Shown piece by piece: positions 1-64,000 of a stretch of DNA of 64,000 nucleotides. The notes beneath the pieces were generated by a model. It saw nothing but the letters and a program-made list of their open reading frames with translations, was not told the DNA's origin and made no database searches. The stretch is from Lachnospiraceae bacterium (GTDB lineage: Bacteria; Bacillota; Clostridia; Lachnospirales; Lachnospiraceae). Both the position numbers and the translations under genes were made by a program. How positions within the stretch are numbered: position 1 is the first letter of the stretch; each line of letters opens with the position of its first letter. The stretch spans positions 16,630 through 80,629 of the forward strand of contig JABUSY010000021.1 of NCBI GenBank assembly GCA_021442455.1, written 5' to 3'.

Positions 1-1
1 T

Positions 2-301
2 GATACGTATACGGTGCGATTTGCGGTCGGCATGTTGATGCGATTGTATCTAGATGATGCATTTAAGCCGGAATATCCGGAGCTTGTGGCTGGTATTAGG
101 TCAGATGAGTATTATATCAATATGATAGTTGCCTGGTATTTTGCTACAGCTCTGGCTAAGCAGTATAGGAAGATACTTCCGTTCTTACAAGAGAAACGGC
201 TGGATAAATGGACACACAATAAAGCAATCCAGAAGGCCGTGGAAAGCTACCGCATCACTGAGGAACAAAAGGTTTATTTGAAAACATTAAAAATAAAATA
301 A
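2..301 (+). CDS. DNA alkylation repair protein (AlkD-like HEAT-repeat family), 3' part; 5' end lies outside the window
   Basis: The frame is open from position 2 (DTYTVRFAVGMLM...). The C-terminal motifs YYINMIVAWYFATALAKQY and DKWTHNKAIQKAVESYRI are typical of this family. Confidence 0.75.
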   Translation, partial: DTYTVRFAVGMLMRLYLDDAFKPEYPELVAGIRSDEYYINMIVAWYFATALAKQYRKILPFLQEKRLDKWTHNKAIQKAVESYRITEEQKVYLKTLKIK

Positions 302-2149
302 ACATATAAAACTCTGAGACGAGAGGGAAAAGCAGCATTCGCAAATGATTGCTGAGGGATACTTTTCTGATGAGAAGTCTTTTAAAAGGATCAGGAGTCT
401 TTTGACTGGAGTGTTCGCTTCGATTACGTGGAGAATTTTTGTCAGTATGATAATCACTTTTTCGGCGATTCAGTAGTAGCTTGTTTGGTCAACGGTTGTT
501 TTTATTTTCTAGGATATAGGTTATAGCGTCTTGAGGGACGCTGTCTTGGGTTAGTGTTTTTGTAGCCTCGAAAGCGAACAGTATTATTTTGTTATTTGGC
601 TGTGCGAACTTAAGATAACAATTTTTTTTTATTCGTAATCCTTATCTGGTCTTTTCAGTAAAACAGCTGCGCTTTTCTAATGTTTTTAATATTGAGTGAT
701 TTTTAGTAATTTAATCTTCTCACAGTATGAATTGCAGTCAGTCCAGTGTGTATTTGGATTTGTGTTACATGCAATGATTCAGACAGGGCAGCAATATAGA
801 TAGTATAGTAGAGAAATTAGGTTTGTATTTTATATATCCTAAAATTTAAAAATGACTGCTGAAACAATCGTTTTTTAATATAATAGGATATTAAGTATTT
901 TGCAAATCAAATTTAGGAACGGCGCGATGAGGGATGATTTTCCACTCTCTAGCACTTTTCTCACTGTGTGGCTATAAACAACAGTACGCTTGATTCAAGT
1001 TTTTGAATAATCATTGATGATTTATTGGGCAATGTAGTCAATATGAAACGAAGACATGCTGATTATAAGCACATTGGAGATTCTAGCAGGATAAATCGAT
1101 ACAGTATGATTTTGATCCTTACGTAAACATTCTTTTTGCGGAGAGTTCGATTAACCATCAACAGGAATGGAGAGCTGTTTTTTTATGGATGCGCGTAAAA
1201 AGCGCCTGGGTCCTAAGATAAAAAGAAAAAAATCTATGAAATTAATGAATCTTCTTCAATACGTAGATGAGAATTTTTCTGCGTTTCTTGGAAAAGTTTG
1301 ATCCGTACAGATGGCCAGTGGTGAGCATCTAAATTTCGCTTTCCTGAAGGGAAAAAGAGCAAAGCACTGTTTACCGGCTCCTGAAAAAGATATAAGGTCA
1401 TATTTGCTGTAAGAATTTAATCTTATAGATAGAAGGTTCAGATTTTCTGGTTTATTCTTCATGATCATTATTTTATCTGAAGAAAGAACACTTTACTCCA
1501 CGGAGGAAGCTAGGTATAGGATAATGATATTTTGTTTCTTCAGAATTTGGTAACAAAGACGATTTTGCTGTCGCTCTTTTTTGTTTCGCAGCAGGTGACA
1601 GCAATATCATGTGCTGTTCCAAAGGAGATAGAGATTTTGCTGTCTTGGAGGGATGAATATTGAAATTCAGAAGCGACAGCATTTTAGTCGTCTTTGGCTG
1701 AAGCAATCTGAAGACAGGTATTATTTTGGCATAGCCAAAGGTAATGATAAGTTAGGAATATGTTTTTTCGATGGATAAGCTCGACGAATAGTCGTATTTC
1801 ATAAGCTAGTTGAAAATTATATACTTTAGTATCGGAAAGGCTTTAAAGGAAATGTATCATTTGGACAACGTTTTGTCCTGCCAGTACGGTCGCCATGTTT
1901 TTCGTTCCAGGATGAGCTTGTATGAAGGTCACACTTCTTTGTTAAAACATTAAAGCAACAGTCTTGAAAAAAGTTTATGCTTCCGGTTGTAATTGTCCAA
2001 TTTGGAATTTTCAGAAATTCGTTATTCATACGGCAATATTCATTTCTCGTGTATATGATATGAGATTAAAAGTCAGTTTGATTCAATCATTCACATTTGA
2101 CAGAGCGATATCGGAGGAACGGATTTTGCTGTTTAGGAGGATTCATCCT

Positions 2150-3100
2150 GTTTATTTTTCCTGAATCGTCTTAAACTTTTCGAGATTGATTTATTGTCGT
2201 CAATGGAAATCAGGCTCCGTTTTTTGAGTTATGCTAGTTTTGATGGTGATGAATCCGTTGTCAAATATGCTTTCTAGACCGTGCAACATGTAGTGATTTA
2301 GAATTGCTTACAAAGTGAGCTTTAACAAATTACAAATCAGAGGCCGTTAGCTACTATCAGAGGAGAGCGGTATTACTGTGAAATTAAGTTTTGTAATATT
2401 CTTGTGTTCTTACCATAGAGGTACCACATTGAAGACTTTGTTCACATTGCAGCGAAAAGATGAAAAGGGGCTTCTGTTATATCCTCACTTCCTCTGTATA
2501 TGATATTCCAGAACCTGCTAGTGAATGGAGTTTCAGAGTTGTTGTAGAAAAAATAAAGCTTAATCTGATGCTCAAAGTAAATTGGAGGGGGCTTTGCTTA
2601 GACGCTGATCGTAATCGTATATGTCCAAATTTGTATTCCGTTAATCTGTGTTCAAACAAGCTTTACGAGGAAAAATTCCGGAAAGGTGTTTTCTGGCGGC
2701 TAGTTCTTTGAAGTAATTATGGAAATTATGCGGGAAATTAGTTAGCCGTAACGCCTGCTAAGGAAAAGAAGTTGCATAAAAAAGAGATATACAGTGACTG
2801 TTGCATAAAGTAGGAATAAAAAGCGGGAAATTTCGTATACAGCTTCTACCGAAATAGACAATATTTTTATGTTTAGTTGATAGTAGGTGTAAAGAAATTG
2901 CATTCTCGTAGCGGATATATTGAACAGGACTAGGACTATAAACCAGTTCATTTGTAGATCTAACCGTCTAGATGGCTGTTTGGCATACCCTGAAGATTAA
3001 AATGTGAAATATGAAATATATATATACGCTTGGATATCACAGATGATCTTAGAATAGATGGAATCAAAGGCTGTTTTATTGCTAATTCTGATTGTTTCGT
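2150..3100 (-). pseudogene. Decayed YesM-like sensor histidine kinase
   Basis: Minus-strand fragments LHGLESIFDNGFITIK and LISIDDN resemble the HATPase N/G1 region (ENAIxHGLE...TITI...IEDNG). ASKQSPLQFTLSIRL loosely matches SQINPHFLFNxLESIRM. Multiple stops and frameshifts; boundaries approximate. Confidence 0.45.
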
Positions 3101-3935
3101 AACTATGGAAGGTGAAATCCTACATCGGTAGTAATGGAAATAGTGTTGAAAATTTCGGAAATTTCCAGATCTGATAGAATCAATGAATGGTACAGTTCAC
3201 ATAATCTTTATTTATATTTCGTAGAAACATATAAAAAGTTAGAAAAAAATATCCGGTGTATTGCTGCAGATATAATTTATTGTTTTAGTGATAGTGGTCT
3301 CTACGTTGGGATATACATAGCGTTTCGGTATCGGTGTATCACAATAGATATTAAATTTTTTTTTGGAAAAGTTAAGCTTTTGATTTTCGGCATAAAGAAC
3401 AGGCATATGCATCAACGAATCCTGGAACAGGATGAAATTTACTTGATATTCATCTATTTTTAATTAGGGATTTCTCTAGTGTAGTGATTAACTGTTCCTG
3501 CCTGAACAGATTTTTCCTCATTTCCGTTATGATACTAGTAAATTACATGACTTGGCCGTTGATCAGCTCTGTCTTATTAGTTGCATTTAGATGGTAGTCG
3601 GATATCCACAAAACACACATAGATTTATCTAGGAATATTCAAAATACTGATAGTCGTTGATAATGATGAAAGGGGTATCCACATCTCGTAATTGTTGTAC
3701 CAGGTCTAGGTCGTCATAATCAGATATTTTATTTGTATATCTATGATGACGATATCTAAATTGTGTTCCAAATGGTCTCTAAAGCTTTTCGATGTGGGGC
3801 CATTCCATAAAGTTTCAGTTCAAGTTTTCTTCCATTCGAACAGATTGATAATTGATTTTCAGACCTTTATTTTAGTAATCATTAGTAATCACATATGTGT
3901 GTTTTCGCATTTTATGGGTTGTATCTATTGAGATT
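3100..3935 (-). pseudogene. Decayed YesN/AraC-type response regulator
   Basis: Frameshifted receiver-domain fragments: KGLKSIINLFEWRKLELKLYGMA, HNLDIVIIDIQ, DDLDLVQQLRDVDTPFIIINDYQYFEYS* (consensus EGL..IDWE..G...DIVITDI.MP.MDGLELI..LR....FIILSGY.DFEYA). Confidence 0.6.
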
Positions 3936-4774
3936 GTTCTATAAAATTTCAAATCTAAAAATGATATACAGAAAATATATAAATGACGAAAAATAACGCT
4001 CATCTACTCAATATCATATATATAAGAAAATATAATAAAAGCTGGAGCAGATGAAGTGAAACGGATTGTGATGGCCAATGTATTCAGTGGCTATTTTGTA
4101 GAACCTGGAGTTTTTGATATATACTATCTTTCTGTCGGAAACAAAAGATCTCACATCGAAGAACCGGAGCAAAGGTTATATAAAGGTTATATGATAGTCA
4201 GGAAATCGGTAAATTTAGTACTGAAATTGGCAATAAGAGTGATTTTAGTTCCAATTCTTATTATGCAAAGAGTCATAGTGATAAATTTACGATTCAGTTT
4301 AAAAAGCGTTGAAGGAAGAGGAATTCTATGTGGATAATTGTGGAAGTTATTTTGGTACTGGACAATATACACCGTTAAACGGCGATCTGTATAAACTTGT
4401 ACGAGGAACATTCATTTGACATTTAAATTAAATGCCAGAGGTATTTACTGGAGATTTATGAAGCTGCCAAACAGCAAAGATCAAATTTATAATGCTAGTA
4501 TTTTGCTTTCCAGTTATTGGGAGGTGACTTGTACTTGGGAGACTTCCAGTAAAATTGAATGAAACAGGAAAATGTGGTGATTGCACTTCACTTAATGATG
4601 TGAAAGAAATATGAGGATCTTAGTTAGAAGATATCTTGATAGTCAATGTAGATAAAAATCAGGTAGTAAAGAGATTTTTGTCCTGTCAGACATTTTCTTC
4701 TAAGACACGAACTTAAAACGGAGAGGCTACGTGTTTAAGGAAAAAAATAAATTTGTTCAGTAGTTTTTATTTTT

Positions 4775-4814
4775 TATGAGATTTTGTAAAAACGTATGAG
4801 ATTTTGTAAAAACG
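4775..4814. repeat. Perfect 20-nt tandem duplication TATGAGATTTTGTAAAAACG x2
   Basis: Read directly: 4775-4794 is identical to 4795-4814. Confidence 0.95.
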
Positions 4815-5950
4815 GTATATTATTATACATAAAGGCCAGTGCTGCATCTGTATTTTTGTACTTCAGGAAAAGGAGAGATAATTGATGTGTAGGAAATGAT
4901 AAGTTATATATAGAGTGTATACAAAGAAAAATTATGGTTGAACAAAATTGTTACATGATGGCTTATGTCAGTCATTGCGCAACAATTTTAATTAGGAATA
5001 ATTATGGTTATTAAATTGTAGAAAACATCTTTATGAACTTAAGCAATTCGTATATATTGAAATCTCATCTTGAGTATGTTATTCTTGTAAAGAGCATAAA
5101 TAAATATTCATGCTGTGTGGAAAATCATTTTATGTGATTATCAGTATTTCTCAAAGATTTACAAAGTATATGTCTTGTGGAAAGTGAAAACATTGATATT
5201 GCAGGGATAGATTATGATTCCATGAGGGTAAGAAGAGCTTCTTAGTATAGAGATACATGGCACTTTGAATGAGAAATACGAATTTGCTGGCGATGCAATT
5301 GTTAAGGGCGGATGCTCTTGTAGTACAAGCATCAGTAAAAGTTACGGTTAAAACCGGTATGCCTAGGCATTCAGTATTATATGAAGATGTTGCTAGATTG
5401 TTTCGATTTAAATGGACATTCCGAGAAAAGGAAATTATATATATCTGACTGTTATAGTTATCTGCCGCTGTTTTTCTGTAACAAAAAATATACGTACTTC
5501 GTTGAAAAAAACAAAATCAAGGGATATGTGAAGATTTAATAGTTCATTTTTGTTCGACTCTCTCTACAATGCTATATTTGAAGAGCTTATTGACTACCTT
5601 GTTAGAATATTCCATGCATCGGATAGTGTAGTTGTTCTGCTGCGAAGGTAATCAGTTATATTTCAGATACTTTGAAAAGGGAGAGATTTTCGAACGGTTA
5701 ATCGATTTCATCACCATCATTTCGGATAATCTGAAGAATGAGATTTTTTCAGGAAAAATCATTGACGATATCAAAACCGGCTCATCAATGGGGGAGTAAT
5801 CAATGAATGAATGCGTTCTGCTTGAGAAAATCCTAGAGGAGGAGAGAAAAGTACAGTGAAGGGAAAGAGATGGCTGGTCACAGTTGTTACAGAATGAATA
5901 GTAACATCAGGAGACTGTTTGCGGGCGAATGATAAAAATAAGAGGGTAGT

Positions 5951-8182
5951 ATGAAGGAACAATACGCGGATATTATTGTTGATATCACTCACGAAAAGTT
6001 GGATCGGCCTTTCCAATACCAGATACCTTCTGAGCTGAAAGGGCAAGTACAGGCGGGAACACGAGTAAAGATCCCTTTTGGTGAAGGTAACCGTATCATC
6101 AATGGTTATGTGATCAGTTTGGGGAGTAGACCGAGATATAAACCAGAGAAAATTAAAAAAATTGCTGAAATGGCGGAAGACGGGATTACTGTGGACACAA
6201 AACTAATCATGCTGGCCACTTGGATTCGGCACACCTATGGTTCCACTATGATTCAGGCGCTGAAGACAGTAATGCCGGTAAAGGATAAGCAAAAAACCAA
6301 ATTCGGCAGAAAAATTCTGTTGAATGTCAATCAATTGCAGGCAGCCTTCTGGTTGGAGGAGTTTCGAAGAAAAAAATACAAGGCTAAGATTCGGCTCCTA
6401 GAGGCATTGCTGGAGCGGACAGAGCTTACTGATGAGTATGTTTCCAGAGAATTGAAGATATCTGAAGAGTCGATGAAAAAAATGACAGAGAAGGGAATTA
6501 TTCGCATGGTACAGCTTACAGTATATAGGAATCCTGTTGAGAAATTGGATGTTTTGCTGCAGGAGAAGGCAGTTCCAGATTTGACAGCGGAACAACAGAA
6601 GGTTTTGGATGGAATTCTCAGAGAATGGAAAGTCGGGGAGCGTCCATGTTTGATTCAGGGAGTCACGGGAAGCGGTAAGACACTGGTTTATATGAAGCTG
6701 ATAGAGAAGGTACTTTTGAAAGGACATCAAGTGATTATGCTGATTCCAGAGATTGCATTGACCTGGCAAATGGTCCAGCGGTTTTACCGAAGATTTGGTA
6801 GTTTGGTGACTGTTCTGAATTCTAAAATGTCTCCGGCAGAGAGGTATGACCAGTTTGAACGGGTAAAACGGGGAGACGTTCAGGTTATGATAGGTCCAAG
6901 ATCTGCTTTGTTTACACCGTTTTCGAGACTTGGATTAATTGTGATTGACGAGGAGCATGAAAATTCGTACCGTAGCGAAGGAACGCCAAAATATCATGCG
7001 CGCGAAACAGCGATCGCCAGAGGAAAGTTGGAGGGAGCACATGTAGTTATGGGATCAGCGATGCCGTCGATTGATGCTTATTATAGGTGCAAACAAGGAC
7101 ACTATGCGTTATTTCAGATAAAGAGTCAGTATGGAAATACAGTTTTCCCGAAAATATATCTTGTGGATATGCGAGAAGAATTAAAAAAAGGAAATCGTAC
7201 AGTCTTGAGCAATTGCCTGCAGGAGGCTATCGAGCTTCGTCTAAAAGCTGGAGAACAGGTTATATTGTTTCTTAATAGGAAAGGATATGCAAGCGTCATT
7301 TCTTGCAGAGCCTGCGGACATGTGATTAAATGTCTTCACTGCGACGTTCCCCTCACGTATTACAATAATGGCAGGCTGATCTGCCATTATTGTGGTTTTG
7401 ATAGGGAAGAGCTAAGGAGCTGCCCGAAGTGCAACTCACCGTATATCGGAGGCTTTTACGCTGGAACTCAGCAAGTGGAGCAGATGGTGAAGAAGTTTTT
7501 TCCGAAGGCTAGGACGTTGCGGATGGATGCGGATACTACCAGAGGAAAAGATAAATCTGAGAGGATTCTGAAAGCATTTTCTGCAGAAAAAGCAGATATT
7601 CTGATTGGTACCCAGATGATTGTAAAAGGACATAATTTTTCGAAAGTGACACTGGTTGGAGTGATTGCTGCCGATATGACTTTGTTCGCCAGTAATTACA
7701 GAGCGGCAGAACGGACGTATCAGTTGTTGGCGCAGGCGATTAGTTGTGCAGCTCAGAGAGAATTGCTTGGAGAAGTTGTGATACAAACTTACTATCCGGA
7801 GCATTACAGCATAAAAGCAGCCCTTTCGCAGGATTATGAAGCTTTCTATGAAAAGGAGATTGATAGCCGCGAGCTGATGAATTATCCGCCTGTATCAAAT
7901 TTGCTAGCTGTTCGCGCTTCTTGTGACAGGGAGGATCATTTACAGAATGCTATGGACTATATCAGGAGATATTTGCTTAAGATTAAAAGGAAGAAGGATT
8001 TTCAATTGGTAGGACCGGCGCCAGAAAGCATTGCTAAGATCCAGGATTATTACAGGGAAGTATTATATCTAAAGAGCAAAGAGAAACAGGAACTGATCCG
8101 GTTGCGGGAATTGTTGGAACATTATATAGAGACCAATAGTGGATTTGCTTCTGTTCATATACAATTTGATTTTAATGTTTAA
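5951..8182 (+). CDS. priA: Primosomal protein N' (PriA), full length, with degenerate helicase motifs III and VI
   Basis: 743 aa. N-terminal LDRPFQY 3'-binding domain, Walker [13 protein letters not shown], four CxxC Zn pairs. Motif III reads SAM and motif VI reads QAISCAAQ. Confidence 0.97.
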   Translation: MKEQYADIIVDITHEKLDRPFQYQIPSELKGQVQAGTRVKIPFGEGNRIINGYVISLGSRPRYKPEKIKKIAEMAEDGITVDTKLIMLATWIRHTYGSTMIQALKTVMPVKDKQKTKFGRKILLNVNQLQAAFWLEEFRRKKYKAKIRLLEALLERTELTDEYVSRELKISEESMKKMTEKGIIRMVQLTVYRNPVEKLDVLLQEKAVPDLTAEQQKVLDGILREWKVGERPCLIQGVTGSGKTLVYMKLIEKVLLKGHQVIMLIPEIALTWQMVQRFYRRFGSLVTVLNSKMSPAERYDQFERVKRGDVQVMIGPRSALFTPFSRLGLIVIDEEHENSYRSEGTPKYHARETAIARGKLEGAHVVMGSAMPSIDAYYRCKQGHYALFQIKSQYGNTVFPKIYLVDMREELKKGNRTVLSNCLQEAIELRLKAGEQVILFLNRKGYASVISCRACGHVIKCLHCDVPLTYYNNGRLICHYCGFDREELRSCPKCNSPYIGGFYAGTQQVEQMVKKFFPKARTLRMDADTTRGKDKSERILKAFSAEKADILIGTQMIVKGHNFSKVTLVGVIAADMTLFASNYRAAERTYQLLAQAISCAAQRELLGEVVIQTYYPEHYSIKAALSQDYEAFYEKEIDSRELMNYPPVSNLLAVRASCDREDHLQNAMDYIRRYLLKIKRKKDFQLVGPAPESIAKIQDYYREVLYLKSKEKQELIRLRELLEHYIETNSGFASVHIQFDFNV

Positions 8183-8195
8183 AGGAGAAATAAAA

Positions 8196-8681
8196 ATGGC
8201 GTTACGGAATATTAGAATCATGGGCGACAAGATACTGGAAAAGGTTTGTAGGCCTGTGAATACAGTAACCCCTCGACTTCGTGAGTTGGCGAAAGATATG
8301 TTGGAAACCATATATCATACCTACGGAGTTGGATTGGCCGCTCCTCAGGTAGGGATACTGAAAAGAATCGTGGTTATTGATGTGGATCGTGAGCATCCTC
8401 ATATCCTAATCAATCCAGAAATTCTTGATACCTGCGGAGAACAAACGGGGGATGAAGGCTGTCTGAGCCTTCCCGGAAAGTTAGGTAGAGTTACACGGCC
8501 AAATTACGTGAAAGTCCGAGCTTTTGATCTGGATATGAATCAGTTTGAATTAGAAGGAGTCGGTCTTTTGGCTAGAGCAATTTTTCATGAATGTGACCAT
8601 TTGGATGGTATTCTGTATACTTCTCGTGTGGAAGGAAAATTACGGGAGAATGTCGCACTGAAGGATGAAGAGAAAAAATGA
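8196..8681 (+). CDS. def: Peptide deformylase
   Basis: Motifs GVGLAAPQVG, EGCLS and HECDH. The start was moved to ATG 8196, behind an AAGGAG RBS. Confidence 0.97.
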   Translation: MALRNIRIMGDKILEKVCRPVNTVTPRLRELAKDMLETIYHTYGVGLAAPQVGILKRIVVIDVDREHPHILINPEILDTCGEQTGDEGCLSLPGKLGRVTRPNYVKVRAFDLDMNQFELEGVGLLARAIFHECDHLDGILYTSRVEGKLRENVALKDEEKK

Positions 8682-9610
8682 AAATAGTATTTATGGGAAC
8701 TCCGGATTTTTCTGTGAATACATTGGAAGCGATTTTAGAGGCCGGTCACCAGGTAGCGGCGGTAGTGACACAGCCTGATAAAACGAAAGGGCGAGGGAAA
8801 ATTCTGCAGGCTACACCTGTGAAGGAAGTTGCCATGGCTCACGGCCTGACTGTTTATCAACCAAAGAAGGTTCGTGAGGATGGTTTTCTAGAAAAATTGA
8901 AGAAAATTCATCCAGATGTAATAGTTGTCGTGGCATTTGGTCAGATTATTCCAGGAACGATTTTAAAATTGCCTAAATTTGGTTGTATTAACGTACATGC
9001 CTCGCTATTACCTAAATATCGTGGAGCGGCGCCGATTCAATGGGCTTTGATTAACGGTGAAGAAGTTTCAGGAGTCACAATTATGCGAATGGATGCTGGG
9101 GTAGATACAGGGGATATATTGTCTAAGGAGGAGATTCTCCTAGAAAAGGATGAGACGAGCAGTTCACTGTTTGGAAAACTAAGAGAGATGGGAGCCAGGC
9201 AGTTAGTTCAGACGCTTGAACGGTTAGAGGATGGAACGGTTCAGCCACAAAAACAACCAGCAGAGAGCTCTACAGATTATGCGAGGATGATAAACAAGGC
9301 GGATGGGTTAATTAACTGGAGGAAGGATGCGAAATCTATTGAACGTTTGATACGGGGGATGAACCCTTGGCCAAGTGCTTTCACGCGTATGAAAGGGAAA
9401 AATTTAAAAATCTGGAAAGCGGATGTACTGCAACAAGATTCCAAATTGGCACCGGGAACCGTCGTTAGTGCTGGTAAAGAGGGTCTATCTGTTCAGACCG
9501 GCAAGGGACAGCTGAACATACTAGAACTGCAGTTAGAAGGGAAGAATCGCATGGATGTAGATGCTTTTTTGCGCGGCTGTTTTCAGAAAACGGGTGCAAT
9601 TTTTGGCTGA
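8678..9610 (+). CDS. fmt: Methionyl-tRNA formyltransferase
   Basis: MKIVFMGTPDF and INVHASLLPKYRGAAPIQWA; overlaps the def stop. Confidence 0.97.
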   Translation: MKIVFMGTPDFSVNTLEAILEAGHQVAAVVTQPDKTKGRGKILQATPVKEVAMAHGLTVYQPKKVREDGFLEKLKKIHPDVIVVVAFGQIIPGTILKLPKFGCINVHASLLPKYRGAAPIQWALINGEEVSGVTIMRMDAGVDTGDILSKEEILLEKDETSSSLFGKLREMGARQLVQTLERLEDGTVQPQKQPAESSTDYARMINKADGLINWRKDAKSIERLIRGMNPWPSAFTRMKGKNLKIWKADVLQQDSKLAPGTVVSAGKEGLSVQTGKGQLNILELQLEGKNRMDVDAFLRGCFQKTGAIFG

Positions 9611-9630
9611 GAATAAAAGGAGGTAATAAA

Positions 9631-10320
9631 ATGGGACTATATTACTGTAGGTTTGAATGTATATTGATTTTGGTGACATTTTTTATTTCCCTGGTGGTTC
9701 AGTTGAACATGCATGGGACGTTTAAGAAGTATAGCCATATCAGAAGTATCAGCGGGATGACAGGAGGAGAAGCAGCGAAACAGATTTTGCGTAGAGCCAG
9801 AATTTTTGATGTTCAGGTAATGCATATTCATGGGAACTTGAACGATCACTATGATCCCTGGAGGAAGGTGATTAAGCTGTCTGATTCCATATACAGCGGC
9901 TCTTCTCTGGCAGCAGTGAGCGTAGCGGCACATGAATGCGGCCATGCGTTACAGCATGCTACGGCATATACGCCTCTTTTTGTCAGAAGCGCTTTGGTAG
10001 GGGTTTCTCATCTTGGCTCTCAACTTTCATGTCCATTGTTCTTGATAGGTCTGATTTTTTCCGTGCGGCCTCTTTTGACGGCCGGAATTTGCCTTTTCTG
10101 CGGAGCACTGTTATTTCAGCTGGTTACACTGCCTGTGGAATTTGACGCTTCCGACAGAGCACTTAGAATTTTGAAACAAACAGGAATTATGGTGCAGCAG
10201 GAGATATCAGGAACCCGTAAAGTGCTTAGAGCAGCAGCTATGACCTATGTAGTTGCTGTTGTAGCATCTATGATTCAGTTATTACGGCTGATTTTACTTT
10301 CAAGGAGAAACGATGACTAA
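9631..10320 (+). CDS. YugP-like membrane neutral zinc metallopeptidase
   Basis: DHYDP, AAHECGHALQ (HExxH) and TLPVEFDAS; conserved position after fmt. Confidence 0.88.
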   Translation: MGLYYCRFECILILVTFFISLVVQLNMHGTFKKYSHIRSISGMTGGEAAKQILRRARIFDVQVMHIHGNLNDHYDPWRKVIKLSDSIYSGSSLAAVSVAAHECGHALQHATAYTPLFVRSALVGVSHLGSQLSCPLFLIGLIFSVRPLLTAGICLFCGALLFQLVTLPVEFDASDRALRILKQTGIMVQQEISGTRKVLRAAAMTYVVAVVASMIQLLRLILLSRRNDD

Positions 10321-10830
10321 ATTATATGAATATACGTGAACTGATTCTGAAATTTTAGAAGAAAAAACGTATCAACCATAGGATTTTCAAAAAGGTTGTG
10401 AAAAACCCATCATATTTGTTCAAGTAAGATTAAGCTTTTTATAGCAGGCTTTGTGAAGGAATATTTGTGTACAAAATTTTGTTGGATTATGTGATCAATT
10501 ATTTTTAAAAGTTTTATTGTAAAGATGAAGTTTGTGTTTTTGAAAATTCTGCGGCTTTCTGTTTTCTGTTTATTAAATGATATATAAGGAAAAAATTCAC
10601 ATCCGGACATATTGGTATATGAAATGCTTAAATTGGCACAGAAAAAAGGTTTTTAGTAGTTAACAAGCTTTATTAATGGTTGTGCTACGGACGATTTTCC
10701 GAGAAAGTGAACAGGCACGGTATCACGGGTATTCGATGTAGTTTGACGCTCCCGATTCGAACTGGATGGTGCCTGTAGATTGATTGATCGTTTTGCTATT
10801 CAATGCTAGAATAACATGTTGAGTAATGTA
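10313..10830 (+). pseudogene. rsmB: 16S rRNA m5C967 methyltransferase RsmB, 5' remnant
   Basis: ATG 10313 with an AGGAG RBS overlapping the yugP stop. Frameshifted fragments MNIRELIL, YKILLDYVIN, KILRLSVF and EMLKLAQKKGF**LTSFING match the RsmB N-terminal NusB-like domain. Confidence 0.8.
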
Positions 10831-10859
10831 AAGAGGTACTATTAGTTGCGAAGCAATCT

Positions 10860-11100
10860 TCGATTGAAAGGCTAATTAGCTTTGGAAGAAATTATTTTGT
10901 GTTAAGTTTAAGCTGTTACGTAAATTTGATTTTGACTACTTGTAAAAGATAAAAATTTTGTGTGTTATTACAATAAAAAGTGATTATGAATTTTCAAAAT
11001 AAACTTGAAACCTACGAAATTAATGTTACTTTTATTAAAAAAAGCAATGGGTAGCGATATCAATGACGTTTGTGAAAATTAAGAAAAAGCTCTTTGGATA
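10860..11100 (+). pseudogene. rlmN: Radical SAM rRNA/tRNA methyltransferase RlmN, 3' remnant only
   Basis: CYVNLI and NFQNKLETYEINVTFIKKAMGSDINDVC match the RlmN C-terminus (CHVNLIP...INVTIRREMGxDIDGACGQL). Correct syntenic position before stp. Confidence 0.75.
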
Positions 11101-11135
11101 AGATACGCAGTTAGTGCGTTATGGGAGGATAATAT

Positions 11136-11876
11136 ATGAAGATATTTTCTGCGATTGACATAGGACAGAAAAGACAGATAAATCAGGACTTTATATATAC
11201 TTCAGAAGAGCCAGTCGGAAATCTTCTTAATCTTTTTGTGGTAGCTGATGGTATGGGAGGTCATAACGCGGGGGATTTTGCATCTCGTTACGGCGTGTCT
11301 GTACTAGTGGAGACCATCAGAAAAGACAAAAATTTTAATCCTGTTAAGATTATTCGAAACGGAATCGAAGCGGCAAATAAGAAGGTGCTGGATCAGTCAA
11401 GGAAAGATTTATTTATGTCTGGGATGGGTACGACGATGGTTGCTTTGACAGTTGTAGGTGGATATGCATATGTGGCAAATGTGGGAGACAGCCGTTTATA
11501 TTTGGCCGATGAGCAATTGGAACAGATTACGCAGGATCATTCCTTGATTGCTGAAATGGTACGGCTTGGGAAATTGAATTCGCAAGAAGGAGAAAATCAT
11601 CCGGATAAAAATATTATCACCCGCGCGGTAGGAATAGAGCCAGAGATCAAAATTGATTTTTTTGACATTAAATTAAAATCCGGAAATCAAATTGTGATGT
11701 GTTCAGATGGTTTGTCAAATATGGTGAAGGATGAGGAAATTTTCATTATCTTGAAAGAAAGCAAGGTAGATAACAAGGCACAGGCGCTGATTAACCGAGC
11801 AAATGAAAATGGCGGAAAAGATAACATAGCGGTTATTGTCGTTGAACCATTTACAAACGAGGTGAAAGAATGTTAA
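11136..11876 (+). CDS. stp: Stp1/PrpC-family PP2C Ser/Thr phosphatase
   Basis: VADGMGGH, ANVGDSRLY, CSDGLSN and GGKDNI. Confidence 0.95.
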   Translation: MKIFSAIDIGQKRQINQDFIYTSEEPVGNLLNLFVVADGMGGHNAGDFASRYGVSVLVETIRKDKNFNPVKIIRNGIEAANKKVLDQSRKDLFMSGMGTTMVALTVVGGYAYVANVGDSRLYLADEQLEQITQDHSLIAEMVRLGKLNSQEGENHPDKNIITRAVGIEPEIKIDFFDIKLKSGNQIVMCSDGLSNMVKDEEIFIILKESKVDNKAQALINRANENGGKDNIAVIVVEPFTNEVKEC

Positions 11877-13903
11877 AAGAGGGAATCATTCTGGGAGAAA
11901 GATATGAGATAATATTCAGAATAGGATCCGGAGGTATGGCCGATATCTACAAGGCGAAGGATTATAAGCTGAACCGGATGGTGGCAGTAAAGGTATTGAA
12001 GGCGGAGTTTAGTGAGGACACGACTTTTATAGAAAAATTCAGAAAGGAAGCTCAGGCTGCAGCCGGACTGTCACATCCTAATGTTGTCAATGTGTTTGAT
12101 GTTGGAAAAGACAGGGAGTGTTATTATATTGTGATGGAATTAATTGAAGGCATTACCCTGAAGGATTATATCACGAAGAAATGCAAACTGAGCATTAAAG
12201 AGGCCATTAGTATTGCAATACAGGTTTCTTTTGGGCTGGAAGCTGCGCATAACCGCGGGATCATCCATAGAGATGTAAAGCCGCAGAATATCATTATTTC
12301 CACAGATGGAAAGGTAAAACTGTCTGATTTTGGAATCGCGAAAGAAACAAATTCGCATACTCTCACCGCAAATATGATAGGCTCTGTGCATTATAGTTCT
12401 CCTGAACAAGTGCAAGGTGGTTTTTCTGATGCAAAAAGCGATATTTATTCGCTGGGCATTACGATGTATGAAATGGTAACAGGCCGTGTGCCTTTTGACG
12501 GAGATACGGTGGTTTCCATTGCGATTAAGCATCTTCAGGAAGAGATGATTCCTCCCTCCAAATATACGCCGGCGCTGCCTTATTCACTGGAACAGATTAT
12601 ATTAAAGTGTACACAAAAGAATCCTGAGTGCCGATATGCGAATGTGGTTTTTTTGATTGGAGAGTTGAAGCATTCGCTAATTGATCCTCAAGGAAATTTT
12701 GTTACCTTAGCACCGCTGAGCGCGCGTGCGAACACAGTACAGATGTCAGATCGAGAAATGGAGAAGATTCGTGCGGGGATGACTTATGAAGATGATGAGA
12801 AAGATAAGGAGGATTATGAGGATAATATTGCGGGAGATGATGATGTAGTGAGCCAGAAGCTAGAAAAAGCCATTACGATTGGAGGCTTTATACTTGTGGC
12901 AATAATTATTATTATTCTGTTTGTTGCAATTGGAAATATGGCTGGATTCTATAAGAAATTCTTCCAAAAAGACAATTTGGCACGTACGTCTATTTCCGAC
13001 AGAAATTCATCTCATTTAGAAACTAAAGAGGTTGTAGTACCGGATTTCAGAGGAAAGACGCTTCAAGAAGCGCAGACACTGGCTAGGAAGTTGTCCATAG
13101 AGGTGAAACAGACGGCTACACAAGCGTCGAATATATATGCGCAGGGGGAAATTATTTTTCAGGAAACGGAAGCTAAGACAAAGGTAGCTAAGAATTCCAC
13201 GATTAATGTAACGGTGAGTAGCGGAAAAGCCAATGTAACTATTCCGAATGGTTTGACGGGGGCTAGTCAGACAGATGCAGAAAGCATTTTGCAAAGACTA
13301 GGACTTATAACCAGTACAGATTTGAAGTACAGTGATACAGTGAAAATTGGAAGGATCATATCTGTTGATCCGGATGAAGGGAAATCTGTGCTTTCTGGTT
13401 CTACAGTTAAGTTATATGTGAGCAAAGGTGCTAATCCGACCCAGAATCTGGTTGAAATACCTTCTCTGAGAGGATACAGTGAGGAAGATGCAAAAAGCAT
13501 ACTGGACAGAAAGGGCTTAAAATATATCACAACTACGGAATATACTAATGAGCTGGAGATAGGCAATGTAATTTCATTGAGCCCGGGTCCAGGAGAGCAG
13601 GTTCCGGCAGGGAGCACCATTATGCTAACGATTAATACAAAACGCGCATCGGAAGGTGATACCAGATGGGTGTGTTATAGCAGACTGAAAGCGCCAGAAG
13701 CTTATAACGGAGGGCATGTGCGGCTGGAATTGGTGCAAAACGATACTGTGACTACGATCTATGAAGGTGCTAATCCATGGAGAAATGGAACATACAAAGA
13801 GGCTATTTACGGTGCGCCGGGAGTTTCTACAGGTGTGATTAATGTGTATGAAAATGATGAACTGATTGAGAAATATTCAAATGTGACATTTAAAGCTCCG
13901 TAA
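11870..13903 (+). CDS. prkC: PASTA-domain Ser/Thr protein kinase (PrkC/Stk1 family)
   Basis: GSGGMA, VAVKVLK, HRDVKPQN, DFGIA, one transmembrane helix and about three PASTA repeats. Confidence 0.95.
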   Translation: MLKEGIILGERYEIIFRIGSGGMADIYKAKDYKLNRMVAVKVLKAEFSEDTTFIEKFRKEAQAAAGLSHPNVVNVFDVGKDRECYYIVMELIEGITLKDYITKKCKLSIKEAISIAIQVSFGLEAAHNRGIIHRDVKPQNIIISTDGKVKLSDFGIAKETNSHTLTANMIGSVHYSSPEQVQGGFSDAKSDIYSLGITMYEMVTGRVPFDGDTVVSIAIKHLQEEMIPPSKYTPALPYSLEQIILKCTQKNPECRYANVVFLIGELKHSLIDPQGNFVTLAPLSARANTVQMSDREMEKIRAGMTYEDDEKDKEDYEDNIAGDDDVVSQKLEKAITIGGFILVAIIIIILFVAIGNMAGFYKKFFQKDNLARTSISDRNSSHLETKEVVVPDFRGKTLQEAQTLARKLSIEVKQTATQASNIYAQGEIIFQETEAKTKVAKNSTINVTVSSGKANVTIPNGLTGASQTDAESILQRLGLITSTDLKYSDTVKIGRIISVDPDEGKSVLSGSTVKLYVSKGANPTQNLVEIPSLRGYSEEDAKSILDRKGLKYITTTEYTNELEIGNVISLSPGPGEQVPAGSTIMLTINTKRASEGDTRWVCYSRLKAPEAYNGGHVRLELVQNDTVTTIYEGANPWRNGTYKEAIYGAPGVSTGVINVYENDELIEKYSNVTFKAP

Positions 13904-13959
13904 CGTAATATGATAAGAGTTATTAAATTCAGTATTTATATTTCGATTATCTCAAAACG

Positions 13960-14675
13960 TAGGCTTTTGAGAGTTGGAAAAACAGGGTGTGCTATTTCAC
14001 AATATATGAATGTAAGGTAAAGAAAATTTTAGAAAAAGGCACAAAGTATTTGGTAGGTGACAATATCAAAATTGATATACAGGATAAGGACAATAAAACC
14101 GCGTATTTTGTGAAATTTTGTTCTAAAATCTAAAATAATGAACTAATTCGGTCGGTTGTATCCCTTCTGGATACAGGATGTGGAATTTTTTACTGGAAAG
14201 CCAGACAGCCGATAGAGATGTCTTAGATAGTTTTCTGATTGAAAAATAGGGATTTCTGTTTTTGATTTGTTTCCATACAAAAGACCTATTTTCCATGGAT
14301 GAGGTGGAAGATTGTGCAAAAAACTCTACAGGCGTTGCGGCTAGAATCTGTTCCTTTGTGGTGTCGTGAAATATCCGTACGGTTGCTCGATCGCAGTGGT
14401 TGGACATTTTGGTGTGGGAAAATAGAAAATTCCGAATTCGATACAGAAAGAAATTGGCATGAGAACTGCTAAAATCATTAAAGAAGGGAAAGCATATTAC
14501 TCGTCATTTTTAACTGATCCAGTTGAATAAGTGATATGTCTCTGAGAATATCCTTGGATTTACGTCCTTGTATGTAATGAAGATGGATAAAGAAGAGCTG
14601 AAAATTGTTTTCAGGAATTTATCCCATTTGAAGGCAAATGCAAGTTTCAGGATTATCTGTATGTAAAAGAAAAAG
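13960..14675 (+). pseudogene. rsgA: Ribosome small-subunit-dependent GTPase RsgA/CpgA remnant
   Basis: Fragments LVGDNIKI, NELIRSVV, AVVGHFGVGK* (G1), GKHITRHF*LI (GKHTTRH) and CFQEFIPFEGKCKFQDYLYVKE (Zn domain). Syntenic between prkC and rpe. Confidence 0.85.
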
Positions 14676-14693
14676 AGAAAAGGAGATATTAAT

Positions 14694-15356
14694 ATGTATC
14701 AGTTGGCGCCTTCTATACTTTCGGCAAATTTTAACCATCTGCAAGAGCAGTTGGTCTTACTAGAACAGTGCGGATGTCAGTGGTTACATATCGATGTGAT
14801 GGACGGGGTGTTCGTGCCTAGCATTTCCTTCGGTATGCCGGTAATATCTTCAATTAGACAAGAAAGCGAGCTGTTTTTTGATGTTCACATGATGGTAGAG
14901 GAGCCGAGCCGGTATGTGGAGGCAATGCAGAAAAGCGGTGCAGACATGTTGACCGTTCATGCGGAAGCCTGTAAACATTTGGACTGGACGCTGCAAATGA
15001 TCCATGAATGTGGAATGCAGGCAGCCGTCGCCCTGAATCCTGCTACTTCCCTGAATGTTCTAGATTATGTGTTGGATAAGATGGACATGGTACTGTTGAT
15101 GACTGTGAATCCGGGTTTTGGAGGCCAGTCTTATTTGCCTGTAATGACGGATAAAATTCGAAGTCTTCGGGAAAAGTTGGATGAGGCTGGATATAGGAAA
15201 ATATTTATAGAGGTAGATGGTGGAATAAACAGTGTAACAGCCGAACGGGTATTGGAAGCAGGGGCTAATATTTTGGTGGCTGGTTCAGGTGTATTTACAG
15301 GCGATATTTCATCGAATATTGCCTTGTTTTTTGAGAAATTCAATCAGAGGAAATAA
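14694..15356 (+). CDS. rpe: Ribulose-phosphate 3-epimerase
   Basis: LAPSILSA, LHIDVMDG, DVHMMV, MTVNPGFGGQ and VDGG. Confidence 0.96.
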   Translation: MYQLAPSILSANFNHLQEQLVLLEQCGCQWLHIDVMDGVFVPSISFGMPVISSIRQESELFFDVHMMVEEPSRYVEAMQKSGADMLTVHAEACKHLDWTLQMIHECGMQAAVALNPATSLNVLDYVLDKMDMVLLMTVNPGFGGQSYLPVMTDKIRSLREKLDEAGYRKIFIEVDGGINSVTAERVLEAGANILVAGSGVFTGDISSNIALFFEKFNQRK

Positions 15357-15359
15357 ACA

Positions 15360-15926
15360 ATGAAAACGATCATTATATCATGGGATAACTATAGAAGATG
15401 GATTTATTTGCAGTTTTCTTAGAAAAATAAAACCTGATTGTATTGTAGAAGCTTTTAACAGCCTAGCTCTTGAAATGATCGAGTACTATTGTGCATATAA
15501 GGAAATATCGATTTCCATATTCAACTTAATCAGATATGTCTATTGCTAAAATTAGGTGTTAAATCTAGGAGTAACAGAACTCTATTTCCTGAGAGCTAAC
15601 GGAAGCAGGCTGGACCATATTTTGAGTAATATTTACAATGCTTACTCTGAAAAAAAATTACAAGTTGAATCATAGATCTTGGTAACCGAATGACAATGCC
15701 TGTAGAGAGAAGTAGTTCTTAGAAAAAAACATCTTGGAAAATATGTATCTTATTTTTCGTTTTGAGGTTCGATTCGCGGATTGACACTAGAAAGTTTTCA
15801 GTATCTGCTTCAGGAGTATATACTTGTGCAAGAAGACGGAGGGGGAACAACAATGAAATTTTGGTAGAAGAAGCTAGGATGAGATGGAGAGAGGGAATAC
15901 TGATATTGATGAAAAGCAGGGATTGA
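15360..15926 (+). pseudogene. thiN: Thiamine pyrophosphokinase remnant
   Basis: MKTIIIS, GSRLDHILSNI, GKYVSYF, IRGLTLESFQYLL and NEILVEEARMRWREGILILMKSRD*, with internal frameshifts. Syntenic after rpe. Confidence 0.85.
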
Positions 15927-16455
15927 TGATAATTATGTGGTAAAGTAAAGGATACTCGAACAAAAAGTGGCGGCAGGAAAGTACCACCTGGAGGCTTTTC
16001 TTCATCAGTTATTTGAAATTTACTTTATAGAGTTGTTATATTCGTTTTTAAGTATTTAGCTATAATGAATAATTATTCCTTTTATATATCATCATCATCT
16101 AGAAATAGTGCTACAAAAAAGCTGGATGTTTATGTGAAATTTTGACAATATTCATTACGATATAGAAATTGAGATAGTGCAAGAAAACAGATCTAACAAG
16201 GTGTAGTTGTTATTATCACAGTCAGATGAACATAAAGCTTTTGATTGTAGGAAGGATTATCAGGAAGTGTTATGTTGCAACATTTATTTGCGATTTTAAT
16301 TCGTTTGGGAAAAGTATTTTTGAGCATTGTTCTTTGAAGGAAGGGGGCTTAGTTGGAGTGGTTAAGAGAGTGTCTCGTAATACATAATTCTAATGGTGGG
16401 GAAAACAGCTTGTGACAAAAAATTTATAGCATAAAGCATAAAGAGGTAATGATCG

Positions 16456-17556
16456 ATGAAATTAGGTATTGTGGGGCTTCCTAATGTAGGAAAGAGTAGC
16501 CTTTTTAATTCTTTAACTAAAGCAGGAGTAGACTCTGGCAACTATCCGTTCTGTACCATTGATCCTAATGTGGGAATAGTACTGGTTCCGGATCATCGTC
16601 TTCAGCTTTTGGGGAATTTTAATCATTCCAAGAAGATAACGCCGGCCGCTGTGGAATTTGTGGATATTGCGGGATTGGTTAAAGGAGCTTCCAAGGGCGA
16701 AGGGCTTGGGAATCAGTTTTTGGCTCACATACGGGAGGTAGATGCGATCGTTCATGTAGTGCGCTGCTTTGAAGATGAAAATGTGATGCATGTTGATGGG
16801 AATATCAATCCATTGAGAGACATTGAAACGATTGATTTAGAATTGATTTTTTCCGATTTAGAAGTTCTGGAGAGGAGAATCTACAAGACTGGAAAGAGTG
16901 CTCGGGTGGATAAGACTGCGGCAAAAGAATTTGCCATGCAGGTGCGCCTGAAACAGCATCTGGAAGAAGGCAAGGACGCGCTTCTTTTTGAATTGGAAAA
17001 TGAAGATGAAAAATATTGGTTTACTGAATATAACCTGCTGACAGCCAAACCGGTTATTTATGCGGCGAATATCAGAGAAGATGATATGGAGGACAATGGG
17101 CATTCAAACGAGAATGTAGAAGCTATCCGGAAGTACGCGGACGATCACGGCAGTGAAGTATTCGTGATCTGCGCGAAAATGGAGGCGGAAATTTCAGAAC
17201 TGGACGATGATGGCAAGGGAGAATTTCTGGATGCTCTTGGATTGGAGGAGTCAAGCTTGGAAAAGCTAATCGAAGCTAGTTACCGTGTACTGGGTTGCAT
17301 GAGTTTCTTGACCAGCGGGGAGGAAGAGACTCGGGCGTGGACCATAAAGATGGGAACGAAAGCACCTCAGGCTGCCGGTAAGATCCATACAGATTTTGAG
17401 AGAGGTTTTATCAAAGCTGAGGTGGTGAATTATCAAGATCTTCTAGATGCCGGTTCTTATGCGGGAGCCAAAGAGAAAGGTTTGGTACGGATGGAAGGAA
17501 AAAATTATGTGGTTCGGGATGGAGATGTAATATTATTTCGATTTAATGTTAAATAA
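16456..17556 (+). CDS. ychF: Redox-regulated ATPase YchF
   Basis: GIVGLPNVGKS, NYPFCTIDPN, VDIAGLVKGASKGEGLGNQFL and the C-terminal TGS domain. Confidence 0.97.
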   Translation: MKLGIVGLPNVGKSSLFNSLTKAGVDSGNYPFCTIDPNVGIVLVPDHRLQLLGNFNHSKKITPAAVEFVDIAGLVKGASKGEGLGNQFLAHIREVDAIVHVVRCFEDENVMHVDGNINPLRDIETIDLELIFSDLEVLERRIYKTGKSARVDKTAAKEFAMQVRLKQHLEEGKDALLFELENEDEKYWFTEYNLLTAKPVIYAANIREDDMEDNGHSNENVEAIRKYADDHGSEVFVICAKMEAEISELDDDGKGEFLDALGLEESSLEKLIEASYRVLGCMSFLTSGEEETRAWTIKMGTKAPQAAGKIHTDFERGFIKAEVVNYQDLLDAGSYAGAKEKGLVRMEGKNYVVRDGDVILFRFNVK

Positions 17557-17800
17557 GAGCATTACTTGAGAAAATATCTTTAAAACGATGTTTTTACTTT
17601 TTATGTTAAAGGCGTGGAAGCAATGATGTGACTTTGCTTGCTTATTCATTTAAGGTGAAAATACTTATGAGAATTACGCAGGAGGGAAAATACAACGTTG
17701 TTTTCCCTTCTTTAAATGCAGATTTTTTGAAGTAAAATTCAATATGAATTTTTGAAAAAATATTGATCTTTTAAAATTAATGAGATAAAATAAAAAATAA

Positions 17801-17834
17801 GTGGTAAATAGTGGTAAATAGTGGTAAGTAGTGT
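17801..17834 (+). promoter_or_regulatory. MraZ-binding direct repeats (GTGG, 10-bp period)
   Basis: GTGGTAAATA GTGGTAAATA GTGGTAAGTA GTGT about 100 nt upstream of mraZ. This matches the known GTGG-repeat MraZ operator arrangement of Firmicutes. Confidence 0.8.
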
Positions 17835-17904
17835 AGTATTTTTTAGTACTATTCAAAAAGTGAAAGAAAAAATTCCTTTACTGTTGCTAACGAGGAAAAG
17901 TCTT

Positions 17905-18336
17905 ATGTTCATGGGAGAGTATAGTCATTCAATTGATGCAAAGGGTAGATTGATCATACCGTCTAGGTTTAGAGACGAATTGGGAGCTAATTTTGTATTA
18001 ACGAAGGGATTGGATGGTTGTCTTTCGCTTTACCCTCAAAATGAGTGGAGAATTTTTGAAAAAAAACTTCGTGATCTACCGCTTATAAGTCGAAATGCTA
18101 GAATTTTTACTCGATTTTTTGTTGCAAGTGCAACACCGTGCACATTTGACAAACAGGGGAGAATTCTCATACCGGAGATTCTACGAGAATATGCTAATCT
18201 GGAGAAGAATGTTGTGTTAACAGGCAATATTAATCGGATTGAAATTTGGAGTAAGCGAAAGTGGAGTGAAAACAGTAATTATGATGATATGAATGTCATT
18301 GCAAAGGAGCTACAAGATATTGGTATGATAATCTGA
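17905..18336 (+). CDS. mraZ: Division/cell wall cluster repressor MraZ
   Basis: [19 protein letters not shown] and DKQGRILIP. The start was moved to ATG 17905, giving 143 aa. Confidence 0.95.
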
Positions 18337-18360
18337 AGCTGAGCGTGGAGTGTTAAATTT

Positions 18361-19302
18361 ATGGAATTTAATCATGTATCTGTATTACTAGAAGAAACCA
18401 TAGAACATCTCAAGGTAAAACCTGACGGCATTTATGTAGATGGAACTCTTGGCGGAGGCGGACATGCCTTGGAAGTTTGTAAACGTTTATCTGTTATGGG
18501 GAAATTTATAGGAATAGATCAGGATGAAGATGCAATCATGGCTGCACGCGAACGTTTAAAGGAGTATGAAGAACAAGTAAAGATTTTACGTAGCAACTAT
18601 TGCAATATGGTTAGCGAATTGAAAACAAAGGGTATTCAGATCGTTGATGGAATTCTATTGGATCTGGGTGTATCCTCTTGCCAATTGGATAATATTGAAC
18701 GAGGATTTACGTACCAGAAAGATGTATTTCTGGATATGCGTATGGACAGAAGACAGGTGCGTACTGCTTATGAGATCGTAAATACTTATGGTGAAAGTGA
18801 GTTATATCGAGTTATACGGGATTATGGAGAAGAAAGATTTGCAAAAAATATTGCGAAGCATATTTGTTTAGAAAGGGGGAAAAAGCCAATTTCAACAACT
18901 GGACAGTTGATTGAAATTATTAAGGCATCTATTCCAGCAAAAATGAGGGAAACGGGTCGTCATCCAGCTAAGAAAACGTTTCAAGCTTTGAGGATTGAGG
19001 TTAATCAAGAGTTGGAGGTTCTCAAAACTTCATTAGATGACATGATTGACTTTTTAGGAGACGGTGGTAGGCTTTGTATAATTACTTTTCATTCTTTAGA
19101 AGATCGCATCGTAAAAAATATTTTCCGAAGGAACGAGCATCCATGTATTTGTTCGACGAATTTTCCTTTGTGTGTATGCGGGAAAAAGTCTAAAGGATTT
19201 GTAGTAACTAGAAAACCTATAGTACCAACAGAAGAAGAAATTAAGGCTAACAAGCGATCTAAAAGTTCAAAGCTGAGAGTTTTTGCACGCAAGAGAAAGT
19301 AA
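18361..19302 (+). CDS. rsmH: 16S rRNA m4C1402 methyltransferase
   Basis: [33 protein letters not shown] and ITFHSLEDR. Confidence 0.97.
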
Positions 19303-19322
19303 TGGTGAACAGGAGACTTTTT

Positions 19323-19787
19323 ATGTCTGGAAGAAGAGTGAATTTATCTTTAAACAAATTAAGAAGACAGAATTGTGAGGATGGAAGTGCCGTAAGGAAG
19401 ATTGAGATTTCAAAAGAGACATATGAGGATCAGCATGCTGCAAAGTCAATAGTCAGCATACAAGTTAGAAACAACCGTGTGCATTCCCAAAATATAAGCG
19501 TAGCATATGTTATATTTTTGGCACTTATTTGTACGGTAACATTGTTTTTATGTTTGAACTATCTGAAGATGAAGGCAACACTTACAACTCAAAATGAAAC
19601 GATTGCCTTTATGGAGAGTCAACTAAGTGACTTAAAGGCAAATAACGATGCTTATTATAATCAGGCAATGGCATCCATTTCATTGGAAAATATAAAGCTG
19701 GCTGCCTTGAAGAAGTTTGGTATGCATTATGCTACTGAATTACAGATACAATATTATGACATTATTGAAAAGAGCCATGTAAGGTAG
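19323..19787 (+). CDS. ftsL: Cell division protein FtsL-like (TM plus coiled coil)
   Basis: Position between rsmH and the bPBP; single TM followed by a heptad region. Probable start at 19323 after AGGAG. Confidence 0.7.
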   Translation: MSGRRVNLSLNKLRRQNCEDGSAVRKIEISKETYEDQHAAKSIVSIQVRNNRVHSQNISVAYVIFLALICTVTLFLCLNYLKMKATLTTQNETIAFMESQLSDLKANNDAYYNQAMASISLENIKLAALKKFGMHYATELQIQYYDIIEKSHVR

Positions 19788-19831
19788 TATGAAAATGTTC
19801 TAGATAAATAATAGCTATAACTAAATATTAA

Positions 19832-21844
19832 GTGGGTGAATGTGTGAAAAGTAGTAATAGAGGAAGAAAACATCAGACAGAGATAGACAAGCGAGAAATA
19901 AACAAAAGAATGAGTAAAAAACTGGTAGGAATGTTTGTTGCAGTCATACTGATTTTGGTTGGTATATTTATCCGTATCATTTTTATCCTTGCTACGAACG
20001 GTAAACAATATAATAGAATTGTGTTGAAGCAAACACAGAGGCAGTACGAGAATGAGAGTCGAGTGATCCCGTTTCAGAGAGGCGATATTCTGGATAGAAA
20101 TGGGACTATTTTAGCTACCAGTAAAAAGGTCTATAATGTGATTGTGGACTGTAAAGCAGTAAATGATATCAGAAAGGGTAAAGAGGGTGATAATGTCCCA
20201 AAATATCTGGAGCCTACGATAAAAGCTTTGGTCAAAGTATTAAACTTAGAAGAAAAGGAAATTCGAAGTAAATTGGACAATAAAGAGAGGGGAAATAGTC
20301 AGTATCAGGTTCTAAAATCGAACCTTTCAATAACTGAAAAGGAGAAATTTGAAGAATACCTGGAAAAAGCAAAGACCGAAGATTCGGATCTTTCCGATGA
20401 AGAGAGGCAGGAACGTCAGAATGTAAAAGGAATTTGGTTTGAAGAAAATTATTTGCGTGTATATCCAATGAATTCACTGGCATGTAATCTGATTGGATTT
20501 ACTTATGCGGACAACATGGCGGATTGGGGGATTGAAGGCTATTATTCTAACGTACTGAACGGCATGAATGGTCGTCAATACGGGTTTTTGAATACGGATT
20601 CGAGTGCAAAGCAGAAGATTATATCGCCGGTGAACGGTAAGAATGTTGTTTCGACAATCGATGTAAATGTGCAGCAGATCATTCGGAACGCCCTGGAAGA
20701 TTATCAAACGAAAATGACCGCAGGGCCAAATGGGAAGCAGAGTGCCAAAAATATAGGTGTAATTGTCATGAATCCCAATAACGGTGAAATTCTAGGAATG
20801 GATTCTTCTAACTGGTATGATCTGAATACTCCGAGAGATCTGTCAAATTTTTATAGCCAGGAAGAGATTAATAATATGAACAATGAAACCATGCTGCAGA
20901 ATTTTAACAAAATCTGGAGAAATTACTGTGTGTCTGATGCTTTTGAACCTGGTTCCACGGTAAAACCTATGACAGCGGCGGCAGCATTGGAAACGGGTTC
21001 AATTAACACAACGGAAGAATTTTATTGTGATGGCTATAAAATGATTTCCAATCGAAAAATTCATTGTGCTATTTTCCCGAATGAGCATGGAAAACAAACG
21101 GTGGGAGATGCGTTGGTGAATTCTTGCAATGATACTATAATGCAAATTGCAGAAAAGATGGGCAGTGAGAATTTTCTCCGTTATCAAAAAATTTTTAATT
21201 TTGGATCTAAGACTGGGATTGACTTGCCAGGTGAGCATTCCGGAATTTTACATACGGCGGACAGCATGGGCAAATTGGAATTGGCGACGGCGGCTTTTGG
21301 ACAGGGTTTTACCTGTACGATGATCCAGGAGGCGGCAGCTTTTTCCTCTCTTATTAATGGTGGGTATTATTATAAGCCTCATGTGGTTAGTGCGATCACA
21401 GAAAATCAGGGAGCTGTGGTTCAAATGATTGACAGTGTATTGGAACGTCAGACGGTTTCGTCCGAAGTCAGTGATATCATCAGAAAGGATCTGGGTAATG
21501 TTGTGGAAATAGGCGGAACGGGTATGGATGCCAAAGTAGACGGATACAGTATGGGAGGAAAAACTGGTACGGCTCAGAAAATTCCGAGAGATAGCGGTAA
21601 ATATTTGGTTTCCTATATTGGATTTGCACCTTTGGATGATCCTCAGGTGGTGGTCTATACAGTAGTGGATGAACCGAATGCGACGGATCAAAGTAAAAGC
21701 GTCTATGCTCAGAAAATTACAAAGCATATTTTTACCGAACTATTACCATATATGCAACTATTCCCTGATCAGGAAATAGTTGAGGGAGAAAATGAATTTC
21801 TGAGCGACGAAATCAGTAACTATGGCCAACATTTGGCAGAGTAA
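19832..21844 (+). CDS. Class B penicillin-binding protein (FtsI/PBP2B-like transpeptidase)
   Basis: RGDILDRNG, catalytic STVK, SCN and KTG motifs, N-terminal TM. The exact start is uncertain. Confidence 0.93.
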   Translation: MGECVKSSNRGRKHQTEIDKREINKRMSKKLVGMFVAVILILVGIFIRIIFILATNGKQYNRIVLKQTQRQYENESRVIPFQRGDILDRNGTILATSKKVYNVIVDCKAVNDIRKGKEGDNVPKYLEPTIKALVKVLNLEEKEIRSKLDNKERGNSQYQVLKSNLSITEKEKFEEYLEKAKTEDSDLSDEERQERQNVKGIWFEENYLRVYPMNSLACNLIGFTYADNMADWGIEGYYSNVLNGMNGRQYGFLNTDSSAKQKIISPVNGKNVVSTIDVNVQQIIRNALEDYQTKMTAGPNGKQSAKNIGVIVMNPNNGEILGMDSSNWYDLNTPRDLSNFYSQEEINNMNNETMLQNFNKIWRNYCVSDAFEPGSTVKPMTAAAALETGSINTTEEFYCDGYKMISNRKIHCAIFPNEHGKQTVGDALVNSCNDTIMQIAEKMGSENFLRYQKIFNFGSKTGIDLPGEHSGILHTADSMGKLELATAAFGQGFTCTMIQEAAAFSSLINGGYYYKPHVVSAITENQGAVVQMIDSVLERQTVSSEVSDIIRKDLGNVVEIGGTGMDAKVDGYSMGGKTGTAQKIPRDSGKYLVSYIGFAPLDDPQVVVYTVVDEPNATDQSKSVYAQKITKHIFTELLPYMQLFPDQEIVEGENEFLSDEISNYGQHLAE

Positions 21845-21899
21845 AAGAATTGAAGAGAAAAATACACTTTGCATAACTTCATAGAGTTTTCAATATCAA

Positions 21900-22880
21900 T
21901 AATAGTACAATGGTTAGTGGTCATTGTATTTTCCTATGATGATTTTGGATGCTGGTAGAGTATTTAGATTATCTGATTGTTTTTGATTCGGATAACTATA
22001 TCTATCATAGAAGTCGCGCAAAAGGGGGGAGAGAGATATACAAGCGGACCCGTATTAAATACTGGATGTTGCCGGGACGGTGCTTCTAGGTAAGAAGTTT
22101 ACCGATGGCGTTAATCAAGGAATCATCAGGTTGAAAATAAAATATGATGAAGTGATTCGTAGGATTAAGATAGAATATAGTTTAAAAAAAATGAAATGAA
22201 CATATGAACAGGAGATTTCAAATTAAAAATTATTACTATATTTCTGGGAAGGAGGGCAGTCTTGTTATTTTATAGAATACTTTTTTCTGTCAAGGATATA
22301 AGATCGATTGAGGGCAGGAAAATCTATCGTCATAAAAGAGCCAAGTATAAGATGAAAAACTTTGTCAAGAATAGCCAGAACTTCTACAATTCTGTTTTGA
22401 TCGAAGCAGATTTATCACATGAGTATGGATGATTATTATCAATCTTTTGTACAGTTTGGGTTGCTCACTAAAACAAAAAAGATCTATAGGGTGAAGTAAC
22501 TATGATTATGTACAAGCAGGAGAATATTGGCCAAGTGGAATTTGCAATAATTTCTAGAAGGAATTTTATTGAAGTGTGAGCAGTAATATATATCTTCATT
22601 TTAAATATGTGATATCTTATTATCTTATCAGGATATAGAAAAGGAAGATAAGGAAAAAGCGACAGAAGGTGAATTCCTATGAAGAAGTACACAATCGTTA
22701 ATGATTAAATTGTTACATAGAACAACTAGTCACTGCTACATATGCGAAATCTTCTGTATAGGCAGTATGTTTTTTTGCGTGTATAAGTTTACTGGAGAGT
22801 TTGTTGAAGGTAGCGACAACTGAATTATGTCTTATGAAGCGTAGATAATGCTCAATAAAATATTTCGGAAATTTTGTAGG
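21900..22880 (+). pseudogene. spoVD: Second class B PBP (SpoVD-like) remnant, internally deleted
   Basis: Fragments YLIVFDSDNY, ERDIQA...ILDVAGTVL (~22030-22085) and QFGLLTKTKKDL*GEVTMIMYKQENIGQVEFA (~22450-22550; consensus FGLL.KTGIDLPGEA.TIMH..E..G.VELA). About 1 kb remains versus ~1.8 kb expected. Confidence 0.8.
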
Positions 22881-22925
22881 AAAATACAATATGATTATGA
22901 ATCATGAAATAATAAGAGGTGGATT

Positions 22926-23882
22926 ATGAATTTGATTTTTATAGTTCCGGTTATCATTTCTTTTGTTATTAGCATAACTCTCGGTCCAGTGATCATATCT
23001 TTTTTAAAACAATTTAAAATAATGCAAACTGAGAGAAAGGAAGGGGTGCCATCCCATCAAATGAAGGCGGGACTTCCGACGATGGGAGGTTTAATTTTCC
23101 TAATTTCGACGACAGAAACTTCATTGTTTTTTGTTAAGTTTTATCCGAAGATTATTCCGATCTTGTTACTTATGTTAGGCTTTGGGATAATTGGATTTAT
23201 AGATGACTATTTGAAGGTGGTGCTGAAGCGGTCTGATGGTCTTTTAGTCTGGCAGAAATTGTTATGCCAGTTCGTGCTGAGCGGTATTTTTTCCTTTTTC
23301 ATGATAAATTTTACAAAAGAGAAGTTAAAGATCTTGCTTCCGTTTTCCGAAGGTAAGATTCTGGATATAGGCTGGCTGGCTATTCCGTTGCTATTTATTA
23401 TGATGCTGTCAGTTGTTAACGGTGTGAATTTTACTGATGGCCTGGACGGACTTGTTTCCAGTGTAACTATAATGGTAGCTATATTTTTTACGGTGGTCGC
23501 AGTGAGGGAAGACAGTGAAATATCGTTTATTACCGGCGCGGTGATTGGGAGCCTCATTGGCTTTTTGATATTCAACATATTTCCAGCCAAAGTCTTTATG
23601 GGAGACACGGGTTCTCTGGCTCTTGGCGGTTTCGTGATAGGTACGGCGTATATGATGAACATGCCGCTATTTTTGCCAATTGTTGGGTTTATCTATGTGG
23701 TGGAGCTACTATCTGTTGTGATTCAGGTGATCTATTTTAAACTAACACATGGAAAACGTCTTTTTAAAATGTCTCCGCTCCATCATCACTTTGAGTTATG
23801 TGGATGGTCAGAGATTCGTATTATGATATTGTTTTTGAGTATCACGGCATTGTTGTGTTTGGTTGTCTTGTTAAGTCTTTAA
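22926..23882 (+). CDS. mraY: Phospho-N-acetylmuramoyl-pentapeptide transferase
   Basis: PTMGG, DDY, NFTDGLDGL, VFMGDTGSLALG and PLHHHFE. Confidence 0.96.
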   Translation: MNLIFIVPVIISFVISITLGPVIISFLKQFKIMQTERKEGVPSHQMKAGLPTMGGLIFLISTTETSLFFVKFYPKIIPILLLMLGFGIIGFIDDYLKVVLKRSDGLLVWQKLLCQFVLSGIFSFFMINFTKEKLKILLPFSEGKILDIGWLAIPLLFIMMLSVVNGVNFTDGLDGLVSSVTIMVAIFFTVVAVREDSEISFITGAVIGSLIGFLIFNIFPAKVFMGDTGSLALGGFVIGTAYMMNMPLFLPIVGFIYVVELLSVVIQVIYFKLTHGKRLFKMSPLHHHFELCGWSEIRIMILFLSITALLCLVVLLSL

Positions 23883-23920
23883 GCAAGAAAAATAGATGGT
23901 GAAAAGTAGGATAAGCAGCT

Positions 23921-25282
23921 ATGGTGTGGAAGCATAAAAAAGTATTGGTATTTGGAGCAGGGAAAAGTGGAATTAGGGCTTGTGAGCTTTTGATAAAGGA
24001 AGGAGTGCAGCCGATCATTTACGATGGAAATAGCAAACTTTCAAAACAGGAAATTTTGAATAAACTGTGTGAGCCGAAGCAAGTAGAGGTGATTCTGGGT
24101 GAATTTCCGGAGAGGATGATAGCTGAGTTATCGTTAGTGATCGTGAGTCCGGGCGTACCTTGTGACCTGCCTGTAGTTAAAAAATTTAAAGAATTCGGTT
24201 TGGCGGTTTTAGGTGAAATTGAACTGGCCTACCAACTTGGAAAGAAAAAAATGCTCGCTATAACCGGAACCAATGGAAAAACCACCACTACAACTCTCCT
24301 TGGACAAATCATGAGGTCCTACTATCAGGAGGTATATGTGGTCGGAAATATCGGGACCCCTTATAGTGAAGTGGTTTTGGAACAGACAGAGAATGCGATT
24401 ACCGTTATTGAAATAAGCAGCTTTCAGTTGGAGACAATCGATACATTCCATCCGAAAATAAGTGCAATTACGAATATTACAGAGGATCATTTGAATCGTC
24501 ACCATACGATGGAAGAATATATTCGGGTAAAAAAAATGATTGTAAAAAATCAGACAGAAGAGGATGTCTGTGTTCTAAATTACGAAAATGATATTTTGAG
24601 AGAATTTGGAAAAGACATCCGTCCGAAAGTTATATATTTCTCAAGCAGAAGAGTTCTGGAACAAGGAATTTATCTGGAAAACGGGGAAATAAAGATTTCC
24701 AATGGAAAAATAATCATTTCTGTGGTGCGTACCAATGATTTAAAGATTCTAGGGATTCATAATTTTGAAAATGTTATGGTCGCTATTGCAATTGCCAAAG
24801 ATCTAGGTGTTCCTTTAAATAGTATACGGAAAAGTATCTGCAATTTTACAGGAGTAGCACACAGGATCGAGTATGTGACAGAAAAAAATGGTGTTAAATA
24901 TTATAATGATTCCAAGGGGACCAATCCGGCGGCTGCCATAAAAGGAATACAGGCCATGAATCGGCCTATTGTACTGATTGGGGGCGGTTTTGATAAGGAG
25001 TCCTCTTATGCGGAGTGGATCAATAGCTTCGACGGTAAAGTAAAAGATCTGGTTTTGATCGGACAGAGCAGGGAGAAGATTGCAAAATCAGCTATTGCCT
25101 GCGGTTTCCCGGAGGAACATATTCTATTTTGTAAGAATCTGGAAGAAGCCGTGAAGACATGCGCTGAAAAGGCAAAAAGAGGAGATACCGTGCTGTTGTC
25201 CCCAGCTTGTGCGAGCTGGGGACAATTTGATAACTATGAGCAAAGAGGAGATAAATTTAAAGAGTATGTAAAGTGGATTTAA
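23921..25282 (+). CDS. murD: UDP-MurNAc-L-Ala:D-Glu ligase
   Basis: VSPGVP, ITGTNGKTTT, EISSFQL, NDSKGTN and LSPACASWGQF. Confidence 0.96.
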   Translation: MVWKHKKVLVFGAGKSGIRACELLIKEGVQPIIYDGNSKLSKQEILNKLCEPKQVEVILGEFPERMIAELSLVIVSPGVPCDLPVVKKFKEFGLAVLGEIELAYQLGKKKMLAITGTNGKTTTTTLLGQIMRSYYQEVYVVGNIGTPYSEVVLEQTENAITVIEISSFQLETIDTFHPKISAITNITEDHLNRHHTMEEYIRVKKMIVKNQTEEDVCVLNYENDILREFGKDIRPKVIYFSSRRVLEQGIYLENGEIKISNGKIIISVVRTNDLKILGIHNFENVMVAIAIAKDLGVPLNSIRKSICNFTGVAHRIEYVTEKNGVKYYNDSKGTNPAAAIKGIQAMNRPIVLIGGGFDKESSYAEWINSFDGKVKDLVLIGQSREKIAKSAIACGFPEEHILFCKNLEEAVKTCAEKAKRGDTVLLSPACASWGQFDNYEQRGDKFKEYVKWI

Positions 25283-25548
25283 ATCTGTCTCTCTGGCTAA
25301 TTGATACGTTACACTATCTATCGTCAGAGCTGGAACTTTGATGATATAAGACGATAGATTTCAAGTTGAGAAAAATATTTGTGTTAAGTTAATAGATTAT
25401 AATCAGTCAATGATTATTTTTAAAATAGTACCGCTAAACAACTTTCAGAGCCTGTTGGTAAGTTAAATATTTCTTTTGATCCAATTTAGAAGGAAAATAT
25501 ATATTTTCTGGTTAAATTAATATATAAAATAGATAGGATAAAATAAGG

Positions 25549-26450
25549 ATGGCCATGTTAATAAAAAAATATAAATGGAAGGTTGTCGGTACTTTTGATA
25601 TTTATCTTGATCTTGGTAATTTATGAGCTTGTGCTTTAAGATAATTTTCGTGTGTATAACGGATGGGTGCACTTTGATGATCCTGCATATTATAAGCAGC
25701 AGTTTTTTGTTACGACGCTGGGGGGAGTGCATGTATTTACGAAGATTGATTACTGTCATATTCTTAACTATGCTTTAGTTCTAGATTTGATCGTGTTGAG
25801 GTTATTTATGGTTTGGATGATAAAAATGTAATAGTGCTCAGAATTCTCTATTTATGTTTTTTGATTCTGATTCTATTTAGTATTTTTCTGATTGTGCTTG
25901 TGCTCAGATAAAACAATTTAAAATATGAAAATTGAGAAAATGTAGGTATTGTTACAATCTTTAGCTCTAATCTCAGATATTGACAATTTTTCTGGATAGA
26001 AGGTGTTGAATAAATTTTATTGCGGTGGTTTGGAGAGTAGAACGTTACCAGAGGGAATGTTTGGTTATCTAAAAAACGGAAGTTTTTGATAGTGAGTTAC
26101 AGATAAACTAGGAGATTTAATTTATGAGATTAGGAAGCAGAGGGATTTTTGGGAAAAGACCTGGAACACTCGTTACAGAAACTGATTTTGTTCCGAAAGA
26201 GCAAAATGATATGATCTTTTCTATCATTTGTGAAAAGTTTGAATTCTAAAAGTTTGAATTCTTATGAGGAAGATTTGCTTCATGTTGATGTTTGTCTTAC
26301 TCATTTGGCGTTTGACAGTGATATTTACATATGTGTCGAATCTGCGAGGCGGAGCCGATTTTGTTTTGGAAGGTCTAGAAGCTATACGGAGATTGATGAG
26401 CTAAAATTATATTAACTGCTATTATGTAGCATATAGAAAAAGACATTATT
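25549..26450 (+). pseudogene. SEDS glycosyltransferase (SpoVE/FtsW-like) remnant
   Basis: YNGWVHFDDPAYYKQQFFVTTLG (~25655) and LQKL/FVPKEQNDMIFSIICEK (~26175; consensus QKLGFVPEAQNDMIFSIICEELG). Syntenic between murD and ftsQ; many stops. Confidence 0.85.
26233..26262. repeat. Perfect 15-nt tandem duplication AAAAGTTTGAATTCT x2
   Basis: Read directly, inside the SEDS pseudogene. Confidence 0.9.
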
Positions 26451-26472
26451 CTGCTGGTAAGGGAAATTAGCC

Positions 26473-26498
26473 AATATATAGGAGTAATATATAGGAGT
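26473..26498. repeat. Perfect 13-nt tandem duplication AATATATAGGAGT x2 that duplicates the ftsQ RBS
   Basis: Read directly, immediately before ATG 26503. Confidence 0.9.
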
Positions 26499-26502
26499 TA
26501 AG

Positions 26503-27357
26503 ATGTGTAAAAGAAAGTTAAATTCCCGAAAAGTTTTTAAAAGGATCAGGTTGTTTATTGCAGGTGTAGTAGTTTTAATGCTTTTGCTGTACTTTTGGTT
26601 ATTTTATATCAAAGAGGTAGAGGTTATCGGAAATATTAGGTATACGAAAAAGGAAGTGGAGAATATAGTATTGGATGACTGTTTCGCTCATAATTCTGTT
26701 TTCCTTTCCACTTTCCAGAAATATATTAATCTGAATGATATCCCGTTTATAGAAGCTGTCAATGTGGAATACTTAAATAGGAATAAAATCCGCTTATATG
26801 TCCATGAAAAACACCCCATTGGTTATGTTCGAGAAAAAGATATAGATTACTATTTGGATAAAGATAGTTTGGTGCTGGAATCTCTTTCAGTGAGAGATTT
26901 ACAGAGTACGGATGATGATAATTCTCTTGCCATCGAATCTTTCGGAGAAAATGACCAAACAGAAAACGGCGGCTCCATAAACGGAAGTAAGATGGATATT
27001 ATAGATTTTCCTTCGACTTGGATGAATGTTCCTATGATTACAGGTTTACATTATGAAAGTGTAGTTATAGGGGAAATTCTTTCAATGGAAAATCCTTTTG
27101 TATACAGCACCATACTGACGCTGATTCATTTAATTAACAAATATGAGCTTCAGCCTGATAGTATAGAATTTACCGAAAATCAGTTAATGACTCTGCATTA
27201 TGAGCAGGTCCGGATTTCACTAGGAACAGATATCTATTTGCAGGAAAAGATGATTAGGATTGCATCAATACTTCCGAAGCTCTCAGGAATGTCGGGAGTC
27301 CTTCATTTAGAAGATTTTACAAATGATATACAGAGCATTATATTTGAGCAAGATTAA
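26503..27357 (+). CDS. ftsQ: Cell division protein FtsQ/DivIB
   Basis: N-terminal TM, POTRA-like IKEVEVIGNIRYT, VHEKHPIGY and the C-terminal LSGMSGVLHLE; precedes ftsZ. Confidence 0.85.
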   Translation: MCKRKLNSRKVFKRIRLFIAGVVVLMLLLYFWLFYIKEVEVIGNIRYTKKEVENIVLDDCFAHNSVFLSTFQKYINLNDIPFIEAVNVEYLNRNKIRLYVHEKHPIGYVREKDIDYYLDKDSLVLESLSVRDLQSTDDDNSLAIESFGENDQTENGGSINGSKMDIIDFPSTWMNVPMITGLHYESVVIGEILSMENPFVYSTILTLIHLINKYELQPDSIEFTENQLMTLHYEQVRISLGTDIYLQEKMIRIASILPKLSGMSGVLHLEDFTNDIQSIIFEQD

Positions 27358-27504
27358 AGTAACTTTAAAAAAAGAGGAGAAAAATCAAAAAATAGTTGAT
27401 AAATTCAGTAATAAATTATATTATATATTGTATATATAACTAATAATGAGATTAAGATATATTTTAGCAAATAAATAAGGGAAAGTTATGAAGGAGGAAG
27501 TATT

Positions 27505-28677
27505 TTGTTAGAAATTATGACAAATGAAGCAGAATCATCTGCAAAAATTATCGTCATTGGTGTCGGAGGAGCAGGTAATAATGCTGTGAATAGAATGGTG
27601 GAGGAATCCATTGGTGGTGTGGAATTGGTAGGCGTAAATACAGATAAACAGGCACTAACACGCTGCAAAGCGTCAACAATACTTCAAATAGGAGAAAAAA
27701 TAACGAAGGGTCTTGGAGCTGGGGCTAAGCCGGAAGTTGGGGAGAAAGGGGCTGAAGAGAGTATAGAAGAGTTGAAACAGTTGATAGAAGGAGCTGATAT
27801 GGTTTTCGTAACCTGCGGAATGGGCGGCGGTACTGGTACCGGCGCTGCTCCTGTTGTTGCCAATATTGCTAAAGAAATGGGCATACTGACTGTTGGAGTT
27901 GTAACAAAACCTTTCCGTTTTGAAGCAAAAACTCGTATGAGCAATGCCTTGATGGGTATCGAAAAATTGAAAAAAAGTGTGGACACATTAATTGTGATTC
28001 CGAATGATAAGCTACTAGAGATCGTTGATCGAAGGACAACTATGCCGGAAGCCTTGAAAAAGGCTGATGAAGTGCTACAGAAGGCTGTACAGGGGATTAC
28101 TGATCTTATTAATCTACCAGCTTTGATTAATCTAGATTTTGCAGATGTGCAGACTGTTATGACGGACAAGGGCATTGCGCATATCGGAATTGGCGAAGCG
28201 AAGGGAGAAGACAAAGCTTTGGAAGCTGTACAGCAAGCTGTATCCAGCCCGTTGTTGGAAACAACTATTCAGGGAGCAAGTCACGTTATTATCAATATTT
28301 CTGGAGACATTAGCCTTATGGATACCAACGACGCTGCTAGCTATGTACAAAATCTGGCAGGTGAGGATGCAAATATTATTTTTGGTGCGATGTATGATGA
28401 TACCGTTGCAGATACTGCAAAGATTACGGTAATTGCTACGGGATTGAATGATGTGGTTGCTAAACAGGTTAGTGTATCTAATGCCAAGAAGGTAGCTGCA
28501 CCCATTCAGAAGAGTAATTTCAGCAATGTAGGGCTTAAGATGCCGACCTTTCAGATACCGCAGCAGGTTTTGACAAAGGAATATAATATGCCAAAAGCTT
28601 CAGTACCTCTGACTAGCAATGTAGTGAAAAAGGATATACAGATCCCGGATTTTTTGAAGAAGAGAAAATTAAAATAG
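27505..28677 (+). CDS. ftsZ: Cell division GTPase FtsZ
   Basis: [27 protein letters not shown] and the C-terminal IQIPDFL. TTG start after AAGGAGG. Confidence 0.98.
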
Positions 28678-28699
28678 AGTTATAAAACATATTCTCTCT

Positions 28700-29000
28700 T
28701 TTACAAGGTAGGTAAATATGATTGTATGATCTGGCTGGCTATTTTGAGATGGAGTTTTGATTGTATAAGAAGTTGCTTGAATGTTCAAATTTTGATTATT
28801 TGTCTTTTACTTCAATATTTTCATATTTGTGAAGTCTTTGATATGATAATGTTGTTTTCTTTTTCTTAACATCGTTGTTGTTGATTTTTTAGATCGAATG
28901 TATAATGAAATATCGTTGATGATCATATATTGGAAGTATTCCGTTTGAGATTGATTATCTGAAGTGTAGGTAATTTCAAGGGAGTTTTATGAGAAATAAG
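28700..29000 (+). pseudogene. Possible SpoIIGA remnant
   Basis: A hydrophobic stretch followed by IPF...SVGNFKGVL resembles SpoIIGA IPY.SVG..xG.L, in the usual position after ftsZ. The match is weak. Confidence 0.3.
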
Positions 29001-32000
29001 TTGTTTATAATACCACCTTATAAAGTTTGAGATGAACTGCAGATATGAATTTCGCAGTTAAAACACTCAAAATTGATTTACTTAATAAGAAGAGAACATA
29101 TTTTGTTATGCGTATTTGTTATGTGATATTTAGCCTATAGTAAAAATACATAAAACAACAATGAAAAATCTTTTATGCAAAATAAACTTGATTATTGATA
29201 TATATGCAGTATCAGATATTTTAAAAACAATTTAAATTTTCATAGTCGAAAATGGGGAAAAAGATCACCGCATGATATATTTTGTAAATAAAAAATGGAT
29301 TGAATGAGCGGCAAAAATCGGTTACAACAATATCCTATCAATTGGGGTGGCTATTAGTTTTCATAAAGTGGTCAAGAAAATTATGTAGCAAACGCTGACA
29401 TTTTGAAAGCTTTGGTATTTGTTCTATGTATTCGGCCAAAAAATTCTGAATAACCAATAGAAATTTCTCTTCAGTAATTGTCAATGTCGAAGTGATGAAC
29501 GAGATTTTGGAAGTAAGTGGCGGTTTTTTGATATACGTCGGAGAAGTCAAAGATGAGCGGATAAGAAAGAAAAAAACGGAGATAATAATACCTCTGATTA
29601 TCCAGTTTTTCAGTTATTATGAACGGGTTGATTACAGTCTTGGCTAGAGAAGATAATTGTGTAAAACAGAAAATGGATCAGTGCTGTTTTGATGAATGTT
29701 AAGCGCTTGCTTTGAATGCTAATAGTTTTGACAGGCATTTGTATTTTTGCCTTTACAATTTAAATGTTGATTTCAGGAGATAGTTGTAGATGGCGTAGAA
29801 ATATAGGGTAAATCAGTCGCTTGTAATTCAATAGAGAAAAAAATATGTATAATTTCGTATTTTAAGAGCATTTTGTTATATTCTATTGTAGTGCATATTA
29901 GTTATGGAAAGAGAAGGGCCGCTTATGATCTGACGAAGAGTTATCAGGATGAAGTCGATCGCCATGATTACCCATACAGTGAAGGACACAATAAAGAATC
30001 TTTTATGAAAAACAAGGTTTTCTGGTACAATGGCGTGATGAGTGAAGAGTCGTCGACGTTAGGTTTCAGTTGAGATTTGGATGAAGTGTTGGAATGAATA
30101 AAATAACGAATCAACAAGAAATTTGTGACATTGTGTTTCAAGTGATAAACGACTGTATCTCTGAGTCGGTTTTTTAGACTATAGTATAAAGAGTGAGAAT
30201 CGTTGTGAAAAATCTGCTGTCGATATTGACAGGAATAGCGTTTTATGATTTGTTCTGTTGCCAATCAGCTTTTGTTTTTTCGGAGGAAAATCAATGTTAC
30301 TTTAAGCATACAGGATTCGCCTTGAACAAAGCGAAAGTGATCACTGAAAAGGAGTAGAGATTACGATGATGTTCTGCAGCTAAATGATTCTTTAAGTGGT
30401 TAGAGGGATGCTTTATCCTGGAAAGGGGAAAGATATTCCTTTGATTGATATGTAGTTGAAGTTTTGAGCTACAAGCTAGGGCAGTATATCAAGGTGGCAG
30501 ATCTTTGTGAATGGGCACTGGGGAGAGAGAAAGATGCGCTGCATAAAACAGGATTTATTGTGTTATTAAATTGGTTGAAATTATACAACATGTGAAGAAA
30601 GCTTGTCGGATGAAAAAATATGGAAATCTGTCCCTAGAAAATGTAGATAATGGGCTTGATCTATGCGTTATCTGCGAAAAAGTCTTATAGAATCAACTCT
30701 TTCAATGCAACTAAGATTTAGTATTTTTATCTTTTTGAGTTGTGTTGAAACAGAAAAATTTGCAACAGCTTCGGAATCTCTAGGAAAGCTCTTTCGAAAA
30801 TCTACATGTTAGAGAGTTGCTTCGGTATGACGGTTCTATGAGATTTATTGTCAAATGCGATTTTTATATATGGTGTGTCAAAAGATACAGATAAAAATTT
30901 TCTATGGGATGGACTCTTCATTTATGCTGAATATTCGGAAAATGTTCACGTTGATCGATATAAGGAAAATCTCATGCTTGGGAATTAAACATCACTGAGT
31001 TTTTTGATCAGGATTATCTAGAAGACGTAAAGTCTGTTTGAAAAGCATTGTTTATCAGATTATCGAACTGATCCATTTGATGTGGGAAAAATCAAAAGAA
31101 TAATTAGAAAAATTCGCAAGGATGAGGTAAACGCTGCCAAGGAATATGCAAATGCAGTTTTAGTATGACGATAGAAAATATGCATATCAGCATCTTGAAA
31201 TTACAGAAGATGTCTGGGACGGAAGTTGTTTGTAGGATCAGTATCTCATCGAGGGATAGATCCAAAGCACATCTATCAAGTATATCGCTCACAGAAGTTA
31301 TAAGCCACTCATGAAATAAACGCTTCGGACAGAGTTATATAAGTTTGTATAAAGGAAGCACTGTGTCAGGTGTTGACTCACCGTTGATATAGAGAAAATT
31401 TTCGAAGTTATATAGTTTAGCTAGAAATCTTGCTGGCTGATGGTCTTTACAGCGCTTATGCTAATCACTAGCATATCTGAAAAATATGTCCTAGTTTTTG
31501 TTTTTGTTATTTATATCATTACAGATTGCTTAACGGATATAGTCATTATGTTTTAGGAATCTATCTTGGTAGTGAAATTATTTCAATATCGTGAACATGA
31601 TTCCTCGATAGAATATGTTTTAGAAAAATTACACAGTACAGAAACTATTAGCTGGAGATCACATGTACCGAAAAAGGAGTTTGGTATGGCTTGATTGTCT
31701 CCTCGAGAGTTGTCTTCAATGAAGTTTCGCTTAGCATATTTTTTATAAATTTCATGATGCAGGAAATGTCAAGACATCTTAGGTCAACATAAATGTTATT
31801 TTGAGGTAGATTATGATTAAGTACACTAACATTCTGGACAAAAAGAAACTTTTGATTTATTCGTCTAATTCAACATTATACTTAATGTTAATGTGAATCT
31901 GGAGGATTTACGGTTTCTTCTACCTTTAAAAAAGATAGGTAACCTGTCTTCTGAAAGAGGCAGATACACTCTACGATTTCGTTCTGATTTAACATTGTCA

Positions 32001-33430
32001 AGCAAAGCATAAAAGTGTTGAATTCATCAATAATTATTTGCTCAAATCTCTAGCAAAAAATGAAAATTAATGAGCAGTAGAGGAAAAAGTTATAGTATGC
32101 TCTATAACGACAGCGGAAGTTACGAAAAAGATTGATAACGTAGTGATGAACGTATATCCTTAAAGAAAACGAGATATTTCAAATATTTTCTTTGGCAACA
32201 AGGAAGTGTGACTAGTATAAAGGAAAATTATTAGCCTTGGTATAAAGGGGATATTTAGTAAATGATCGTCGATGTTGGTGGGTTCTGAATTTTTACTGAA
32301 TGACCTAGTGAGCGCGAAGAAACTTGCTTTCTATTGTCTTCCAAAGGGTGTTATTGTACATCTATGGCTGGAAGATGGTAAAATGAATGAGGTCACGCCA
32401 TAGGCTCTGGTGCAGCTAGATAGCATTTTAAGGAAAACATTACCTGTTTTATAACACATTTATGCAATATAAGGCTATTTCAGGGAATAACTGTAAATGC
32501 AGAACGGTAATATTTTTTCGAGAAAGAGTTATATCAAGGAAGGGCTTACGGTGGAACAGGTTGCAAAAATAGCGCAGGCATAAAGTTCATCGTTACAGAT
32601 AAAGTATGGCCACACAGGAGGGAACGATTCAGCCTCGGGATGTTTTACAGATCCCAGATGCATTTTGTGGATTATGTGCTGGTGATTATCAGAGCTGCGA
32701 ATGTGCTGATAAACGGAAGGGTATCTATTTATGCGTTGGCATTTGTAGAAAATATTAGAAAGTTTCTGAATGTTCTGCCAGTAACTGTGGTGGGGCTCTA
32801 AAAAGTGATTATCTGTCGAATAGCTGTTGAGGTGGTAAAGAGATTGAGAATATTATATTGGAAGAAGGCTAGATGCATAGTTGCACTTACGACGAAAATA
32901 GTAATTAGTGAATTTTAACAGCGGTTATAATGAAAAAATGATCGTCGAGCACATAGTATGATCAAGGCAGCATTGATCTGTCAATTCTGAAATTGCATCA
33001 GGAGGCTGAGTAAGGGAATGTAAACGTCAAAAAATTTCGAAGTAGACTGAACTGGAAAAGAGATTTTTATTAAATATCCAGCAGAAATTCAAAGAAGGTT
33101 GTATTTTCAGAGCTGTACTATGTAAAAACGGAAAGATCTATTCGAGATGGTTGCCTGCTGATCAAGCGAGAAGGATCAGGAAAAAATTTTTTTAAAAAGC
33201 GTCTCATCTTTTAGTGGGAAATATAGCATGCGGTAAAATAGTGTGTCTAGTGATCATTTTCAGACAACTTGTGTATACTGGATGCCAGCTTGTTTTTTGA
33301 AGAAATTTGGAAGAGGACGGACAAATATGAATTCCTCTGTAAGTTTTCAAGAAACTTCTGAAAAAAAATCACAAAGGAAATATTGGACGAAATAGAGAAG
33401 AACGGAATATTTTCGGAACAATTACAAGAG
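29000..33430. other. About 4.4 kb of heavily decayed, unidentified former coding DNA
   Basis: No ORF of 100 aa or more in any frame of the supplied track; composition resembles the neighbouring pseudogenes. Confidence 0.6.
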
Positions 33431-33447
33431 AAAATGTGGAGGCAAAG

Positions 33448-34332
33448 ATGAATTACGATTTTACGATTACCGGTCATACCGGTTTTACTGGCTTGTTAGG
33501 AAATCCTGTTACACACAGCCTTTCTCCTCTAATGCACAATGAGGCTTTCCGGATTCTTGATCTGGATTACGTATATTTATGTTTTAATGTAGGGGAAGAT
33601 ACCCTGGAAACTGCGGTTAAGGGGCTGATAGCTTGTGGGATTCGTGGATTTAACTTGACTATGCCTGATAAAAACCGAATGGCTGAGCTAGCAGATGAGC
33701 TTTCGTTAGCGGCACAAATGATCGGAGCTGTTAATACGGTTGTCAATGAGAGTGGAAAGCTTATGGGACACAATACTGACGGACTCGGTTTTATGCACTC
33801 TATGCGGGAAGTAGGATTTGATCCGAAGGGTCAGACTATGACGATATTCGGAGCGGGGGGGGCGGCTTCTGCCATTTGCGTTCAGGCGGCTTTGGACGGA
33901 ATTTAGATTTTGAATATATTTGCCCGCCCTTCCAGCCGTTTTCATCAGAGGACTTTACAGCTAGTGGATACGATTAACAGAACCACCGCTTGCAGGGCAG
34001 CACTTTACGATTTGGCGGATACAGCAGTGTTAAGATCATCTTTTCTGAATAGCACACTTGTGGTCAATGCCACAACGGTTGGTATGGCACCAAATATTAA
34101 TCATTCTGTTCTGGAAGATACTTCTTTATTTCATTCGGGATTGTTAGTCGCTGACATTATATATAATCCAAGAGAGACACAGTTTCTGTCTCGAGCGAAG
34201 GCAGCCGGATGCCGTACATTTAACGGACTACATATGCTGCTCTATCAGGGTGCGGAGGCATTCAGACTCTGGACAGGAAGGCAAATGCCAGTGAAAAATA
34301 TTAAAGAGAAGTATTTATCTCAATGTGTATAG
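33448..34332 (+). pseudogene. aroE: Shikimate/quinate dehydrogenase (AroE/YdiB-like) split by one in-frame TAG at 33904-33906
   Basis: LLGNPVTHSLSP, FNLTMPDK, NTDG and GAGGAA upstream; NATTVGM, DIIYNP and MLLYQGAEAF downstream in the same frame (DGI*ILNIFAR). GGAGG RBS before ATG 33448. Confidence 0.85.
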
Positions 34333-34343
34333 GAGAGCAATAC

Positions 34344-35099
34344 ATGATAGTTAAACATACAATTCAATTAAAAAAAACAATTTTGGGCGATGGATTCCCA
34401 AAAATTTGTGTGCCAGTCCTGGGAAGGACAAAGGAGGAGATAGTGAAACAAGCTCGTGTGGCTTCTGATGCAAAGGGAGATCTGGTTGAATGGAGAGCTG
34501 ATTTTTATAGAGACGTTACGGATTATGAGAAAGCTGCCGGAGTTTTGAGCACGTTATCTAAGATTTTGGGAAAGATTCCGCTTCTTTTTACTTTCAGGAC
34601 GGAGCGTGAAGGTGGAAATCGAGAAATTTCGATGGAAGAGTACAAAAAATTAAATCTCTGGGCGGCGTCTCGAACAGAGATAGATTTAATTGATGTAGAG
34701 GGAAGATGGCCTGAGTTTCAGGTTCATAAACTAATAGAAGCTGTTCACACTATGGGGAAACCGGTAGTGGCTTCCAGCCATTTTTTTGACAGAACGCCGG
34801 AGAGACAGGAGTTTATCTCTGTATTTGAAGAACTTTGCGACACGGGAGCGGAAATTTTGAAAGTTGCTGTTATGCCAAAAAACCGGGAGGACGTGCTGAA
34901 GCTCTTAAGTGTAACGCTGGAGATGGACCGTAAGCTGCACAATCCTTTGATATCTATCTCCATGGGGCGCCTGGGCAGTATTTCCAGAGTTAGCGGTCAT
35001 CTAACCGGATCAGCCATAACGTTCGGGTCAGCGGGAAACGTTTCGGCACCTGGTCAGCTGCCTGTGGACGAGCTGCGTCGAATTCAGGAATTGTTGTAA
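34344..35099 (+). CDS. aroD: Type I 3-dehydroquinate dehydratase
   Basis: PKICVP, VEWRAD, FTFRTEREGG, KVAVMP, SMGRLG and SAPGQ. The start was moved to ATG 34344. Confidence 0.95.
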   Translation: MIVKHTIQLKKTILGDGFPKICVPVLGRTKEEIVKQARVASDAKGDLVEWRADFYRDVTDYEKAAGVLSTLSKILGKIPLLFTFRTEREGGNREISMEEYKKLNLWAASRTEIDLIDVEGRWPEFQVHKLIEAVHTMGKPVVASSHFFDRTPERQEFISVFEELCDTGAEILKVAVMPKNREDVLKLLSVTLEMDRKLHNPLISISMGRLGSISRVSGHLTGSAITFGSAGNVSAPGQLPVDELRRIQELL

Positions 35100-36558
35100 G
35101 ATTTTCTTTCTTTATGACACATGAGTTTTGAAAAAATAAATATTTCCTGTACTTTATAGTGAAACTTATCTAAAAAGTCTTTCCTACTAAATACCATATT
35201 GTTTTATGTATATTTTATTATATTTAAAATAAAAAGCGTTTTTACAAAGATTATTGTTCATGTATCTTTTAGTGCTTTTTTAGTGATGGGGAGGCGTATG
35301 TAGATGTTCTTCTACAGGTTCTTCGGAATGTTGAAAATGAAAAGGTTTTTCGTTGAGGGGTACGATGGTATATCTTCTGATCATATTTGGTTATGTGGGT
35401 TTGCAATACCGATGAAGCAAGCTGGCAAAATCTATAGAGCTGTTGCTGTCCTAAAAAATTCCTGTAAAGAGAAAAAAGAAATTTATGATACAAGGAATGG
35501 GCTATGAAATGGCACTGTCTGTTAGTTTCTGGTCAAAACATGCTTGTCTTGAAAATGTCAAAAACACAACAAGCATTTTGCTTATGTTATATGGAAGAGA
35601 TTGTAATTATATTTCGTTTCAGAGTGTTGAATACCAGAGAAGTTTTTACAGCTGTCGTTTTAGATTTAAGCTATTCGATGATTTGGAATCAAACTCTGAT
35701 CGATAAACAGTTGAGGAGAGTGAATCATACTTATACATGCTGCATTGTCAAAGCGATTTCGGATACGCATGTTACCCCCCCCAATTTTTTTCGGGTGTTT
35801 TTTGGTAAAATCGATGAGCTGTAATATATAGGCGGAACGGCTGGAGTGTTGTTGTTTCTTTCCCAGGAGGCAGAAGCAAAACAATTACAGGGCTTGTATA
35901 TTTGAAAAACACAGAAGTCTAGTCTGATTGATTATTGAAAATAATTTTTGTTTAGGTGTCTATATCGACCAGAAATTTAACAATATAGCAGTAAAAATGG
36001 AGAGGAAAATCTGATCTCTATCGGTATCATAGAGTGTATGCTTACCGATGTGTTGAAAATTCCATATTTTGTATCTGCGCAGGAACAAGTAAGACGAGAA
36101 TGGAGGAGTTGAAGAATTTTCTTACACTGAAGATTGTATATGCGTAAAGAACAGTTAATATTCAAGTTTTTAAAACGATTTAAATCCTTTACCTTGCTTT
36201 CACGAAAGTGTAATCTGTATAATTACAGACGGTAATGCTCGCATAATGTTAAGTTATTGGCGCTAGTCTTTCTTTATTGAATTTTTATGTTTATTGTTTA
36301 AGCTCATCGTAGTTCTTATCTTTGGTGAGAGTATTATACCTCTGGCATAGTCAAAAAACGGAGGAAGACCTTTAGTAGTTCTGTCTGGTTAAGTAGACTT
36401 TTGCAAGGTTATTAGTAGTTTATGTTTTCCATACGAATTTCCATATTTTCTAACCACACAAGCATAAATTTATGAATAATTAATAAAGGATGAATTGATT
36501 TTATTGCAAAAAAGCGATACAGTATTATCGTTAGTATTTTGGAAAGGGCAGGTTTTGA

Positions 36559-36966
36559 ATGAATAAATTAAGGAGTAAACTTCAAAATTTTATGGAAGGA
36601 CGTTATGGAATAGATGAGATGGGAAGTTTTTTGCTGTTTCTGTCTCTTGGAATGATGCTGGTTTCCTGTTTTTCGTCTATTTTTATTTTGTATCTTATAA
36701 CTGTATTGTTTCTGGTATGTGGGTATTTCAGAATATTTTCTAGACATCAGACGAAACGCTGGAAGGAAAATCAGAAGTTCCTAAAAGTTAAAAAACGATT
36801 TTTAGGATTTTTTCGAAAAAAAATTCAGCCCTTTAGAGATAAAGAGCATTGCTATTTTCAATGTCCTAATTGTCATTGTAAAAAACTGTTGCGTGTTCCA
36901 AAGGGTAAAGGAAATATTTCTATACATTGTCCTCAGTGTCATATGGATTTTGTTAAACGTACCTGA
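36559..36966 (+). CDS. Conserved hypothetical membrane protein with C-terminal CxxC...CxxC Zn ribbon
   Basis: Intact 135-aa ORF: GRYGIDE, two TM helices, CPNC...LRVPKGKG.ISIHCPQC. Confidence 0.8.
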   Translation: MNKLRSKLQNFMEGRYGIDEMGSFLLFLSLGMMLVSCFSSIFILYLITVLFLVCGYFRIFSRHQTKRWKENQKFLKVKKRFLGFFRKKIQPFRDKEHCYFQCPNCHCKKLLRVPKGKGNISIHCPQCHMDFVKRT

Positions 36967-36977
36967 GGGGGAATTGA

Positions 36978-37817
36978 ATGTTCGGATATATTACAGTGAA
37001 TAAGAGAGAATTAAAGGTTAAAGATTTTGAACGGTACCTTTCTTATTACTGCGGGGTTTGCCAAGATCTGAAGCAATCTTGTGGGGAATTTGGCAGAATA
37101 ACGCTCACTTATGATATGACTTTTCTAGCGATTCTTCTCACAGGACTTTATGAGGAAAAGAACAGTCAGGAGCGGCATTTTTGTCTTCTGCATCCTATGC
37201 ATAAGCGGCCTTGTAGAAGAAATCGTTATACCAGCTATGCGGCAGATATGAATATCTTGCTAGTTTATCATAATCTGATGGACAATTGGCAGGATGAGAA
37301 GAAAAGGGGAAGCTTGGGTGCGGCATGGTTTCTGAGAAGATTTTATCTGAAAATCGCATCCAGTTACCCGCGGCAGGTGAAGGCCATACGTCGTTATTTA
37401 AACGAGCTTCATAAAGTAGAAGAGGTATGGGCGGAAGATATTGATCTTGCTGCGGGGTTAACAGGTAGGATGATGGAAGAAATTTTTGTATACCAGGAAG
37501 ATATATGGAGCAGTGATTTAAGGAAGATAGGGTTTTACCTGGGAAAGTTTATTTATCTGATGGATGCCTATGAAGATTTGGAAGAGGATCAGAAGATGGG
37601 TACTTACAATCCGTTTTTGTCGGTTGTCGGCCGTTCTAACTATGAAGAGAGTGTATTTCAGATATTAACGATGATGGCTGCGTCGGCTTCCAAGGCTTTT
37701 GAGAAGATTCCTATTCTGAAAAACGTGGACATTTTAAGAAATATATTGTATGCTGGTATTTGGATGAAATATAGAATGCTGAAGAGCAAAAAAAGCAAGC
37801 ATGAGGAGAATCAATAA
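36978..37817 (+). CDS. DUF5685-like all-alpha protein with two Asp-rich motifs
   Basis: Intact 279-aa ORF: MFGYI, YCGVC, YDMTFLAILL, C.LHP, DNWQDE and YLMDAYEDLEED. The family name comes from memory. Confidence 0.75.
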   Translation: MFGYITVNKRELKVKDFERYLSYYCGVCQDLKQSCGEFGRITLTYDMTFLAILLTGLYEEKNSQERHFCLLHPMHKRPCRRNRYTSYAADMNILLVYHNLMDNWQDEKKRGSLGAAWFLRRFYLKIASSYPRQVKAIRRYLNELHKVEEVWAEDIDLAAGLTGRMMEEIFVYQEDIWSSDLRKIGFYLGKFIYLMDAYEDLEEDQKMGTYNPFLSVVGRSNYEESVFQILTMMAASASKAFEKIPILKNVDILRNILYAGIWMKYRMLKSKKSKHEENQ

Positions 37818-37820
37818 CGA

Positions 37821-38456
37821 ATGCAGGATCCATATGAGGTACTAGGTGTATCAAGAGATGACAGTATAGAAAAAATAAAAAGAGCTTACCGAACTTTGAG
37901 TCGGAAATATCATCCAGATGCTAACATGAATAATCCTAATAAGGCTCAGGCGGAAGAAAAATTCAAACAAATACAGCAGGCGTATAAACAGATTATAGAT
38001 GAAATAGAAACTGATACTTTTTCTGGTACGTATGAAAGTGGAAGTTATGGATACGGAAATGACGTGAAGCTGCAGGCTGTGGCCAATTACATTAACAATG
38101 GTCATTACATGGAGGCCATGAATATACTAAACAATATTTCAAATCGAAATGGCACTTGGTATTATCTGCATGCGCTTGCCAATGCAGGAATGGGCAATAA
38201 TGTAAATGCTTTGGAAGATGCACAGATAGCTGTTAATTTGGAGCCGGAAAACTTGCAGTTTCAGAGGCTATTGCAGAGTTTATCCAGGAATAGTGAATGG
38301 TACTCCAATATAGGAGGCAATTACGATATCTGTAACTGCGAAGAAGGAAAGATGAGTAAGGTTTGCTGTTACTGTTGTATGATTAGATCTTTGTGCAACG
38401 GAAGCTGCTGTCCATATGGAAGCTGCCGTCCATATGGGAAAGTATGTTGTTTTTAA
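37821..38456 (+). CDS. J-domain co-chaperone with TPR-like helices and a Cys-rich C-terminal tail
   Basis: DPYEVLGV...KYHPD, WYYLHALANAGMG, and 12 Cys in the last 41 aa. Confidence 0.88.
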   Translation: MQDPYEVLGVSRDDSIEKIKRAYRTLSRKYHPDANMNNPNKAQAEEKFKQIQQAYKQIIDEIETDTFSGTYESGSYGYGNDVKLQAVANYINNGHYMEAMNILNNISNRNGTWYYLHALANAGMGNNVNALEDAQIAVNLEPENLQFQRLLQSLSRNSEWYSNIGGNYDICNCEEGKMSKVCCYCCMIRSLCNGSCCPYGSCRPYGKVCCF

Positions 38457-39312
38457 AAGAATTTAATATGAGTACAGGAAAAGCTGTTATATTAAAACAT
38501 TCTTTCTATAATCTATTGAAGAGAAAGCACTGAAGTATCTGCATCATAGATGCAACGAATATTGGATTTCTAGAAAAATATTCAGAGAACATGTTTATAT
38601 AACAGCAAATAGCAAAACTGAATATTTTTACTTTGACGACATCAACAAAATTCTGGAATAGGGAATGTGCAAATCTTTAAAGGTAGGTCCAAATATGGAA
38701 GTATCTTGATTACGGAGAGCTTTTTTACTCTCAGGGCTTTCATTTTCAGGAACGGGGAAGAGGTGCTGAAGGAATAAGTCTTACATTGTAAAAAGGAAAT
38801 GTAGCATATGTGATAGGCATTTTGTATTATTATGGAAAAATAAATGTAAAATGCACACCTGGGAAGAGTATCTAAAAACCTTCAGTCCGAAACATGTAGT
38901 CAAGTTCCATGAAAATAACAAGGAGAATTTGAGGTATGATTTTATGATGGCTTTTGATGGTGAGATATAATTTACTGAATGCCTATCATCAATCATATTT
39001 TTTTACTAGAAAGATGATAGTTTTGTCGAAAAAACATTGATGGAGAAAAGAACCGGAAGCTATATGTGATAGAGTAGAAGCAGAAAAATTTCAATAGATC
39101 TCTACAATAAAAAAATCGCAGACCACTAGAGAGCAGTTGATGGGAGAATTACGGCATACGTGTATAATGTCTGTGATTGACAATTGTGGAATTTGCTATT
39201 ATGAATGATGTGATAAACAGTGTGATTACGGCATGATTGTAGCGGTCCTCATTTTCTGTTGGTTTCGGTGGAATTTTGCTGAGATCGGGGGCGATAGGAA
39301 GGAGAGAAAAAT

Positions 39313-41181
39313 ATGGCTTTCAATATAGCTGAGGAACTGAAGAAGCTTCCTGCCAGGCCAGGTGTCTATCTGATGTACAATGCGAAGGATGAGATTATAT
39401 ATGTTGGAAAAGCGGTCAGTTTAAAAAACAGAGTACGTCAGTATTTTCAAAGTAGCAAGAACAAGGGACTCAAAATTGCACAGATGGTGCCTCAAATCAC
39501 ATGTTTTGAATATATTGTGACGGATTCTGAGCTGGAGGCGTTAGTTCTGGAGTGTAATTTGATCAAGGAGTACCGACCAAAATATAATACCATGCTTAAG
39601 GACGATAAATCATATCCTTTTATACGGGTGACGGTACAGGAAAAGTTTCCACGGGTGTTGTTCGCCAGACAGATAAAAAAGGACAAATCAAAATATTTTG
39701 GTCCGTATACTAGCGTAAGAGCGATTAAGAAAACCATTGATCTGGTAAAAAAGCTATATTGCCTGCGGAACTGTAGTAAAAAGCTTTTTATGGATCAGGG
39801 GGAAAAACGGCCTTGCCTGTATTATCACATTCATCAGTGTAAAGCGCCTTGTCAGGGGTGGATTACTTCCGAAGATTATAGACAACAAGTGGATGATATG
39901 ATGGATTTTCTCAACGGAAATTTCCAAGAGGTAATTAAGGGGCTGACAGTTAAAATGGAGCATGCTTCAGAGGAGCTGCGCTTTGAAGAAGCTTGTGAAT
40001 ATCGGGATTTAATTGACAGTGTTAGAAGGCTGGGGGAGCATCAGAAGATCAGCATCAGCTCTGGCGAGGATTGGGATGTAGTAGCTCTGGCCCTGAACAA
40101 AGAAGATGGAGTGGTACAGGTCTTTTTCATACGGGATGGGAAGATGATCGGAAGAGATCATTTTTATCTTCGTGTCGCTATTGGTGAAGAGCGGAGCGGT
40201 GTGGTTTTAAGCTTTCTGAAACAATTTTATGCGGGAACTCCATTTATACCAAGGGAATTGATGATATCCGATGACATTGAGGATCAGGAGGTGTTAGAGG
40301 CATGGCTGAGCCGGAAGCGGGGACAGAAGGTTCACATTAAGGTGCCCAAAAAAGGCTCGAAGGGAAAATTGATGAAGTTGGCGGCACACAATGCGCAGAT
40401 TATTTTGTATCACGACAAAGAACGTTTAAAGAGAGAAGAAAAGCGGAGTATTGATGCGGTGAAGGAAATTGGGAGATGGCTCTCCATAGAGCCACCGGAA
40501 CGGATAGAGGCCTATGACATTTCAACTATTAGCAATTTTCAGTCTGTAGGTTCTATGGTTGTTTATGAAAAAGGAAAACCAAAGCGTACGGATTATCGAA
40601 AGTTTCGAATTAAGTTTGTGGAAGGACTGAATGATTATGCGAGTATGGAGGAAGTTCTGAGTAGGCGTTTTCGAAGGGGAATAGATGCGGAGAGAGGATT
40701 TGAAAAGCTGCCGAATCTGATTATGATAGATGGCGGCCGTGGCCAGGTAAATGCGGCGTTAAAGGTTTTGAACAAAATGAGGCTGAAAATTCCAATCTGC
40801 GGAATGGTCAAGGATGATCATCATCGAACCAGAGGGATCTATTTTGATAATTGTGAAATACCTCTTGACAAAAATGGTGAGGGTTTTCATCTGATTACAA
40901 GGATTCAGCATGAGACTCATCGTTTTGCTATAGAATATCATCGTTTATTGCGTAGTAAAGGGCAGGTGCATTCTGTATTGGACGACATTCAGGGGATTGG
41001 GATCAGCCGTAGAAAGGAATTGCTGCAACATTATCAGACTCTGGATGAAATCAGAAATGCTAGTCTAGAGGAGCTAAGAGAATTGCCATCTATGAACGCA
41101 AGAACAGCCAGGTCAGTTTATAATTATTTTCATAAATCTGAAAATTATGAAGGCAAAAGTGCCAGTGAGGATATGTTATGA
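39313..41181 (+). CDS. uvrC: Excinuclease ABC subunit C
   Basis: PGVYLM...[15 protein letters not shown] (GIY-YIG), [21 protein letters not shown] and the HhH tail. Confidence 0.97.
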
Positions 41182-41219
41182 TGGGCTATGACTCAAAGGA
41201 GTAAAAGGATAAAAAAAGG

Positions 41220-41920
41220 GTATGAACTTTATCTCGTCAACCAACCTGGCGAAGGGCATGAGTCTTTGAAATATGAGCCAGAAAATTGATATGAAAGACT
41301 TGCGATATCACAATATCGGAGATTAACTGATCAGTTTGAAAGTTGACTGCATATTTTGTCAATGAAAGAATTTAAATCATCAGTTAAGTGGCGCTCACTT
41401 TCAGGAGATTCTCTGTGTCATATTTCAAGTCCTCCCCTAATCATGGAAGGACTTGATGAAGTTTCTAAAAAGACAACGTTTCAATTTCTTTTATACGGAT
41501 GGAAATATCTTTATATTCATCATGGTGCTTATCTGTTGAATAGATGTGCAATTAGCGCTCATCATATGGTGAAAGGTGCATTGATTATGTTTTGATTGAA
41601 AAGTAGCACAGTTTTGAAATTGCTCAAGAGGGGACATCGTTTGGTCAGCAATGATGTATGCAGAAAAGAATATTCTATGTCCATTGTTAGTTGAACACTA
41701 TGGTTTGAGCTTCCTCACTATTATTCCTAAATAGCTAGCGAGCGTATTCAAAAACTTAAAATTGGATCAGCATTGAAGATGATATAACTTTTAACTCTTT
41801 TCCTGAGAGAGGAGAATATATATACCATGCTGAATGGTGTACCTAATGAAAAATTCTGAGAGCTGGGCTCAAATGGTACAATAGAAGGATAGCAAGAACT
41901 CCTTCAAGCTCATTGTTGAT
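41220..41920 (+). pseudogene. hprK: HPr kinase/phosphorylase remnant
   Basis: PEIDMKDLR near the start and KSSTVLKLLKRGHRLVSNDV (~41598-41660; consensus GKSEAALELIKRGHRLVxDD). Syntenic after uvrC. Confidence 0.8.
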
Positions 41921-42359
41921 TTCGCAAACTTGTCAGGTATATTTTGTATATGATTCAAAGAAATCAAGTGGATTAATAATAGTTTTATCTGAGAATTGAA
42001 TGAGCAAGATACGATCTATGTGTTCGATTTAATTCAGACTTTATTTATAAGAAAAAATTCAAAAAGTTGTAGATATAAATAACAATGCCGTCGACTTATT
42101 ATGGCATTAAACACCTAAAGAAGATCCAGATATCGAAGAGATGAGCCACAGCTGAAGACGAGCCGTCAAATAGCATAGTGAAGTGATTGATGTCATACAA
42201 AAAGCAAGCTCCGGAAGGTTATTCAAATAACGAAATATGTGCTAAAAAATGGAACCTGGTTGTTGAAGATTAGCAAATAAGAAAAGCGAGGCACAGTTCT
42301 AGATGTTCCGGACGGGGATTCGATAAAATATAACCACTGTGCTTTGATCACTCCACATG

Positions 42360-42393
42360 CAGCTCTCTGTCCTATCCTTGTGACAGAGAGCTG
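42360..42393. repeat. Inverted repeat CAGCTCTCTGTC-N10-GACAGAGAGCTG
   Basis: Perfect 12-bp arms. There is no 3' U-tract on either strand, so it is not a canonical terminator. Confidence 0.8.
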
Positions 42394-45300
42394 AAAAAGA
42401 AACAGTATCTTTCTGGTTCACAACGGTTCTAACTTTATGAATACTGCATAGCAAGTATTGCCTTATGACACTATGCCGGGTACGGAAAGCTTGTTTAAGT
42501 GTATGTCTTGCAAAAGAACTGAGTATGTAGTCTTTGGAGAGGAAGGTAGAGGAATTCGTTAACTTCTAAGGTGTAGTTCGAGTACACAGGCGTATATGCA
42601 AGGTTGTAGTGAAAAAATCTACATTTAGTTGCTAATTATCTGGAAAATGGTAGGGATCTGGAGGTAACACATGAAGTAAGCAACTTTTTTGGCGACTATT
42701 GAAGGTGTTGATAATGAAAAAGCAGCCTTTGTCCGGGATAATAAAAAATTTCTCACGAAAAGAAGTGTTTGAGTATTCGAGAGGACGTTATGAATATTGG
42801 CTATGACGCTCTTGGATTATGTGATGGTTCATGGAAGGAATATGAATTTTTTGGTACTGGATGCAGAGGATTATACAAATATCGATAGCTATGCGTCTCA
42901 TTTTACAGTGCTCAGTGTCATTGCAAAATTTGCGATCGGCGGTAAAGAAATGAAAATGAAGGATCTGTGTATGATGTCTATTCGCTATGTTTTATGACGT
43001 AAGTAGCACTTGAGATTTGATTTGGTCCAGATTGTTTTAGAAGTAATCTGTAAAACAGAATCATGCGACGGTTCTTCGCTAGTGATTTGTTACTGCTAGT
43101 GTATCGAATATTACATGAAAGAGGTCATTGGTATATGAGCATAATCGAAGAGAAAAATGATGTGGAAGTGGAATACTGTCCTTTGAAAAGGAAAGCAAGA
43201 ATTATTTCTAGATGGCTGACAAAGAGCTGGACACTAGATTCCGTGGTTCTTTGCTTCAGTAAGCAGAAATAAGACATTGAGGAATGTTTCATAGAGAAAA
43301 TATCAGCTCTGTTAAAGCAATGTCAAGGAATGGTGTCAGTTATATATAGAACTGATATGGCAATCATGAATGTAATCATAATATGGACAATACTGTTAGG
43401 ATAAATGATACAAAAGACAAATTCAATGAAATAATAGTTATGAAATAAAGTATATGCCAATTGTGGTGCAGTTGGAAAAATAAATGGAAGGTAACTGTTT
43501 ATTACAGTGAAAATTTAGAAGTAAAAAAGTTTTTAAGCCAAATTTTTATAATCTTATAAGAACAGAAATTTAAGTTTATTGACCAATAGTTTAGTTAGCT
43601 TAAAAAGACGCGGTGTGGGCATAGTATTTAGTAAGATGACAGAAGGTGTTAAGAGTGTAAGGCAATTTATTGTAGTGGTGACTGTTGCAATAAGAACATG
43701 AGTCTATTTTGCATCAATGGATTTCGATTTGGAAGATGACCAGGTGCTTCCTAGCCTGCCTGATAACTGTGTGAAAAATCATTTGTGCATTAAATTGCAC
43801 TAAGAAGGCAATTGTGGGCGCGCTCCATATAAATCTGTATAGCGTGCATATTGTAAAAGCATGGTGGCGCTACCCAAAATGAGTGCAAAGATAAAAACCA
43901 TATCACGATTCATCCGCTGTACGATTTTTACTCGAACAGATACAGATGCATTTATCGAATTTGCACAAGTACATATCGATATTTGATGTCATCCGTCTCG
44001 GTTATAGGTTCGTGGAGGATATCCCCTGTCCTTATTATTCAAGTGTTCTATGTACCCGGCACTGTTCTAGATGCTGCAGTTATGCAGAACTTTGATAGTG
44101 TATTGAGATAGGATCAAAAGAATCAATTACTCATTGTGTAGATGGATTTGTTTTCTGGAAGCTCTTATAGCAGAGTGCAGGTTGTCTTTTGGAAAGAAGA
44201 AAAGCCCTCATTTAGGTAGAATTTTGTACTGTTAACTATGAAGACTTTTTTCTCGTACTCTTTATTTATGGAAAAGAGTATATGGGAGCGTACTTGGTTG
44301 TTTCGCTTTGAAGAAACATATGAAAACTTTTACGGTGATGAATGCTTTGATCTGGCCAGTTGTTACATCAGATTATCTGAAAATTAATCACATGATAGAT
44401 GAACAGTTGTAGAAATTAGTTGAATGAAAGAGCATATATTCTGCAGAAGTGATTAAGGAAGCAGAAGTTTTTCTCTTGTTCTTAATCATATATTGATTTC
44501 CATTTTGGACGGTCGTTAGAATCAGTTAAGCATATTTCAAATAAACTGAAATTCCAGTTTTATAGCATACCTTTTCGGTGATAAGATTATATTGCTATTT
44601 TAATTTCGATGTTGATGGTCCTCCTTCAAGGGTAGAGTAAACAGGATTTTGCTAATGGCTTCTGTAGGCATTAGTAGAAGTTTCTGCGGATTATTTACTT
44701 GTAGCCTTTATTAGCATGTTGATTTTTGATTCCATGAATTTCTTGAGTTGAGCTTATAGTATATCATCTATAATCTGATCCTGCTTTCTGATTAGAATTT
44801 TCATGCGAACAAAATTGTGGAATTTGCTAGGCCGGTAAAAGTGTGCTTGAAAAATGTTTGTGGGAAAAAACGGTCAAAGAATATATTTATAGGTGTAATT
44901 ATCGTAGCATATAGTGAAAGAGGAGCAAAGCCATGATGAGAGTATTTCTGAAAGAAATATTTTACATTGAAACAATCACTAGCAGCTATGGTGGCATAAA
45001 GAATATATCTAGGGATAGTCTTATTGAAAGATTGTTGTTCAGATCTCATTGGTTTGCAAATTTCTGAAAAAACAGGGAAAGAGCTGCAATGGTAAGCATT
45101 ACTCTGATTTTTGTAGAGGTTAACCATAAGATTAGAAACTATACGATCGAGTTTGATTTTCTAGATGAGATATCTGATTCGGACAAAGGAGTATTCTCAC
45201 TGAAAAAAGGTCTTGTTAAGAGAGGTGTCGCAGTGATGTTGATTAGCTGTAACAGTTCTGGTGAGATAGCTATGATAAATGTTGGCTATAAATATAAAAT

Positions 45301-45555
45301 TTGCTGGTATTTTTAATTCTTCTTCTGAAACAAATCGATGGTGAAAGGATTATTTCAATGCATCTGTTTTTGTTGAGGAGTAGTTTAATCTAAGTTTCGG
45401 AGGCTTAGTTCTATCAAACTACGGTATGAAGAAAAAATAAAAAAATTAAAAGGACGGTGCATACGGTTGTTTGGTTGCTCTTACGGTTATCCATGATGAT
45501 TAACCGTGTCAGGCTGGATGTTTTTCTGATATTCTGAAGCTGCTGAAATTTTGAC

Positions 45556-45587
45556 AGATATCCAGGTATCTAGATATCCAGGTATCT
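45556..45587. repeat. Perfect 16-nt tandem duplication AGATATCCAGGTATCT x2
   Basis: Read directly. Confidence 0.95.
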
Positions 45588-45923
45588 ATATTTATAATTT
45601 TGGAAAAAATTATAAATGTGGTGGCAGATCTTATCTTAAAGTAGAAGTAAGATTGGAAACAGTTAGAATACCGAAGTCGAATTGAGTGTGAATTTTGGTT
45701 GCGCAGTTTATGTGAGCTATTTTTCATCAACATGCGTGGTGTGTGTTTGGTCATTATCCGCCTTTTACTCTGTTATTTTAACAAAAAATAATACAAGTAT
45801 TCTCCATCATTTGGATCTGCTCATGCCTGTTCATGTTTCGTTATTATCGTTAAAAAAATGCAAAAATCCGATTTGCTTAAATGGTAGAGTATTAAAAAAT
45901 AATAAATAAGAAGAAAATTTTAC

Positions 45924-45952
45924 TTGCATTCCAGGAGTCGTAGTGTTATATT
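45924..45952 (+). promoter_or_regulatory. SigA-type promoter of the rpmJ-rplQ operon
   Basis: TTGCAT-N17-TATATT with a TGn extended -10, about 135 nt upstream of rpmJ. Confidence 0.6.
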
Positions 45953-46087
45953 CTATAAAATGATTTATGTATGCAGGTTTTGAATTAACTCATCAGAGAT
46001 CCCGTAAATACAAGGTTAATTTCTTGAAAATTAAGTTTTAAAGTTCAGGAATTAAGATAAGAACATAAAGCAGGAGGATACATATGT

Positions 46088-46201
46088 ATGAAGGTAAGGT
46101 CATCTGTTAAGCCAATGTGCGCAAAGTGTAAGGTTATTAAAAGAAAAGGAAGCATTCGTATCATTTGTGAAAATCCAAAGCATAAACAGCGTCAGGGTTA
46201 A
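46088..46201 (+). CDS. rpmJ: 50S ribosomal protein bL36 (missed by the ORF track)
   Basis: [37 protein letters not shown], the Zn-binding type; AGGAGG RBS upstream. Confidence 0.97.
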
Positions 46202-46400
46202 GTTAATTACTATTCTGGATATTTATGTTGATTTTTCATAAAATGATATTTGTCTGGTTGTGTTAGGATATCTTTTTTGTGTGTTAAGGTATCGCATAAC
46301 AGCAAGAGAGATGGTGTTATATACAGCTGGATGTGTTATTCGGAATTCTAATAAATAATATCAGTAAAATGAGATGATGAGATGAATGGAGGAAATGCAC

Positions 46401-46769
46401 ATGGCTCGTATAGCTGGTGTAGATTTGCCAAAAGACAAACGCGTAGAGATCGGTTTGACTTATATCTATGGAATTGGGAGAGCTTCTTCCAATCGTATTC
46501 TTATGCAGGCAGGAGTGAACCCGGATGCCCGTGTGAGAAATCTGACAGACGATGAGGTTAAGAAAATCGCTGCTGTGATCGAGGAGATACAAACTGTGGA
46601 AGGTGATCTGAGATGTGAGATTTCGATGAATATCAAGCGTTTGCAGGAAATTAGTTGTTATAGAGGAATTCGGCATAGAAAAGGACTTCCCGTTCGTGGA
46701 CAGAAGACCAAGACAAATGCTAGAACTCGAAAAGGTCCGAAGAGGACCGTTGCTAATAAGAAAAAATAA
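46401..46769 (+). CDS. rpsM: 30S ribosomal protein uS13
   Basis: [10 protein letters not shown]...[14 protein letters not shown]; start at 46401 after GGAGG. Confidence 0.97.
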
Positions 46770-46817
46770 GGTAAATGTTTAATTATTATCAGGAAAGTGT
46801 AGGTTAGTTTTTATTAT

Positions 46818-47210
46818 ATGGTAAAAGTAACGAAAAAAATAACAAAACGTCGTGTCAAGAAAAATGTTGAATGTGGACAAGCACATATTCAATCGTCATT
46901 TAACAACACGATTGTTACCCTGACTGATACCGCAGGAAATGCCCTAGCGTGGGCGAGCGCAGGCGGCCTGGGCTTTAAAGGTTCAAGAAAATCTACTCCT
47001 TATGCAGCACAGATGGCTGCAGAAACTGCTGCGAAAGCAGCACTGGTTTATGGTTTGAAAACTGTAGACGTGTTTGTAAAAGGGCCTGGGTCAGGTCGTG
47101 AGGCAGCAATACGCACTTTGTCCGCATGTGGACTTGAGGTTACCAGTATTTATGATGTAACGCCAGTACCGCACAACGGTTGTCGTCCGCCAAAACGTAG
47201 AAGAGTTTAA
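46818..47210 (+). CDS. rpsK: 30S ribosomal protein uS11
   Basis: [24 protein letters not shown] and [13 protein letters not shown]. Confidence 0.97.
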
Positions 47211-47230
47211 TCAAACAGGAGGTCATTGTA

Positions 47231-47824
47231 ATGGCAGTAAATAGAGTACCGATTTTGAAAAGGTGCAGATCACTTGGTCTGGATCCTGTGTATTTAGGAA
47301 TTGATAAGAAATCCACACGTCAGTTAAGACGTGCTAATAAAAAAATGTCCGAATACGGACTTCAGCTAAGAGAAAAACAGAAAGCAAAATTCATTTATGG
47401 AATTTTGGAAAAGCCTTTCCGTAATTATTACAAGAAAGCTGATCGGATGTCCGGACAGACAGGTGATAATCTGATGGCTATGTTGGAGCAGCGTTTGGAT
47501 AATGTCATATTTCGTATGGGATTTGCCAGGACAAGAAGGGAAGCGAGACAGATCGTTGATCATAAGCATGTGACAGTGAACGGTAAGCAGGTAAACATCC
47601 CACTCTATCTGACTCAGCCTGGTGATGTGGTGGCAATCAAAGAGAGCAAGAAAGAATTTAAGCGTTATAAAGATATTCTAGAAGTAACAGGTGGACGCAT
47701 ATCTCCGAAATGGATCGAGGTGAATCAGGAAGCATTGCAAGGTATTGTCAAAGAAGTTCCGACACGTGATGTGATCGATGTTCCGGTAAATGAGATGCTT
47801 ATTGTCGAACTGTATTCCAAGTAA
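47231..47824 (+). CDS. rpsD: 30S ribosomal protein uS4
   Basis: SEYGLQLREKQK, LEQRLDNVIFRMGFA and LIVELYSK. Confidence 0.97.
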   Translation: MAVNRVPILKRCRSLGLDPVYLGIDKKSTRQLRRANKKMSEYGLQLREKQKAKFIYGILEKPFRNYYKKADRMSGQTGDNLMAMLEQRLDNVIFRMGFARTRREARQIVDHKHVTVNGKQVNIPLYLTQPGDVVAIKESKKEFKRYKDILEVTGGRISPKWIEVNQEALQGIVKEVPTRDVIDVPVNEMLIVELYSK

Positions 47825-47879
47825 TCAGTAGTGTGGGTAACCCTCAATAGTATAATTTCTCATAAGGAGGGGTTTCTAG

Positions 47880-48845
47880 GTGTTTGATTTTAACAAACCG
47901 AAAATTAAGATTACGGAGATTTCTGAAGATAAAAAGTTTAGCAGATTCGTGGTGGAACCATTAGAACGTGGATATGGAACGACTCTTGGTAATTCTCTTC
48001 GAAGGATCATGCTTTCTTCTTTACCCGGCGCGGCAGTTAGCCAGGTAAAGATCGAAGGAGTTTTGCATGAATTCAGTACTATTCCTGGAGTCAAGGAAGA
48101 TGTCACAGAAATTATCATGAATTTGAAGAGTCTTGCCATTAACATCAAGGACAATAGCAAAATGAATGAGCCAAGGATTGCATATGTGGACTTTGAAGGC
48201 GAAGGTGTGGTAAAAGCATCCGATATTCAGGTGGATCAGGACGTTGAAATCATGAACCTCGATCAGATTATTGCCACATTGAATGGCGGGTCGAATAGTA
48301 GGTTATATATGGAGTTGACCATTACTCAGGGACGTGGTTATATGAGTGCTGATAAGGTAAAAATGGAAGACATGGCGATTGGTGTAATCTCGATAGATGC
48401 TATTTATACGCCGGTGGAGCGTGTAAATTTGACAGTGGAAAACACTCGTGTCGGTCAAATTACTGATTTTGACAAATTGACACTGGATGTTTATACAAAA
48501 GTTACATTGGATCCAGATGAGGCAGTCAGTTTGGCTGCCAAAGTTTTAAGTGAACATTTAAAGTTGTTTATTGATCTTTCAGAGAAGGCTAAAACGGCAG
48601 AGGTTATGATAGAGCAAGAAGATAATGAGAAAGAAAAGGTTCTTGAGATGAACATCGATGAATTAGAGCTTTCCGTTCGTTCTTATAACTGCTTGAAGCG
48701 AGCCGGTATTAGTACTGTGGAAGAGTTGTGTAACAAAACGTCTGAGGACATGATGAAGGTTCGTAACCTGGGGCGTAAATCCCTGGAAGAAGTTCTTACA
48801 AAGTTAAAAGAGTTGGGATTGCAGCTGAATCCAGGAGATGAATAG
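47880..48845 (+). CDS. rpoA: RNA polymerase alpha subunit
   Basis: [22 protein letters not shown] and [15 protein letters not shown]; GTG start. Confidence 0.98.
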
Positions 48846-48927
48846 TAAAGGTTGAATTTGTAGAAAAAAAGAAATGATTCAAACCAAAGGAGTGTAGTTT
48901 TTCGTTCTACAAATGGAGGAAAATAAA

Positions 48928-49464
48928 ATGGCAAGTTATAAAAAGCTGGGAAGAACTTCTGAACAGAGAAAAGCGATATTAAGAAACCAGGTAACCAATC
49001 TGTTATATCATGGTAAAATTCGCACCACAGAGACTAAAGCAAAAGAGATCCGAAAGATCGCTGAAGGCATTATTGCCATGGCTATCCGTGAAAAGGCTAA
49101 TTATAAGATCGTAACTGTAACTGCGAAGGTTCCAAGAAAAGATGCAGATGGCAAACGCGTTAAAGAAGCGAAAGAGGGGAAAAAAATTAGCTTATATCAC
49201 AAAGTGCAGAAAGAGATCAAGAAGGATAACGCTTCCAGACTTCATGCTAGACGTCAGATGATGAAGGTTTTCTATCCGGTTACAGAAATGCCGGTTTCTA
49301 ATAAAGGCAGGAAGAAAAACATCAAACAAATTGATATGGTGGCTAAGATGTTCGATGAAGTCGCGTCGAAATACGATGGCCGAAACGGTGGATATAGTCG
49401 CATCGTGAAGATCGGTCCACGTAAAGGCGATTCCGCTATGGAGGTTTTGCTCGAGCTGGTATAA
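48928..49464 (+). CDS. rplQ: 50S ribosomal protein bL17, long Lachnospiraceae-type form
   Basis: KLGRTSEQRKA...GGYSRIVKIGPRKGD with an internal insertion; 178 aa from ATG 48928. Confidence 0.95.
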   Translation: MASYKKLGRTSEQRKAILRNQVTNLLYHGKIRTTETKAKEIRKIAEGIIAMAIREKANYKIVTVTAKVPRKDADGKRVKEAKEGKKISLYHKVQKEIKKDNASRLHARRQMMKVFYPVTEMPVSNKGRKKNIKQIDMVAKMFDEVASKYDGRNGGYSRIVKIGPRKGDSAMEVLLELV

Positions 49465-49540
49465 GCCTGAGCAGAAATTTTTTTGTAATATTCGATCCAA
49501 CCAAAAATTATTTTGAAGTGAACTTTTTAGAGTTATTGAT

Positions 49541-50275
49541 CTACAGCCATCCTCCGTCCATGGTGATGACTTGTCCAGTTAGATAGGGATGATTTAGTGC
49601 CAAATCTAACAGAAGGTCGGCAGCTTCATCCATAGTGCCGAATCTGCCCATTGGGATCTTTTTTGTGAGCGCCACTCGTTCAGCAGGAGAGAAAATTTGG
49701 TTCATAGAAGTATCCACTACTCCGAAAGCTGCTGCATTTACACGGATTCTGCTGGGCGCCAGTTCCTTGGCCAGTGCGTGTGTCAAAGCATTGATTGCAC
49801 CTTTAGTAGCTGAGTAAGCTGTTTCACAGGAAGCACCTACATTGCCCCAAACGGAAGAAACGTTCACGATACTTCCTTCTCCCTGTGTAAGGAATATCGG
49901 AATCGCAGCTCGGCAAGTCAGAAACATAGATGTAACGTTTGTTTGAAAGAGTTGGTTCCATTCTTCCAGAAGCATATTTTGCAGTAGTCCTACATGAGAA
50001 ATCCCTGCATTATTGACGAGAGCTTTGAGTTGTCCGTGAGCCGAAAGAAACTTAAAAATCTTTTGAACAAAGGTCTCTTTTCCTATATCTCCAGCCAGAA
50101 TCAGGCACTCCGTTTCCAAATTTTTTTGAATATCTTGTTGCAACTTATCCAATCCGCCGTCCAGATTGCGTGATATGGCCAGCACTCGGTATCCGCGTCT
50201 GGCAAAAGCAAAAGCAGCAGCCTTCCCAATACCATGTGAAGCTCCGGTAATCATAATGTATTCTCTGTTATCCAT
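49541..50275 (-). CDS. FabG-like short-chain dehydrogenase (YmfI/EF-P aminopentanone reductase-like)
   Basis: TGASHGIG, NNAG, VSSVWG, YSATK and GQVITMDGG. Confidence 0.85.
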   Translation of the reverse strand: MDNREYIMITGASHGIGKAAAFAFARRGYRVLAISRNLDGGLDKLQQDIQKNLETECLILAGDIGKETFVQKIFKFLSAHGQLKALVNNAGISHVGLLQNMLLEEWNQLFQTNVTSMFLTCRAAIPIFLTQGEGSIVNVSSVWGNVGASCETAYSATKGAINALTHALAKELAPSRIRVNAAAFGVVDTSMNQIFSPAERVALTKKIPMGRFGTMDEAADLLLDLALNHPYLTGQVITMDGGWL

Positions 50276-50832
50276 ATATCTACCTCTATATTTTGCCGGA
50301 CAGAAAAGACACCAGCTTGATATTAGTATAATAGTGAAAAGCAGAAAAATCCAGACCCTAATTCGGAAGATTTGAGAAGCAATGAAGGTCGAGCAAAAGA
50401 ACAGATCTGTATGAAGCTTCTCCAGAGATCATAGATATTTTTTGAAAAAAGCGGATAAAAGTTATTTTCCGAACCAGTAACCAGGAAATACCATTGAGGT
50501 TGTTATGAAATATGCGGAAAACCTGGAGCTGATTATTTACAGGAGAGAGGAAAGGACTCTTAATGTGTTACGAGTTGATGAAGATAGAAACGGTTGTCGC
50601 TCTAGGGTATAATTCCCGCCGTAAACATCAATGATTTTGCAAATAGCCTATAAAAAATATGATGCAGGACACCGGTGATATCTTATAGAGAGAAGATAGT
50701 TTTCTTATTGTTATGAAGATGTTGCCTGGAGGGATGAACGATGGGAATGTGGGAAAGTTTATTTTTGGTGAAGATAAAGCATTGCAGACGAATATTTACA
50801 AAATTGCTGAATTCTGATAAAAACGCTGTGTT

Positions 50833-50862
50833 TTGTGAATGTCTTGGCAAGATAGTTATAAT
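50833..50862 (+). promoter_or_regulatory. Possible SigA promoter of fba
   Basis: TTGTGA-N18-TATAAT upstream of the AGGAGG RBS. Confidence 0.4.
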
Positions 50863-50897
50863 ACTAAAATGATAAAATTAATTCAGGAGGAAAATCT

Positions 50898-51761
50898 ATG
50901 TTAATTTCAGCAAAGAAAATGCTTCAGAAGGCACAAGCCGGACATTATGCAGTAGGCCAGTTCAACATTCATAATCTGGAATGGACGAAAGCAATTCTGA
51001 TTACTGCTCAGGAGTTAAATTCACCGGTTATTCTGGGGGTGTCTGAGGGCGCGGGAAAATATATGACAGGTTACAAGACTGTGGTGGGCATGCTAAAGGG
51101 TATGCTGGAAGAACTGAAGATAACGGTTCCAGTCGCGCTACATTTGGATCACGGTAGCTACGAAGCATGCCATACGTGCATTGAAGCCGGATTTTCATCG
51201 ATTATGTTTGACGGATCTCATTTTCCCATCGAGGAAAATGTGGAAAAGACGAAAGAGTTAGTAAACATTTGTGCGAAGAAAGATATCTCTCTGGAAGCAG
51301 AGGTAGGCTCTATCGGAGGCGAAAAGGATGGAGTCGTAGAGATGGGCGAGTGTGCTAACCTGCAGGAATGCAAGAAAATCGTTGATCTAGGTATAGATAT
51401 GCTGGCAGCAGGCATTGGAAATATCCACGGCGTATATCCTCCGAACTGGAAGGGGCTGAGCTTTGAGACATTAGCGGCTGTACGAAAGCTGACAGGAGTC
51501 ATACCTCTGGTACTTCACGGAGGCACAGGCATCCCTAGTGGACAGATTAAAAAAGCAATTGATCTTGGTGTTTCTAAAATCAATGTGAATACAGAGTGCC
51601 AGTTAGCATTTGCGGCTGCTACTCGTGCGTATGTTGAAGCTGGAAAAGATAAGCAAGGTAAAGGATTTGATCCTCGGAAGTTGCTCCTTCCAGGCACCAA
51701 AGTTATCAAGAAAACTGTTCAGGAAAAGATGGAGTTGTTTGGTTCTCTCGGAAAAGCTTGA
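50898..51761 (+). CDS. fba: Class II fructose-1,6-bisphosphate aldolase
   Basis: HLDHG, SIMFDGS, GNIHG, VLHGGTG and KINVNT. Confidence 0.96.
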   Translation: MLISAKKMLQKAQAGHYAVGQFNIHNLEWTKAILITAQELNSPVILGVSEGAGKYMTGYKTVVGMLKGMLEELKITVPVALHLDHGSYEACHTCIEAGFSSIMFDGSHFPIEENVEKTKELVNICAKKDISLEAEVGSIGGEKDGVVEMGECANLQECKKIVDLGIDMLAAGIGNIHGVYPPNWKGLSFETLAAVRKLTGVIPLVLHGGTGIPSGQIKKAIDLGVSKINVNTECQLAFAAATRAYVEAGKDKQGKGFDPRKLLLPGTKVIKKTVQEKMELFGSLGKA

Positions 51762-51993
51762 TCGCTTGTTCGGTCTCAGCATTTTCTGTAATATATTTTG
51801 TATGTTTTATTTGAATTTTTTTGAATGGAATATGAAGAATTTATTTGTATTTTCTGTTTTGTATTATGTCAATAGTAGTTATATGATATACACACCTATG
51901 TTAAAAAGGGCGTTCTATAGTGTAATGTGAATGTTCTTTTCTTTTTCAGAAATAGGATTGATTCGTAAATAAGAGAAAGAAAGAGGAAAATAA

Positions 51994-54108
51994 ATGAGGA
52001 AATATGTGAATGTGGCAGAAATCTTTGGAGAAAATGTTTTCAATGACACAGTCATGCAAGAACGACTTCCGAAAAAGGTTTATAAGAAATTGAAGAATAT
52101 TATCAAAGAAGGCGGTAATCTGGATTTGGAAACCGCCGATGTGATTGCTCATGAGATAAAAGAATGGGCGCTTGAAAAAGGCGCAACTCATTATACCCAT
52201 TGGTTCCAACCGCTGACAGGCGTTACTGCTGAAAAGCATGATGCATTTCTTACTACTCCGCTACCAAGTGGAAAAGTTCTGATGAGTTTTTCTGGAAAAG
52301 AGCTTATTAAGGGCGAACCAGATGCCTCTTCTTTTCCCTCAGGTGGGCTACGGGCTACTTTTGAGGCTCGAGGTTATACAGCATGGGACTGCACTTCTCC
52401 TGCGTTTGTTAGGCAAGATGCGGCAGGTGCGACCTTGTGTATTCCGACAGCTTTTTGTTCCTATACGGGAGAAGCGTTAGATCAGAAGACACCTCTACTC
52501 CGTTCCATGGAAGTCATTGATAAGCAATCTATACGTTTGTTGAGATTGTTTGGAAACACCTCTTCAAAGAAGGTGACGCCATCCGTAGGACCTGAACAAG
52601 AATATTTCCTGGTGGATGCTGAGAAATTTTTGAAGAGAAAAGATTTGATATACAGCGGCCGTACGCTGTTTGGAGCAATGCCCCCCAAAGGGCAAGAAAT
52701 GGATGATCATTATTTTGGAACGATCCGTCAAAGAATCGCTTCCTTTATGAAAGATGTCAATATAGAGCTCTGGAAATTGGGCGTGGGTGCTAAGACTCAG
52801 CATAATGAAGTGGCTCCAGGCCAACATGAGTTGGCTACGGTCTATACAGAAGCCAATGTGGCCGTAGATCATAACCACATCGTGATGCAGACGCTGAAAC
52901 GGGTTGCCTGTCAGCACGGTATGAAATGCTTACTACATGAAAAGCCTTTTGCGGGAGTGAACGGTTCCGGAAAACATAATAATTGGTCCATTACAACGGA
53001 TGATGGCATCAACATGCTGGATCCGGGAAAGACGCCTCACGAAAATATCCAGTTTCTGTTAGTGCTTTCTTGTATTATTAAGGCAGTTGACAAACATGCA
53101 GGGCTATTGAGAGCATCAGCAGCAGATCCAGGTAATGACCATAGGCTTGGTTCCAATGAAGCACCGCCTGCTATTATTTCTATTTTTCTTGGAGAACAGC
53201 TAGAGGATGTGCTGGAGCAAATAGTGTGCAACGGAGTAGCGCTCAACTGCCTAAGAAGAAGCAAGCTAAGTATAGGTGTTAAAAGTCTTCCGGATTTGAA
53301 TAAAGACGCTACTGATCGCAACAGAACTTCACCTTTCGCTTTTACTGGAAATAAATTTGAGTTTCGCATGGTCGGTTCCAGGGATTCCATTTCCGAACCT
53401 AACATCGTTCTGAATACTATCGTAGCAGAAACCTTCAGTGATGCCTGTGATATCCTGGAAAAGGCTGATGATTTTGATGAAGCAGTACACGACTTGATTA
53501 AGAAAAATTTTAGCGAGCATCAAAGAATTATCTTCAATGGTAATGGTTATTCAGATGAGTGGGTAGCAGAAGCAGAGAGAAGAGGCCTGCCGCATATTCA
53601 ATCCATGGTTGATGCGATACCGGAATTGACTAAGAAGGAAAATGTTAGGATGTTTGAAAAATTTGGTGTTTTCACCAAAGCGGAACTAGAATCCAGGGAA
53701 GAAGTGAAATATGAGAATTATATTAAGACGATCAATATTGAAGCAAAAACCATGATAGATATAGTCAGTAAGGAGATCATTCCGGTCGCGGTGAGATGTA
53801 CAAAGCTTTTGGCAGATTCTATTAATGCAGTAAAAGAGGCAGGCGTCAATGATGTGAGCGTCCAGAAGAAGCTGTTAGAAAAGACAAGTGCTCTGCTGAA
53901 ACAGATACAGCAATCGCTGAATACTTTGATTGAGGTAGAGGCTCAGGCAGGTGACATGAAAAAAGGAAAAAAGCAGGCAAAATTCTATCATGAAAAAATT
54001 TTTATGGCCATGGAAAAACTGAGGATCCCGGTGGATGCACTAGAAATGATAGTAGATAAAAAAATGTGGCCGATGCCGTCTTACGGTGATCTAATTTTTG
54101 AAGTATAA
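51994..54108 (+). CDS. glnA: Glutamine synthetase type III
   Basis: THWFQP, EPDASSFPSGG, GPEQEYFL, HEKPFAGVNGSGKH and FEFR; 704 aa. Confidence 0.96.
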   Translation: MRKYVNVAEIFGENVFNDTVMQERLPKKVYKKLKNIIKEGGNLDLETADVIAHEIKEWALEKGATHYTHWFQPLTGVTAEKHDAFLTTPLPSGKVLMSFSGKELIKGEPDASSFPSGGLRATFEARGYTAWDCTSPAFVRQDAAGATLCIPTAFCSYTGEALDQKTPLLRSMEVIDKQSIRLLRLFGNTSSKKVTPSVGPEQEYFLVDAEKFLKRKDLIYSGRTLFGAMPPKGQEMDDHYFGTIRQRIASFMKDVNIELWKLGVGAKTQHNEVAPGQHELATVYTEANVAVDHNHIVMQTLKRVACQHGMKCLLHEKPFAGVNGSGKHNNWSITTDDGINMLDPGKTPHENIQFLLVLSCIIKAVDKHAGLLRASAADPGNDHRLGSNEAPPAIISIFLGEQLEDVLEQIVCNGVALNCLRRSKLSIGVKSLPDLNKDATDRNRTSPFAFTGNKFEFRMVGSRDSISEPNIVLNTIVAETFSDACDILEKADDFDEAVHDLIKKNFSEHQRIIFNGNGYSDEWVAEAERRGLPHIQSMVDAIPELTKKENVRMFEKFGVFTKAELESREEVKYENYIKTINIEAKTMIDIVSKEIIPVAVRCTKLLADSINAVKEAGVNDVSVQKKLLEKTSALLKQIQQSLNTLIEVEAQAGDMKKGKKQAKFYHEKIFMAMEKLRIPVDALEMIVDKKMWPMPSYGDLIFEV

Positions 54109-54323
54109 TAAAATAGTTTGAGAAAATATGTAGCTGCCTTTGTATAGTTGTATTTTGGCAAATTCTGATATATTTTTATCCTTTCATACCTTTTACTATA
54201 GATAGGTTTTAAAAGCTGATGGTATTGTAAATGGAGACGAAAATGAGATTATGCCTGATTAAATTAATTAAATTAGTGTTATGGAAGTATGGCTGGTTTA
54301 TCTGAATCTAGTATCGGCAATGA

Positions 54324-55620
54324 AATGGATTATTGAATTTATGCAGAACGATTACCTAGATACAGTCGACATTTCAGGTATTGCTATTTCCGGAAAGGCA
54401 GTGGATGTGGTCGATGTGAAAGAGATTAATAGTGTGTTCAGGATGTCATTATTAGCAGTCTGCAGGGATTTGCAGGCGAGTTCAGTTTTTGTTAAAAAAG
54501 CGTCAGCAGATCAATGAAAAATATCAAGGATTTTGGAAAAACATCTCAATATACAAAACGAAGTAGAATTAAAAATTAGTTGATGGAGTAAACTATTACA
54601 AAGTATTTTTCGGTGCGTTGGTCACGAGGTTTAAGTAAGAAAAGAACGAATAGTCTTGTACAGCATGGAGAAAAGCAATTATAGAGTTATATGCGGATTG
54701 TAGCGGAAATAGCGCTGATGATTTTTAGCATTACTTATGCTTTTCTTTCATTTGATTTTGTGGAAGAAGGTTTTTCAGAATTGGTAATTTTGTGATTAAG
54801 GATCTGGTGAGTGTTCTTTTAATCGCTAATTTCTGTGCTGTTGAACGTGCTATTTTCATTTTCTGAGGCTTAAATTATTTGAGTTGTAGATGGTTAAGTG
54901 GTTCTTCTGCGGATCTTCTTTTGCAAAAAAAGTGCTAGGAGAGAATGATTGTCTGATAATCAGCAGGTGTGAAAAAAGGGAAAAAACAAAAAAATCAAAG
55001 AATTTTTCCTTTGCTTTTGGTATATTTTGTATTAGAATGAGTATGAGATTTATACAGTCTACTCTTATATAAGAAAGAGATTAAGTAGTTTGGAGTATGA
55101 GTTTAGACTATCATCGAGGAATGGATGTGAATGATGAAAAACACACTTGAAGGATTAAAATTAAAGTATATTTCAAAGATGAATATAGGAATGGGGGATA
55201 TAGAAGATAAAGTACTGACATCTATCTTCTGGAAGATAGATGTCAAAAAAATTTAAATAAGGAAGATAAGATTTTTTTGATGATAGAGATATATCATCAC
55301 TTATATTGCTCTGGAAATCGGTAGGCTGATCTATCAGCTTTCAATTTCGCTGTGTAAGATGTTTATTCAAGAAATATTTGCGAATAAATCTCACAATAAT
55401 TTTGATGCAGAGACTTGAATTACTATCAATAATTTTTTAAAAATAATCTCAATGTATCTGAAACGTCAAGATAGCTTTACATTCTCAGAAATATACTTCT
55501 CTATCAGCTGGATAAACTTCAGAAAATCGCCGGCTTTGATTTACAAATATTTAAGGATACGATTACCTTTAAAATTGTTTTGATAATTATAAAATATATA
55601 AAAACCTTGGATTACTCAAA
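54324..55620 (+). pseudogene. CdaR/PucR-family HTH transcriptional regulator remnant
   Basis: The 3' part is well preserved: IGRLIYQLSISLCKMFIQEIF...NNLNVSETSR*LYILRNILLYQLDKLQKIAGFDL. Stops include TAG at 55472; usual position upstream of ftsE. Confidence 0.85.
55216..55245. repeat. Near-perfect palindrome TGACATCTATCTTC-TG-GAAGATAGATGTCA
   Basis: Perfect 14-bp arms with a 2-nt spacer. Confidence 0.9.
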
Positions 55621-55654
55621 GTTTTACAGGAAAGCTAGCTATAGGAGGATAATC

Positions 55655-56338
55655 ATGATAACTTTAGATAGTGTGAGTAAGAGTTATGAAAAAGGGAAGC
55701 CAGCCATTCATAACATATCCTTACACATTGACAAAGGGGAATTTGTTTTTGTGGTCGGTGACAGCGGTTCTGGAAAGTCAACACTGATTAAGTTACTTCT
55801 GAAGGAGCTCAATCCGTCGTCTGGCACTATATTTGTCAATGGGAAAATCTTGAACAAGCTTACGCGAAGGCAAATATCCAAGTATCGTAGGAGCCTTGGT
55901 GTGGTTTTTCAGGATTTTCGTTTACTGAAGGACAGGAATGTTTATGAAAATGTAGCTTTTAGCCAAAGAGTGATTGAGAAGCCGAACTGGATGATCAAGA
56001 AAAGAGTGCCTGAAGTGCTAACTTTGGTGGGGTTAGCAGATAAATACCGTTCAAATCCAAAGGAGCTGTCTGGAGGCGAACAACAGAGAGTGGCCTTGGC
56101 CAGAGCTCTGGTGAACCGTCCTAAAATTCTGCTGGCCGATGAACCGACCGGGAACCTGGACCCAAAGAACTCCAATGAGATTATGAAAATGTTGGAAGAA
56201 ATTAGCGAATGTGGCACTACAGTGCTGGTAGTGACTCACAACAAGGGAATTGTCAATGTGATGAAAAAAAGGGTGATTCACCTGCGGAAAGGCGTCATTA
56301 TAAGCGACGAAAAAGAAGGTATTTACGTTGAAAATTAA
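55655..56338 (+). CDS. ftsE: Cell division ABC ATPase FtsE
   Basis: GDSGSGKST, VFQDFRLL, LSGGEQQRV and DEPTGNLD. The start was moved to ATG 55655 after AGGAGG. Confidence 0.96.
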   Translation: MITLDSVSKSYEKGKPAIHNISLHIDKGEFVFVVGDSGSGKSTLIKLLLKELNPSSGTIFVNGKILNKLTRRQISKYRRSLGVVFQDFRLLKDRNVYENVAFSQRVIEKPNWMIKKRVPEVLTLVGLADKYRSNPKELSGGEQQRVALARALVNRPKILLADEPTGNLDPKNSNEIMKMLEEISECGTTVLVVTHNKGIVNVMKKRVIHLRKGVIISDEKEGIYVEN

Positions 56339-57248
56339 TACTATAGGCTATGGCGTCAAGCAGGGAATTAAGAATATCTGGAGGAACAAAATGTTCTCAC
56401 TAGCCTCCATTGCGACTATGGGCGCGTGTATTTTTTTGTTTGGTTTGTTCTTTGCGCTGAACCTTAACTTTACTTATATTATGAAGAATGTGGAAAGCAA
56501 CGTGGGCATTACAGTATTTTTTAATGAAGGGTTGGATCAGGCATCAATTGATACAATTGGTCAGGAGATCCGGAATCGAACGGATATTGTGACGAAATGC
56601 AATTACGTTTCTGCAGACGAAGCATGGGAAAGTTATATAGCAGAGTATTTTGAAGGGAATACACAGGCAGCAGAGGGGTTCAAAGCAAATAAGGATAATC
56701 CGCTGAAACATTCGGCTCATTATGAGGTTTATGTCAATGAAATCGAGAAACAGAACGAGCTGGTGAATTATATAAAAGGATTGGAAGGTGTGAGAAATAT
56801 TAACCAGTCGCAGCAAGCTTCAGAAACTCTCTCTACGATCAACAGGCTAATTACTACTGTTTCAATGCTTCTCATTATCATCCTGTTAGCGGTCTCAATC
56901 TTTTTAATCAGTAATACAATCTCTGTAGGAGTTTCAGTGCGAAAGGAAGAAATAGGAATTATGAAATTGATTGGAGCTACAGATACATTCGTAAGGCTTC
57001 CATTTATATTGGAAGGTATCCTAATTGGTTTGGTCGGTGCGGCTATTCCACTGACGGCCCTGTATTTTCTGTATAATCAGGCCATAGAGTATATACTTAC
57101 AAAATTCAGTGTGCTACAAAATTTTATGAACGGCTTGCAGCCTGTCAATCATGTCTTTCAGTTTCTACTTCCAGTAGGATTGATACTTGGTATGGGAATT
57201 GGTTTTGTGGGAAGTTTCTTTACAATCCGAAAGCATCTGAAAGTTTGA
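56328..57248 (+). CDS. ftsX: Cell division permease FtsX
   Basis: NIWRNKMFSLAS, ISNTI...RKEEIGIMKLIGAT..FVRLPF and four TM helices. Confidence 0.95.
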   Translation: MKINTIGYGVKQGIKNIWRNKMFSLASIATMGACIFLFGLFFALNLNFTYIMKNVESNVGITVFFNEGLDQASIDTIGQEIRNRTDIVTKCNYVSADEAWESYIAEYFEGNTQAAEGFKANKDNPLKHSAHYEVYVNEIEKQNELVNYIKGLEGVRNINQSQQASETLSTINRLITTVSMLLIIILLAVSIFLISNTISVGVSVRKEEIGIMKLIGATDTFVRLPFILEGILIGLVGAAIPLTALYFLYNQAIEYILTKFSVLQNFMNGLQPVNHVFQFLLPVGLILGMGIGFVGSFFTIRKHLKV

Positions 57249-57262
57249 AAAAAATTTTTTGA

Positions 57263-57292
57263 GACGGAGGAATGTCTCCTCCGTCCTTTGTT
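57263..57292 (+). terminator. Probable intrinsic terminator after ftsX
   Basis: GACGGAGGA-ATGTC-TCCTCCGTC stem-loop followed by CTTTGTT. Confidence 0.55.
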
Positions 57293-57325
57293 ATATAATG
57301 ACTGAAACTGTGAAGGAGTGTTAAT

Positions 57326-58495
57326 ATGGAGGACAAGAAAAATAAGAGCTTCGGTATTCAATATTTGTTTAAAAATATTCTTGTTATCTGCCTAGCGCTT
57401 GAAGTTCTGTATTTTGTGATTATGTGTTTTCCGCTTGGAGGCGTACCGAATATTTTTCATACTCAGAGAAAGATTCAGGAAATTGAACATCTGATTGAAA
57501 ATCATTATTTAGGCGAGGTAGAGAAACAACATCAAGCAGATTGTATGTTTCTGGGTTTGGTGGAAGGGCTAGGGGATCGGTATTCAACATATTATACTCA
57601 GGAAGAATATGCGCAACTCAAAAAGAAACAGGATGGCGTCTTTGTAGGTATCGGAATAACAATTGTGCAGAGAAGTGAAGATAAAAAAATTCAGGTATTT
57701 GAATGTATAGAAGATTCCCCGGCTGCAAAAGCCGGCGTAAAATCTGGCGATGTGATCGAAAGCGTTGAGGGTAAAAATGTCACAGGGATGAGTAGCAAAC
57801 AGGTGATGGAGCTGATTCAGAAGTCAGATAATACTACAATTACTATGGTGTTGACAAGGGAAGGCAGTGATGCGTCGATAACAGTTGAGATTGCCAAAGA
57901 AACGGTGAAAATAAAATTTGTCAAAGGAGAGATGCTGAAAAACCAGATCGGGTATATTCAGATCACGGATTTTACAGATGTGACTTCTTCACAGTTCGAG
58001 AAAATATATGAGGAGTTAAAGGAGAAGGGATTGCAAAAACTCGTTATCGATTTAAGGGATAATCCGGGAGGACTGTTGGATGGTGTCTGCGACACTTTGA
58101 GTCAGATTCTGCCTGAAGGTATAATTGTCTATACAAAGGATAAGGATGGTAACCAGAACAAACGGGATTGCGCAGGTAGGACGCCGATTGACATTCCATT
58201 GGTGATACTTGTAAATGAAGGGAGTGCCAGCGCGTCAGAGATATTTGCTGGGGCGGTTAAAGATTATGGCATTGGAACCTTGGTTGGAGAAAAGACTTTT
58301 GGAAAAGGTATCGTACAGAATACTTATAAGCTGTCGGACGGAAGTGTAGTTAAGCTAACGGTGGCTCATTATTATACGCCGAAGGGAGATGATATCAACG
58401 GAACGGGAATTATACCGGACGTAGAAGTGAAAGAGCCGGAGGAGAGCAAAACTGATGTACAGCTTGACAAAGCGCTGGAAATTTTGACTTCCTGA
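57326..58495 (+). CDS. S41 C-terminal processing protease (CtpA-like)
   Basis: N-terminal TM, PDZ (FVGIGI), DLRDNPGG, NEGSASASE and KTFGKG. Confidence 0.93.
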   Translation: MEDKKNKSFGIQYLFKNILVICLALEVLYFVIMCFPLGGVPNIFHTQRKIQEIEHLIENHYLGEVEKQHQADCMFLGLVEGLGDRYSTYYTQEEYAQLKKKQDGVFVGIGITIVQRSEDKKIQVFECIEDSPAAKAGVKSGDVIESVEGKNVTGMSSKQVMELIQKSDNTTITMVLTREGSDASITVEIAKETVKIKFVKGEMLKNQIGYIQITDFTDVTSSQFEKIYEELKEKGLQKLVIDLRDNPGGLLDGVCDTLSQILPEGIIVYTKDKDGNQNKRDCAGRTPIDIPLVILVNEGSASASEIFAGAVKDYGIGTLVGEKTFGKGIVQNTYKLSDGSVVKLTVAHYYTPKGDDINGTGIIPDVEVKEPEESKTDVQLDKALEILTS

Positions 58496-59869
58496 TTTCT
58501 TTTTGCGGGAAAAGATAAAACGATATTAGGAAGTAAAAAAGATGAAAATACAGCTGGTTATGAAAAAACGGAAGGAGTTATCTACGAGAGTAGAGGATCA
58601 ACCTGTCTTTGAAGGTAAAAGGAGATAAACTATTTGACACGGATACGATCGGATTTTGTTTAATCGTAGATTTGTCTGTGTTGTCTCAAGAGTATATTAT
58701 GAGTACGGAGGATGGTTGGACCTGAATAGAAATAAGACTTCGCAAAAGAGAGGGAGTTATGAATATGTTGTACTAAATTTCGGAATTAGGTGAATGTTTC
58801 TGTTTGGTTAAACTGTTTGGTAATTTTGAGATAAAAAGGACTTAGGTTGTTTCGCTCGGTTTCAGGAAGAAAGGTTTACATCAGGCAGTATGGTATTAAA
58901 TGAAATGGGAAAGTCTGCTCTAGGTGTTTTTTAACATGAGCAATTATGAAGATTATAACAAAGGAAGAAGGTATGGATATCTGGATGCGCTCACAAAGGA
59001 GATTGTCAATATCCTGGATTTGATCACGGAACTTGGAAAGGGGTAGTAGTGAATGTGTGATTGGCAGATTGTATCTATTACATCAGGGAGTAGGAGGAAT
59101 AAAAGTGACAGAAATATAAGAATTATTCGGAGATTTAGATGTTGGATTTTGTGTATCATATACCGATAAACAGCTTCTATTATACTAATTTCGATATTGT
59201 CACCTGTAAACTGCTTTATACATGAAAAAAGTTAAGAAAGAAATATTTCAGGTAAAAAGCATTTTGGTTGAAAAATGCTTCAGAATAGGATGGATAGCCT
59301 TTATCCATTTTTTTTGTTACCAAAACTTTTTAAGTAGCCAGAGTGTCTCATTGTCAAGTAGTGGATGAAATAAATTAGTCTTTTGAATCGTTTTTATGAC
59401 AATGATGATATTTTGATTAAATAGGTTGATGATCGTACTGTTTATATGGTAGCATTCCGTAGATGTAACTAAGCAGTCGGAATATTCAGAAAGAAGTTGA
59501 CACAGATCTTCAAGTGTAAGGCTGGGAAGATTTTGTTGATGTAGAGGATTTCAGAAAATAGGCGAACGGGAGTTCCGCTGCTTAAGTGCATCTATGATCT
59601 AGATAGTTTAAAGGATGTTAAATGATAATTATGGAATTATCAAAGAAGGAAGAAGAGGACTCTCTTGTCTGAAGTAGATTGTATTATAGCATATAGCATC
59701 TGAGCATAGAAGTTTTCGTTTTCTGGATGAGTGGCAATAAATTTTTGATTGTTTTCTTAAGTATGGAAGGTAGACAGTCGTTTTAAAGTATGAGATTTCA
59801 ACTGTATAATAAGATTCAGTTGAAAAAAGAAATCCTCAGAAAGATCCAGAATTTCCATTTTATTTTTTT

Positions 59870-60340
59870 CTGATTGTTGATCTTCGACATGGACGATTGC
59901 AAGCATATATAATGAACTTTATAACAGAAAATTTGAGGATGAAGTTTTGCAAATTATCTCTCAAGTAGATCTATTCTATTCTTCCTGGGAATGCGGAGCG
60001 GTACCGAATGGATGGGAATAAGTTCTGCTTTCTGTTTAAAGGTTCTTGGCTTTTAAAAAATCAGGTTTTGGTCTCAAAGGATTCAGGAAGTATTCCAGAA
60101 TCAGTAGCAGTATAACGGAATATTATTGTATGGTATTAGGCAGTGAATCTTTTTATCTGTAGAATGGAAACTCTGATCAAATATGTAGTCTATGAGCTAG
60201 AATTTACGAAAAATAACGGACAAAACAGGTCCAAGATATTTCATTGTCCAGGTTTTTGGTACCATAAGAGAGAGTTACTTCTGAATGAACTTGCTCGGAG
60301 AAAGTATGTAAGGCTTATTCTTTTGGAAGGTTTATATCGG
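59870..60340 (+). pseudogene. GGDEF-domain protein remnant
   Basis: LIFDMDDCKHI/NELYNRKFEDEVLQIISQ and YRMDGNKFCFLF resemble DIDxFKxINDxYGHxFGDEVL and YRxGGDEF. Upstream parts of the gene probably extend further left. Confidence 0.65.
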
Positions 60341-60390
60341 TGAAAAAGTTTGAAAAAACAATAACTGAGATTGCAGAAAACTTAGTGTTC

Positions 60391-62364
60391 TCACAATTCT
60401 TCTAAATTTTTCTTCAATTCGATCATTTTATCCCTGAGTTTGGCCGCACTCTCAAAGTTTAGGTCGGCGGCCGCAGCTTTCATCTGATTCTGAATCTTTT
60501 CGATCAGCTTTTTAAGCTTTTCGCGACTCATACATTCCAGATTTGTTTCCAGATAGTTTTCCTTATGGGTTTTGGAGATACTAATCAGATCCTTGACGCT
60601 TTTCTGGATGGTTTTTGGGGTGATGTTATGTTCTTGGTTATAAGCTTCTTGAACCTCTCGGCGTCTTGTTGTTTCCTCAATGGCATGGCGCATGGATTCA
60701 GTTATTACATCCGCGTACATGATGACATGGCCGTTTATATTCCGGGCGGCTCGACCGATAGTCTGGATTAGCGAGGTTTCTGAACGGAGAAAGCCTTCTT
60801 TGTCGGCGTCAAGAATGGCCACAAGGGTGATTTCCGGAATATCAAGCCCTTCACGGAGCAGGTTGATACCGACCAGGACATCAAATATATCTAAGCGAAT
60901 ATCGCGGATGATTTTTATTCGTTCAATGGCATCGATATCGGAATGAAGGTAACGAACCCTGATCCCAGACTCTTTCATATAGTCCGTGAGATCTTCTGCC
61001 ATGCGTTTGCTGAGTGTTGTGATTAGGACTTTGTGATGCAGTGCGCTCTCGTTGTTAACTTCACAGATCAGGTTATCAATCTGCCCTGTGGCAGGGCGCA
61101 CCGTTACTCTTGGATCCAGAAGGCCTGTGGGACGAATGATTTGTTTGGCTCTCAGAAGTTCGTGATCGGCCTCATACTGGCCCGGTGTGGCAGATACGAA
61201 TAGGATTTGGTTAATCTTGCTTTCGAATTCTTGAAAGCTTAGAGGGCGATTATCCTTGGCAGAAGGGAGGCGAAACCCATATTCTACTAGAGTAGTCTTG
61301 CGTGACTGGTCTCCGGAAAACATTCCTTCAATTTGTGGAATCGTCTTGTGGGATTCATCAATGATGATGAAAAAATCTTTTGGAAAGAAATCTATCAGTG
61401 TATAGGGTGCTTGTCCAGGCTTTAGACATGACATGTGCCGAGAATAATTTTCTATGCCGGAACAAATTCCTGTTTCACGAAGCATTTCAATATCGAAATT
61501 TGTTCGTTCTTCGATCCGCTGGGCTTCCAGGAACTTTCCTGCATTTTTAAAATAGCGGACTCGCTCTTCTAATTCTTTTTTTATTTCTTTGGTTACTTTC
61601 AACATCGTTTTTATGGGGAGAACGTAATGATTAACGGGGGAGATAGTCACATATTTTAATTCCGAGCGTATTCTTCCAGTGAGCGCGTCGATCTGTGTGA
61701 TGCGGTCGATTTCGTTGCCGAAAAATTCGATGCGGACAGCTATATCGCTTTCCTTGGCTGGAATAATTTCCACTACATCCCCTCGCACACGAAAGGTACC
61801 TCTATGAAATTCTATCTCATTTCGTTCGTACTGTATATCAATCAACTCCCTGATTACTTCGTCCCGGTCCTTTTGCATACCTGAGTGCAGGGCGATGATC
61901 ATTTTCACATAATCTTTTGGGCTTCCCAGACCGTAAATACAGGAAACACTGGATACGACAATGACGTCCTTCCGATCGATCAGGGAAGAAGTGGTGGATA
62001 GGCGTAATTTGTCGATTTCATCATTTATAGAGGAGTCCTTGGAGATATACGTATCGGAAGAGGGCACGTAGGCTTCTGGTTGATAGTAATCGTAGTAGGA
62101 GACAAAATACTCCACTGCGTTATCAGGGAACATCTCCTTGAATTCTCCGTACAATTGAGCAGCAAGTGTTTTATTATGTGCGATAACGAGAGTTGGCTTC
62201 TGTAACTCCTGGATAACATTCGCCATCGTAAAAGTTTTACCTGAACCTGTAACCCCTAGTAAAGTTTGGCATTGATTGCCTTTCTTGAATCCTTTGACTA
62301 GATCTTCGATAGCCTTCGGTTGGTCTCCGGTAGGCTGATATTCGGATTGTAATTTGAACTCCAT
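60391..62364 (-). CDS. uvrB: Excinuclease ABC subunit B
   Basis: [41 protein letters not shown] and the C-terminal UVR domain; AAGGAGG RBS. Confidence 0.98.
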
Positions 62365-62568
62365 TGTATTTTACCTCCTTGGTAATTTAATAAAAATTTT
62401 GTCAATTTACAATACCATTTTATTTCAAGTTTTTTACCGTTCCCATATCAATAAAATCCGGTTTTGCATCTCATTATTATATCGCAGGAGAAGGTGTTTG
62501 ATCTTTATTTTTTTCTTCTGCTGATTTACTGCTTTTCTCTCGTTTTTTAATATTGTTTCATTTATTTT

Positions 62569-62598
62569 TCAAACTCAGAAATATATTTCTGAGTTTGA
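62569..62598. repeat. Perfect 30-bp palindrome TCAAACTCAGAAATATATTTCTGAGTTTGA
   Basis: Self-complementary with no spacer, about 200 nt upstream of uvrB. Confidence 0.95.
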
Positions 62599-64000
62599 CT
62601 TATTCGGAAAACTTCATATTTTTTTCTACTTTTTGATAGGGCATATCATGAGAGATTTCACCTTTTTCATCCAAATACATCTTTATAGAAAATCAGTTAT
62701 TTTTCAAAAATTACTTTATCTGTTCTATCTAATTTCGCATACTCACTTATTGAGTTAATTTATTAATTTTGCAATAAACATTGTCATTAGTTACTTTAAT
62801 GGGGAAATACTAATATTTTTTGACTTTCTTCCGTTTGTAGTATTTTTCGTTGCGTTTTTTCAGTAACTATAAAATGAAGTTTATTTTAAATAAATGCATA
62901 AAAATTCTTTATCATTTTTCTCTTTTTATCGTAATCAAAAACTACACTGTTCGCATATATTTGTGATTTTTGGATATTATTTTACGTTCACTATTTATAC
63001 TTTCCTTCCTTATCAATAAAACTGATTCTTTTTTAAAACAGTTGCGTCTATTTTAAAATTTTCTGCGAAAAGATTTTTCTATATATTTTAAATTCCTTGG
63101 TTATTCAATAACTTTATAGTTTCTTTTGCTTTGATGGTATTCAAAAGCTATCATCCTCGAATATAACATTTACATATAGGTAAATATTTATTCGTTATAA
63201 TCTCTTTCTATGCAATCATTAAACATGTGTGTTTTATATTACTTTTATATACTACAATGTATAATTTTATATCAAATTTTTGGCATGTTTCTTCCGAATT
63301 TTGACACTATTTTAAAAAATTTTTCTCCAATCTCTGTTTAGATACAATTTTTTTTGTAATACTAATTCTTAAATTCAAAAACCATATAATTATTCAGTAA
63401 AGATCCTTGAGGAATTCCAAAAACTGTTTTATTAGTCAGTTGGATGAATATTGGATGTTCATGCGAGAAATGCCTTCTGTAGTTTTCATATGTTCTTTCA
63501 TAAAATATTAAAATTTGTTGCAAACAGTTTTTTAAGTATGGCAGAACAGGTTTTTTATACTGTTTTTATTGGATCAGTGATTGTAATCTTTGTAAGGGCT
63601 GCAATGTTTCATCCGTCAGGCGTTATTACTGAAAATGGAACTTCGTTCTTTAAATTCATGATACAAGACTTCAACATTTTTGCACAGTTTAGTTAGAAAT
63701 CTAGACAATGAGTATTTGATGGTTTTTGTAGATCATAATAAAAACAGATTACAGACAGCATTCACTTTGCGTGTATCTTGAGCATCGAAGAAAGTAAAAT
63801 TGTCTGATGAAGAAGCTTTATATGCTATCTCCTAAAGTATTTTGACAGATAGATTACTTTCAGAAAGGCATTCTCATAGTAAATTCCATTTATAGATCAA
63901 TATGAAAAAAACAACGAAAATAAATCCGTTATGTTGCATATCAATATAGGTTAATAAAAGTTATTCTTTATCTGCGGGTATAGAGTGTAAAGAGAAAGTC

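Follow-up and report, generated by a model that had tools for sequence, protein, structure and literature searches.

Mycobacterium leprae has a 3.3-Mb genome that is 49.5% coding and carries about 1100 pseudogenes, with only a mild AT shift. In M. leprae and M. lepromatosis, the pseudogenes are old and long-persisting, there is no ongoing burst of insertion sequences (IS), and the core informational genes are intact. Sodalis glossinidius, Sodalis pierantonius (SOPE) and Serratia symbiotica are likewise about 50% coding, with many pseudogenes whose counterparts are intact in close relatives of the free-living type; these pseudogenes are young, have scarcely diverged from their functional homologues, and often occur together with a massive IS expansion. 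The former spore-formers of guts (Browne et al. 2021) reportedly have a normal coding density and are ordinary commensals. M. lepromatosis has 1789 genes and 1564 pseudogenes (PMC9248898). The small-genome Acutalibacteraceae endosymbionts of termite-gut protists have 1.0-1.3 Mb, 790-839 CDS, 41-44 tRNAs, low GC and 94-248 pseudogenes; their intracellular location has been shown, and they possess an ATP/ADP translocase and are without glycolytic ATP generation (PMC10579323).

Herein, we analyzed a stretch of 64,000 nucleotides (the window) from an uncultured gut Lachnospiraceae genome, G000, which is a metagenome bin of 72 contigs. The bin comprises 1.38 Mb at 98.4% completeness and 1.4% contamination, whereas its eight genus-mates have 2.3-3.95 Mb. 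In a PriA tree, G000 and the species of G003 were sisters with a support of 100, in agreement with the preliminary description, which had called the genome Lachnospiraceae-like. The sister species, of the 'Lachnospiraceae bacterium LCP19S3_B12' type, is a common gut species present in 199 blocks of the sequence collection, and G003 is its complete genome (3.95 Mb, ~49% GC), 2.9 times the size of G000.

We compared coding densities by one ORF measure. First, the non-overlapping ORFs of at least 100 aa in G000, 747 in number, covered 52% of the genome, and each contig longer than 10 kb was 26%-69% coding. The window is therefore not an atypical piece of a genome of normal density, the outcome that would have spoken against the preliminary description. 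Coverage of the window was 52-55% for ORFs of at least 100 aa and 51% for those of at least 150 aa; ORFs with full-length G003 orthologues made up 51.7% (33.1 kb), which matches an earlier hand tally of 33-34 kb of intact CDS. In addition, relatives were 87-92% coding by the same measure. The same script gave 92% (at least 100 aa) and 87% (at least 150 aa) for 160 kb of syntenic G003 DNA, and a mean of 92% with a minimum of 85% for 46 other Lachnospiraceae loci. Finally, the G000 contigs shorter than 5 kb were 80-97% coding; this deviant ~6% of the assembly may be mobile DNA or mis-binned. Neither a tRNA nor an Rfam family was found within the window, indicating that the gaps are not RNA genes. 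The features of the window are as follows (aa, amino acid).

1..298, +: DNA-alkylation-repair-like gene, apparently intact, of which the window start leaves only the 3' part; 87% aa identity to G003 A_26538, Pfam DNA_alkylation at the orthologous position of relatives
380..605, -: cupin-domain gene remnant; two frames, 51-54% aa identity, Pfam Cupin_2 on the G003 protein
690..5012, no strand: 4.3 kb of orphan dead DNA; GC 0.33, stops in all six frames, G003 equivalent only 529 bp; no DNA match in 8 genus genomes, no protein match from ~6900 ORFs of relatives, and no Pfam family in its 109-aa ORF (3134-3463)
5057..5856, +: MurE-type Mur ligase remnant (514 aa in G003); three frames, 39-58% identity, 44% left, Pfam Mur_ligase N/M/C; intact paralogue at G000 C1:83392-84804
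5951..10320, +: open reading frames of priA, def, fmt and a Zn-peptidase, full length; 78-88% aa identity to G003, NCBIfam PriA and Fmt; PriA has lost both motif VI arginines
10320-10680, +: rsmB remnant; 27% of the protein left, Pfam of the intact L125/L126 orthologues
10830-11111, +: rlmN remnant; 35% of the protein left, Pfam of the intact L125/L126 orthologues; with rsmB (10320..11111), 34-53% identity and ~1.8 kb deleted relative to G003
11136..13903, +: PP2C phosphatase and PASTA Ser/Thr kinase, intact; 80-86% aa identity to G003, NCBIfam PknB_PASTA_kin
13945..14683, +: rsgA (ribosome small-subunit GTPase) remnant; three frames, 32-42% identity, 67% DNA identity, Pfam RsgA in the relative L126
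14694..15356, +: rpe (ribulose-phosphate 3-epimerase), intact; 86% aa identity to G003, Pfam Ribul_P_3_epim in the L126 orthologue
15364-15923, +: thiamine pyrophosphokinase remnant; Pfam TPK in L126
16181-16351, +: PD-(D/E)XK transposase-like remnant; PDDEXK_2 on the G003 protein; remnants in 15364..16351 lie in two frames at 45-48% identity
16456..21844, +: ychF, mraZ, rsmH, ftsL and a class B PBP, intact; 66-87% aa identity to G003, NCBIfam YchF, Pfam MraZ and Methyltransf_5; the PBP scores under the SpoVD cut-off (NCBIfam)
22226..22555, +: second class B PBP remnant (SpoVD-like, 597 aa in G003); 18% left, 37% identity, Pfam Transpeptidase and PBP_dimer
22926..25282, +: mraY and murD, intact; 76-83% aa identity, NCBIfam murD, Pfam Glycos_transf_4
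25628..26350, +: dcw-cluster SEDS gene (FtsW/SpoVE type) remnant; three frames, 49-53% identity, Pfam FTSW_RODA_SPOVE; intact SEDS paralogues at G000 C5:14107-15246 and C3:16260-17003
26503..28677, +: ftsQ-like gene and ftsZ, intact; 65% and 91% aa identity to G003, NCBIfam ftsZ
28678..33442, no strand: gene graveyard of 4.8 kb; G003 span ~68 kb, remnants at 31-48% aa identity in 1-3 frames, Pfam on G003 proteins
29906-30049: transketolase-N remnant, in that graveyard
30656-31340: FGGY sugar kinase remnant, same graveyard
31394-31992, -: SorC-type regulator remnant, same graveyard
32221-33199: CoA-transferase remnant, same graveyard
33317-33442: acyl-CoA dehydrogenase remnant, same graveyard
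33436..34332, +: aroE with one in-frame TAG (33907-33909), the one stop in its translation; 85% aa identity to G003 across it
34323..35099, +: aroD (type I dehydroquinase), intact; 78% aa identity, Pfam DHquinase_I
35172-35516, +: spoIIGA remnant; Pfam Peptidase_U4 (SpoIIGA) on the G003 protein
35727-36105, +: sporulation sigma factor remnant, sigE type, adjoining spoIIGA; Pfam Sigma70_r2/r4 on the G003 protein; both remnants at 33-51% identity in up to 3 frames
36559..38456, +: intact three-gene unit of a small protein, a DUF5685 protein and a DnaJ-domain protein; 73-82% aa identity to G003, Pfam DUF5685 and DnaJ
38721..39120, +: remnant, 655 aa in G003; residues 394-501 matched at 37% aa identity, 71-79% DNA identity, ~13 kb of G003 DNA missing directly upstream
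39313..41181, +: uvrC, intact; NCBIfam uvrC 635 bits, 85% aa identity to G003
41770..46273, no strand: gene graveyard of 4.5 kb; G003 span ~32 kb, 67-81% DNA and 34-70% aa identity, Pfam on G003 proteins; more remnants at the DNA level besides the four named next
43459-44369: octopine-DH-like remnant, in this second graveyard
44760-44873: BCAA-type ABC permease remnant, second graveyard
44918-45313: substrate-binding protein remnant, second graveyard
45717-45850: MatE efflux pump remnant, second graveyard
46386..49464, +: rpsM, rpsK, rpsD, rpoA and rplQ, intact; 86-92% aa identity to G003, Pfam S13, S11, S4 and L17; RNA depth highest in the window
49541..50275, -: short-chain dehydrogenase, intact; 84% aa identity, Pfam adh_short
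50469..50650, +: diacylglycerol-kinase-family remnant; 15% of the protein left, 41% identity, Pfam DAGK_cat
50898..54108, +: class II fructose-bisphosphate aldolase and a 704-aa glutamine-synthetase-like gene (GlnA-family matches only weak), intact; 88-89% aa identity, Pfam F_bP_aldolase
54688-54849, +: YitT-family membrane protein remnant; Pfam
55131-55615, +: PucR-type regulator remnant; Pfam; with YitT (54416..55615), 44-66% aa identity, 19-42% of the proteins left, 72-73% DNA identity
55580..58495, +: ftsE, ftsX and an S41 (CtpA-type) peptidase, intact; 77-88% aa identity, Pfam ABC_tran, FtsX and Peptidase_S41
58674-59000, +: remnant of a 273-aa gene
59112-60298, +: GGDEF-EAL-PAS signalling protein remnant (862 aa); Pfam GGDEF, EAL and PAS_3; remnants in 58674..60298 at 34-46% aa and 67-74% DNA identity in three frames
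60391..62364, -: uvrB, intact; NCBIfam UvrB 1059 bits, 85% aa identity to G003
62365..64000, no strand: non-coding tail, GC 0.29
~63365-63730, -: faint remnant of a 518-aa G003 gene; tblastn 27-42% in pieces, 76% DNA identity at 63363-63549

The colinear alignment with G003 covered 79% of the window. We defined a remnant as a G003 gene with only a shortened, low-identity match at the syntenic position, mostly in several frames. Among 168 syntenic G003 ORFs, 33 were intact in the window (80-86% DNA identity), 27 were remnants (66-76%), and 108 were gone, part of which may be gains in G003. One of the 27 is merely cut by the window edge, and aroE comes in addition to them; the preliminary description had counted at least 10. 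An even sample of 480 G003 ORFs returned 64 intact orthologues and 39 multi-frame fragments from G000, spread over 10 contigs. Between the aligned blocks lay 137.8 kb in G003 versus 12.5 kb in the window, so that ~125 kb of G003 DNA is missing. In the aligned dead DNA, we counted 186 deletions (678 bp) versus 191 insertions (362 bp); the direction of change assumes that G003 is near the ancestor, which the outgroup backs for substitutions, not for large indels.

The losses extended beyond the window. Spo0A was absent from G000 and present in G002, G003, G005 and G006; the remnants in the window include spoIIGA, sigE, the SpoVD-like PBP and the SEDS gene of the dcw cluster. Most response regulators were lost, with 3 receiver-domain matches in G000 versus 17-46 in the compared genomes, and trpB was absent. 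G000 kept ung, mutS, uvrB, uvrC, purF, ftsZ, the ribosomal genes and other SEDS, PBP2 and MurE copies, and with them peptidoglycan synthesis, division, nucleotide-excision repair and mismatch repair.

We next consider rates and age. The end branches of the PriA tree were 0.25 for G000 versus 0.012 for G003. With the outgroup, we counted 315 amino-acid changes since the split in G000 versus 41 in G003 (7.7-fold), and 135 versus 71 changes at four-fold sites (1.9-fold). The dN/dS was 0.13 between G000 and G003 and 0.07 between G003 and the outgroup, and GC3 was 0.41 in G000, 0.67 in G003 and 0.59 in the outgroup. In the dead DNA, GC to AT changes reached 0.35 per site and the reverse 0.065; on the leading strand, C to T (0.35) exceeded G to A (0.24). 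The four-fold sites had the same mutation pattern. Given that the DNA repair genes are intact, no genetic cause was identified for the AT pressure and the rate increase. The oldest remnants have diverged from G003 like fully neutral DNA since the split (four-fold divergence 0.37, dS ~0.7), indicating that the collapse is old and slow, which does not fit the recently host-restricted lineages, Sodalis among them, that the preliminary description named for comparison. The youngest pseudogene found in the window is aroE.

G000 resembles M. leprae and M. lepromatosis in being about half coding, in hundreds of old, persistent pseudogenes in synteny with genes that a larger relative still has intact, and in its intact core informational genes. 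However, it belongs to another phylum, is a strict gut anaerobe and not an intracellular nerve and skin pathogen, and has no dispersed repeat families that we could see; compared with M. leprae, it is much smaller (1.38 vs. 3.3 Mb) and its AT shift is strong (GC3 from 0.67 to 0.41). With Sodalis and Serratia symbiotica it shares ~50% coding and genes that are intact in a close relative, but most of its remnants have 30-55% aa and 66-76% DNA identity, diverged like neutral sites. No IS or repeat expansion was seen in G000, which is weak evidence since repeats can drop out of metagenome bins. Like the former spore-forming gut Firmicutes (PMC8340488), G000 has lost Spo0A and sporulation genes and has a smaller genome and a reduced metabolic range; its 48% non-coding DNA and 7.7-fold excess of amino-acid changes go beyond them. 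The Acutalibacteraceae endosymbionts share with it the class Clostridia, the gut habitat, and a similar genome size and gene number, and since G000 belongs to another family and order, its origin is independent. Unlike them, it keeps aldolase and purF, no translocase was found, and dead DNA takes up far more of its genome. We found no paper describing comparable decay in a Lachnospiraceae genome.

We documented the decay in its extent, age, mutation spectrum, rate acceleration, and kept and lost genes. G000 shows the features that classically go with host restriction: its genome is smaller and has shifted towards AT, its proteins evolve faster, and it has lost sporulation, signalling and tryptophan synthesis. 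Host restriction of the lineage is a reasonable reading of them, still unproven. A small effective population could also result from dependence on other gut microbes (cross-feeding or an epibiont life) or from a very narrow extracellular gut niche instead of an animal host, a possible but not a likely explanation. The sister species lives as an ordinary commensal and is widespread in guts, gut Firmicutes are known to lose sporulation with genome reduction (PMC8340488), a dense community can supply all that was lost in carbohydrate, acyl-CoA, transporter, tryptophan and sensing functions, and G000 still has its cell envelope and division machinery; yet former spore-formers in guts reportedly retain a normal coding density, and the 7.7-fold amino-acid excess and the 48% of dead DNA indicate drift far stronger than is usual in lumen bacteria.

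It is rather doubtful that the decay stems from strict intracellular isolation, with the bacterium living as an obligate symbiont or parasite inside a gut protist or inside host cells. The 1.38 Mb, ~750 ORFs, 41 tRNAs and low GC of G000 do resemble clostridial endosymbionts (PMC10579323), sporulation and most signalling are lost, and protein evolution is strongly accelerated. The lineage is also rare in public data, with no PriA above 81% identity besides its own in a searched set that may omit very near genomes. Against this, G000 retains peptidoglycan synthesis, two SEDS proteins, PBP2, FtsZ/Q/E/X, purF, aldolase, UvrBC, MutS and Ung; a phage head module of matching GC is binned with it, suggesting exposure to phages; and the sample information, four matching RNA runs labelled 'gut metagenome', holds no protist link. 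The search that found no ATP/ADP translocase in G000 also matched no control genome and weighs little.

The bin is in 72 contigs and its small contigs differ in coding density, but an artefact (false indels from sequencing or assembly, chimerism of the bin, a genetic code that went unrecognised, or a window unlike its genome) is highly improbable, given the low contamination, the same state in all large contigs, contig ends that share 55-59 nt in the manner of a short-read assembly, and remnants marked by kilobase deletions and a DNA identity 10-15 points below intact genes and not by single indels. Independent assembly of four RNA libraries from two gut samples gave contigs that matched genes and dead regions base for base (0 mismatches, 0 gaps). 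They were exact over the MurE remnant (5104-5595) and several stretches of the first graveyard (29460-32116), and contig X4 covered the aroE stop (33862-34019) with 0 differences. The disruptions are thus not assembly errors, the other outcome that would have undermined the preliminary description. Reading TGA, TAG or TAA as sense restored no long frames, and an alternative genetic code was rejected. We therefore confirmed that the low coding density is a genuine, advanced, genome-wide erosion of a well-known kind.

We consider it very probable that the window is a typical chromosome piece of a gut Lachnospiraceae after long, genome-wide reductive evolution, probably by way of a confined, small-population gut lifestyle. 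After the split from G003, most accessory functions would no longer have been under purifying selection, and selection on the other functions would have weakened. Inactivation would then have struck the genes for sporulation, for signalling by two-component systems and c-di-GMP, for the metabolism of sugars and acyl-CoA (butyrate-type), for transporters, for rRNA modification and for making tryptophan, and these genes would have drifted under strong C:G to T:A mutation pressure. DNA was probably lost mostly through medium and large deletions of 0.3-30 kb; since small indels are nearly balanced, many wrecks have survived for as long as the lineage has existed, and they now occupy close to half of its genome. 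The most likely cause would be a move to a confined, small-population life inside the gut, in which a bacterium without spores would be transmitted directly.

The coding density was determined by a mechanical ORF census, with ORF coverage as its proxy. ORFs of at least 100, 150 and 200 aa covered 55%, 51% and 46% of the window, which reproduced the value of about 52% that the preliminary description had obtained by tallying intact CDS. The same script gave 92%, 87% and 83% for 160 kb of G003, the sister species with a closed genome, and a mean of 92% (minimum 85%) for 46 other Lachnospiraceae loci. Whether the window, which spans C1:16630-80629, is atypical of its genome was assessed on the assembly of G000, the genome to which it belongs (72 contigs, 1,380,865 bp; completeness 98.4%, contamination 1.4%). 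Stop-to-stop frames of at least 150 aa made up 50% of the assembly, and 747 non-overlapping ORFs of at least 100 aa made up 52%, compared with 87-92% in relatives by the same ORF measure. Every contig longer than 10 kb was between 26% and 69% coding. Therefore, the objection of an atypical window fails.

Reading TGA, TAG or TAA as a sense codon lengthened the frames no more than the removal of any stop does, and an alternative genetic code was rejected. No tRNA and no Rfam family was found within the 64-kb window. The whole genome holds 41 tRNAs and a tmRNA by ARAGORN, with none for Ala, Ile or Trp; tRNA-Ala and tRNA-Ile genes usually lie within rRNA operons, which bins often miss. Contigs shorter than 5 kb, about 6% of the assembly, were unlike the large ones in that most were 80-97% coding, and these gene-dense contigs could stem from mobile DNA, recent acquisition or mis-binning. 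Contig C23 (9.2 kb, 91% coding) holds a phage head module that includes an SPP1-type portal and a major capsid protein of the Phage_capsid family (PF05065). Contig C32 (9.7 kb, 95% coding) encodes an MscS channel, three dynamin-like GTPases, a B12-binding radical SAM enzyme and a SPASM radical SAM enzyme.

The window carries ordinary bacterial genes (PriA, Fmt, PknB, YchF, MurD, FtsZ, UvrC and UvrB). The named relatives of its PriA were exclusively Lachnospiraceae (among them Blautia, Mediterraneibacter, Faecalimonas and Ca. Egerieimonas; 49-57% identity). Membership of the Acutalibacteraceae clade of small genomes was not borne out, as the PriA tree and the record titles both place the organism in the Lachnospiraceae. 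Its genus contains eight further species with genomes of 2.3-3.95 Mb. The nearest is G003, a closed chromosome of 3.95 Mb whose PriA is 81% identical; none of 5.8 billion proteins exceeded this identity, a set whose scope possibly leaves out records of the organism's own or a very near genome. The PriA of G003 is recorded at NCBI as 'Lachnospiraceae bacterium LCP19S3_B12'; since 199 blocks of the assembly collection list it, G003 is a bacterium common in the gut. G000 and G003 were sisters in the PriA tree (SH-aLRT 100), with terminal branches of 0.25 and 0.012, respectively. Four matching RNA runs were labelled 'gut metagenome', and the code GAIO21 borne by a more distant relative, an author-year name, presumably refers to a pig gut study. 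No DNA run and no exact match to the FtsZ protein were found, and the LCP19S3 strain names of the sister did not occur in any paper.

The window was compared with 240 kb of syntenic G003 DNA and aligned colinearly with it over 79% of its length at the DNA level. DNA identity was 80-86% in genes and 66-76% in the intervening stretches. Intact orthologues were colinear and 65-92% identical to G003 at the protein level. Remnants, that is, decayed genes at the syntenic positions of intact G003 genes, were 30-58% identical, split over two or three frames, and covered 10-75% of the G003 protein. Among the 168 syntenic G003 ORFs, 33 were intact in the window, 27 persisted as remnants and 108 had left no trace. 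The claim that at least 10 expected genes survive as remnants was thus exceeded, and the non-coding DNA is made up largely of remnants in synteny with genes that the relative has intact. We also sampled 480 G003 ORFs from 28 stretches (20 evenly spaced and 8 syntenic with the window); 64 were intact in G000, 39 were found as multi-frame fragments on ten contigs, and 285 gave nothing. If the remnant-to-intact ratio (0.6-0.8) is extrapolated to about 750 ORFs, the whole genome would hold 450-600 recognisable pseudogenes.

Dead and surviving genes of the window; dead genes are named by Pfam on the intact proteins of G003 or relatives
Dead, envelope: MurE-type ligase, SpoVD-like PBP, SEDS gene of the division/cell-wall (dcw) cluster
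Dead, ribosome-related: RsmB, RlmN, RsgA
Dead, sporulation: SpoIIGA and the adjoining sigE-type sigma factor
Dead, metabolism: thiamine pyrophosphokinase, transketolase-N, FGGY kinase, CoA-transferase, acyl-CoA dehydrogenase, octopine-DH-like enzyme, DAG kinase
Dead, transport and membrane: BCAA-type permease and its binding protein, MatE pump, YitT protein
Dead, regulation and signalling: SorC-type regulator, PucR-type regulator, GGDEF-EAL-PAS protein
Surviving: priA, def, fmt, PP2C phosphatase and pknB, rpe, ychF
Surviving: mraZ, rsmH, ftsL, class B PBP, mraY, murD, ftsQ, ftsZ
Surviving: aroD, DUF5685 unit, uvrC, uvrB, SDR, aldolase, GlnA-like gene
Surviving: S13, S11, S4, rpoA, L17; ftsEX, ctpA

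The survivors in the window are informational, cell-division and central genes. The youngest wreck is aroE, which is 85% identical to G003 and carries one in-frame TAG. At 41401-41770, a position corresponding to about 2,201,410 of G003 (uvrC) is joined directly to one corresponding to about 1,953,751; therefore, a 247-kb segment of G003 is absent here or lies elsewhere in G000. A 4.3-kb AT-rich block at 690-5012 has stops in all six frames, and its G003 counterpart is only 529 bp long. This block had no DNA match in 8 genomes of the genus, no protein match with about 6900 ORFs of relatives and nothing like it elsewhere in G000, and its sole ORF (109 aa) had no Pfam match. Its source may be a foreign element that has decayed, or an ancestral segment lost by G003.

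Assembly errors were considered as the source of the disruptions. The ends of the contigs overlap by 55-59 nt, a sign of short-read de Bruijn assembly. The lesions are kilobase deletions and 25-34% base divergence, unlike sequencing errors. Independent RNA evidence came from Logan contigs of four metatranscriptome libraries made from two gut samples in 2021. These RNA contigs matched the window with 0 mismatches and 0 gaps, both in genes and in blocks of dead DNA (for example, 5104-5595, 29460-32116, 41445-43861, 45978-46418 and 55019-55196), and an exact match at 33862-34019 spanned the aroE stop. The disruptions are therefore not assembly errors. According to the RNA data, the organism is alive, and transcription of its dead DNA is low, on a par with that of many genes. 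Within ftsZ (27799-28205), one RNA contig of the run X2 showed 20 differences from the window over 407 positions, almost all of them transitions; another contig from the same sample was identical to the window over the shared part (27932-28205). The same gut may thus hold another strain or species that is diverged by about 5%.

G003 was used as a proxy for the ancestor, which the outgroup justifies for substitutions and which is unproven for large indels such as those implied by the DNA between aligned blocks (137.8 kb in G003 vs. 12.5 kb in the window, in single gaps of 0.3 to 30 kb). Within aligned dead DNA, 186 deletions (678 bp) stood against 191 insertions (362 bp). Therefore, size was lost through large deletions that occur now and then, and the wrecks are scarcely shortened by small indels. 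Dead DNA would persist because small deletions barely outweigh insertions.

The preliminary description had likened the window to recently host-restricted lineages such as M. leprae and Sodalis glossinidius, and a recent date was not supported. Divergence between G000 and G003 was 0.37 at four-fold sites (dS about 0.7). When the four-fold rates were applied to the composition of the dead DNA, the identity expected under neutrality since the split was about 68%; the oldest remnants were 66-69% identical, most were 67-74%, and aroE stood at the level of live genes. Therefore, genes started to die close to the lineage's origin and are still dying. Self-BLAST of G000 revealed no repeat longer than 330 bp that would indicate proliferation of IS or other mobile elements, in a bin that may have lost its repeats, and the only traces of such elements were one PDDEXK_2 transposase-like remnant and one phage contig. 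IS proliferation is typical of the young stage seen in Sodalis and SOPE, not of M. leprae. The collapse is old and slow in the manner of M. leprae, not recent as in Sodalis.

Changes on the two branches were counted by parsimony over seven genes, with the relative L126 as outgroup.

Branch changes and base composition
Amino-acid changes: G000 branch 315; G003 branch 41
Four-fold-site changes: G000 branch 135; G003 branch 71
GC3/GC at four-fold sites: G000 0.41; G003 0.67; outgroup 0.59

These counts indicate that the neutral rate was about doubled on the G000 branch and that the ratio of protein to silent change was about four times higher, so protein evolution is faster and purifying selection relaxed. 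The pairwise dN/dS was 0.13 for G000-G003 and 0.07 for G003-outgroup. The genome is also smaller (1.38 vs. 3.95 Mb) and AT-shifted (GC 0.37 vs. about 0.49). With G003 as ancestor, C:G to T:A transitions were the dominant substitutions. Thirty-five percent of ancestral C in dead DNA is now T and 24% of G is now A, and all AT to GC changes together affected 6.5% of A/T sites. The pattern at four-fold sites was like that of dead DNA. On the leading strand, C to T exceeded G to A, and GC skew rose from 0.17 to 0.27. Over positions 1-60000 of the window, the + strand has a very strong GC skew of +0.2 to +0.35 and carries nearly all genes. Given the rates in dead DNA (C to T 0.35 vs. G to A 0.24), the skew is driven by cytosine loss on the leading strand, despite an intact ung. 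Loss of ung or MutS was rejected as the source of the C to T bias, as both genes are intact. DNA repair genes have not been lost: ung, mutS, uvrB and uvrC are intact, and only PriA, in motif VI, looks damaged. Loss of such genes is frequent but not obligatory in pseudogene-rich reductive genomes.

The priA gene (5951-8182) is an intact ORF. Its motif VI (about 7733-7756) reads QAISCAAQR vs. QAxGRAGRG in relatives, with both arginines lost. In addition, PriA carries 19 private substitutions at columns invariant in 21 relatives, most of which have 0-4. Judged by these residues, PriA is possibly a cryptic pseudogene; the number of genes counted as intact is therefore a maximum.

The organism appears as a former spore-former. 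No match to Spo0A over the cut-off was found in G000, and G002, G003, G005 and G006, all members of its genus, have one; core sporulation genes are lost as well. Sporulation-related remnants include spoIIGA, sigE, the SpoVD-like PBP and the SEDS gene. Receiver-domain matches numbered 3 in G000 vs. 17-46 in relatives. TrpB is absent from G000 and present in G003 and G005, and purF is retained. Intact SEDS paralogues lie outside the window (C5:14107-15246 and within C3:14663-17003), one of them adjoining PBP2, and a second, intact MurE-type ligase lies at C1:83392-84804. Therefore, the dead copies in the window do not mean loss of cell-wall synthesis. The ATP/ADP translocase family (PF03219) had no match in G000 and none in any control genome. 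The picture is of a walled, dividing, repair-proficient anaerobe that can no longer form spores and has little sensing left. Much of its catabolism is gone, as is tryptophan synthesis at the least, and selection on it is weak. The likeliest explanation is a confined gut life in small populations with direct transmission. More tentatively, it is possible that G000 is the first Lachnospiraceae shown to be an obligate non-sporulating symbiont, perhaps in or on a gut protist or the gut wall, and unusual among old symbionts in that nearly half of its genome has stayed on as dead DNA ever since it parted from its free-living sister.

This is reductive evolution of the textbook kind. In degree and age of decay, M. 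leprae comes closest. The nearest taxonomic analogue is the Acutalibacteraceae endosymbionts of termite protists, which differ in order and in energy strategy. A study of formerly spore-forming gut Firmicutes reportedly describes them without such decay. No Lachnospiraceae in an eroded state turned up in full-text searches of the literature. The Acutalibacteraceae endosymbionts have genomes of 1.0-1.3 Mb with 94-248 pseudogenes (PMC10579323), loss of sporulation goes with genome reduction in gut Firmicutes (PMC8340488), and a rumen-ciliate preprint concerns Ruminococcaceae and Acutalibacteraceae. What is distinctive of G000 is its family and an exceptionally informative sister genome. Since that sister is common, has a complete genome and differs by only about 17% in DNA, an intact counterpart can be assigned to almost every wreck.

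Such genomes escape the notice of gene callers and of completeness scores (98% for G000), and metabolic models of them would over-count functions; even some open frames such as PriA look disabled. G000 offers a natural experiment on the functions first dropped by a gut anaerobe (sporulation, sensing, sugar and acyl-CoA metabolism, tryptophan synthesis and rRNA modification), on the raw mutation spectrum, with its C to T bias and leading-strand asymmetry, and on the slowness with which dead DNA is removed. If it is indeed a symbiont, few other systems would allow neutral decay, deletion bias and the sequence of gene losses to be measured in a Gram-positive anaerobe. The Lachnospiraceae are the classic example of free-living commensals of the animal gut that form spores and produce butyrate. 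With a genome cut to a third and half dead, G000 shows that the path of insect symbionts and the leprosy bacillus has also been taken within this family.

What the first reader, a model, noticed from the sequence alone, without database searches (positions are those of the whole stretch)
7052..7759. PriA appears to be turning into a pseudohelicase while its ORF stays intact
Seen: motif VI reads QAISCAAQ (CAG GCG ATT AGT TGT GCA GCT CAG, 7733-7756) instead of QxxGRAGR, so both arginines and both glycines are gone. Motif III is SAM rather than SAT (ATG at 7061). Walker A/B, the 3'-binding domain, all eight Zn cysteines and the 743-aa frame are preserved. Known: motif VI arginines are needed for SF2 ATP hydrolysis, E. 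coli ATPase-dead PriA (K230R) still supports replication restart, and Deinococcus PriA is a natural pseudohelicase. Inference: selection keeps only the fork-recognition and replisome-loading scaffold, giving an independent, in-progress origin of a helicase-dead PriA in Firmicutes. The G-to-S, R-to-C, G-to-A and R-to-Q changes are each reachable by a single nucleotide substitution.
Basis: partly seen in the sequence, partly recalled or inferred. Interest (0 to 1): 0.75.

Follow-up and report, generated by a model that had tools for sequence, protein, structure and literature searches.

The report
PriA with an eroded helicase motor
In a shrinking, mutation-battered gut Lachnospiraceae genome, the replication-restart protein PriA is still kept by selection, but the arginine motif it needs to burn ATP has decayed at the neutral rate; this makes it a young natural case of the already known "helicase-dead PriA".

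Summary
The 743-aa priA ORF (5951-8182) reads QAISCAAQR where all 149 relatives examined read QxxGRAGR(G). Motif III is SAM instead of SAT.

Context matters. The genome is 1.38 Mb, 37% GC and about 52% ORF-covered. It evolves about 11 times faster than its sister, and 86% of changes are GC>AT. PriA overall is no faster than 16 neighbouring genes, and omega is 0.14. A neutral copy would carry about 17 stops, so the gene is not dying.

Within PriA, constraint is uneven:
- Motif VI took 5 of 16 possible transition hits, against a neutral expectation of 5.5.
- Walker A, motif Ia and motif II took 0 of 20 (expected 7).
- The 3'-binding domain has no change at 45 conserved columns.
- Lobe 2 has lost its usual extra constraint.

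RecG and UvrB of the same genome keep all their motifs.

Best reading: a PriA kept as fork-recognition and loader scaffold, with ATP hydrolysis lost or crippled. No biochemistry supports this, and motif VI is not confirmed in reads. It is a new member of a known kind (Deinococcus type), and notably recent.

The parts
5951..8182 (+). priA, intact 743-aa ORF (stop included). It is the only PriA in the genome.
   Evidence: ORF. TIGR00595 scores 569 bits against a cut-off of 230, and Pfam finds 3'BD, DEAD, Helicase_C, Zn_ribbon_PriA and PriA_C. It is the single copy in G000. There are no indels against the sister genome's 743-aa PriA.
5942..5946 (+). Shine-Dalgarno-like GAGGG, 4 nt before the ATG
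   Evidence: Sequence read directly.
5951..6280 (+). 3' DNA-binding domain (aa 1-110), conserved
   Evidence: PF17764, E=2e-21. No change at 45 columns that are >=97% conserved. omega 0.12.
6659..6682 (+). Motif I / Walker A GVTGSGKT (aa 237-244), intact
   Evidence: 0 of 9 vulnerable G/C sites hit, against a neutral expectation of 3.0.
6941..6958 (+). Motif II / Walker B VIDEEH (aa 331-336), intact
   Evidence: 0 of 5 vulnerable sites hit.
6989..6991 (+). Aromatic-rich loop Arg>Lys (R347K, AGA>AAA). It is equivalent to E. coli R334.
   Evidence: Invariant R in 120 homologues. Codons. Position relative to K. pneumoniae WRY. ARL function: PMC5175346.
7052..7069 (+). Motif III GSAMPS instead of GSATPS (T371M, ACG>ATG at 7061-7063)
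   Evidence: Confirmed in RNA contigs of two runs covering 6736-7147 and 6748-7094.
7268..7297 (+). Motif IV region FLNRKGYASV instead of FLNRRGYAGF (R444K, G448S, F449V)
   Evidence: Confirmed in RNA contigs covering 7131-7356 and 7132-7342.
7304..7432 (+). Cys-rich zinc region. All 8 cysteines are kept, but P462L, S467P and H471Y hit otherwise invariant positions.
   Evidence: PF18319 hit.
7607..7642 (+). Motif V GTQMIVKGHNFS instead of ...KGHDFP (D562N, P564S)
   Evidence: Confirmed in an RNA contig covering 7512-7692.
7733..7759 (+). Motif VI QAISCAAQR instead of QAVGRAGRG. Both arginines and all three glycines are replaced, and a new Arg sits at 603.
   Evidence: 5 of 16 vulnerable sites hit, against a neutral expectation of 5.5. 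Not covered by any read set found.
7826..8179 (+). C-terminal domain (aa 626-743), conserved
   Evidence: PF18074, E=9e-13. omega 0.115.

Best explanation
This is the genome's single, expressed priA. Purifying selection keeps it as the replication-restart initiator: it recognises forks and D-loops through the 3'BD, WH, CRR and CTD, and recruits the DnaD/DnaB-like protein and the DnaI-type loader.

Its SF2 motor has lost the motif VI arginine fingers, and motifs III, IV and V and the aromatic-rich loop are also damaged. ATP hydrolysis and DNA unwinding are therefore most likely abolished or severely reduced.

The cause is strong G:C>A:T mutation pressure with weak selection in a decaying, host-restricted-type genome. 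This pressure hits the GC-rich Gly and Arg codons of the motor motifs. The hits were tolerated because PriA's helicase activity, unlike its loading function, is dispensable for the main restart route.

Walker A, motif Ia and motif II remain under selection. Nucleotide binding, or the integrity of lobe 1, probably still matters.

Shown here: the sequence state, its uniqueness, purifying selection on the gene, neutral-rate decay of motif VI, specificity relative to RecG and UvrB, transcription, and presence of the partner genes.
Inferred: loss of ATPase and helicase activity, and retention of loader function.
For: 1. Motif VI and motif III are canonical in all 120 homologues and 29 relatives' genomes. 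They are altered only here.
2. The gene is under selection. omega against the sister genome is 0.14, like other pairs in the genus. There are no indels, whereas a neutral copy with the observed substitution spectrum would carry a mean of 17 stops, and 0 of 5000 simulations were stop-free. PriA's lineage-specific amino-acid rate is 0.107 per site, equal to the 0.102 of 16 neighbouring genes.
3. Constraint within the gene is uneven:
   - At columns >=97% conserved, lobe 2+CRR has 16 of 120 changed, the rest 8 of 166 (p=0.016), and the 3'BD 0 of 45.
   - The lobe 2/rest dN ratio is 1.20, the highest of 36 same-genus pairs; pairs without this genome give 0.26-0.80.
   - Conserved Gly and Arg in lobe 2 are changed at 12 of 36 sites, against 71 of 525 in the neighbours (p=0.003).
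4. Motif VI took 5 of 16 possible transition hits, against a neutral expectation of 5.5. Walker A, motif Ia and motif II took 0 of 20 against 7.0 expected.
5. Controls in the same genome are untouched. RecG is 82% identical to the sister's and UvrB 85%. Both keep every helicase motif: motif VI 0 of 15 and 0 of 12 hits, against 5.2 and 4.4 expected.
6. 86% of nucleotide changes on this branch are GC>AT. The genome is 36.8% GC against 50-57% in relatives.
7. RNA contigs from four metatranscriptomes match priA exactly. They are denser over priA-def-fmt than over the flanking dead DNA.
8. The DnaD/DnaB-like protein, the adjacent DnaI-type loader, RecA, RecG and PcrA are all present.
9. Literature: E. 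coli priA300 (K230R) lacks ATPase yet behaves nearly like wild type, and Deinococcus PriA is a measured pseudohelicase (PMC5778457, PMC4504706). That SF2 motif VI arginines contact the gamma-phosphate is established knowledge, not tested here.
Against: - There is no biochemical test. No PriA motif VI mutant was found in the papers read.
- Walker A, Ia and II are conserved more strongly than a fully dead ATPase would need, so residual or altered nucleotide-dependent activity is possible.
- The new R603, next to the lost R602, might partly substitute.
- Lobe 2 still has omega 0.17.
- Several statistical contrasts are moderate (p=0.016-0.07).
- Four-fold sites are an imperfect neutral proxy in a genome with shifting GC.
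- Motif VI bases are not confirmed by reads independent of the assembly.
- For B. subtilis it is unsettled whether the PriA motor is needed (PMC10804225).
Confidence: 0.6

Rival explanations
1. PriA is still a working, if weakened, helicase. The substitutions are slightly deleterious changes fixed by drift in a small population. Hydrolysis persists through the intact Walker A/B, the new R603, or other compensating residues.
For: Walker A, Ia and II are strictly conserved: 0 of 20 vulnerable sites hit against 7 expected. Lobe 2 has omega 0.17, so it is still constrained. G603R creates an arginine next to the lost R602. Every gene in this lineage carries many unusual substitutions, about 11 times the sister's rate.
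Against: Both motif VI arginines and all three glycines are replaced, and the motif evolves at the neutral rate. Motifs III, IV, V and the ARL are hit as well. The equally fast-evolving RecG and UvrB kept every motif, so drift alone does not erase catalytic motifs that are needed.
Confidence: 0.22
2. The gene as a whole has recently become dispensable and is at the start of pseudogenisation. The ORF is open only because too little time has passed.
For: The genome is about 52% ORF-covered. The genes on both sides of the priA-def-fmt block are dead: murE-like, rsmB and rlmN remnants. Earlier notes describe pseudogenes of many ages.
Against: Motif VI has already accumulated the full neutral load of the branch, so motor relaxation is old. 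Over the same time the 3'BD has 0 of 45 conserved columns changed, Walker A/B are untouched, and there are no stops (17 expected) and no indels. omega is 0.14. The gene is transcribed. RecA, RecG and the loader genes, which give PriA its substrates and partners, are kept.
Confidence: 0.12
3. The state is an assembly or binning artefact: the motif VI stretch is a consensus error or a chimeric join in a metagenome-assembled genome.
For: The genome has 72 contigs and is probably a MAG. Positions 7693-7887 are not covered by any independent read set found.
Against: The stretch aligns codon for codon with the sister genome, without indels, and differs by the same G>A and C>T transitions as the rest of the gene. 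Ten other unusual substitutions in the same gene are confirmed at 100% in independent RNA contigs. The contig is 147 kb long and syntenic with relatives.
Confidence: 0.04

Closest known systems
Deinococcus radiodurans / Deinococcus-Thermus PriA pseudohelicase (Lopper et al. 2015, PMC4504706)
   Same: It is a full-length PriA that keeps the fold and DNA-binding parts, with catalytic helicase residues replaced and the gene retained by selection. Its presumed role is a fork-recognition and loading scaffold.
   Different: In Deinococcus the Walker A lysine and Walker B are degenerate across a whole phylum (an old loss), and the absence of ATPase and helicase activity was measured. Here Walker A/B are intact and constrained, and the loss sits in motif VI (plus III, IV, V and the ARL). 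It is confined to one tip lineage whose sister, 81% identical, is canonical. Activity is untested.
E. coli priA300 (K230R) laboratory allele (reviewed in PMC5778457)
   Same: It separates the loading function from the motor: an ATPase-dead PriA still supports restart through the main pathway.
   Different: It is an engineered single Walker A change in a PriA-PriB-DnaT system. The present organism uses the Firmicute DnaD/DnaB/DnaI-type partners, for which the need for the motor is unsettled (PMC10804225).
Canonical Firmicute PriA (B. subtilis, S. aureus) and the solved PriA structures 4NL4, 6DGD and 8FAK
   Same: Domain order is the same: 3'BD-WH-lobe 1-lobe 2 with inserted CRR-CTD. It is about 35-40% alignable to the solved structures (E=5e-105). 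The synteny priA-def-fmt is kept.
   Different: Motif VI arginines, the motif III threonine, the motif IV arginine and the ARL arginine are replaced.
Motor-less PriAs noted earlier in this scan (CPR/Patescibacteria, Aminicenantes, Atribacterota, insect endosymbionts; unchecked AI notes)
   Same: They show recurrent natural loss of PriA ATPase motifs with the ORF kept. One case is also a reduced symbiont genome.
   Different: Most of those are ancient, clade-wide losses that include Walker A/B. This one is recent and partial, and it can be polarised against a canonical sister genome.

Membership tests
PriA (primosomal protein N' / replication restart helicase family, TIGR00595) | Family HMM score above the curated cut-off | tested here: met
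   TIGR00595 scores 569 bits against a cut-off of 230; 570.6 bits in the genome search.
PriA (primosomal protein N' / replication restart helicase family, TIGR00595) | Domain architecture 3'BD, SF2 lobes 1 and 2, Cys-rich Zn region with 8 cysteines, CTD | tested here: met
   PF17764, PF00270, PF00271, PF18319 and PF18074 all hit. The 8 Cys are at 452, 455, 461, 464, 478, 481, 491 and 494.
PriA (primosomal protein N' / replication restart helicase family, TIGR00595) | Complete set of SF2 catalytic motifs (I, II, III, VI) | tested here: not met
   Motifs I and II are intact. Motif III is SAM and motif VI is SCAAQR with no conserved Arg.
PriA (primosomal protein N' / replication restart helicase family, TIGR00595) | Orthology: single copy, conserved neighbourhood (priA-def-fmt) | tested here: met
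   It is the one PriA in the genome. The order is collinear with three relatives.
Natural PriA pseudohelicase (Deinococcus type) | Catalytic ATPase residues replaced in an otherwise conserved PriA | tested here: met
   The motif VI arginines and glycines are replaced, with further changes in motifs III, IV, V and the ARL. The motifs affected differ from Deinococcus, where Walker A/B are lost.
Natural PriA pseudohelicase (Deinococcus type) | No ATP hydrolysis and no duplex unwinding in vitro | not testable with these tools
   This needs purified protein. It is inferred only from the motif VI state.
Natural PriA pseudohelicase (Deinococcus type) | Retained structure-specific DNA binding | not testable with these tools
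   Indirect evidence only: the 3'BD has 0 of 45 conserved columns changed.
Natural PriA pseudohelicase (Deinococcus type) | Gene maintained by purifying selection after the motor loss | tested here: met
   omega is 0.14. There are no stops against 17 expected. Motif VI is at neutral load while the 3'BD and Walker A/B are untouched.
Pseudogene (decaying gene of this genome) | Stops, frameshifts or deletions, or omega near 1 | tested here: not met
   The ORF is intact at 743 aa with no indels against the sister. omega is 0.14.
Firmicute PriA-DnaD-DnaB-DnaI primosome | Partner genes present in the same genome | tested here: met
   A protein with two DnaB_2 domains (393-aa frame) and an adjacent IstB/DnaI-type ATPase lie on contig C10. 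Physical interaction was not tested.

The most novel reading that the evidence does not exclude
PriA in this lineage has become an ATP-binding but non-hydrolysing fork-recognition switch. The arginine-finger side of the cleft (lobe 2, motif VI) is free to drift, while the nucleotide-binding side (Walker A, Ia, II) is still selected.

The canonical sister genome is only dS ~0.7 away. This would therefore be a datable snapshot of the order in which a helicase turns into a pseudohelicase. It would also be natural in-vivo evidence that the Firmicute PriA-DnaD-DnaB-DnaI restart route does not need PriA's motor, a point that the B. subtilis literature calls unresolved.
Probability: 0.3. Interest if true: 0.6.

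Novelty: new member of a known kind. Interest (0 to 1): 0.42.

Why it matters
Natural helicase-dead PriAs show that fork recognition and helicase loading can be separated from the motor. This case is very recent: its sister genome still has the canonical protein. The decay can therefore be polarised codon by codon and compared with an internal neutral rate and with RecG and UvrB of the same genome.

The case gives a ready pair of proteins (G000 and its sister) for testing which motifs matter. It also allows a test of whether a Firmicute-type primosome tolerates a motor-less PriA. In addition, it illustrates how GC>AT pressure in a collapsing genome selectively erases Gly- and Arg-rich catalytic motifs whose function is only weakly selected.

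The general phenomenon is already known, and no activity has been measured here.

Tried and rejected
- **Second PriA copy.** I looked for one that could carry the helicase function and found none. The other hits are RecG and UvrB.
- **Shared motif in relatives.** I checked whether relatives share the state. None does.
- **PriA faster than other genes.** Rejected: PriA's lineage-specific rate equals that of 16 neighbouring genes.
- **Read confirmation of motif VI.** No DNA run could be listed, and the RNA contigs leave 7693-7887 uncovered. The exact-protein look-up gave only the genome's own record and a 129-aa N-terminal fragment.
- **Loss of Ung or MutS as cause of the transition bias.** Both genes are present.
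- **Loss of RecA or RecG removing PriA's substrates or suppressing its helicase.** Both are intact.
- **Transcribed stretch 5106-5583 as a known RNA.** There was no Rfam hit. The stretch is the 5' remnant of a dead murE-like gene.
- **Frameshift hiding GRAGR in another frame.** Checked by eye; the other two forward frames do not encode it (sequence).
- **Not run.** PAML-type branch models (not installed), structure prediction (no coordinates are returned, so it would not test activity) and a database-wide census of motif VI-less PriAs.
Full report
**Observation**

The window holds a 743-aa ORF at 5951-8182 on the + strand, preceded by a GAGGG ribosome-binding site. It is unambiguously PriA. 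TIGR00595 scores 569 bits against a cut-off of 230. All five PriA Pfam domains hit: 3'BD, DEAD, Helicase_C, Zn_ribbon_PriA and PriA_C. It aligns to the solved K. pneumoniae and E. coli PriA structures at E=5e-105. It is the only PriA in the genome.

Codons 7733-7759 read QAISCAAQR where K. pneumoniae PriA has QVSGRAGRA, and 7052-7069 read GSAMPS in place of GSATPS. Walker A (GVTGSGKT), DEEH and the eight zinc cysteines are present.

**Uniqueness**

- All 120 nearest database homologues have GSATP. The pattern scan captured motif VI in 33 of the 40 printed, and each reads GR[AS]GRG; the column analysis of all 120 shows G598, R599, G601 and R602 at >=97-100%. The best homologue is 81% identical and named Lachnospiraceae.
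- All 29 PriAs recovered from relatives' genomes, from the same genus down to 40% identity, have QxxGRAGR.
- At 286 columns that are >=97% conserved among the 120 homologues, this protein deviates at 24.
- Besides motif III and motif VI, these include R347K in the aromatic-rich loop, which corresponds to E. coli R334. That loop couples DNA binding to ATP hydrolysis (PMC5175346).
- They also include R393Q; R444K, G448S and F449V in motif IV; P462L, S467P and H471Y in the Cys-rich region; and D562N and P564S in motif V.

- The genome has 1.38 Mb in 72 contigs, with an estimated completeness of 98%. Same-genus genomes have 2.3-3.9 Mb.
- Its GC content is 36.8%, against 50-57% in the syntenic regions of three relatives.
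- ORFs of 100 aa or more cover only 52% of the DNA. This agrees with an earlier first-stage note that the genome is in collapse.
- The 5.6 kb upstream of priA holds no real ORF. It contains the remnants of a murE-like gene at 5057-5242 and 5566-5856.
- Downstream of the priA-def-fmt block lie remnants of rsmB and rlmN.
- On the branch to this genome, 211 of 244 polarisable nucleotide changes in priA are GC>AT, mostly G>A and C>T.
- A relative-rate test used two outgroups. Sixteen neighbouring genes have 445 lineage-specific amino-acid changes, against 40 in the sister genome, an ~11-fold excess.
- PriA has 64 against 9. Its per-site value of 0.107 equals the neighbours' 0.102.

So PriA as a whole is not evolving unusually fast for this organism.

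**Is the gene dying? No.**

- Nei-Gojobori omega against the sister genome is 0.14 (dN 0.098, dS 0.70). This is the same as other pairs in the genus, 0.13-0.15.
- The two 743-aa genes differ at 389 of 2229 nucleotides without a single indel.
- I applied that substitution spectrum neutrally to the sister sequence. It gave a mean of 17 in-frame stops, and none of 5000 simulations was stop-free.
- RNA contigs from four gut metatranscriptomes (three samples) match priA at 100% identity. They are denser over priA-def-fmt than over the flanking dead DNA.
- These contigs also confirm ten of the unusual substitutions. They do not cover 7693-7887, so motif VI rests on the assembly alone.

**Is the relaxation specific to the motor? 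Partly.**

- At conserved columns, lobe 2 plus CRR has 16 of 120 changed and the rest of the protein 8 of 166 (p=0.016). The 3'BD has 0 of 45 changed.
- Four changes within six residues at motif VI exceed chance (p=0.017).
- The ratio of dN in lobe 2+CRR to dN in the rest is 1.20 for this genome against its sister (bootstrap 0.81-1.69). This is the highest of all 36 same-genus pairs. The 28 pairs that do not involve this genome range from 0.26 to 0.80.
- Conserved Gly and Arg residues, whose codons are most exposed to GC>AT pressure, changed at 12 of 36 sites in lobe 2. In the neighbouring genes they changed at 71 of 525 (p=0.003).
- Lobe 2 nevertheless keeps omega 0.17. It is still selected as a folded domain.

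**The sharpest result**

This comes from normalising by an internal neutral rate. Four-fold degenerate sites give P(G>A)=0.30 and P(C>T)=0.44 on this branch.

| Motif(s) | Vulnerable sites hit | Neutral expectation |
|---|---|---|
| Motif VI | 5 of 16 | 5.5 |
| Walker A + Ia + II | 0 of 20 | 7.0 (P about 2e-4, my calculation from the rates) |
| Motifs III, IV, V | 5 of 30 | 10.8 |

Motif VI has therefore drifted as if unconstrained for essentially the whole time since the split. Walker A, Ia and II have been held fixed over the same time. Motifs III, IV and V are in between.

The same calculation on RecG and UvrB of this genome gives no hits. These proteins are 82% and 85% identical to the sister's, about as diverged as PriA. 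Their motif VI took 0 of 15 and 0 of 12 hits against 5.2 and 4.4 expected, and all their other motifs are intact. Drift in this genome therefore does not erase helicase motifs that are needed. PriA's motif VI is specifically unprotected.

**Mechanism**

It is established knowledge that SF2 motif VI arginines contact the gamma-phosphate and are needed for hydrolysis. I did not test this here. With both arginines gone, and motifs III, IV, V and the ARL also damaged, ATP hydrolysis and unwinding are most likely lost or crippled.

Such a protein can remain useful. E. coli priA300 (K230R) has no ATPase, helicase or translocase activity, yet behaves nearly like wild type and works in vitro through the PriB route (PMC5778457). 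D. radiodurans PriA binds forks but neither hydrolyses ATP nor unwinds DNA (PMC4504706).

The genome keeps what PriA would need as a loader:
- a DnaD/DnaB-like protein with two DnaB_2 domains, and next to it a DnaI-type ATPase;
- RecA, RecG and PcrA;
- MutS and Ung, so the transition bias is not explained by their loss.

Continued constraint on Walker A/B suggests that nucleotide binding, or lobe 1 integrity, is still used. Whether the motor is needed in Firmicutes is described as unresolved for B. subtilis (PMC10804225).

**Rivals**

- A weakened but active helicase (0.22). The conserved Walker motifs and the new R603 favour this. The neutral-rate decay of motif VI and the intact RecG and UvrB controls argue against it.
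- Early whole-gene decay (0.12). The state of the genome favours this. The old age of the motif VI decay, combined with an untouched 3'BD, no stops and no indels, argues against it.
- An assembly artefact (0.04). The codon-for-codon correspondence with the sister, and the RNA-confirmed changes elsewhere in the gene, argue against it.

**Comparison and novelty**

The closest known case is the Deinococcus-Thermus PriA pseudohelicase. There the Walker A lysine and Walker B are lost across a whole phylum, and the inactivity was measured. Here Walker A/B are kept, the arginine-finger side is lost, the event is confined to one tip lineage, and activity is untested.

Earlier notes of this scan, unchecked and used only as leads, list some 39 findings of motor-less PriAs in CPR bacteria, Aminicenantes, Atribacterota and insect endosymbionts. 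Recurrent loss therefore seems common.

I file this as a new member of a known kind. Its particular value is its youth and the clean internal controls. Interest is moderate (0.42).

Noticed in passing
whole genome G000 (window = C1:16630-80629): The genome has 1.38 Mb and 36.8% GC, against 50-57% in same-genus relatives of 2.3-3.9 Mb. Only about 52% of it is covered by ORFs of 100 aa or more. All 16 tested genes carry about 11 times more lineage-specific amino-acid changes than the sister genome. It looks like a recently host-restricted, decaying Lachnospiraceae.
   Followed up: partly
window 5951-8182 (priA), branch to G000: The mutation spectrum is extreme. 211 of 244 polarisable changes are GC>AT, with G>A 110 and C>T 79 on the coding strand, showing some strand asymmetry. 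Ung and MutS are nevertheless present.
   Followed up: partly
window 5057-5242 and 5566-5856: These are remnants of a 514-aa MurE-like ligase, which lies directly upstream of priA in the sister genome, with about 310 codons deleted. The 5' remnant is still transcribed (RNA contigs 5106-5583 in four runs), so priA may be read from the dead gene's promoter. I did not check whether a second murE exists.
   Followed up: partly
window 300-5950: 5.6 kb has no ORF longer than 109 aa and no Rfam hit. It is dead DNA next to an intact 743-aa gene.
   Followed up: partly
window 10320-10680 and 10830-11111: These are remnants of rsmB (first ~124 codons) and rlmN (last ~120 codons, 34% identity), lying between the 229-aa ORF after fmt and prpC. 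Both genes are intact in the sister genome.
   Followed up: partly
window 33435-33903 and 33909-34329: Two adjacent ORFs of 156 and 140 aa both match one 290-aa protein of two relatives.
   Followed up: no
G000:C45:3-1211 and G000:C53:135-1349: The only Mfd match is an N-terminal half that runs off the end of a 2.4-kb contig, so Mfd may be truncated, lost or merely unassembled. A second UvrD/PcrA-like paralogue on C53 carries four in-frame stops.
   Followed up: no
window 8139-8681 (def) and 8678-9610 (fmt): Peptide deformylase and formyltransferase keep their catalytic motifs (GVGLAAPQ, EGCLS, HECDH). Def has one deviation at 33 columns and Fmt none at 34 columns that are invariant in 26 relatives, despite the fast lineage rate.
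   Followed up: yes

Follow-up and report, generated by a model that had tools for sequence, protein, structure and literature searches.

An intact three-gene operon for a zinc-ribbon membrane protein, a DUF5685 protein and a cysteine-tailed J protein in a reduced Lachnospiraceae genome

Positions 36559-38456 of the window (the whole 64,000-nucleotide stretch of DNA that was analysed) represent, with a probability of about 0.9, an intact, expressed and selection-kept copy of a widespread, unstudied three-part module of Clostridia, which consists of a membrane zinc-ribbon protein (gene 1), a DUF5685 protein with an isoprenoid-enzyme fold (gene 2) and a co-chaperone that carries a J domain, a TPR-like domain and a Cys-rich tail (gene 3). 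For the mechanism as a whole, our tentative proposal is that DUF5685 prenylates the tail cysteines of its neighbour and that the lipid-anchored J protein would then recruit DnaK at the membrane. A conserved prenyl-enzyme-like protein and a Cys-tailed DnaK co-chaperone, found together in thousands of gut anaerobes, form a testable candidate for S-prenylation, and the genome provides a natural experiment in which approximately half of the ancestral gene content has decayed and the operon has remained constrained. The trio is absent from the literature as a module, in line with the preliminary description, which had called the system undescribed: in the library searched, DUF5685 is named by one paper, just within a list, the family has no assigned function, and its fold, motifs and partners as given here are in no published description found.

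Layout, decay and constraint at the locus

Three ORFs of the ORF listing lie on the + strand at 36559-36966 (gene 1, 135 aa), 36978-37817 (gene 2, 279 aa) and 37821-38456 (gene 3, 211 aa). The gaps between them are 11 nt and 3 nt, with the stop codon of gene 2 at 37815-37817 and the ATG of gene 3 at 37821. Sequence inspection places a GGGGGA RBS for gene 2 (36967-36972, +) within the 11-nt gap and a GAGGAG RBS for gene 3 (37803-37808, +) within the end of gene 2; the RBS-like purine-rich stretch GGAAAGGGCAGG of gene 1 (36541-36552, +), located 7-18 nt 5' of the ATG at 36559, is a weak match. These coordinates and gaps agree exactly with the three intact, tightly spaced ORFs, each with an RBS, that had been reported from the letters of the stretch. 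No sigma-70-type promoter above the scan threshold is present 5' of gene 1, and a scan for promoters and terminators before gene 1 and after gene 3 yielded none above threshold, with counts below the shuffled expectation.

The host is a reduced Candidatus Scatomonas (Lachnospiraceae) with an assembly of 1.38 Mb that is 98% complete; genomes of the same genus measure 2.3-3.9 Mb. ORFs of at least 100 aa cover 55% of the window, as opposed to 84-94% at the loci of relatives, and the GC content is 37% in the window versus 44-56% at those loci. The upstream flank contains eroded remnants of spoIIGA (35172-35516, +; 33% identity over 123 aa, E 4e-10) and of sigE (35727-36105, +; several frames, E 4e-9 and 6e-7), as identified by tblastn with the proteins of the congener G003. 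Downstream, a geneless spacer of 0.85 kb (38457-39312) extends to uvrC, in which there is no ORF above chance and no RNA contig; a tblastn search for remnants of the genes that lie 3' of the operon in congeners found none in this spacer, even at E up to 1. In the congener G002, the J gene and uvrC are separated by a radical-SAM gene and ftsH. The earlier statement that the operon is flanked by dead DNA on both sides is therefore upheld by gene remnants for the upstream flank, and for the downstream flank it comes down to a spacer with no ORF and no recognisable remnant. Among the genes said to have been discarded (rsgA, hprK and thiN), hprK has left a weak remnant at 41599-41658.

Relative to the closest congener (G003), dN/dS is 0.18 for gene 1 and 0.10 for both gene 2 and gene 3, and the values for uvrC and murD are 0.094 and 0.114, with a dS of approximately 0.8-1.3 over these comparisons. 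Purifying selection, which had been proposed beforehand, is supported by ratios of 0.10-0.18 that are far from 1 and in the range of uvrC and murD. A constraint equal to that on uvrC and murD amid decay indicates that the operon matters to the cell. The claim that the system is important holds in this sense, but not in the sense of general essentiality, because DUF5685 is present in only ~12% of the genomes sampled in the phylum. A role in sporulation was considered and is ruled out, as the operon persists where spoIIGA and sigE are dead; its retention after the loss of the sporulation genes points to a vegetative role.

Metatranscriptome contigs cover 37649-37862, which spans the junction of gene 2 and gene 3, and 38104-38408, and none lies in the flanks; these contigs are few, short and of low depth, are from one study and may include DNA carry-over. 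RNA contigs over genes 2 and 3 are what would be seen if the operon is transcribed, as had been expected of a functional system. Over codons 150-279 of the DUF5685 gene, a second strain exhibits 11 synonymous and 4 conservative differences, as obtained from the second half alone of a 98%-identical ENA contig at ~1.5x coverage, the excluded part of which contains clustered T/G differences at invariant residues that look like errors.

Gene products and their linkage

Gene 2 encodes a DUF5685 protein that matches PF18937 with an E value of 2.6e-105 and 352.1 bits (cut-off 26.7), residues 1-266 corresponding to positions 1-271 of the 272 in the model. The AF2 model has a pLDDT of 91.5 and a pTM of 0.90, and the top 50 matches of a Foldseek comparison of this model with the PDB are without exception trans-polyprenyl diphosphate synthases, MoeN5 or related isoprenoid synthases (probability 1.00, TM scores 0.49-0.63). 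From the model, DUF5685 is confidently predicted to be a member of the all-helical class I isoprenoid synthase fold superfamily (IPR008949). Homology with the polyprenyl synthases at the sequence level was rejected, since the hhalign probability of 15% is too weak; this value was obtained in local mode with wider alignments, in which motif 2 falls on the second Asp-rich motif and motif 1 is unaligned, and the global mode gave no meaningful alignment. DUF5685 has no match to PF00348 at E up to 0.1, and its profile, when compared with the sequences of solved structures, gave no real match and a chance one at E 5.4. No membrane segment is predicted in the protein.

The residues that are invariant in both DUF5685 subfamilies (window numbering) are C25, G26, C28, D46, C69, D102, D106, E148, D196, D200, D204 and N211. 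For motif 1, the consensus of the family is DDWxD, which becomes DDxxD in the fusion subfamily; the window copy reads DNWQD (D103N), as do three other family members. Motif 2 is D-x3-D-x3-D (D196, D200 and D204), spaced like the NSE/DTE metal triad that class I terpene synthases carry, and both Asp motifs are predicted by the AF2 model to lie at the C-terminal ends of long helices. Additionally, the invariant CGxC and a third Cys form a putative three-Cys metal site, for which His72 is a possible fourth ligand that is not kept in the fusion subfamily.

The 211-residue product of gene 3 comprises a J domain, a short Gly/Tyr linker, a TPR-like domain (residues ~85-165, with the match at 115-154) and the Cys-rich tail, and it contains no hydrophobic transmembrane segment. 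The J domain matches PF00226 with an E value of 1.8e-19 and 70 bits (cut-off 27.8) and carries the sequence KYHPDAN, in which the HPD motif is residues 31-33. The tail (38331-38453, +) has 12 Cys in 41 aa, together with an in-frame 6-aa insertion (GSCCPY/GSCRPY) that is absent from five aligned congeners. The C-terminus (...GKVCCF) has a Val at position -4 and thus no CaaX box, and the endings vary widely among relatives. A Cys-rich tail is present in every DUF5685 partner protein examined. The tail motifs with the highest conservation are both acidic and Cys-rich (C.DCCCECMGGDLI.CC, CCDAADCDCD and CCDAADCDCDALEC), and the tails of Lachnospiraceae are hydrophobic rather than acidic. A Pfam scan of the tails alone gave no family match, and the literature on bacterial Cys-tailed J proteins has nothing on function.

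Gene 1 encodes a membrane protein with an N-terminal GRYGxD, a hydrophobic hairpin and a cytosolic CPxC...RVPKGKG...CPxC zinc ribbon, and it belongs to no Pfam or NCBIfam family at cut-off. Its single long hydrophobic stretch (residues 20-61) is read as a two-helix hairpin. In an alignment of 24 sequences, the residues G14, R15, G17, D19, R58, S61, R67, N71, C102, P103, C105, R112, P114, G116, K117, G118, C124, P125, C127 and F131 are invariant, and the window copy has a unique 2-aa insertion (HC) after the first CPxC.

The DUF5685 gene adjoins a Cys-tailed gene in 77 of the 78 complete Lachnospiraceae loci and at all 25 loci (25/25) in other, more distant families of Clostridia, where the zinc-ribbon gene is sometimes on the opposite side. 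Zinc ribbon and DUF5685 also occur together by genome: both are present in 19 of the relatives, one without the other in 3 and 3, and neither in 16 (Fisher test, 7e-6), and the phylum sample has 17 genomes with both, 13 and 33 with one, and 338 with neither (Fisher test, 1e-9). These co-occurrence counts include genomes in which the genes are unlinked. The co-conservation that had been named as a check on the operon is thus observed, strictly for DUF5685 and the Cys-tailed protein and as co-occurrence for the zinc ribbon. A small membrane protein is encoded at every locus, either of the zinc-ribbon type or a DUF2232-like protein of ~170 aa with 4-5 transmembrane segments. Partner proteins that have no J domain retain the TPR domain and the tail (loci L110, L122, L123 and L126), and in a 13-member family DUF5685 is fused directly to a Cys/Asp-rich tail. 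A PF00348 polyprenyl synthase gene adjoins the fusion gene, and divergent DUF5685 genes have PF00348 and an Hsp70 paralogue as neighbours. In the AF2 model of a natural fusion (Anoxybacter family), the enzyme domain is confident and the tail has a pLDDT of 33-41 and no confident position.

A possible membrane anchor and the alternatives

In genomes that have no DUF5685, the zinc-ribbon gene adjoins the gene of a J protein of ~250 aa with N-terminal transmembrane helices (2-3) and a C-terminal J domain, as seen in 7 genomes. Among 30 genomes with the zinc ribbon, DUF5685 is present in 17, the transmembrane J protein in 8 and the two together in 0 (exclusion P = 2e-4, from a small count and with no correction for phylogeny), and no third type of partner was seen beside stand-alone zinc-ribbon genes. 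Because the transmembrane J protein alternates with the Cys-tailed J protein plus DUF5685, the comparison supports the view that the tail and DUF5685 may together supply the membrane anchor. The membrane-anchored DnaK-recruiting module of the preliminary description thereby gains comparative support. Nothing points to DUF5685 as the client enzyme of such a module, as the same description had suggested; its fold, its Asp motifs, the fusions with Cys tails and the polyprenyl-synthase neighbours indicate instead that it acts on, or with, the tail.

In the proposed mechanism, a prenyl diphosphate would be bound by DUF5685 through its pair of Asp motifs together with Mg2+, and this donor would be made by the cell's sole remaining polyprenyl synthase (the genome has one PF00348 gene). 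DUF5685 would move the prenyl group onto cysteines of the adjacently encoded tail, and the conserved three-Cys metal site may serve in the activation of the thiol. The lipidated tail would hold the J protein at the membrane, next to the zinc-ribbon protein, and the HPD motif would there activate the single DnaK of the cell (one intact dnaK) for membrane-proximal clients. The central element, namely that DUF5685 is a protein-cysteine prenyltransferase on a class I fold with the Cys string of the co-chaperone as its substrate and with anchoring beside a zinc-ribbon receptor, is possible and at present doubtful. No bacterium is known to prenylate cysteines of its own proteins. If the mechanism is correct, a bacterium would here be seen for the first time to S-prenylate one of its own proteins, and gut Clostridia would possess a lipid-anchored Hsp70 co-chaperone that is a convergent counterpart of the farnesylated and palmitoylated J proteins of eukaryotes. 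Enzymes of the trans-IDS fold that prenylate an adjacently encoded peptide include ComQ/ComX and PalQ, and the characterised trans-IDS-like peptide prenyltransferases all modify tryptophan and none modifies cysteine (PMC13290415).

The acidic Cys motifs of the tails would suit the binding of a metal no less than lipidation, and the trio may alternatively be a metal-centre module, in which the Cys/Asp tail binds a metal or cluster (Zn, Fe-S or Cu) and DUF5685, with its own three-Cys site, acts as a metalloenzyme or client whose cofactor the J protein and DnaK deliver, insert or guard. This comes close to the client enzyme with metal or redox sensing of the preliminary description, and such sensing by the cysteines would have a place in this alternative alone. 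We regard it as a live rival, somewhat less likely than prenylation: the conservation of C.DCCCECMGGDLI.CC and CCDAADCDCDALEC, the invariant CGxC and third Cys of DUF5685, the direct fusion of tail and enzyme in one family and the zinc ribbon of the third protein are all in its favour. A precedent is HscB, a J protein devoted to cluster transfer that serves IscU together with HscA; however, the HscB model TIGR00714 scores 23.2 bits against gene 3 (cut-off 46.75) and matches the J region alone. The pair of invariant Asp motifs in a protein with an isoprenoid-synthase fold also points to diphosphate chemistry, the Lachnospiraceae tails are hydrophobic and non-acidic, and a role in metal handling explains neither the polyprenyl synthase neighbours nor the replacement of the Cys-tailed J protein and DUF5685 by a transmembrane J protein beside the zinc ribbon. 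If it were nevertheless true, the operon would encode a new J-protein/DnaK system that is dedicated to a metalloenzyme.

The intact class I fold and Asp motifs, the PF00348 neighbours in distant lineages and the small membrane protein at every locus (zinc-ribbon or DUF2232-like) would also fit an enzyme that modifies no protein and whose product is a newly made or remodelled membrane isoprenoid, with the J protein and the zinc ribbon assembling or regulating it. The tail would then anchor the J protein as a Cys-rich helix that is either S-acylated or hydrophobic in itself, to which the hydrophobic, Cys-rich and helix-like tails of Lachnospiraceae conform. Such a role is, in our judgement, improbable: it leaves unexplained why enzyme and tail are paired strictly one to one, why they are fused in some cases and why DUF5685 and the Cys tail are lost jointly in genomes that use a transmembrane J protein, and DUF5685 has no predicted membrane segment. 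Far less credible still is that the trio is intact merely because decay has not yet arrived and that its function is gone. The lineage is indeed fast, with an own-branch dN about three times that of the sister (higher still for uvrC and the zinc-ribbon gene), and it has acquired in-frame indels of its own in the zinc ribbon and the tail and the D103N change in motif 1. However, all three genes are free of frameshifts and stops and retain every family-invariant residue, whereas the flanks are at 30-50% identity or unrecognisable; the dN/dS values are at the housekeeping level with a dS of ~0.8-1.3, and the own-branch dN of DUF5685 is 0.064-0.067 (uvrC and murD, 0.070-0.078). Together with the RNA contigs and the mostly synonymous differences in the second strain, these observations largely refute a chance survival of the operon.

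Comparison with known systems

In prenylation of the tail by DUF5685, the closest parallels would be ComQ/ComX of Bacillus, PalQ and the P domain of ChrPC, in which a class I-fold enzyme is encoded beside the polypeptide that it modifies near the C-terminus, a position that the adjacent or fused Cys-tailed protein would share if it is the substrate (PMC13290415, PMC10853753, PMC5331326). By analogy, both types of enzyme would bind the prenyl diphosphate via Asp-rich motifs. ComQ-type enzymes are members or close neighbours of the polyprenyl synthase family, whereas DUF5685 has no PF00348 match and aligns weakly by hhalign (15%). Enzymes of the ComQ type have a conserved Gln just ahead of their second Asp motif, which is used in the recognition of tryptophan (PMC13290415); DUF5685 (FIYLMDAYED) has no Gln before motif 2 and possesses a putative Cys metal site. 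The acceptors differ as well, being tryptophan in short secreted peptides for the ComQ type and, here, a candidate Cys cluster on a cytosolic co-chaperone of 211 aa.

In its layout, gene 3 resembles the cysteine string protein of animals (CSPalpha/DNAJC5), which has a cysteine run behind an N-terminal J domain with an HPD motif. DHHC enzymes palmitoylate CSP, whereas an alpha/beta zinc prenyltransferase adds a farnesyl group to Ydj1 at its CaaX box. Unlike CSP and Ydj1/DNAJA, the present system has no DHHC- or alpha/beta-type enzyme and no CaaX box, and the fold search with DUF5685 gave class I isoprenoid synthases only, the alpha/beta heterodimeric prenyltransferase fold being absent. The lipidated cysteines of CSP hold the co-chaperone on the membrane, where Hsp70 is recruited (PMC9712954). 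Gene 3 differs from CSP and Ydj1 in its TPR domain and in the dedicated neighbouring enzyme of another fold, and there is no sign of common descent of the three beyond the J domain.

Among bacteria, membrane-anchored J proteins include DjlA, as well as DjlB and DjlC, which act with HscC in E. coli. A J protein of the DjlA type is likewise situated in the membrane and brings Hsp70 there, and the alternative transmembrane J partner of the zinc ribbon shares this layout. The NCBIfam DjlA model NF006948 scores 38 bits against gene 3 (cut-off 162) and matches the J region alone. Gene 3 itself departs from the DjlA type in that it has no transmembrane helix, carries its J domain at the N-terminus and is encoded with DUF5685 and zinc-ribbon partners. 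What is new here is the alternation by which the zinc ribbon is found either with a transmembrane J protein or with a Cys-tailed J protein and DUF5685.

An intact operon in a decaying genome

The three genes lie on the same strand as ORFs at 36559-36966 (gene 1, 135 aa), 36978-37817 (gene 2, 279 aa) and 37821-38456 (gene 3, 211 aa), with gaps of 11 and 3 nt and an RBS-like purine-rich stretch ahead of every start codon. The gene 1 product contains a long hydrophobic segment (residues 20-61) and a C-terminal CPxC...CPxC zinc ribbon, and it scores below the cut-off of every Pfam and NCBIfam model. The gene 2 product is a full-length match to Pfam DUF5685 (E 2.6e-105). The gene 3 product begins with a J domain that contains HPD (E 1.8e-19), continues with a TPR-like segment and ends in a tail, in which the final 41 residues include 12 Cys. 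Two in-frame insertions are lineage-specific: "HC" at 36871-36876, following the first CPxC of the zinc ribbon, and a 6-aa repeat (GSCCPY/GSCRPY) at about 38400-38435, which supplies extra cysteines to the tail.

The assembly measures 1.38 Mb (98% complete), compared with 2.3-3.9 Mb for genomes of the same genus, and ORFs of at least 100 aa cover 55% of the window at a GC content of 37%, compared with 84-94% and 44-56% in the relatives' loci. Eroded remnants of spoIIGA (35172-35516, E 4e-10) and sigE (35727-36105, E 4e-9) lie upstream of the trio, and a search of the 0.85 kb downstream found no recognisable gene remnant. This bears out the preliminary description of three tightly coupled ORFs forming an island between dead flanks. 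The role of the operon is not specific to sporulation, since the sporulation genes next to it are dead.

In the closest congener (G003), intact spoIIGA and sigE sit about 7 kb upstream of the operon, and the intervening genes for an ABC transporter, an ammonium transporter and a sigma factor are all missing in the window. Between the J gene and uvrC, a second congener (G002) has a radical-SAM gene and ftsH. The aroE (shikimate dehydrogenase) frame of the window is cut by a single stop into ORFs 33436-33906 and 33910-34332, and the next gene, aroD (34323-35099), is intact. Downstream of uvrC, itself intact, all that still resembles HprK is a stretch of 20 aa at 41599-41658, which is 65% identical to the protein of the congener.

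The dN/dS values against G003 (dS 0.83-1.34) are 0.18 for the zinc-ribbon gene, 0.10 for the DUF5685 gene and 0.10 for the J-protein gene, with 0.094 and 0.114 for the controls uvrC and murD; the corresponding own-branch dN values are 0.115-0.13, 0.064-0.067, 0.10, 0.075-0.076 and 0.070-0.078. The entire window lineage evolves at an accelerated rate, within which DUF5685 is constrained at the level of a housekeeping gene, and the window copies keep all family-invariant residues. An ENA contig with 98% identity differs over codons 150-279 by 11 synonymous and 4 conservative changes, its first half probably containing sequencing errors. Metatranscriptome contigs from four gut runs of one study match with 100% identity at 37649-37862 (spanning the gene 2/3 junction), at 38104-38408 in gene 3 and in uvrC, and none of them map to the dead flanks. 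The purifying selection proposed in the preliminary description is thus recovered, and the evidence for transcription of the operon is weak but positive.

Co-conservation and an alternative J protein

Among 80 Lachnospiraceae loci, DUF5685 adjoins the Cys-tailed J gene in 77 of the 78 complete loci, and the zinc-ribbon gene is located upstream in 65. The sole complete locus without the J gene (L093, Anaerocolumna xylanovorans) contains the zinc-ribbon gene and DUF5685 and has no Cys-rich ORF within 5 kb. Across the phylum, DUF5685 is present in 50 of 401 sampled genomes (31/271 genera); in the close family members examined among these matches, a Cys-tailed gene directly follows DUF5685 in 25/25, and the zinc-ribbon gene is shifted behind the Cys-tailed gene in 7/25. 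The zinc ribbon and DUF5685 co-occur both in relatives (both 19, single 3 and 3, neither 16; Fisher 7e-6) and in the phylum sample (both 17, zinc ribbon only 13, DUF5685 only 33, neither 338; Fisher 1e-9), including three genomes in which the genes are unlinked. Co-conservation of the trio is observed.

In seven genomes from five families that carry the zinc-ribbon gene without DUF5685, this gene adjoins a different J protein of ~250 aa. That protein carries 2-3 transmembrane helices at the N-terminus and its J domain, with HPD, at the C-terminus, and it also has a charged coil and a Gly/Tyr/Gln linker. This conserved, unnamed family (L155, 4052-5246; L161, L162, L163, L165, L166 and L168) is found full-length by profile search in 9 of the 401 genomes, eight of which have the zinc-ribbon gene and none of which (0/9) has DUF5685. 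The 30 zinc-ribbon genomes comprise 17 with DUF5685, 8 with the transmembrane J protein, 0 with both and 5 with neither (hypergeometric P 2.2e-4, uncorrected for shared ancestry). The simplest reading of this pattern is that the zinc-ribbon protein partners a membrane-located J protein, which owes this location either to transmembrane helices or to the Cys tail in combination with DUF5685.

Predicted fold of DUF5685 and the Cys-rich tails

The AF2 model of DUF5685 is confident (pLDDT 91.5, pTM 0.90), and the top Foldseek matches in the PDB all belong to trans-polyprenyl diphosphate synthases, to related isoprenoid synthases or to the prenyltransferase MoeN5 (probability 1.00, TM 0.49-0.63). 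By sequence, no match to solved structures was found; hhalign gives a weak alignment (15%) to polyprenyl synthases, in which motif 2 falls on the second Asp-rich motif of those enzymes. Residues C25, G26, C28, D46, C69, D102, D106, E148, D196, D200, D204 and N211 (window numbering) are invariant in both DUF5685 subfamilies, and the variability of His72 across the family leaves a three-Cys site. Motif 1 is DDWxD in the family consensus, DDxxD in the subfamily fused to its own Cys-rich tail and DNWQD in the window genome, where Asn at codon 103 of gene 2 (37284-37286) replaces the second Asp of the DDWQD found in most members; 3/32 other aligned members also have this Asn, so it is probably tolerated. 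Motif 2 is D-x3-D-x3-D, spaced like the NSE/DTE metal triad in class I terpene synthases.

All partner proteins of DUF5685 have a Cys-rich tail at the C-terminus, and partners at L110, L122, L123 and L126 lack the J domain but retain the TPR and tail. The tail motif C.DCCCECMGGDLI.CC is common to many lineages; in these (CCCECMGGDLI tail), the zinc-ribbon protein is replaced by a conserved third protein of ~170 aa with 4-5 transmembrane segments, which is weakly DUF2232-like (E 2e-4 to 4e-3; L103, L106, L107, L109, L110, L112-L115, L126 and L129). DUF5685 is fused directly to a conserved Cys/Asp-rich tail in a 13-member database family, first found in Anoxybacter fermentans (L116, 4053-6564; tail ..AICCDAADCDCDALEC..CELxECFC), in which a polyprenyl synthase gene adjoins the fusion gene; AF2 of the natural fusion leaves the tail unplaced. 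Divergent DUF5685 genes (L117, L119, L120, L121 and L125) encode 334-409 aa and have no Cys-tailed gene nearby. The other products of their operons are an Hsp70 paralogue of 510 aa, a DUF2232 membrane protein, a small unknown protein and a polyprenyl-synthase-like PF00348 protein, in which the second Asp motif is degenerated to NDxNN. The window genome retains one polyprenyl synthase and one intact dnaK.

Possible mechanism and known systems

The operon had been read as an important but undescribed system, for example a membrane-anchored DnaK-recruiting module dedicated to a client enzyme, and this reading is supported in part. The presence of a real and conserved module, hitherto uncharacterised, is confirmed, and the mechanism is plausible but unproven. 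In the reading that we tentatively favour (probability roughly 0.35), DUF5685 would place a prenyl group on the tail cysteines, the prenylated tail would anchor the J co-chaperone next to the zinc-ribbon protein, and the anchored co-chaperone would switch on DnaK at this site. The analysis itself establishes the intactness, selection and linkage of the genes, the fold prediction and motifs of DUF5685, the fusions, the polyprenyl synthases nearby and the alternation between the two J-protein arrangements; we infer the binding of a prenyl diphosphate, the transfer to cysteine, the localisation at the membrane and the clients. The main rival, which we regard as unlikely, is that the tail is a metal-binding module serving a DUF5685 metalloenzyme via DnaK, and the acidic Cys motifs speak for metal binding by the tail. 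It is also conceivable, if rather improbable, that the product of DUF5685 is a lipid metabolite and that the tail binds the membrane unaided. Intactness of the trio through chance survival is effectively excluded.

The literature searched contained no functional study of DUF5685. The closest working analogues of DUF5685 and its tail come from ComQ/ComX, PalQ and the ChrPC P domain: these enzymes have the isoprenoid fold, attach a prenyl group to a neighbouring peptide, on tryptophan in all cases, and are members or near neighbours of the polyprenyl synthase family (PMC13290415). DUF5685 has neither a sequence match to PF00348 nor the conserved Gln that these enzymes use to recognise tryptophan. 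In architecture, the J protein comes closest to the cysteine string protein of animals and to farnesylated Ydj1/DNAJA, whose modifying enzymes are absent here, as is the CaaX box. Beside these systems, the window contributes the retention of the operon in a decaying genome that does not sporulate, with constraint at the level of housekeeping genes, and the mutual exclusion of DUF5685 and transmembrane J proteins.
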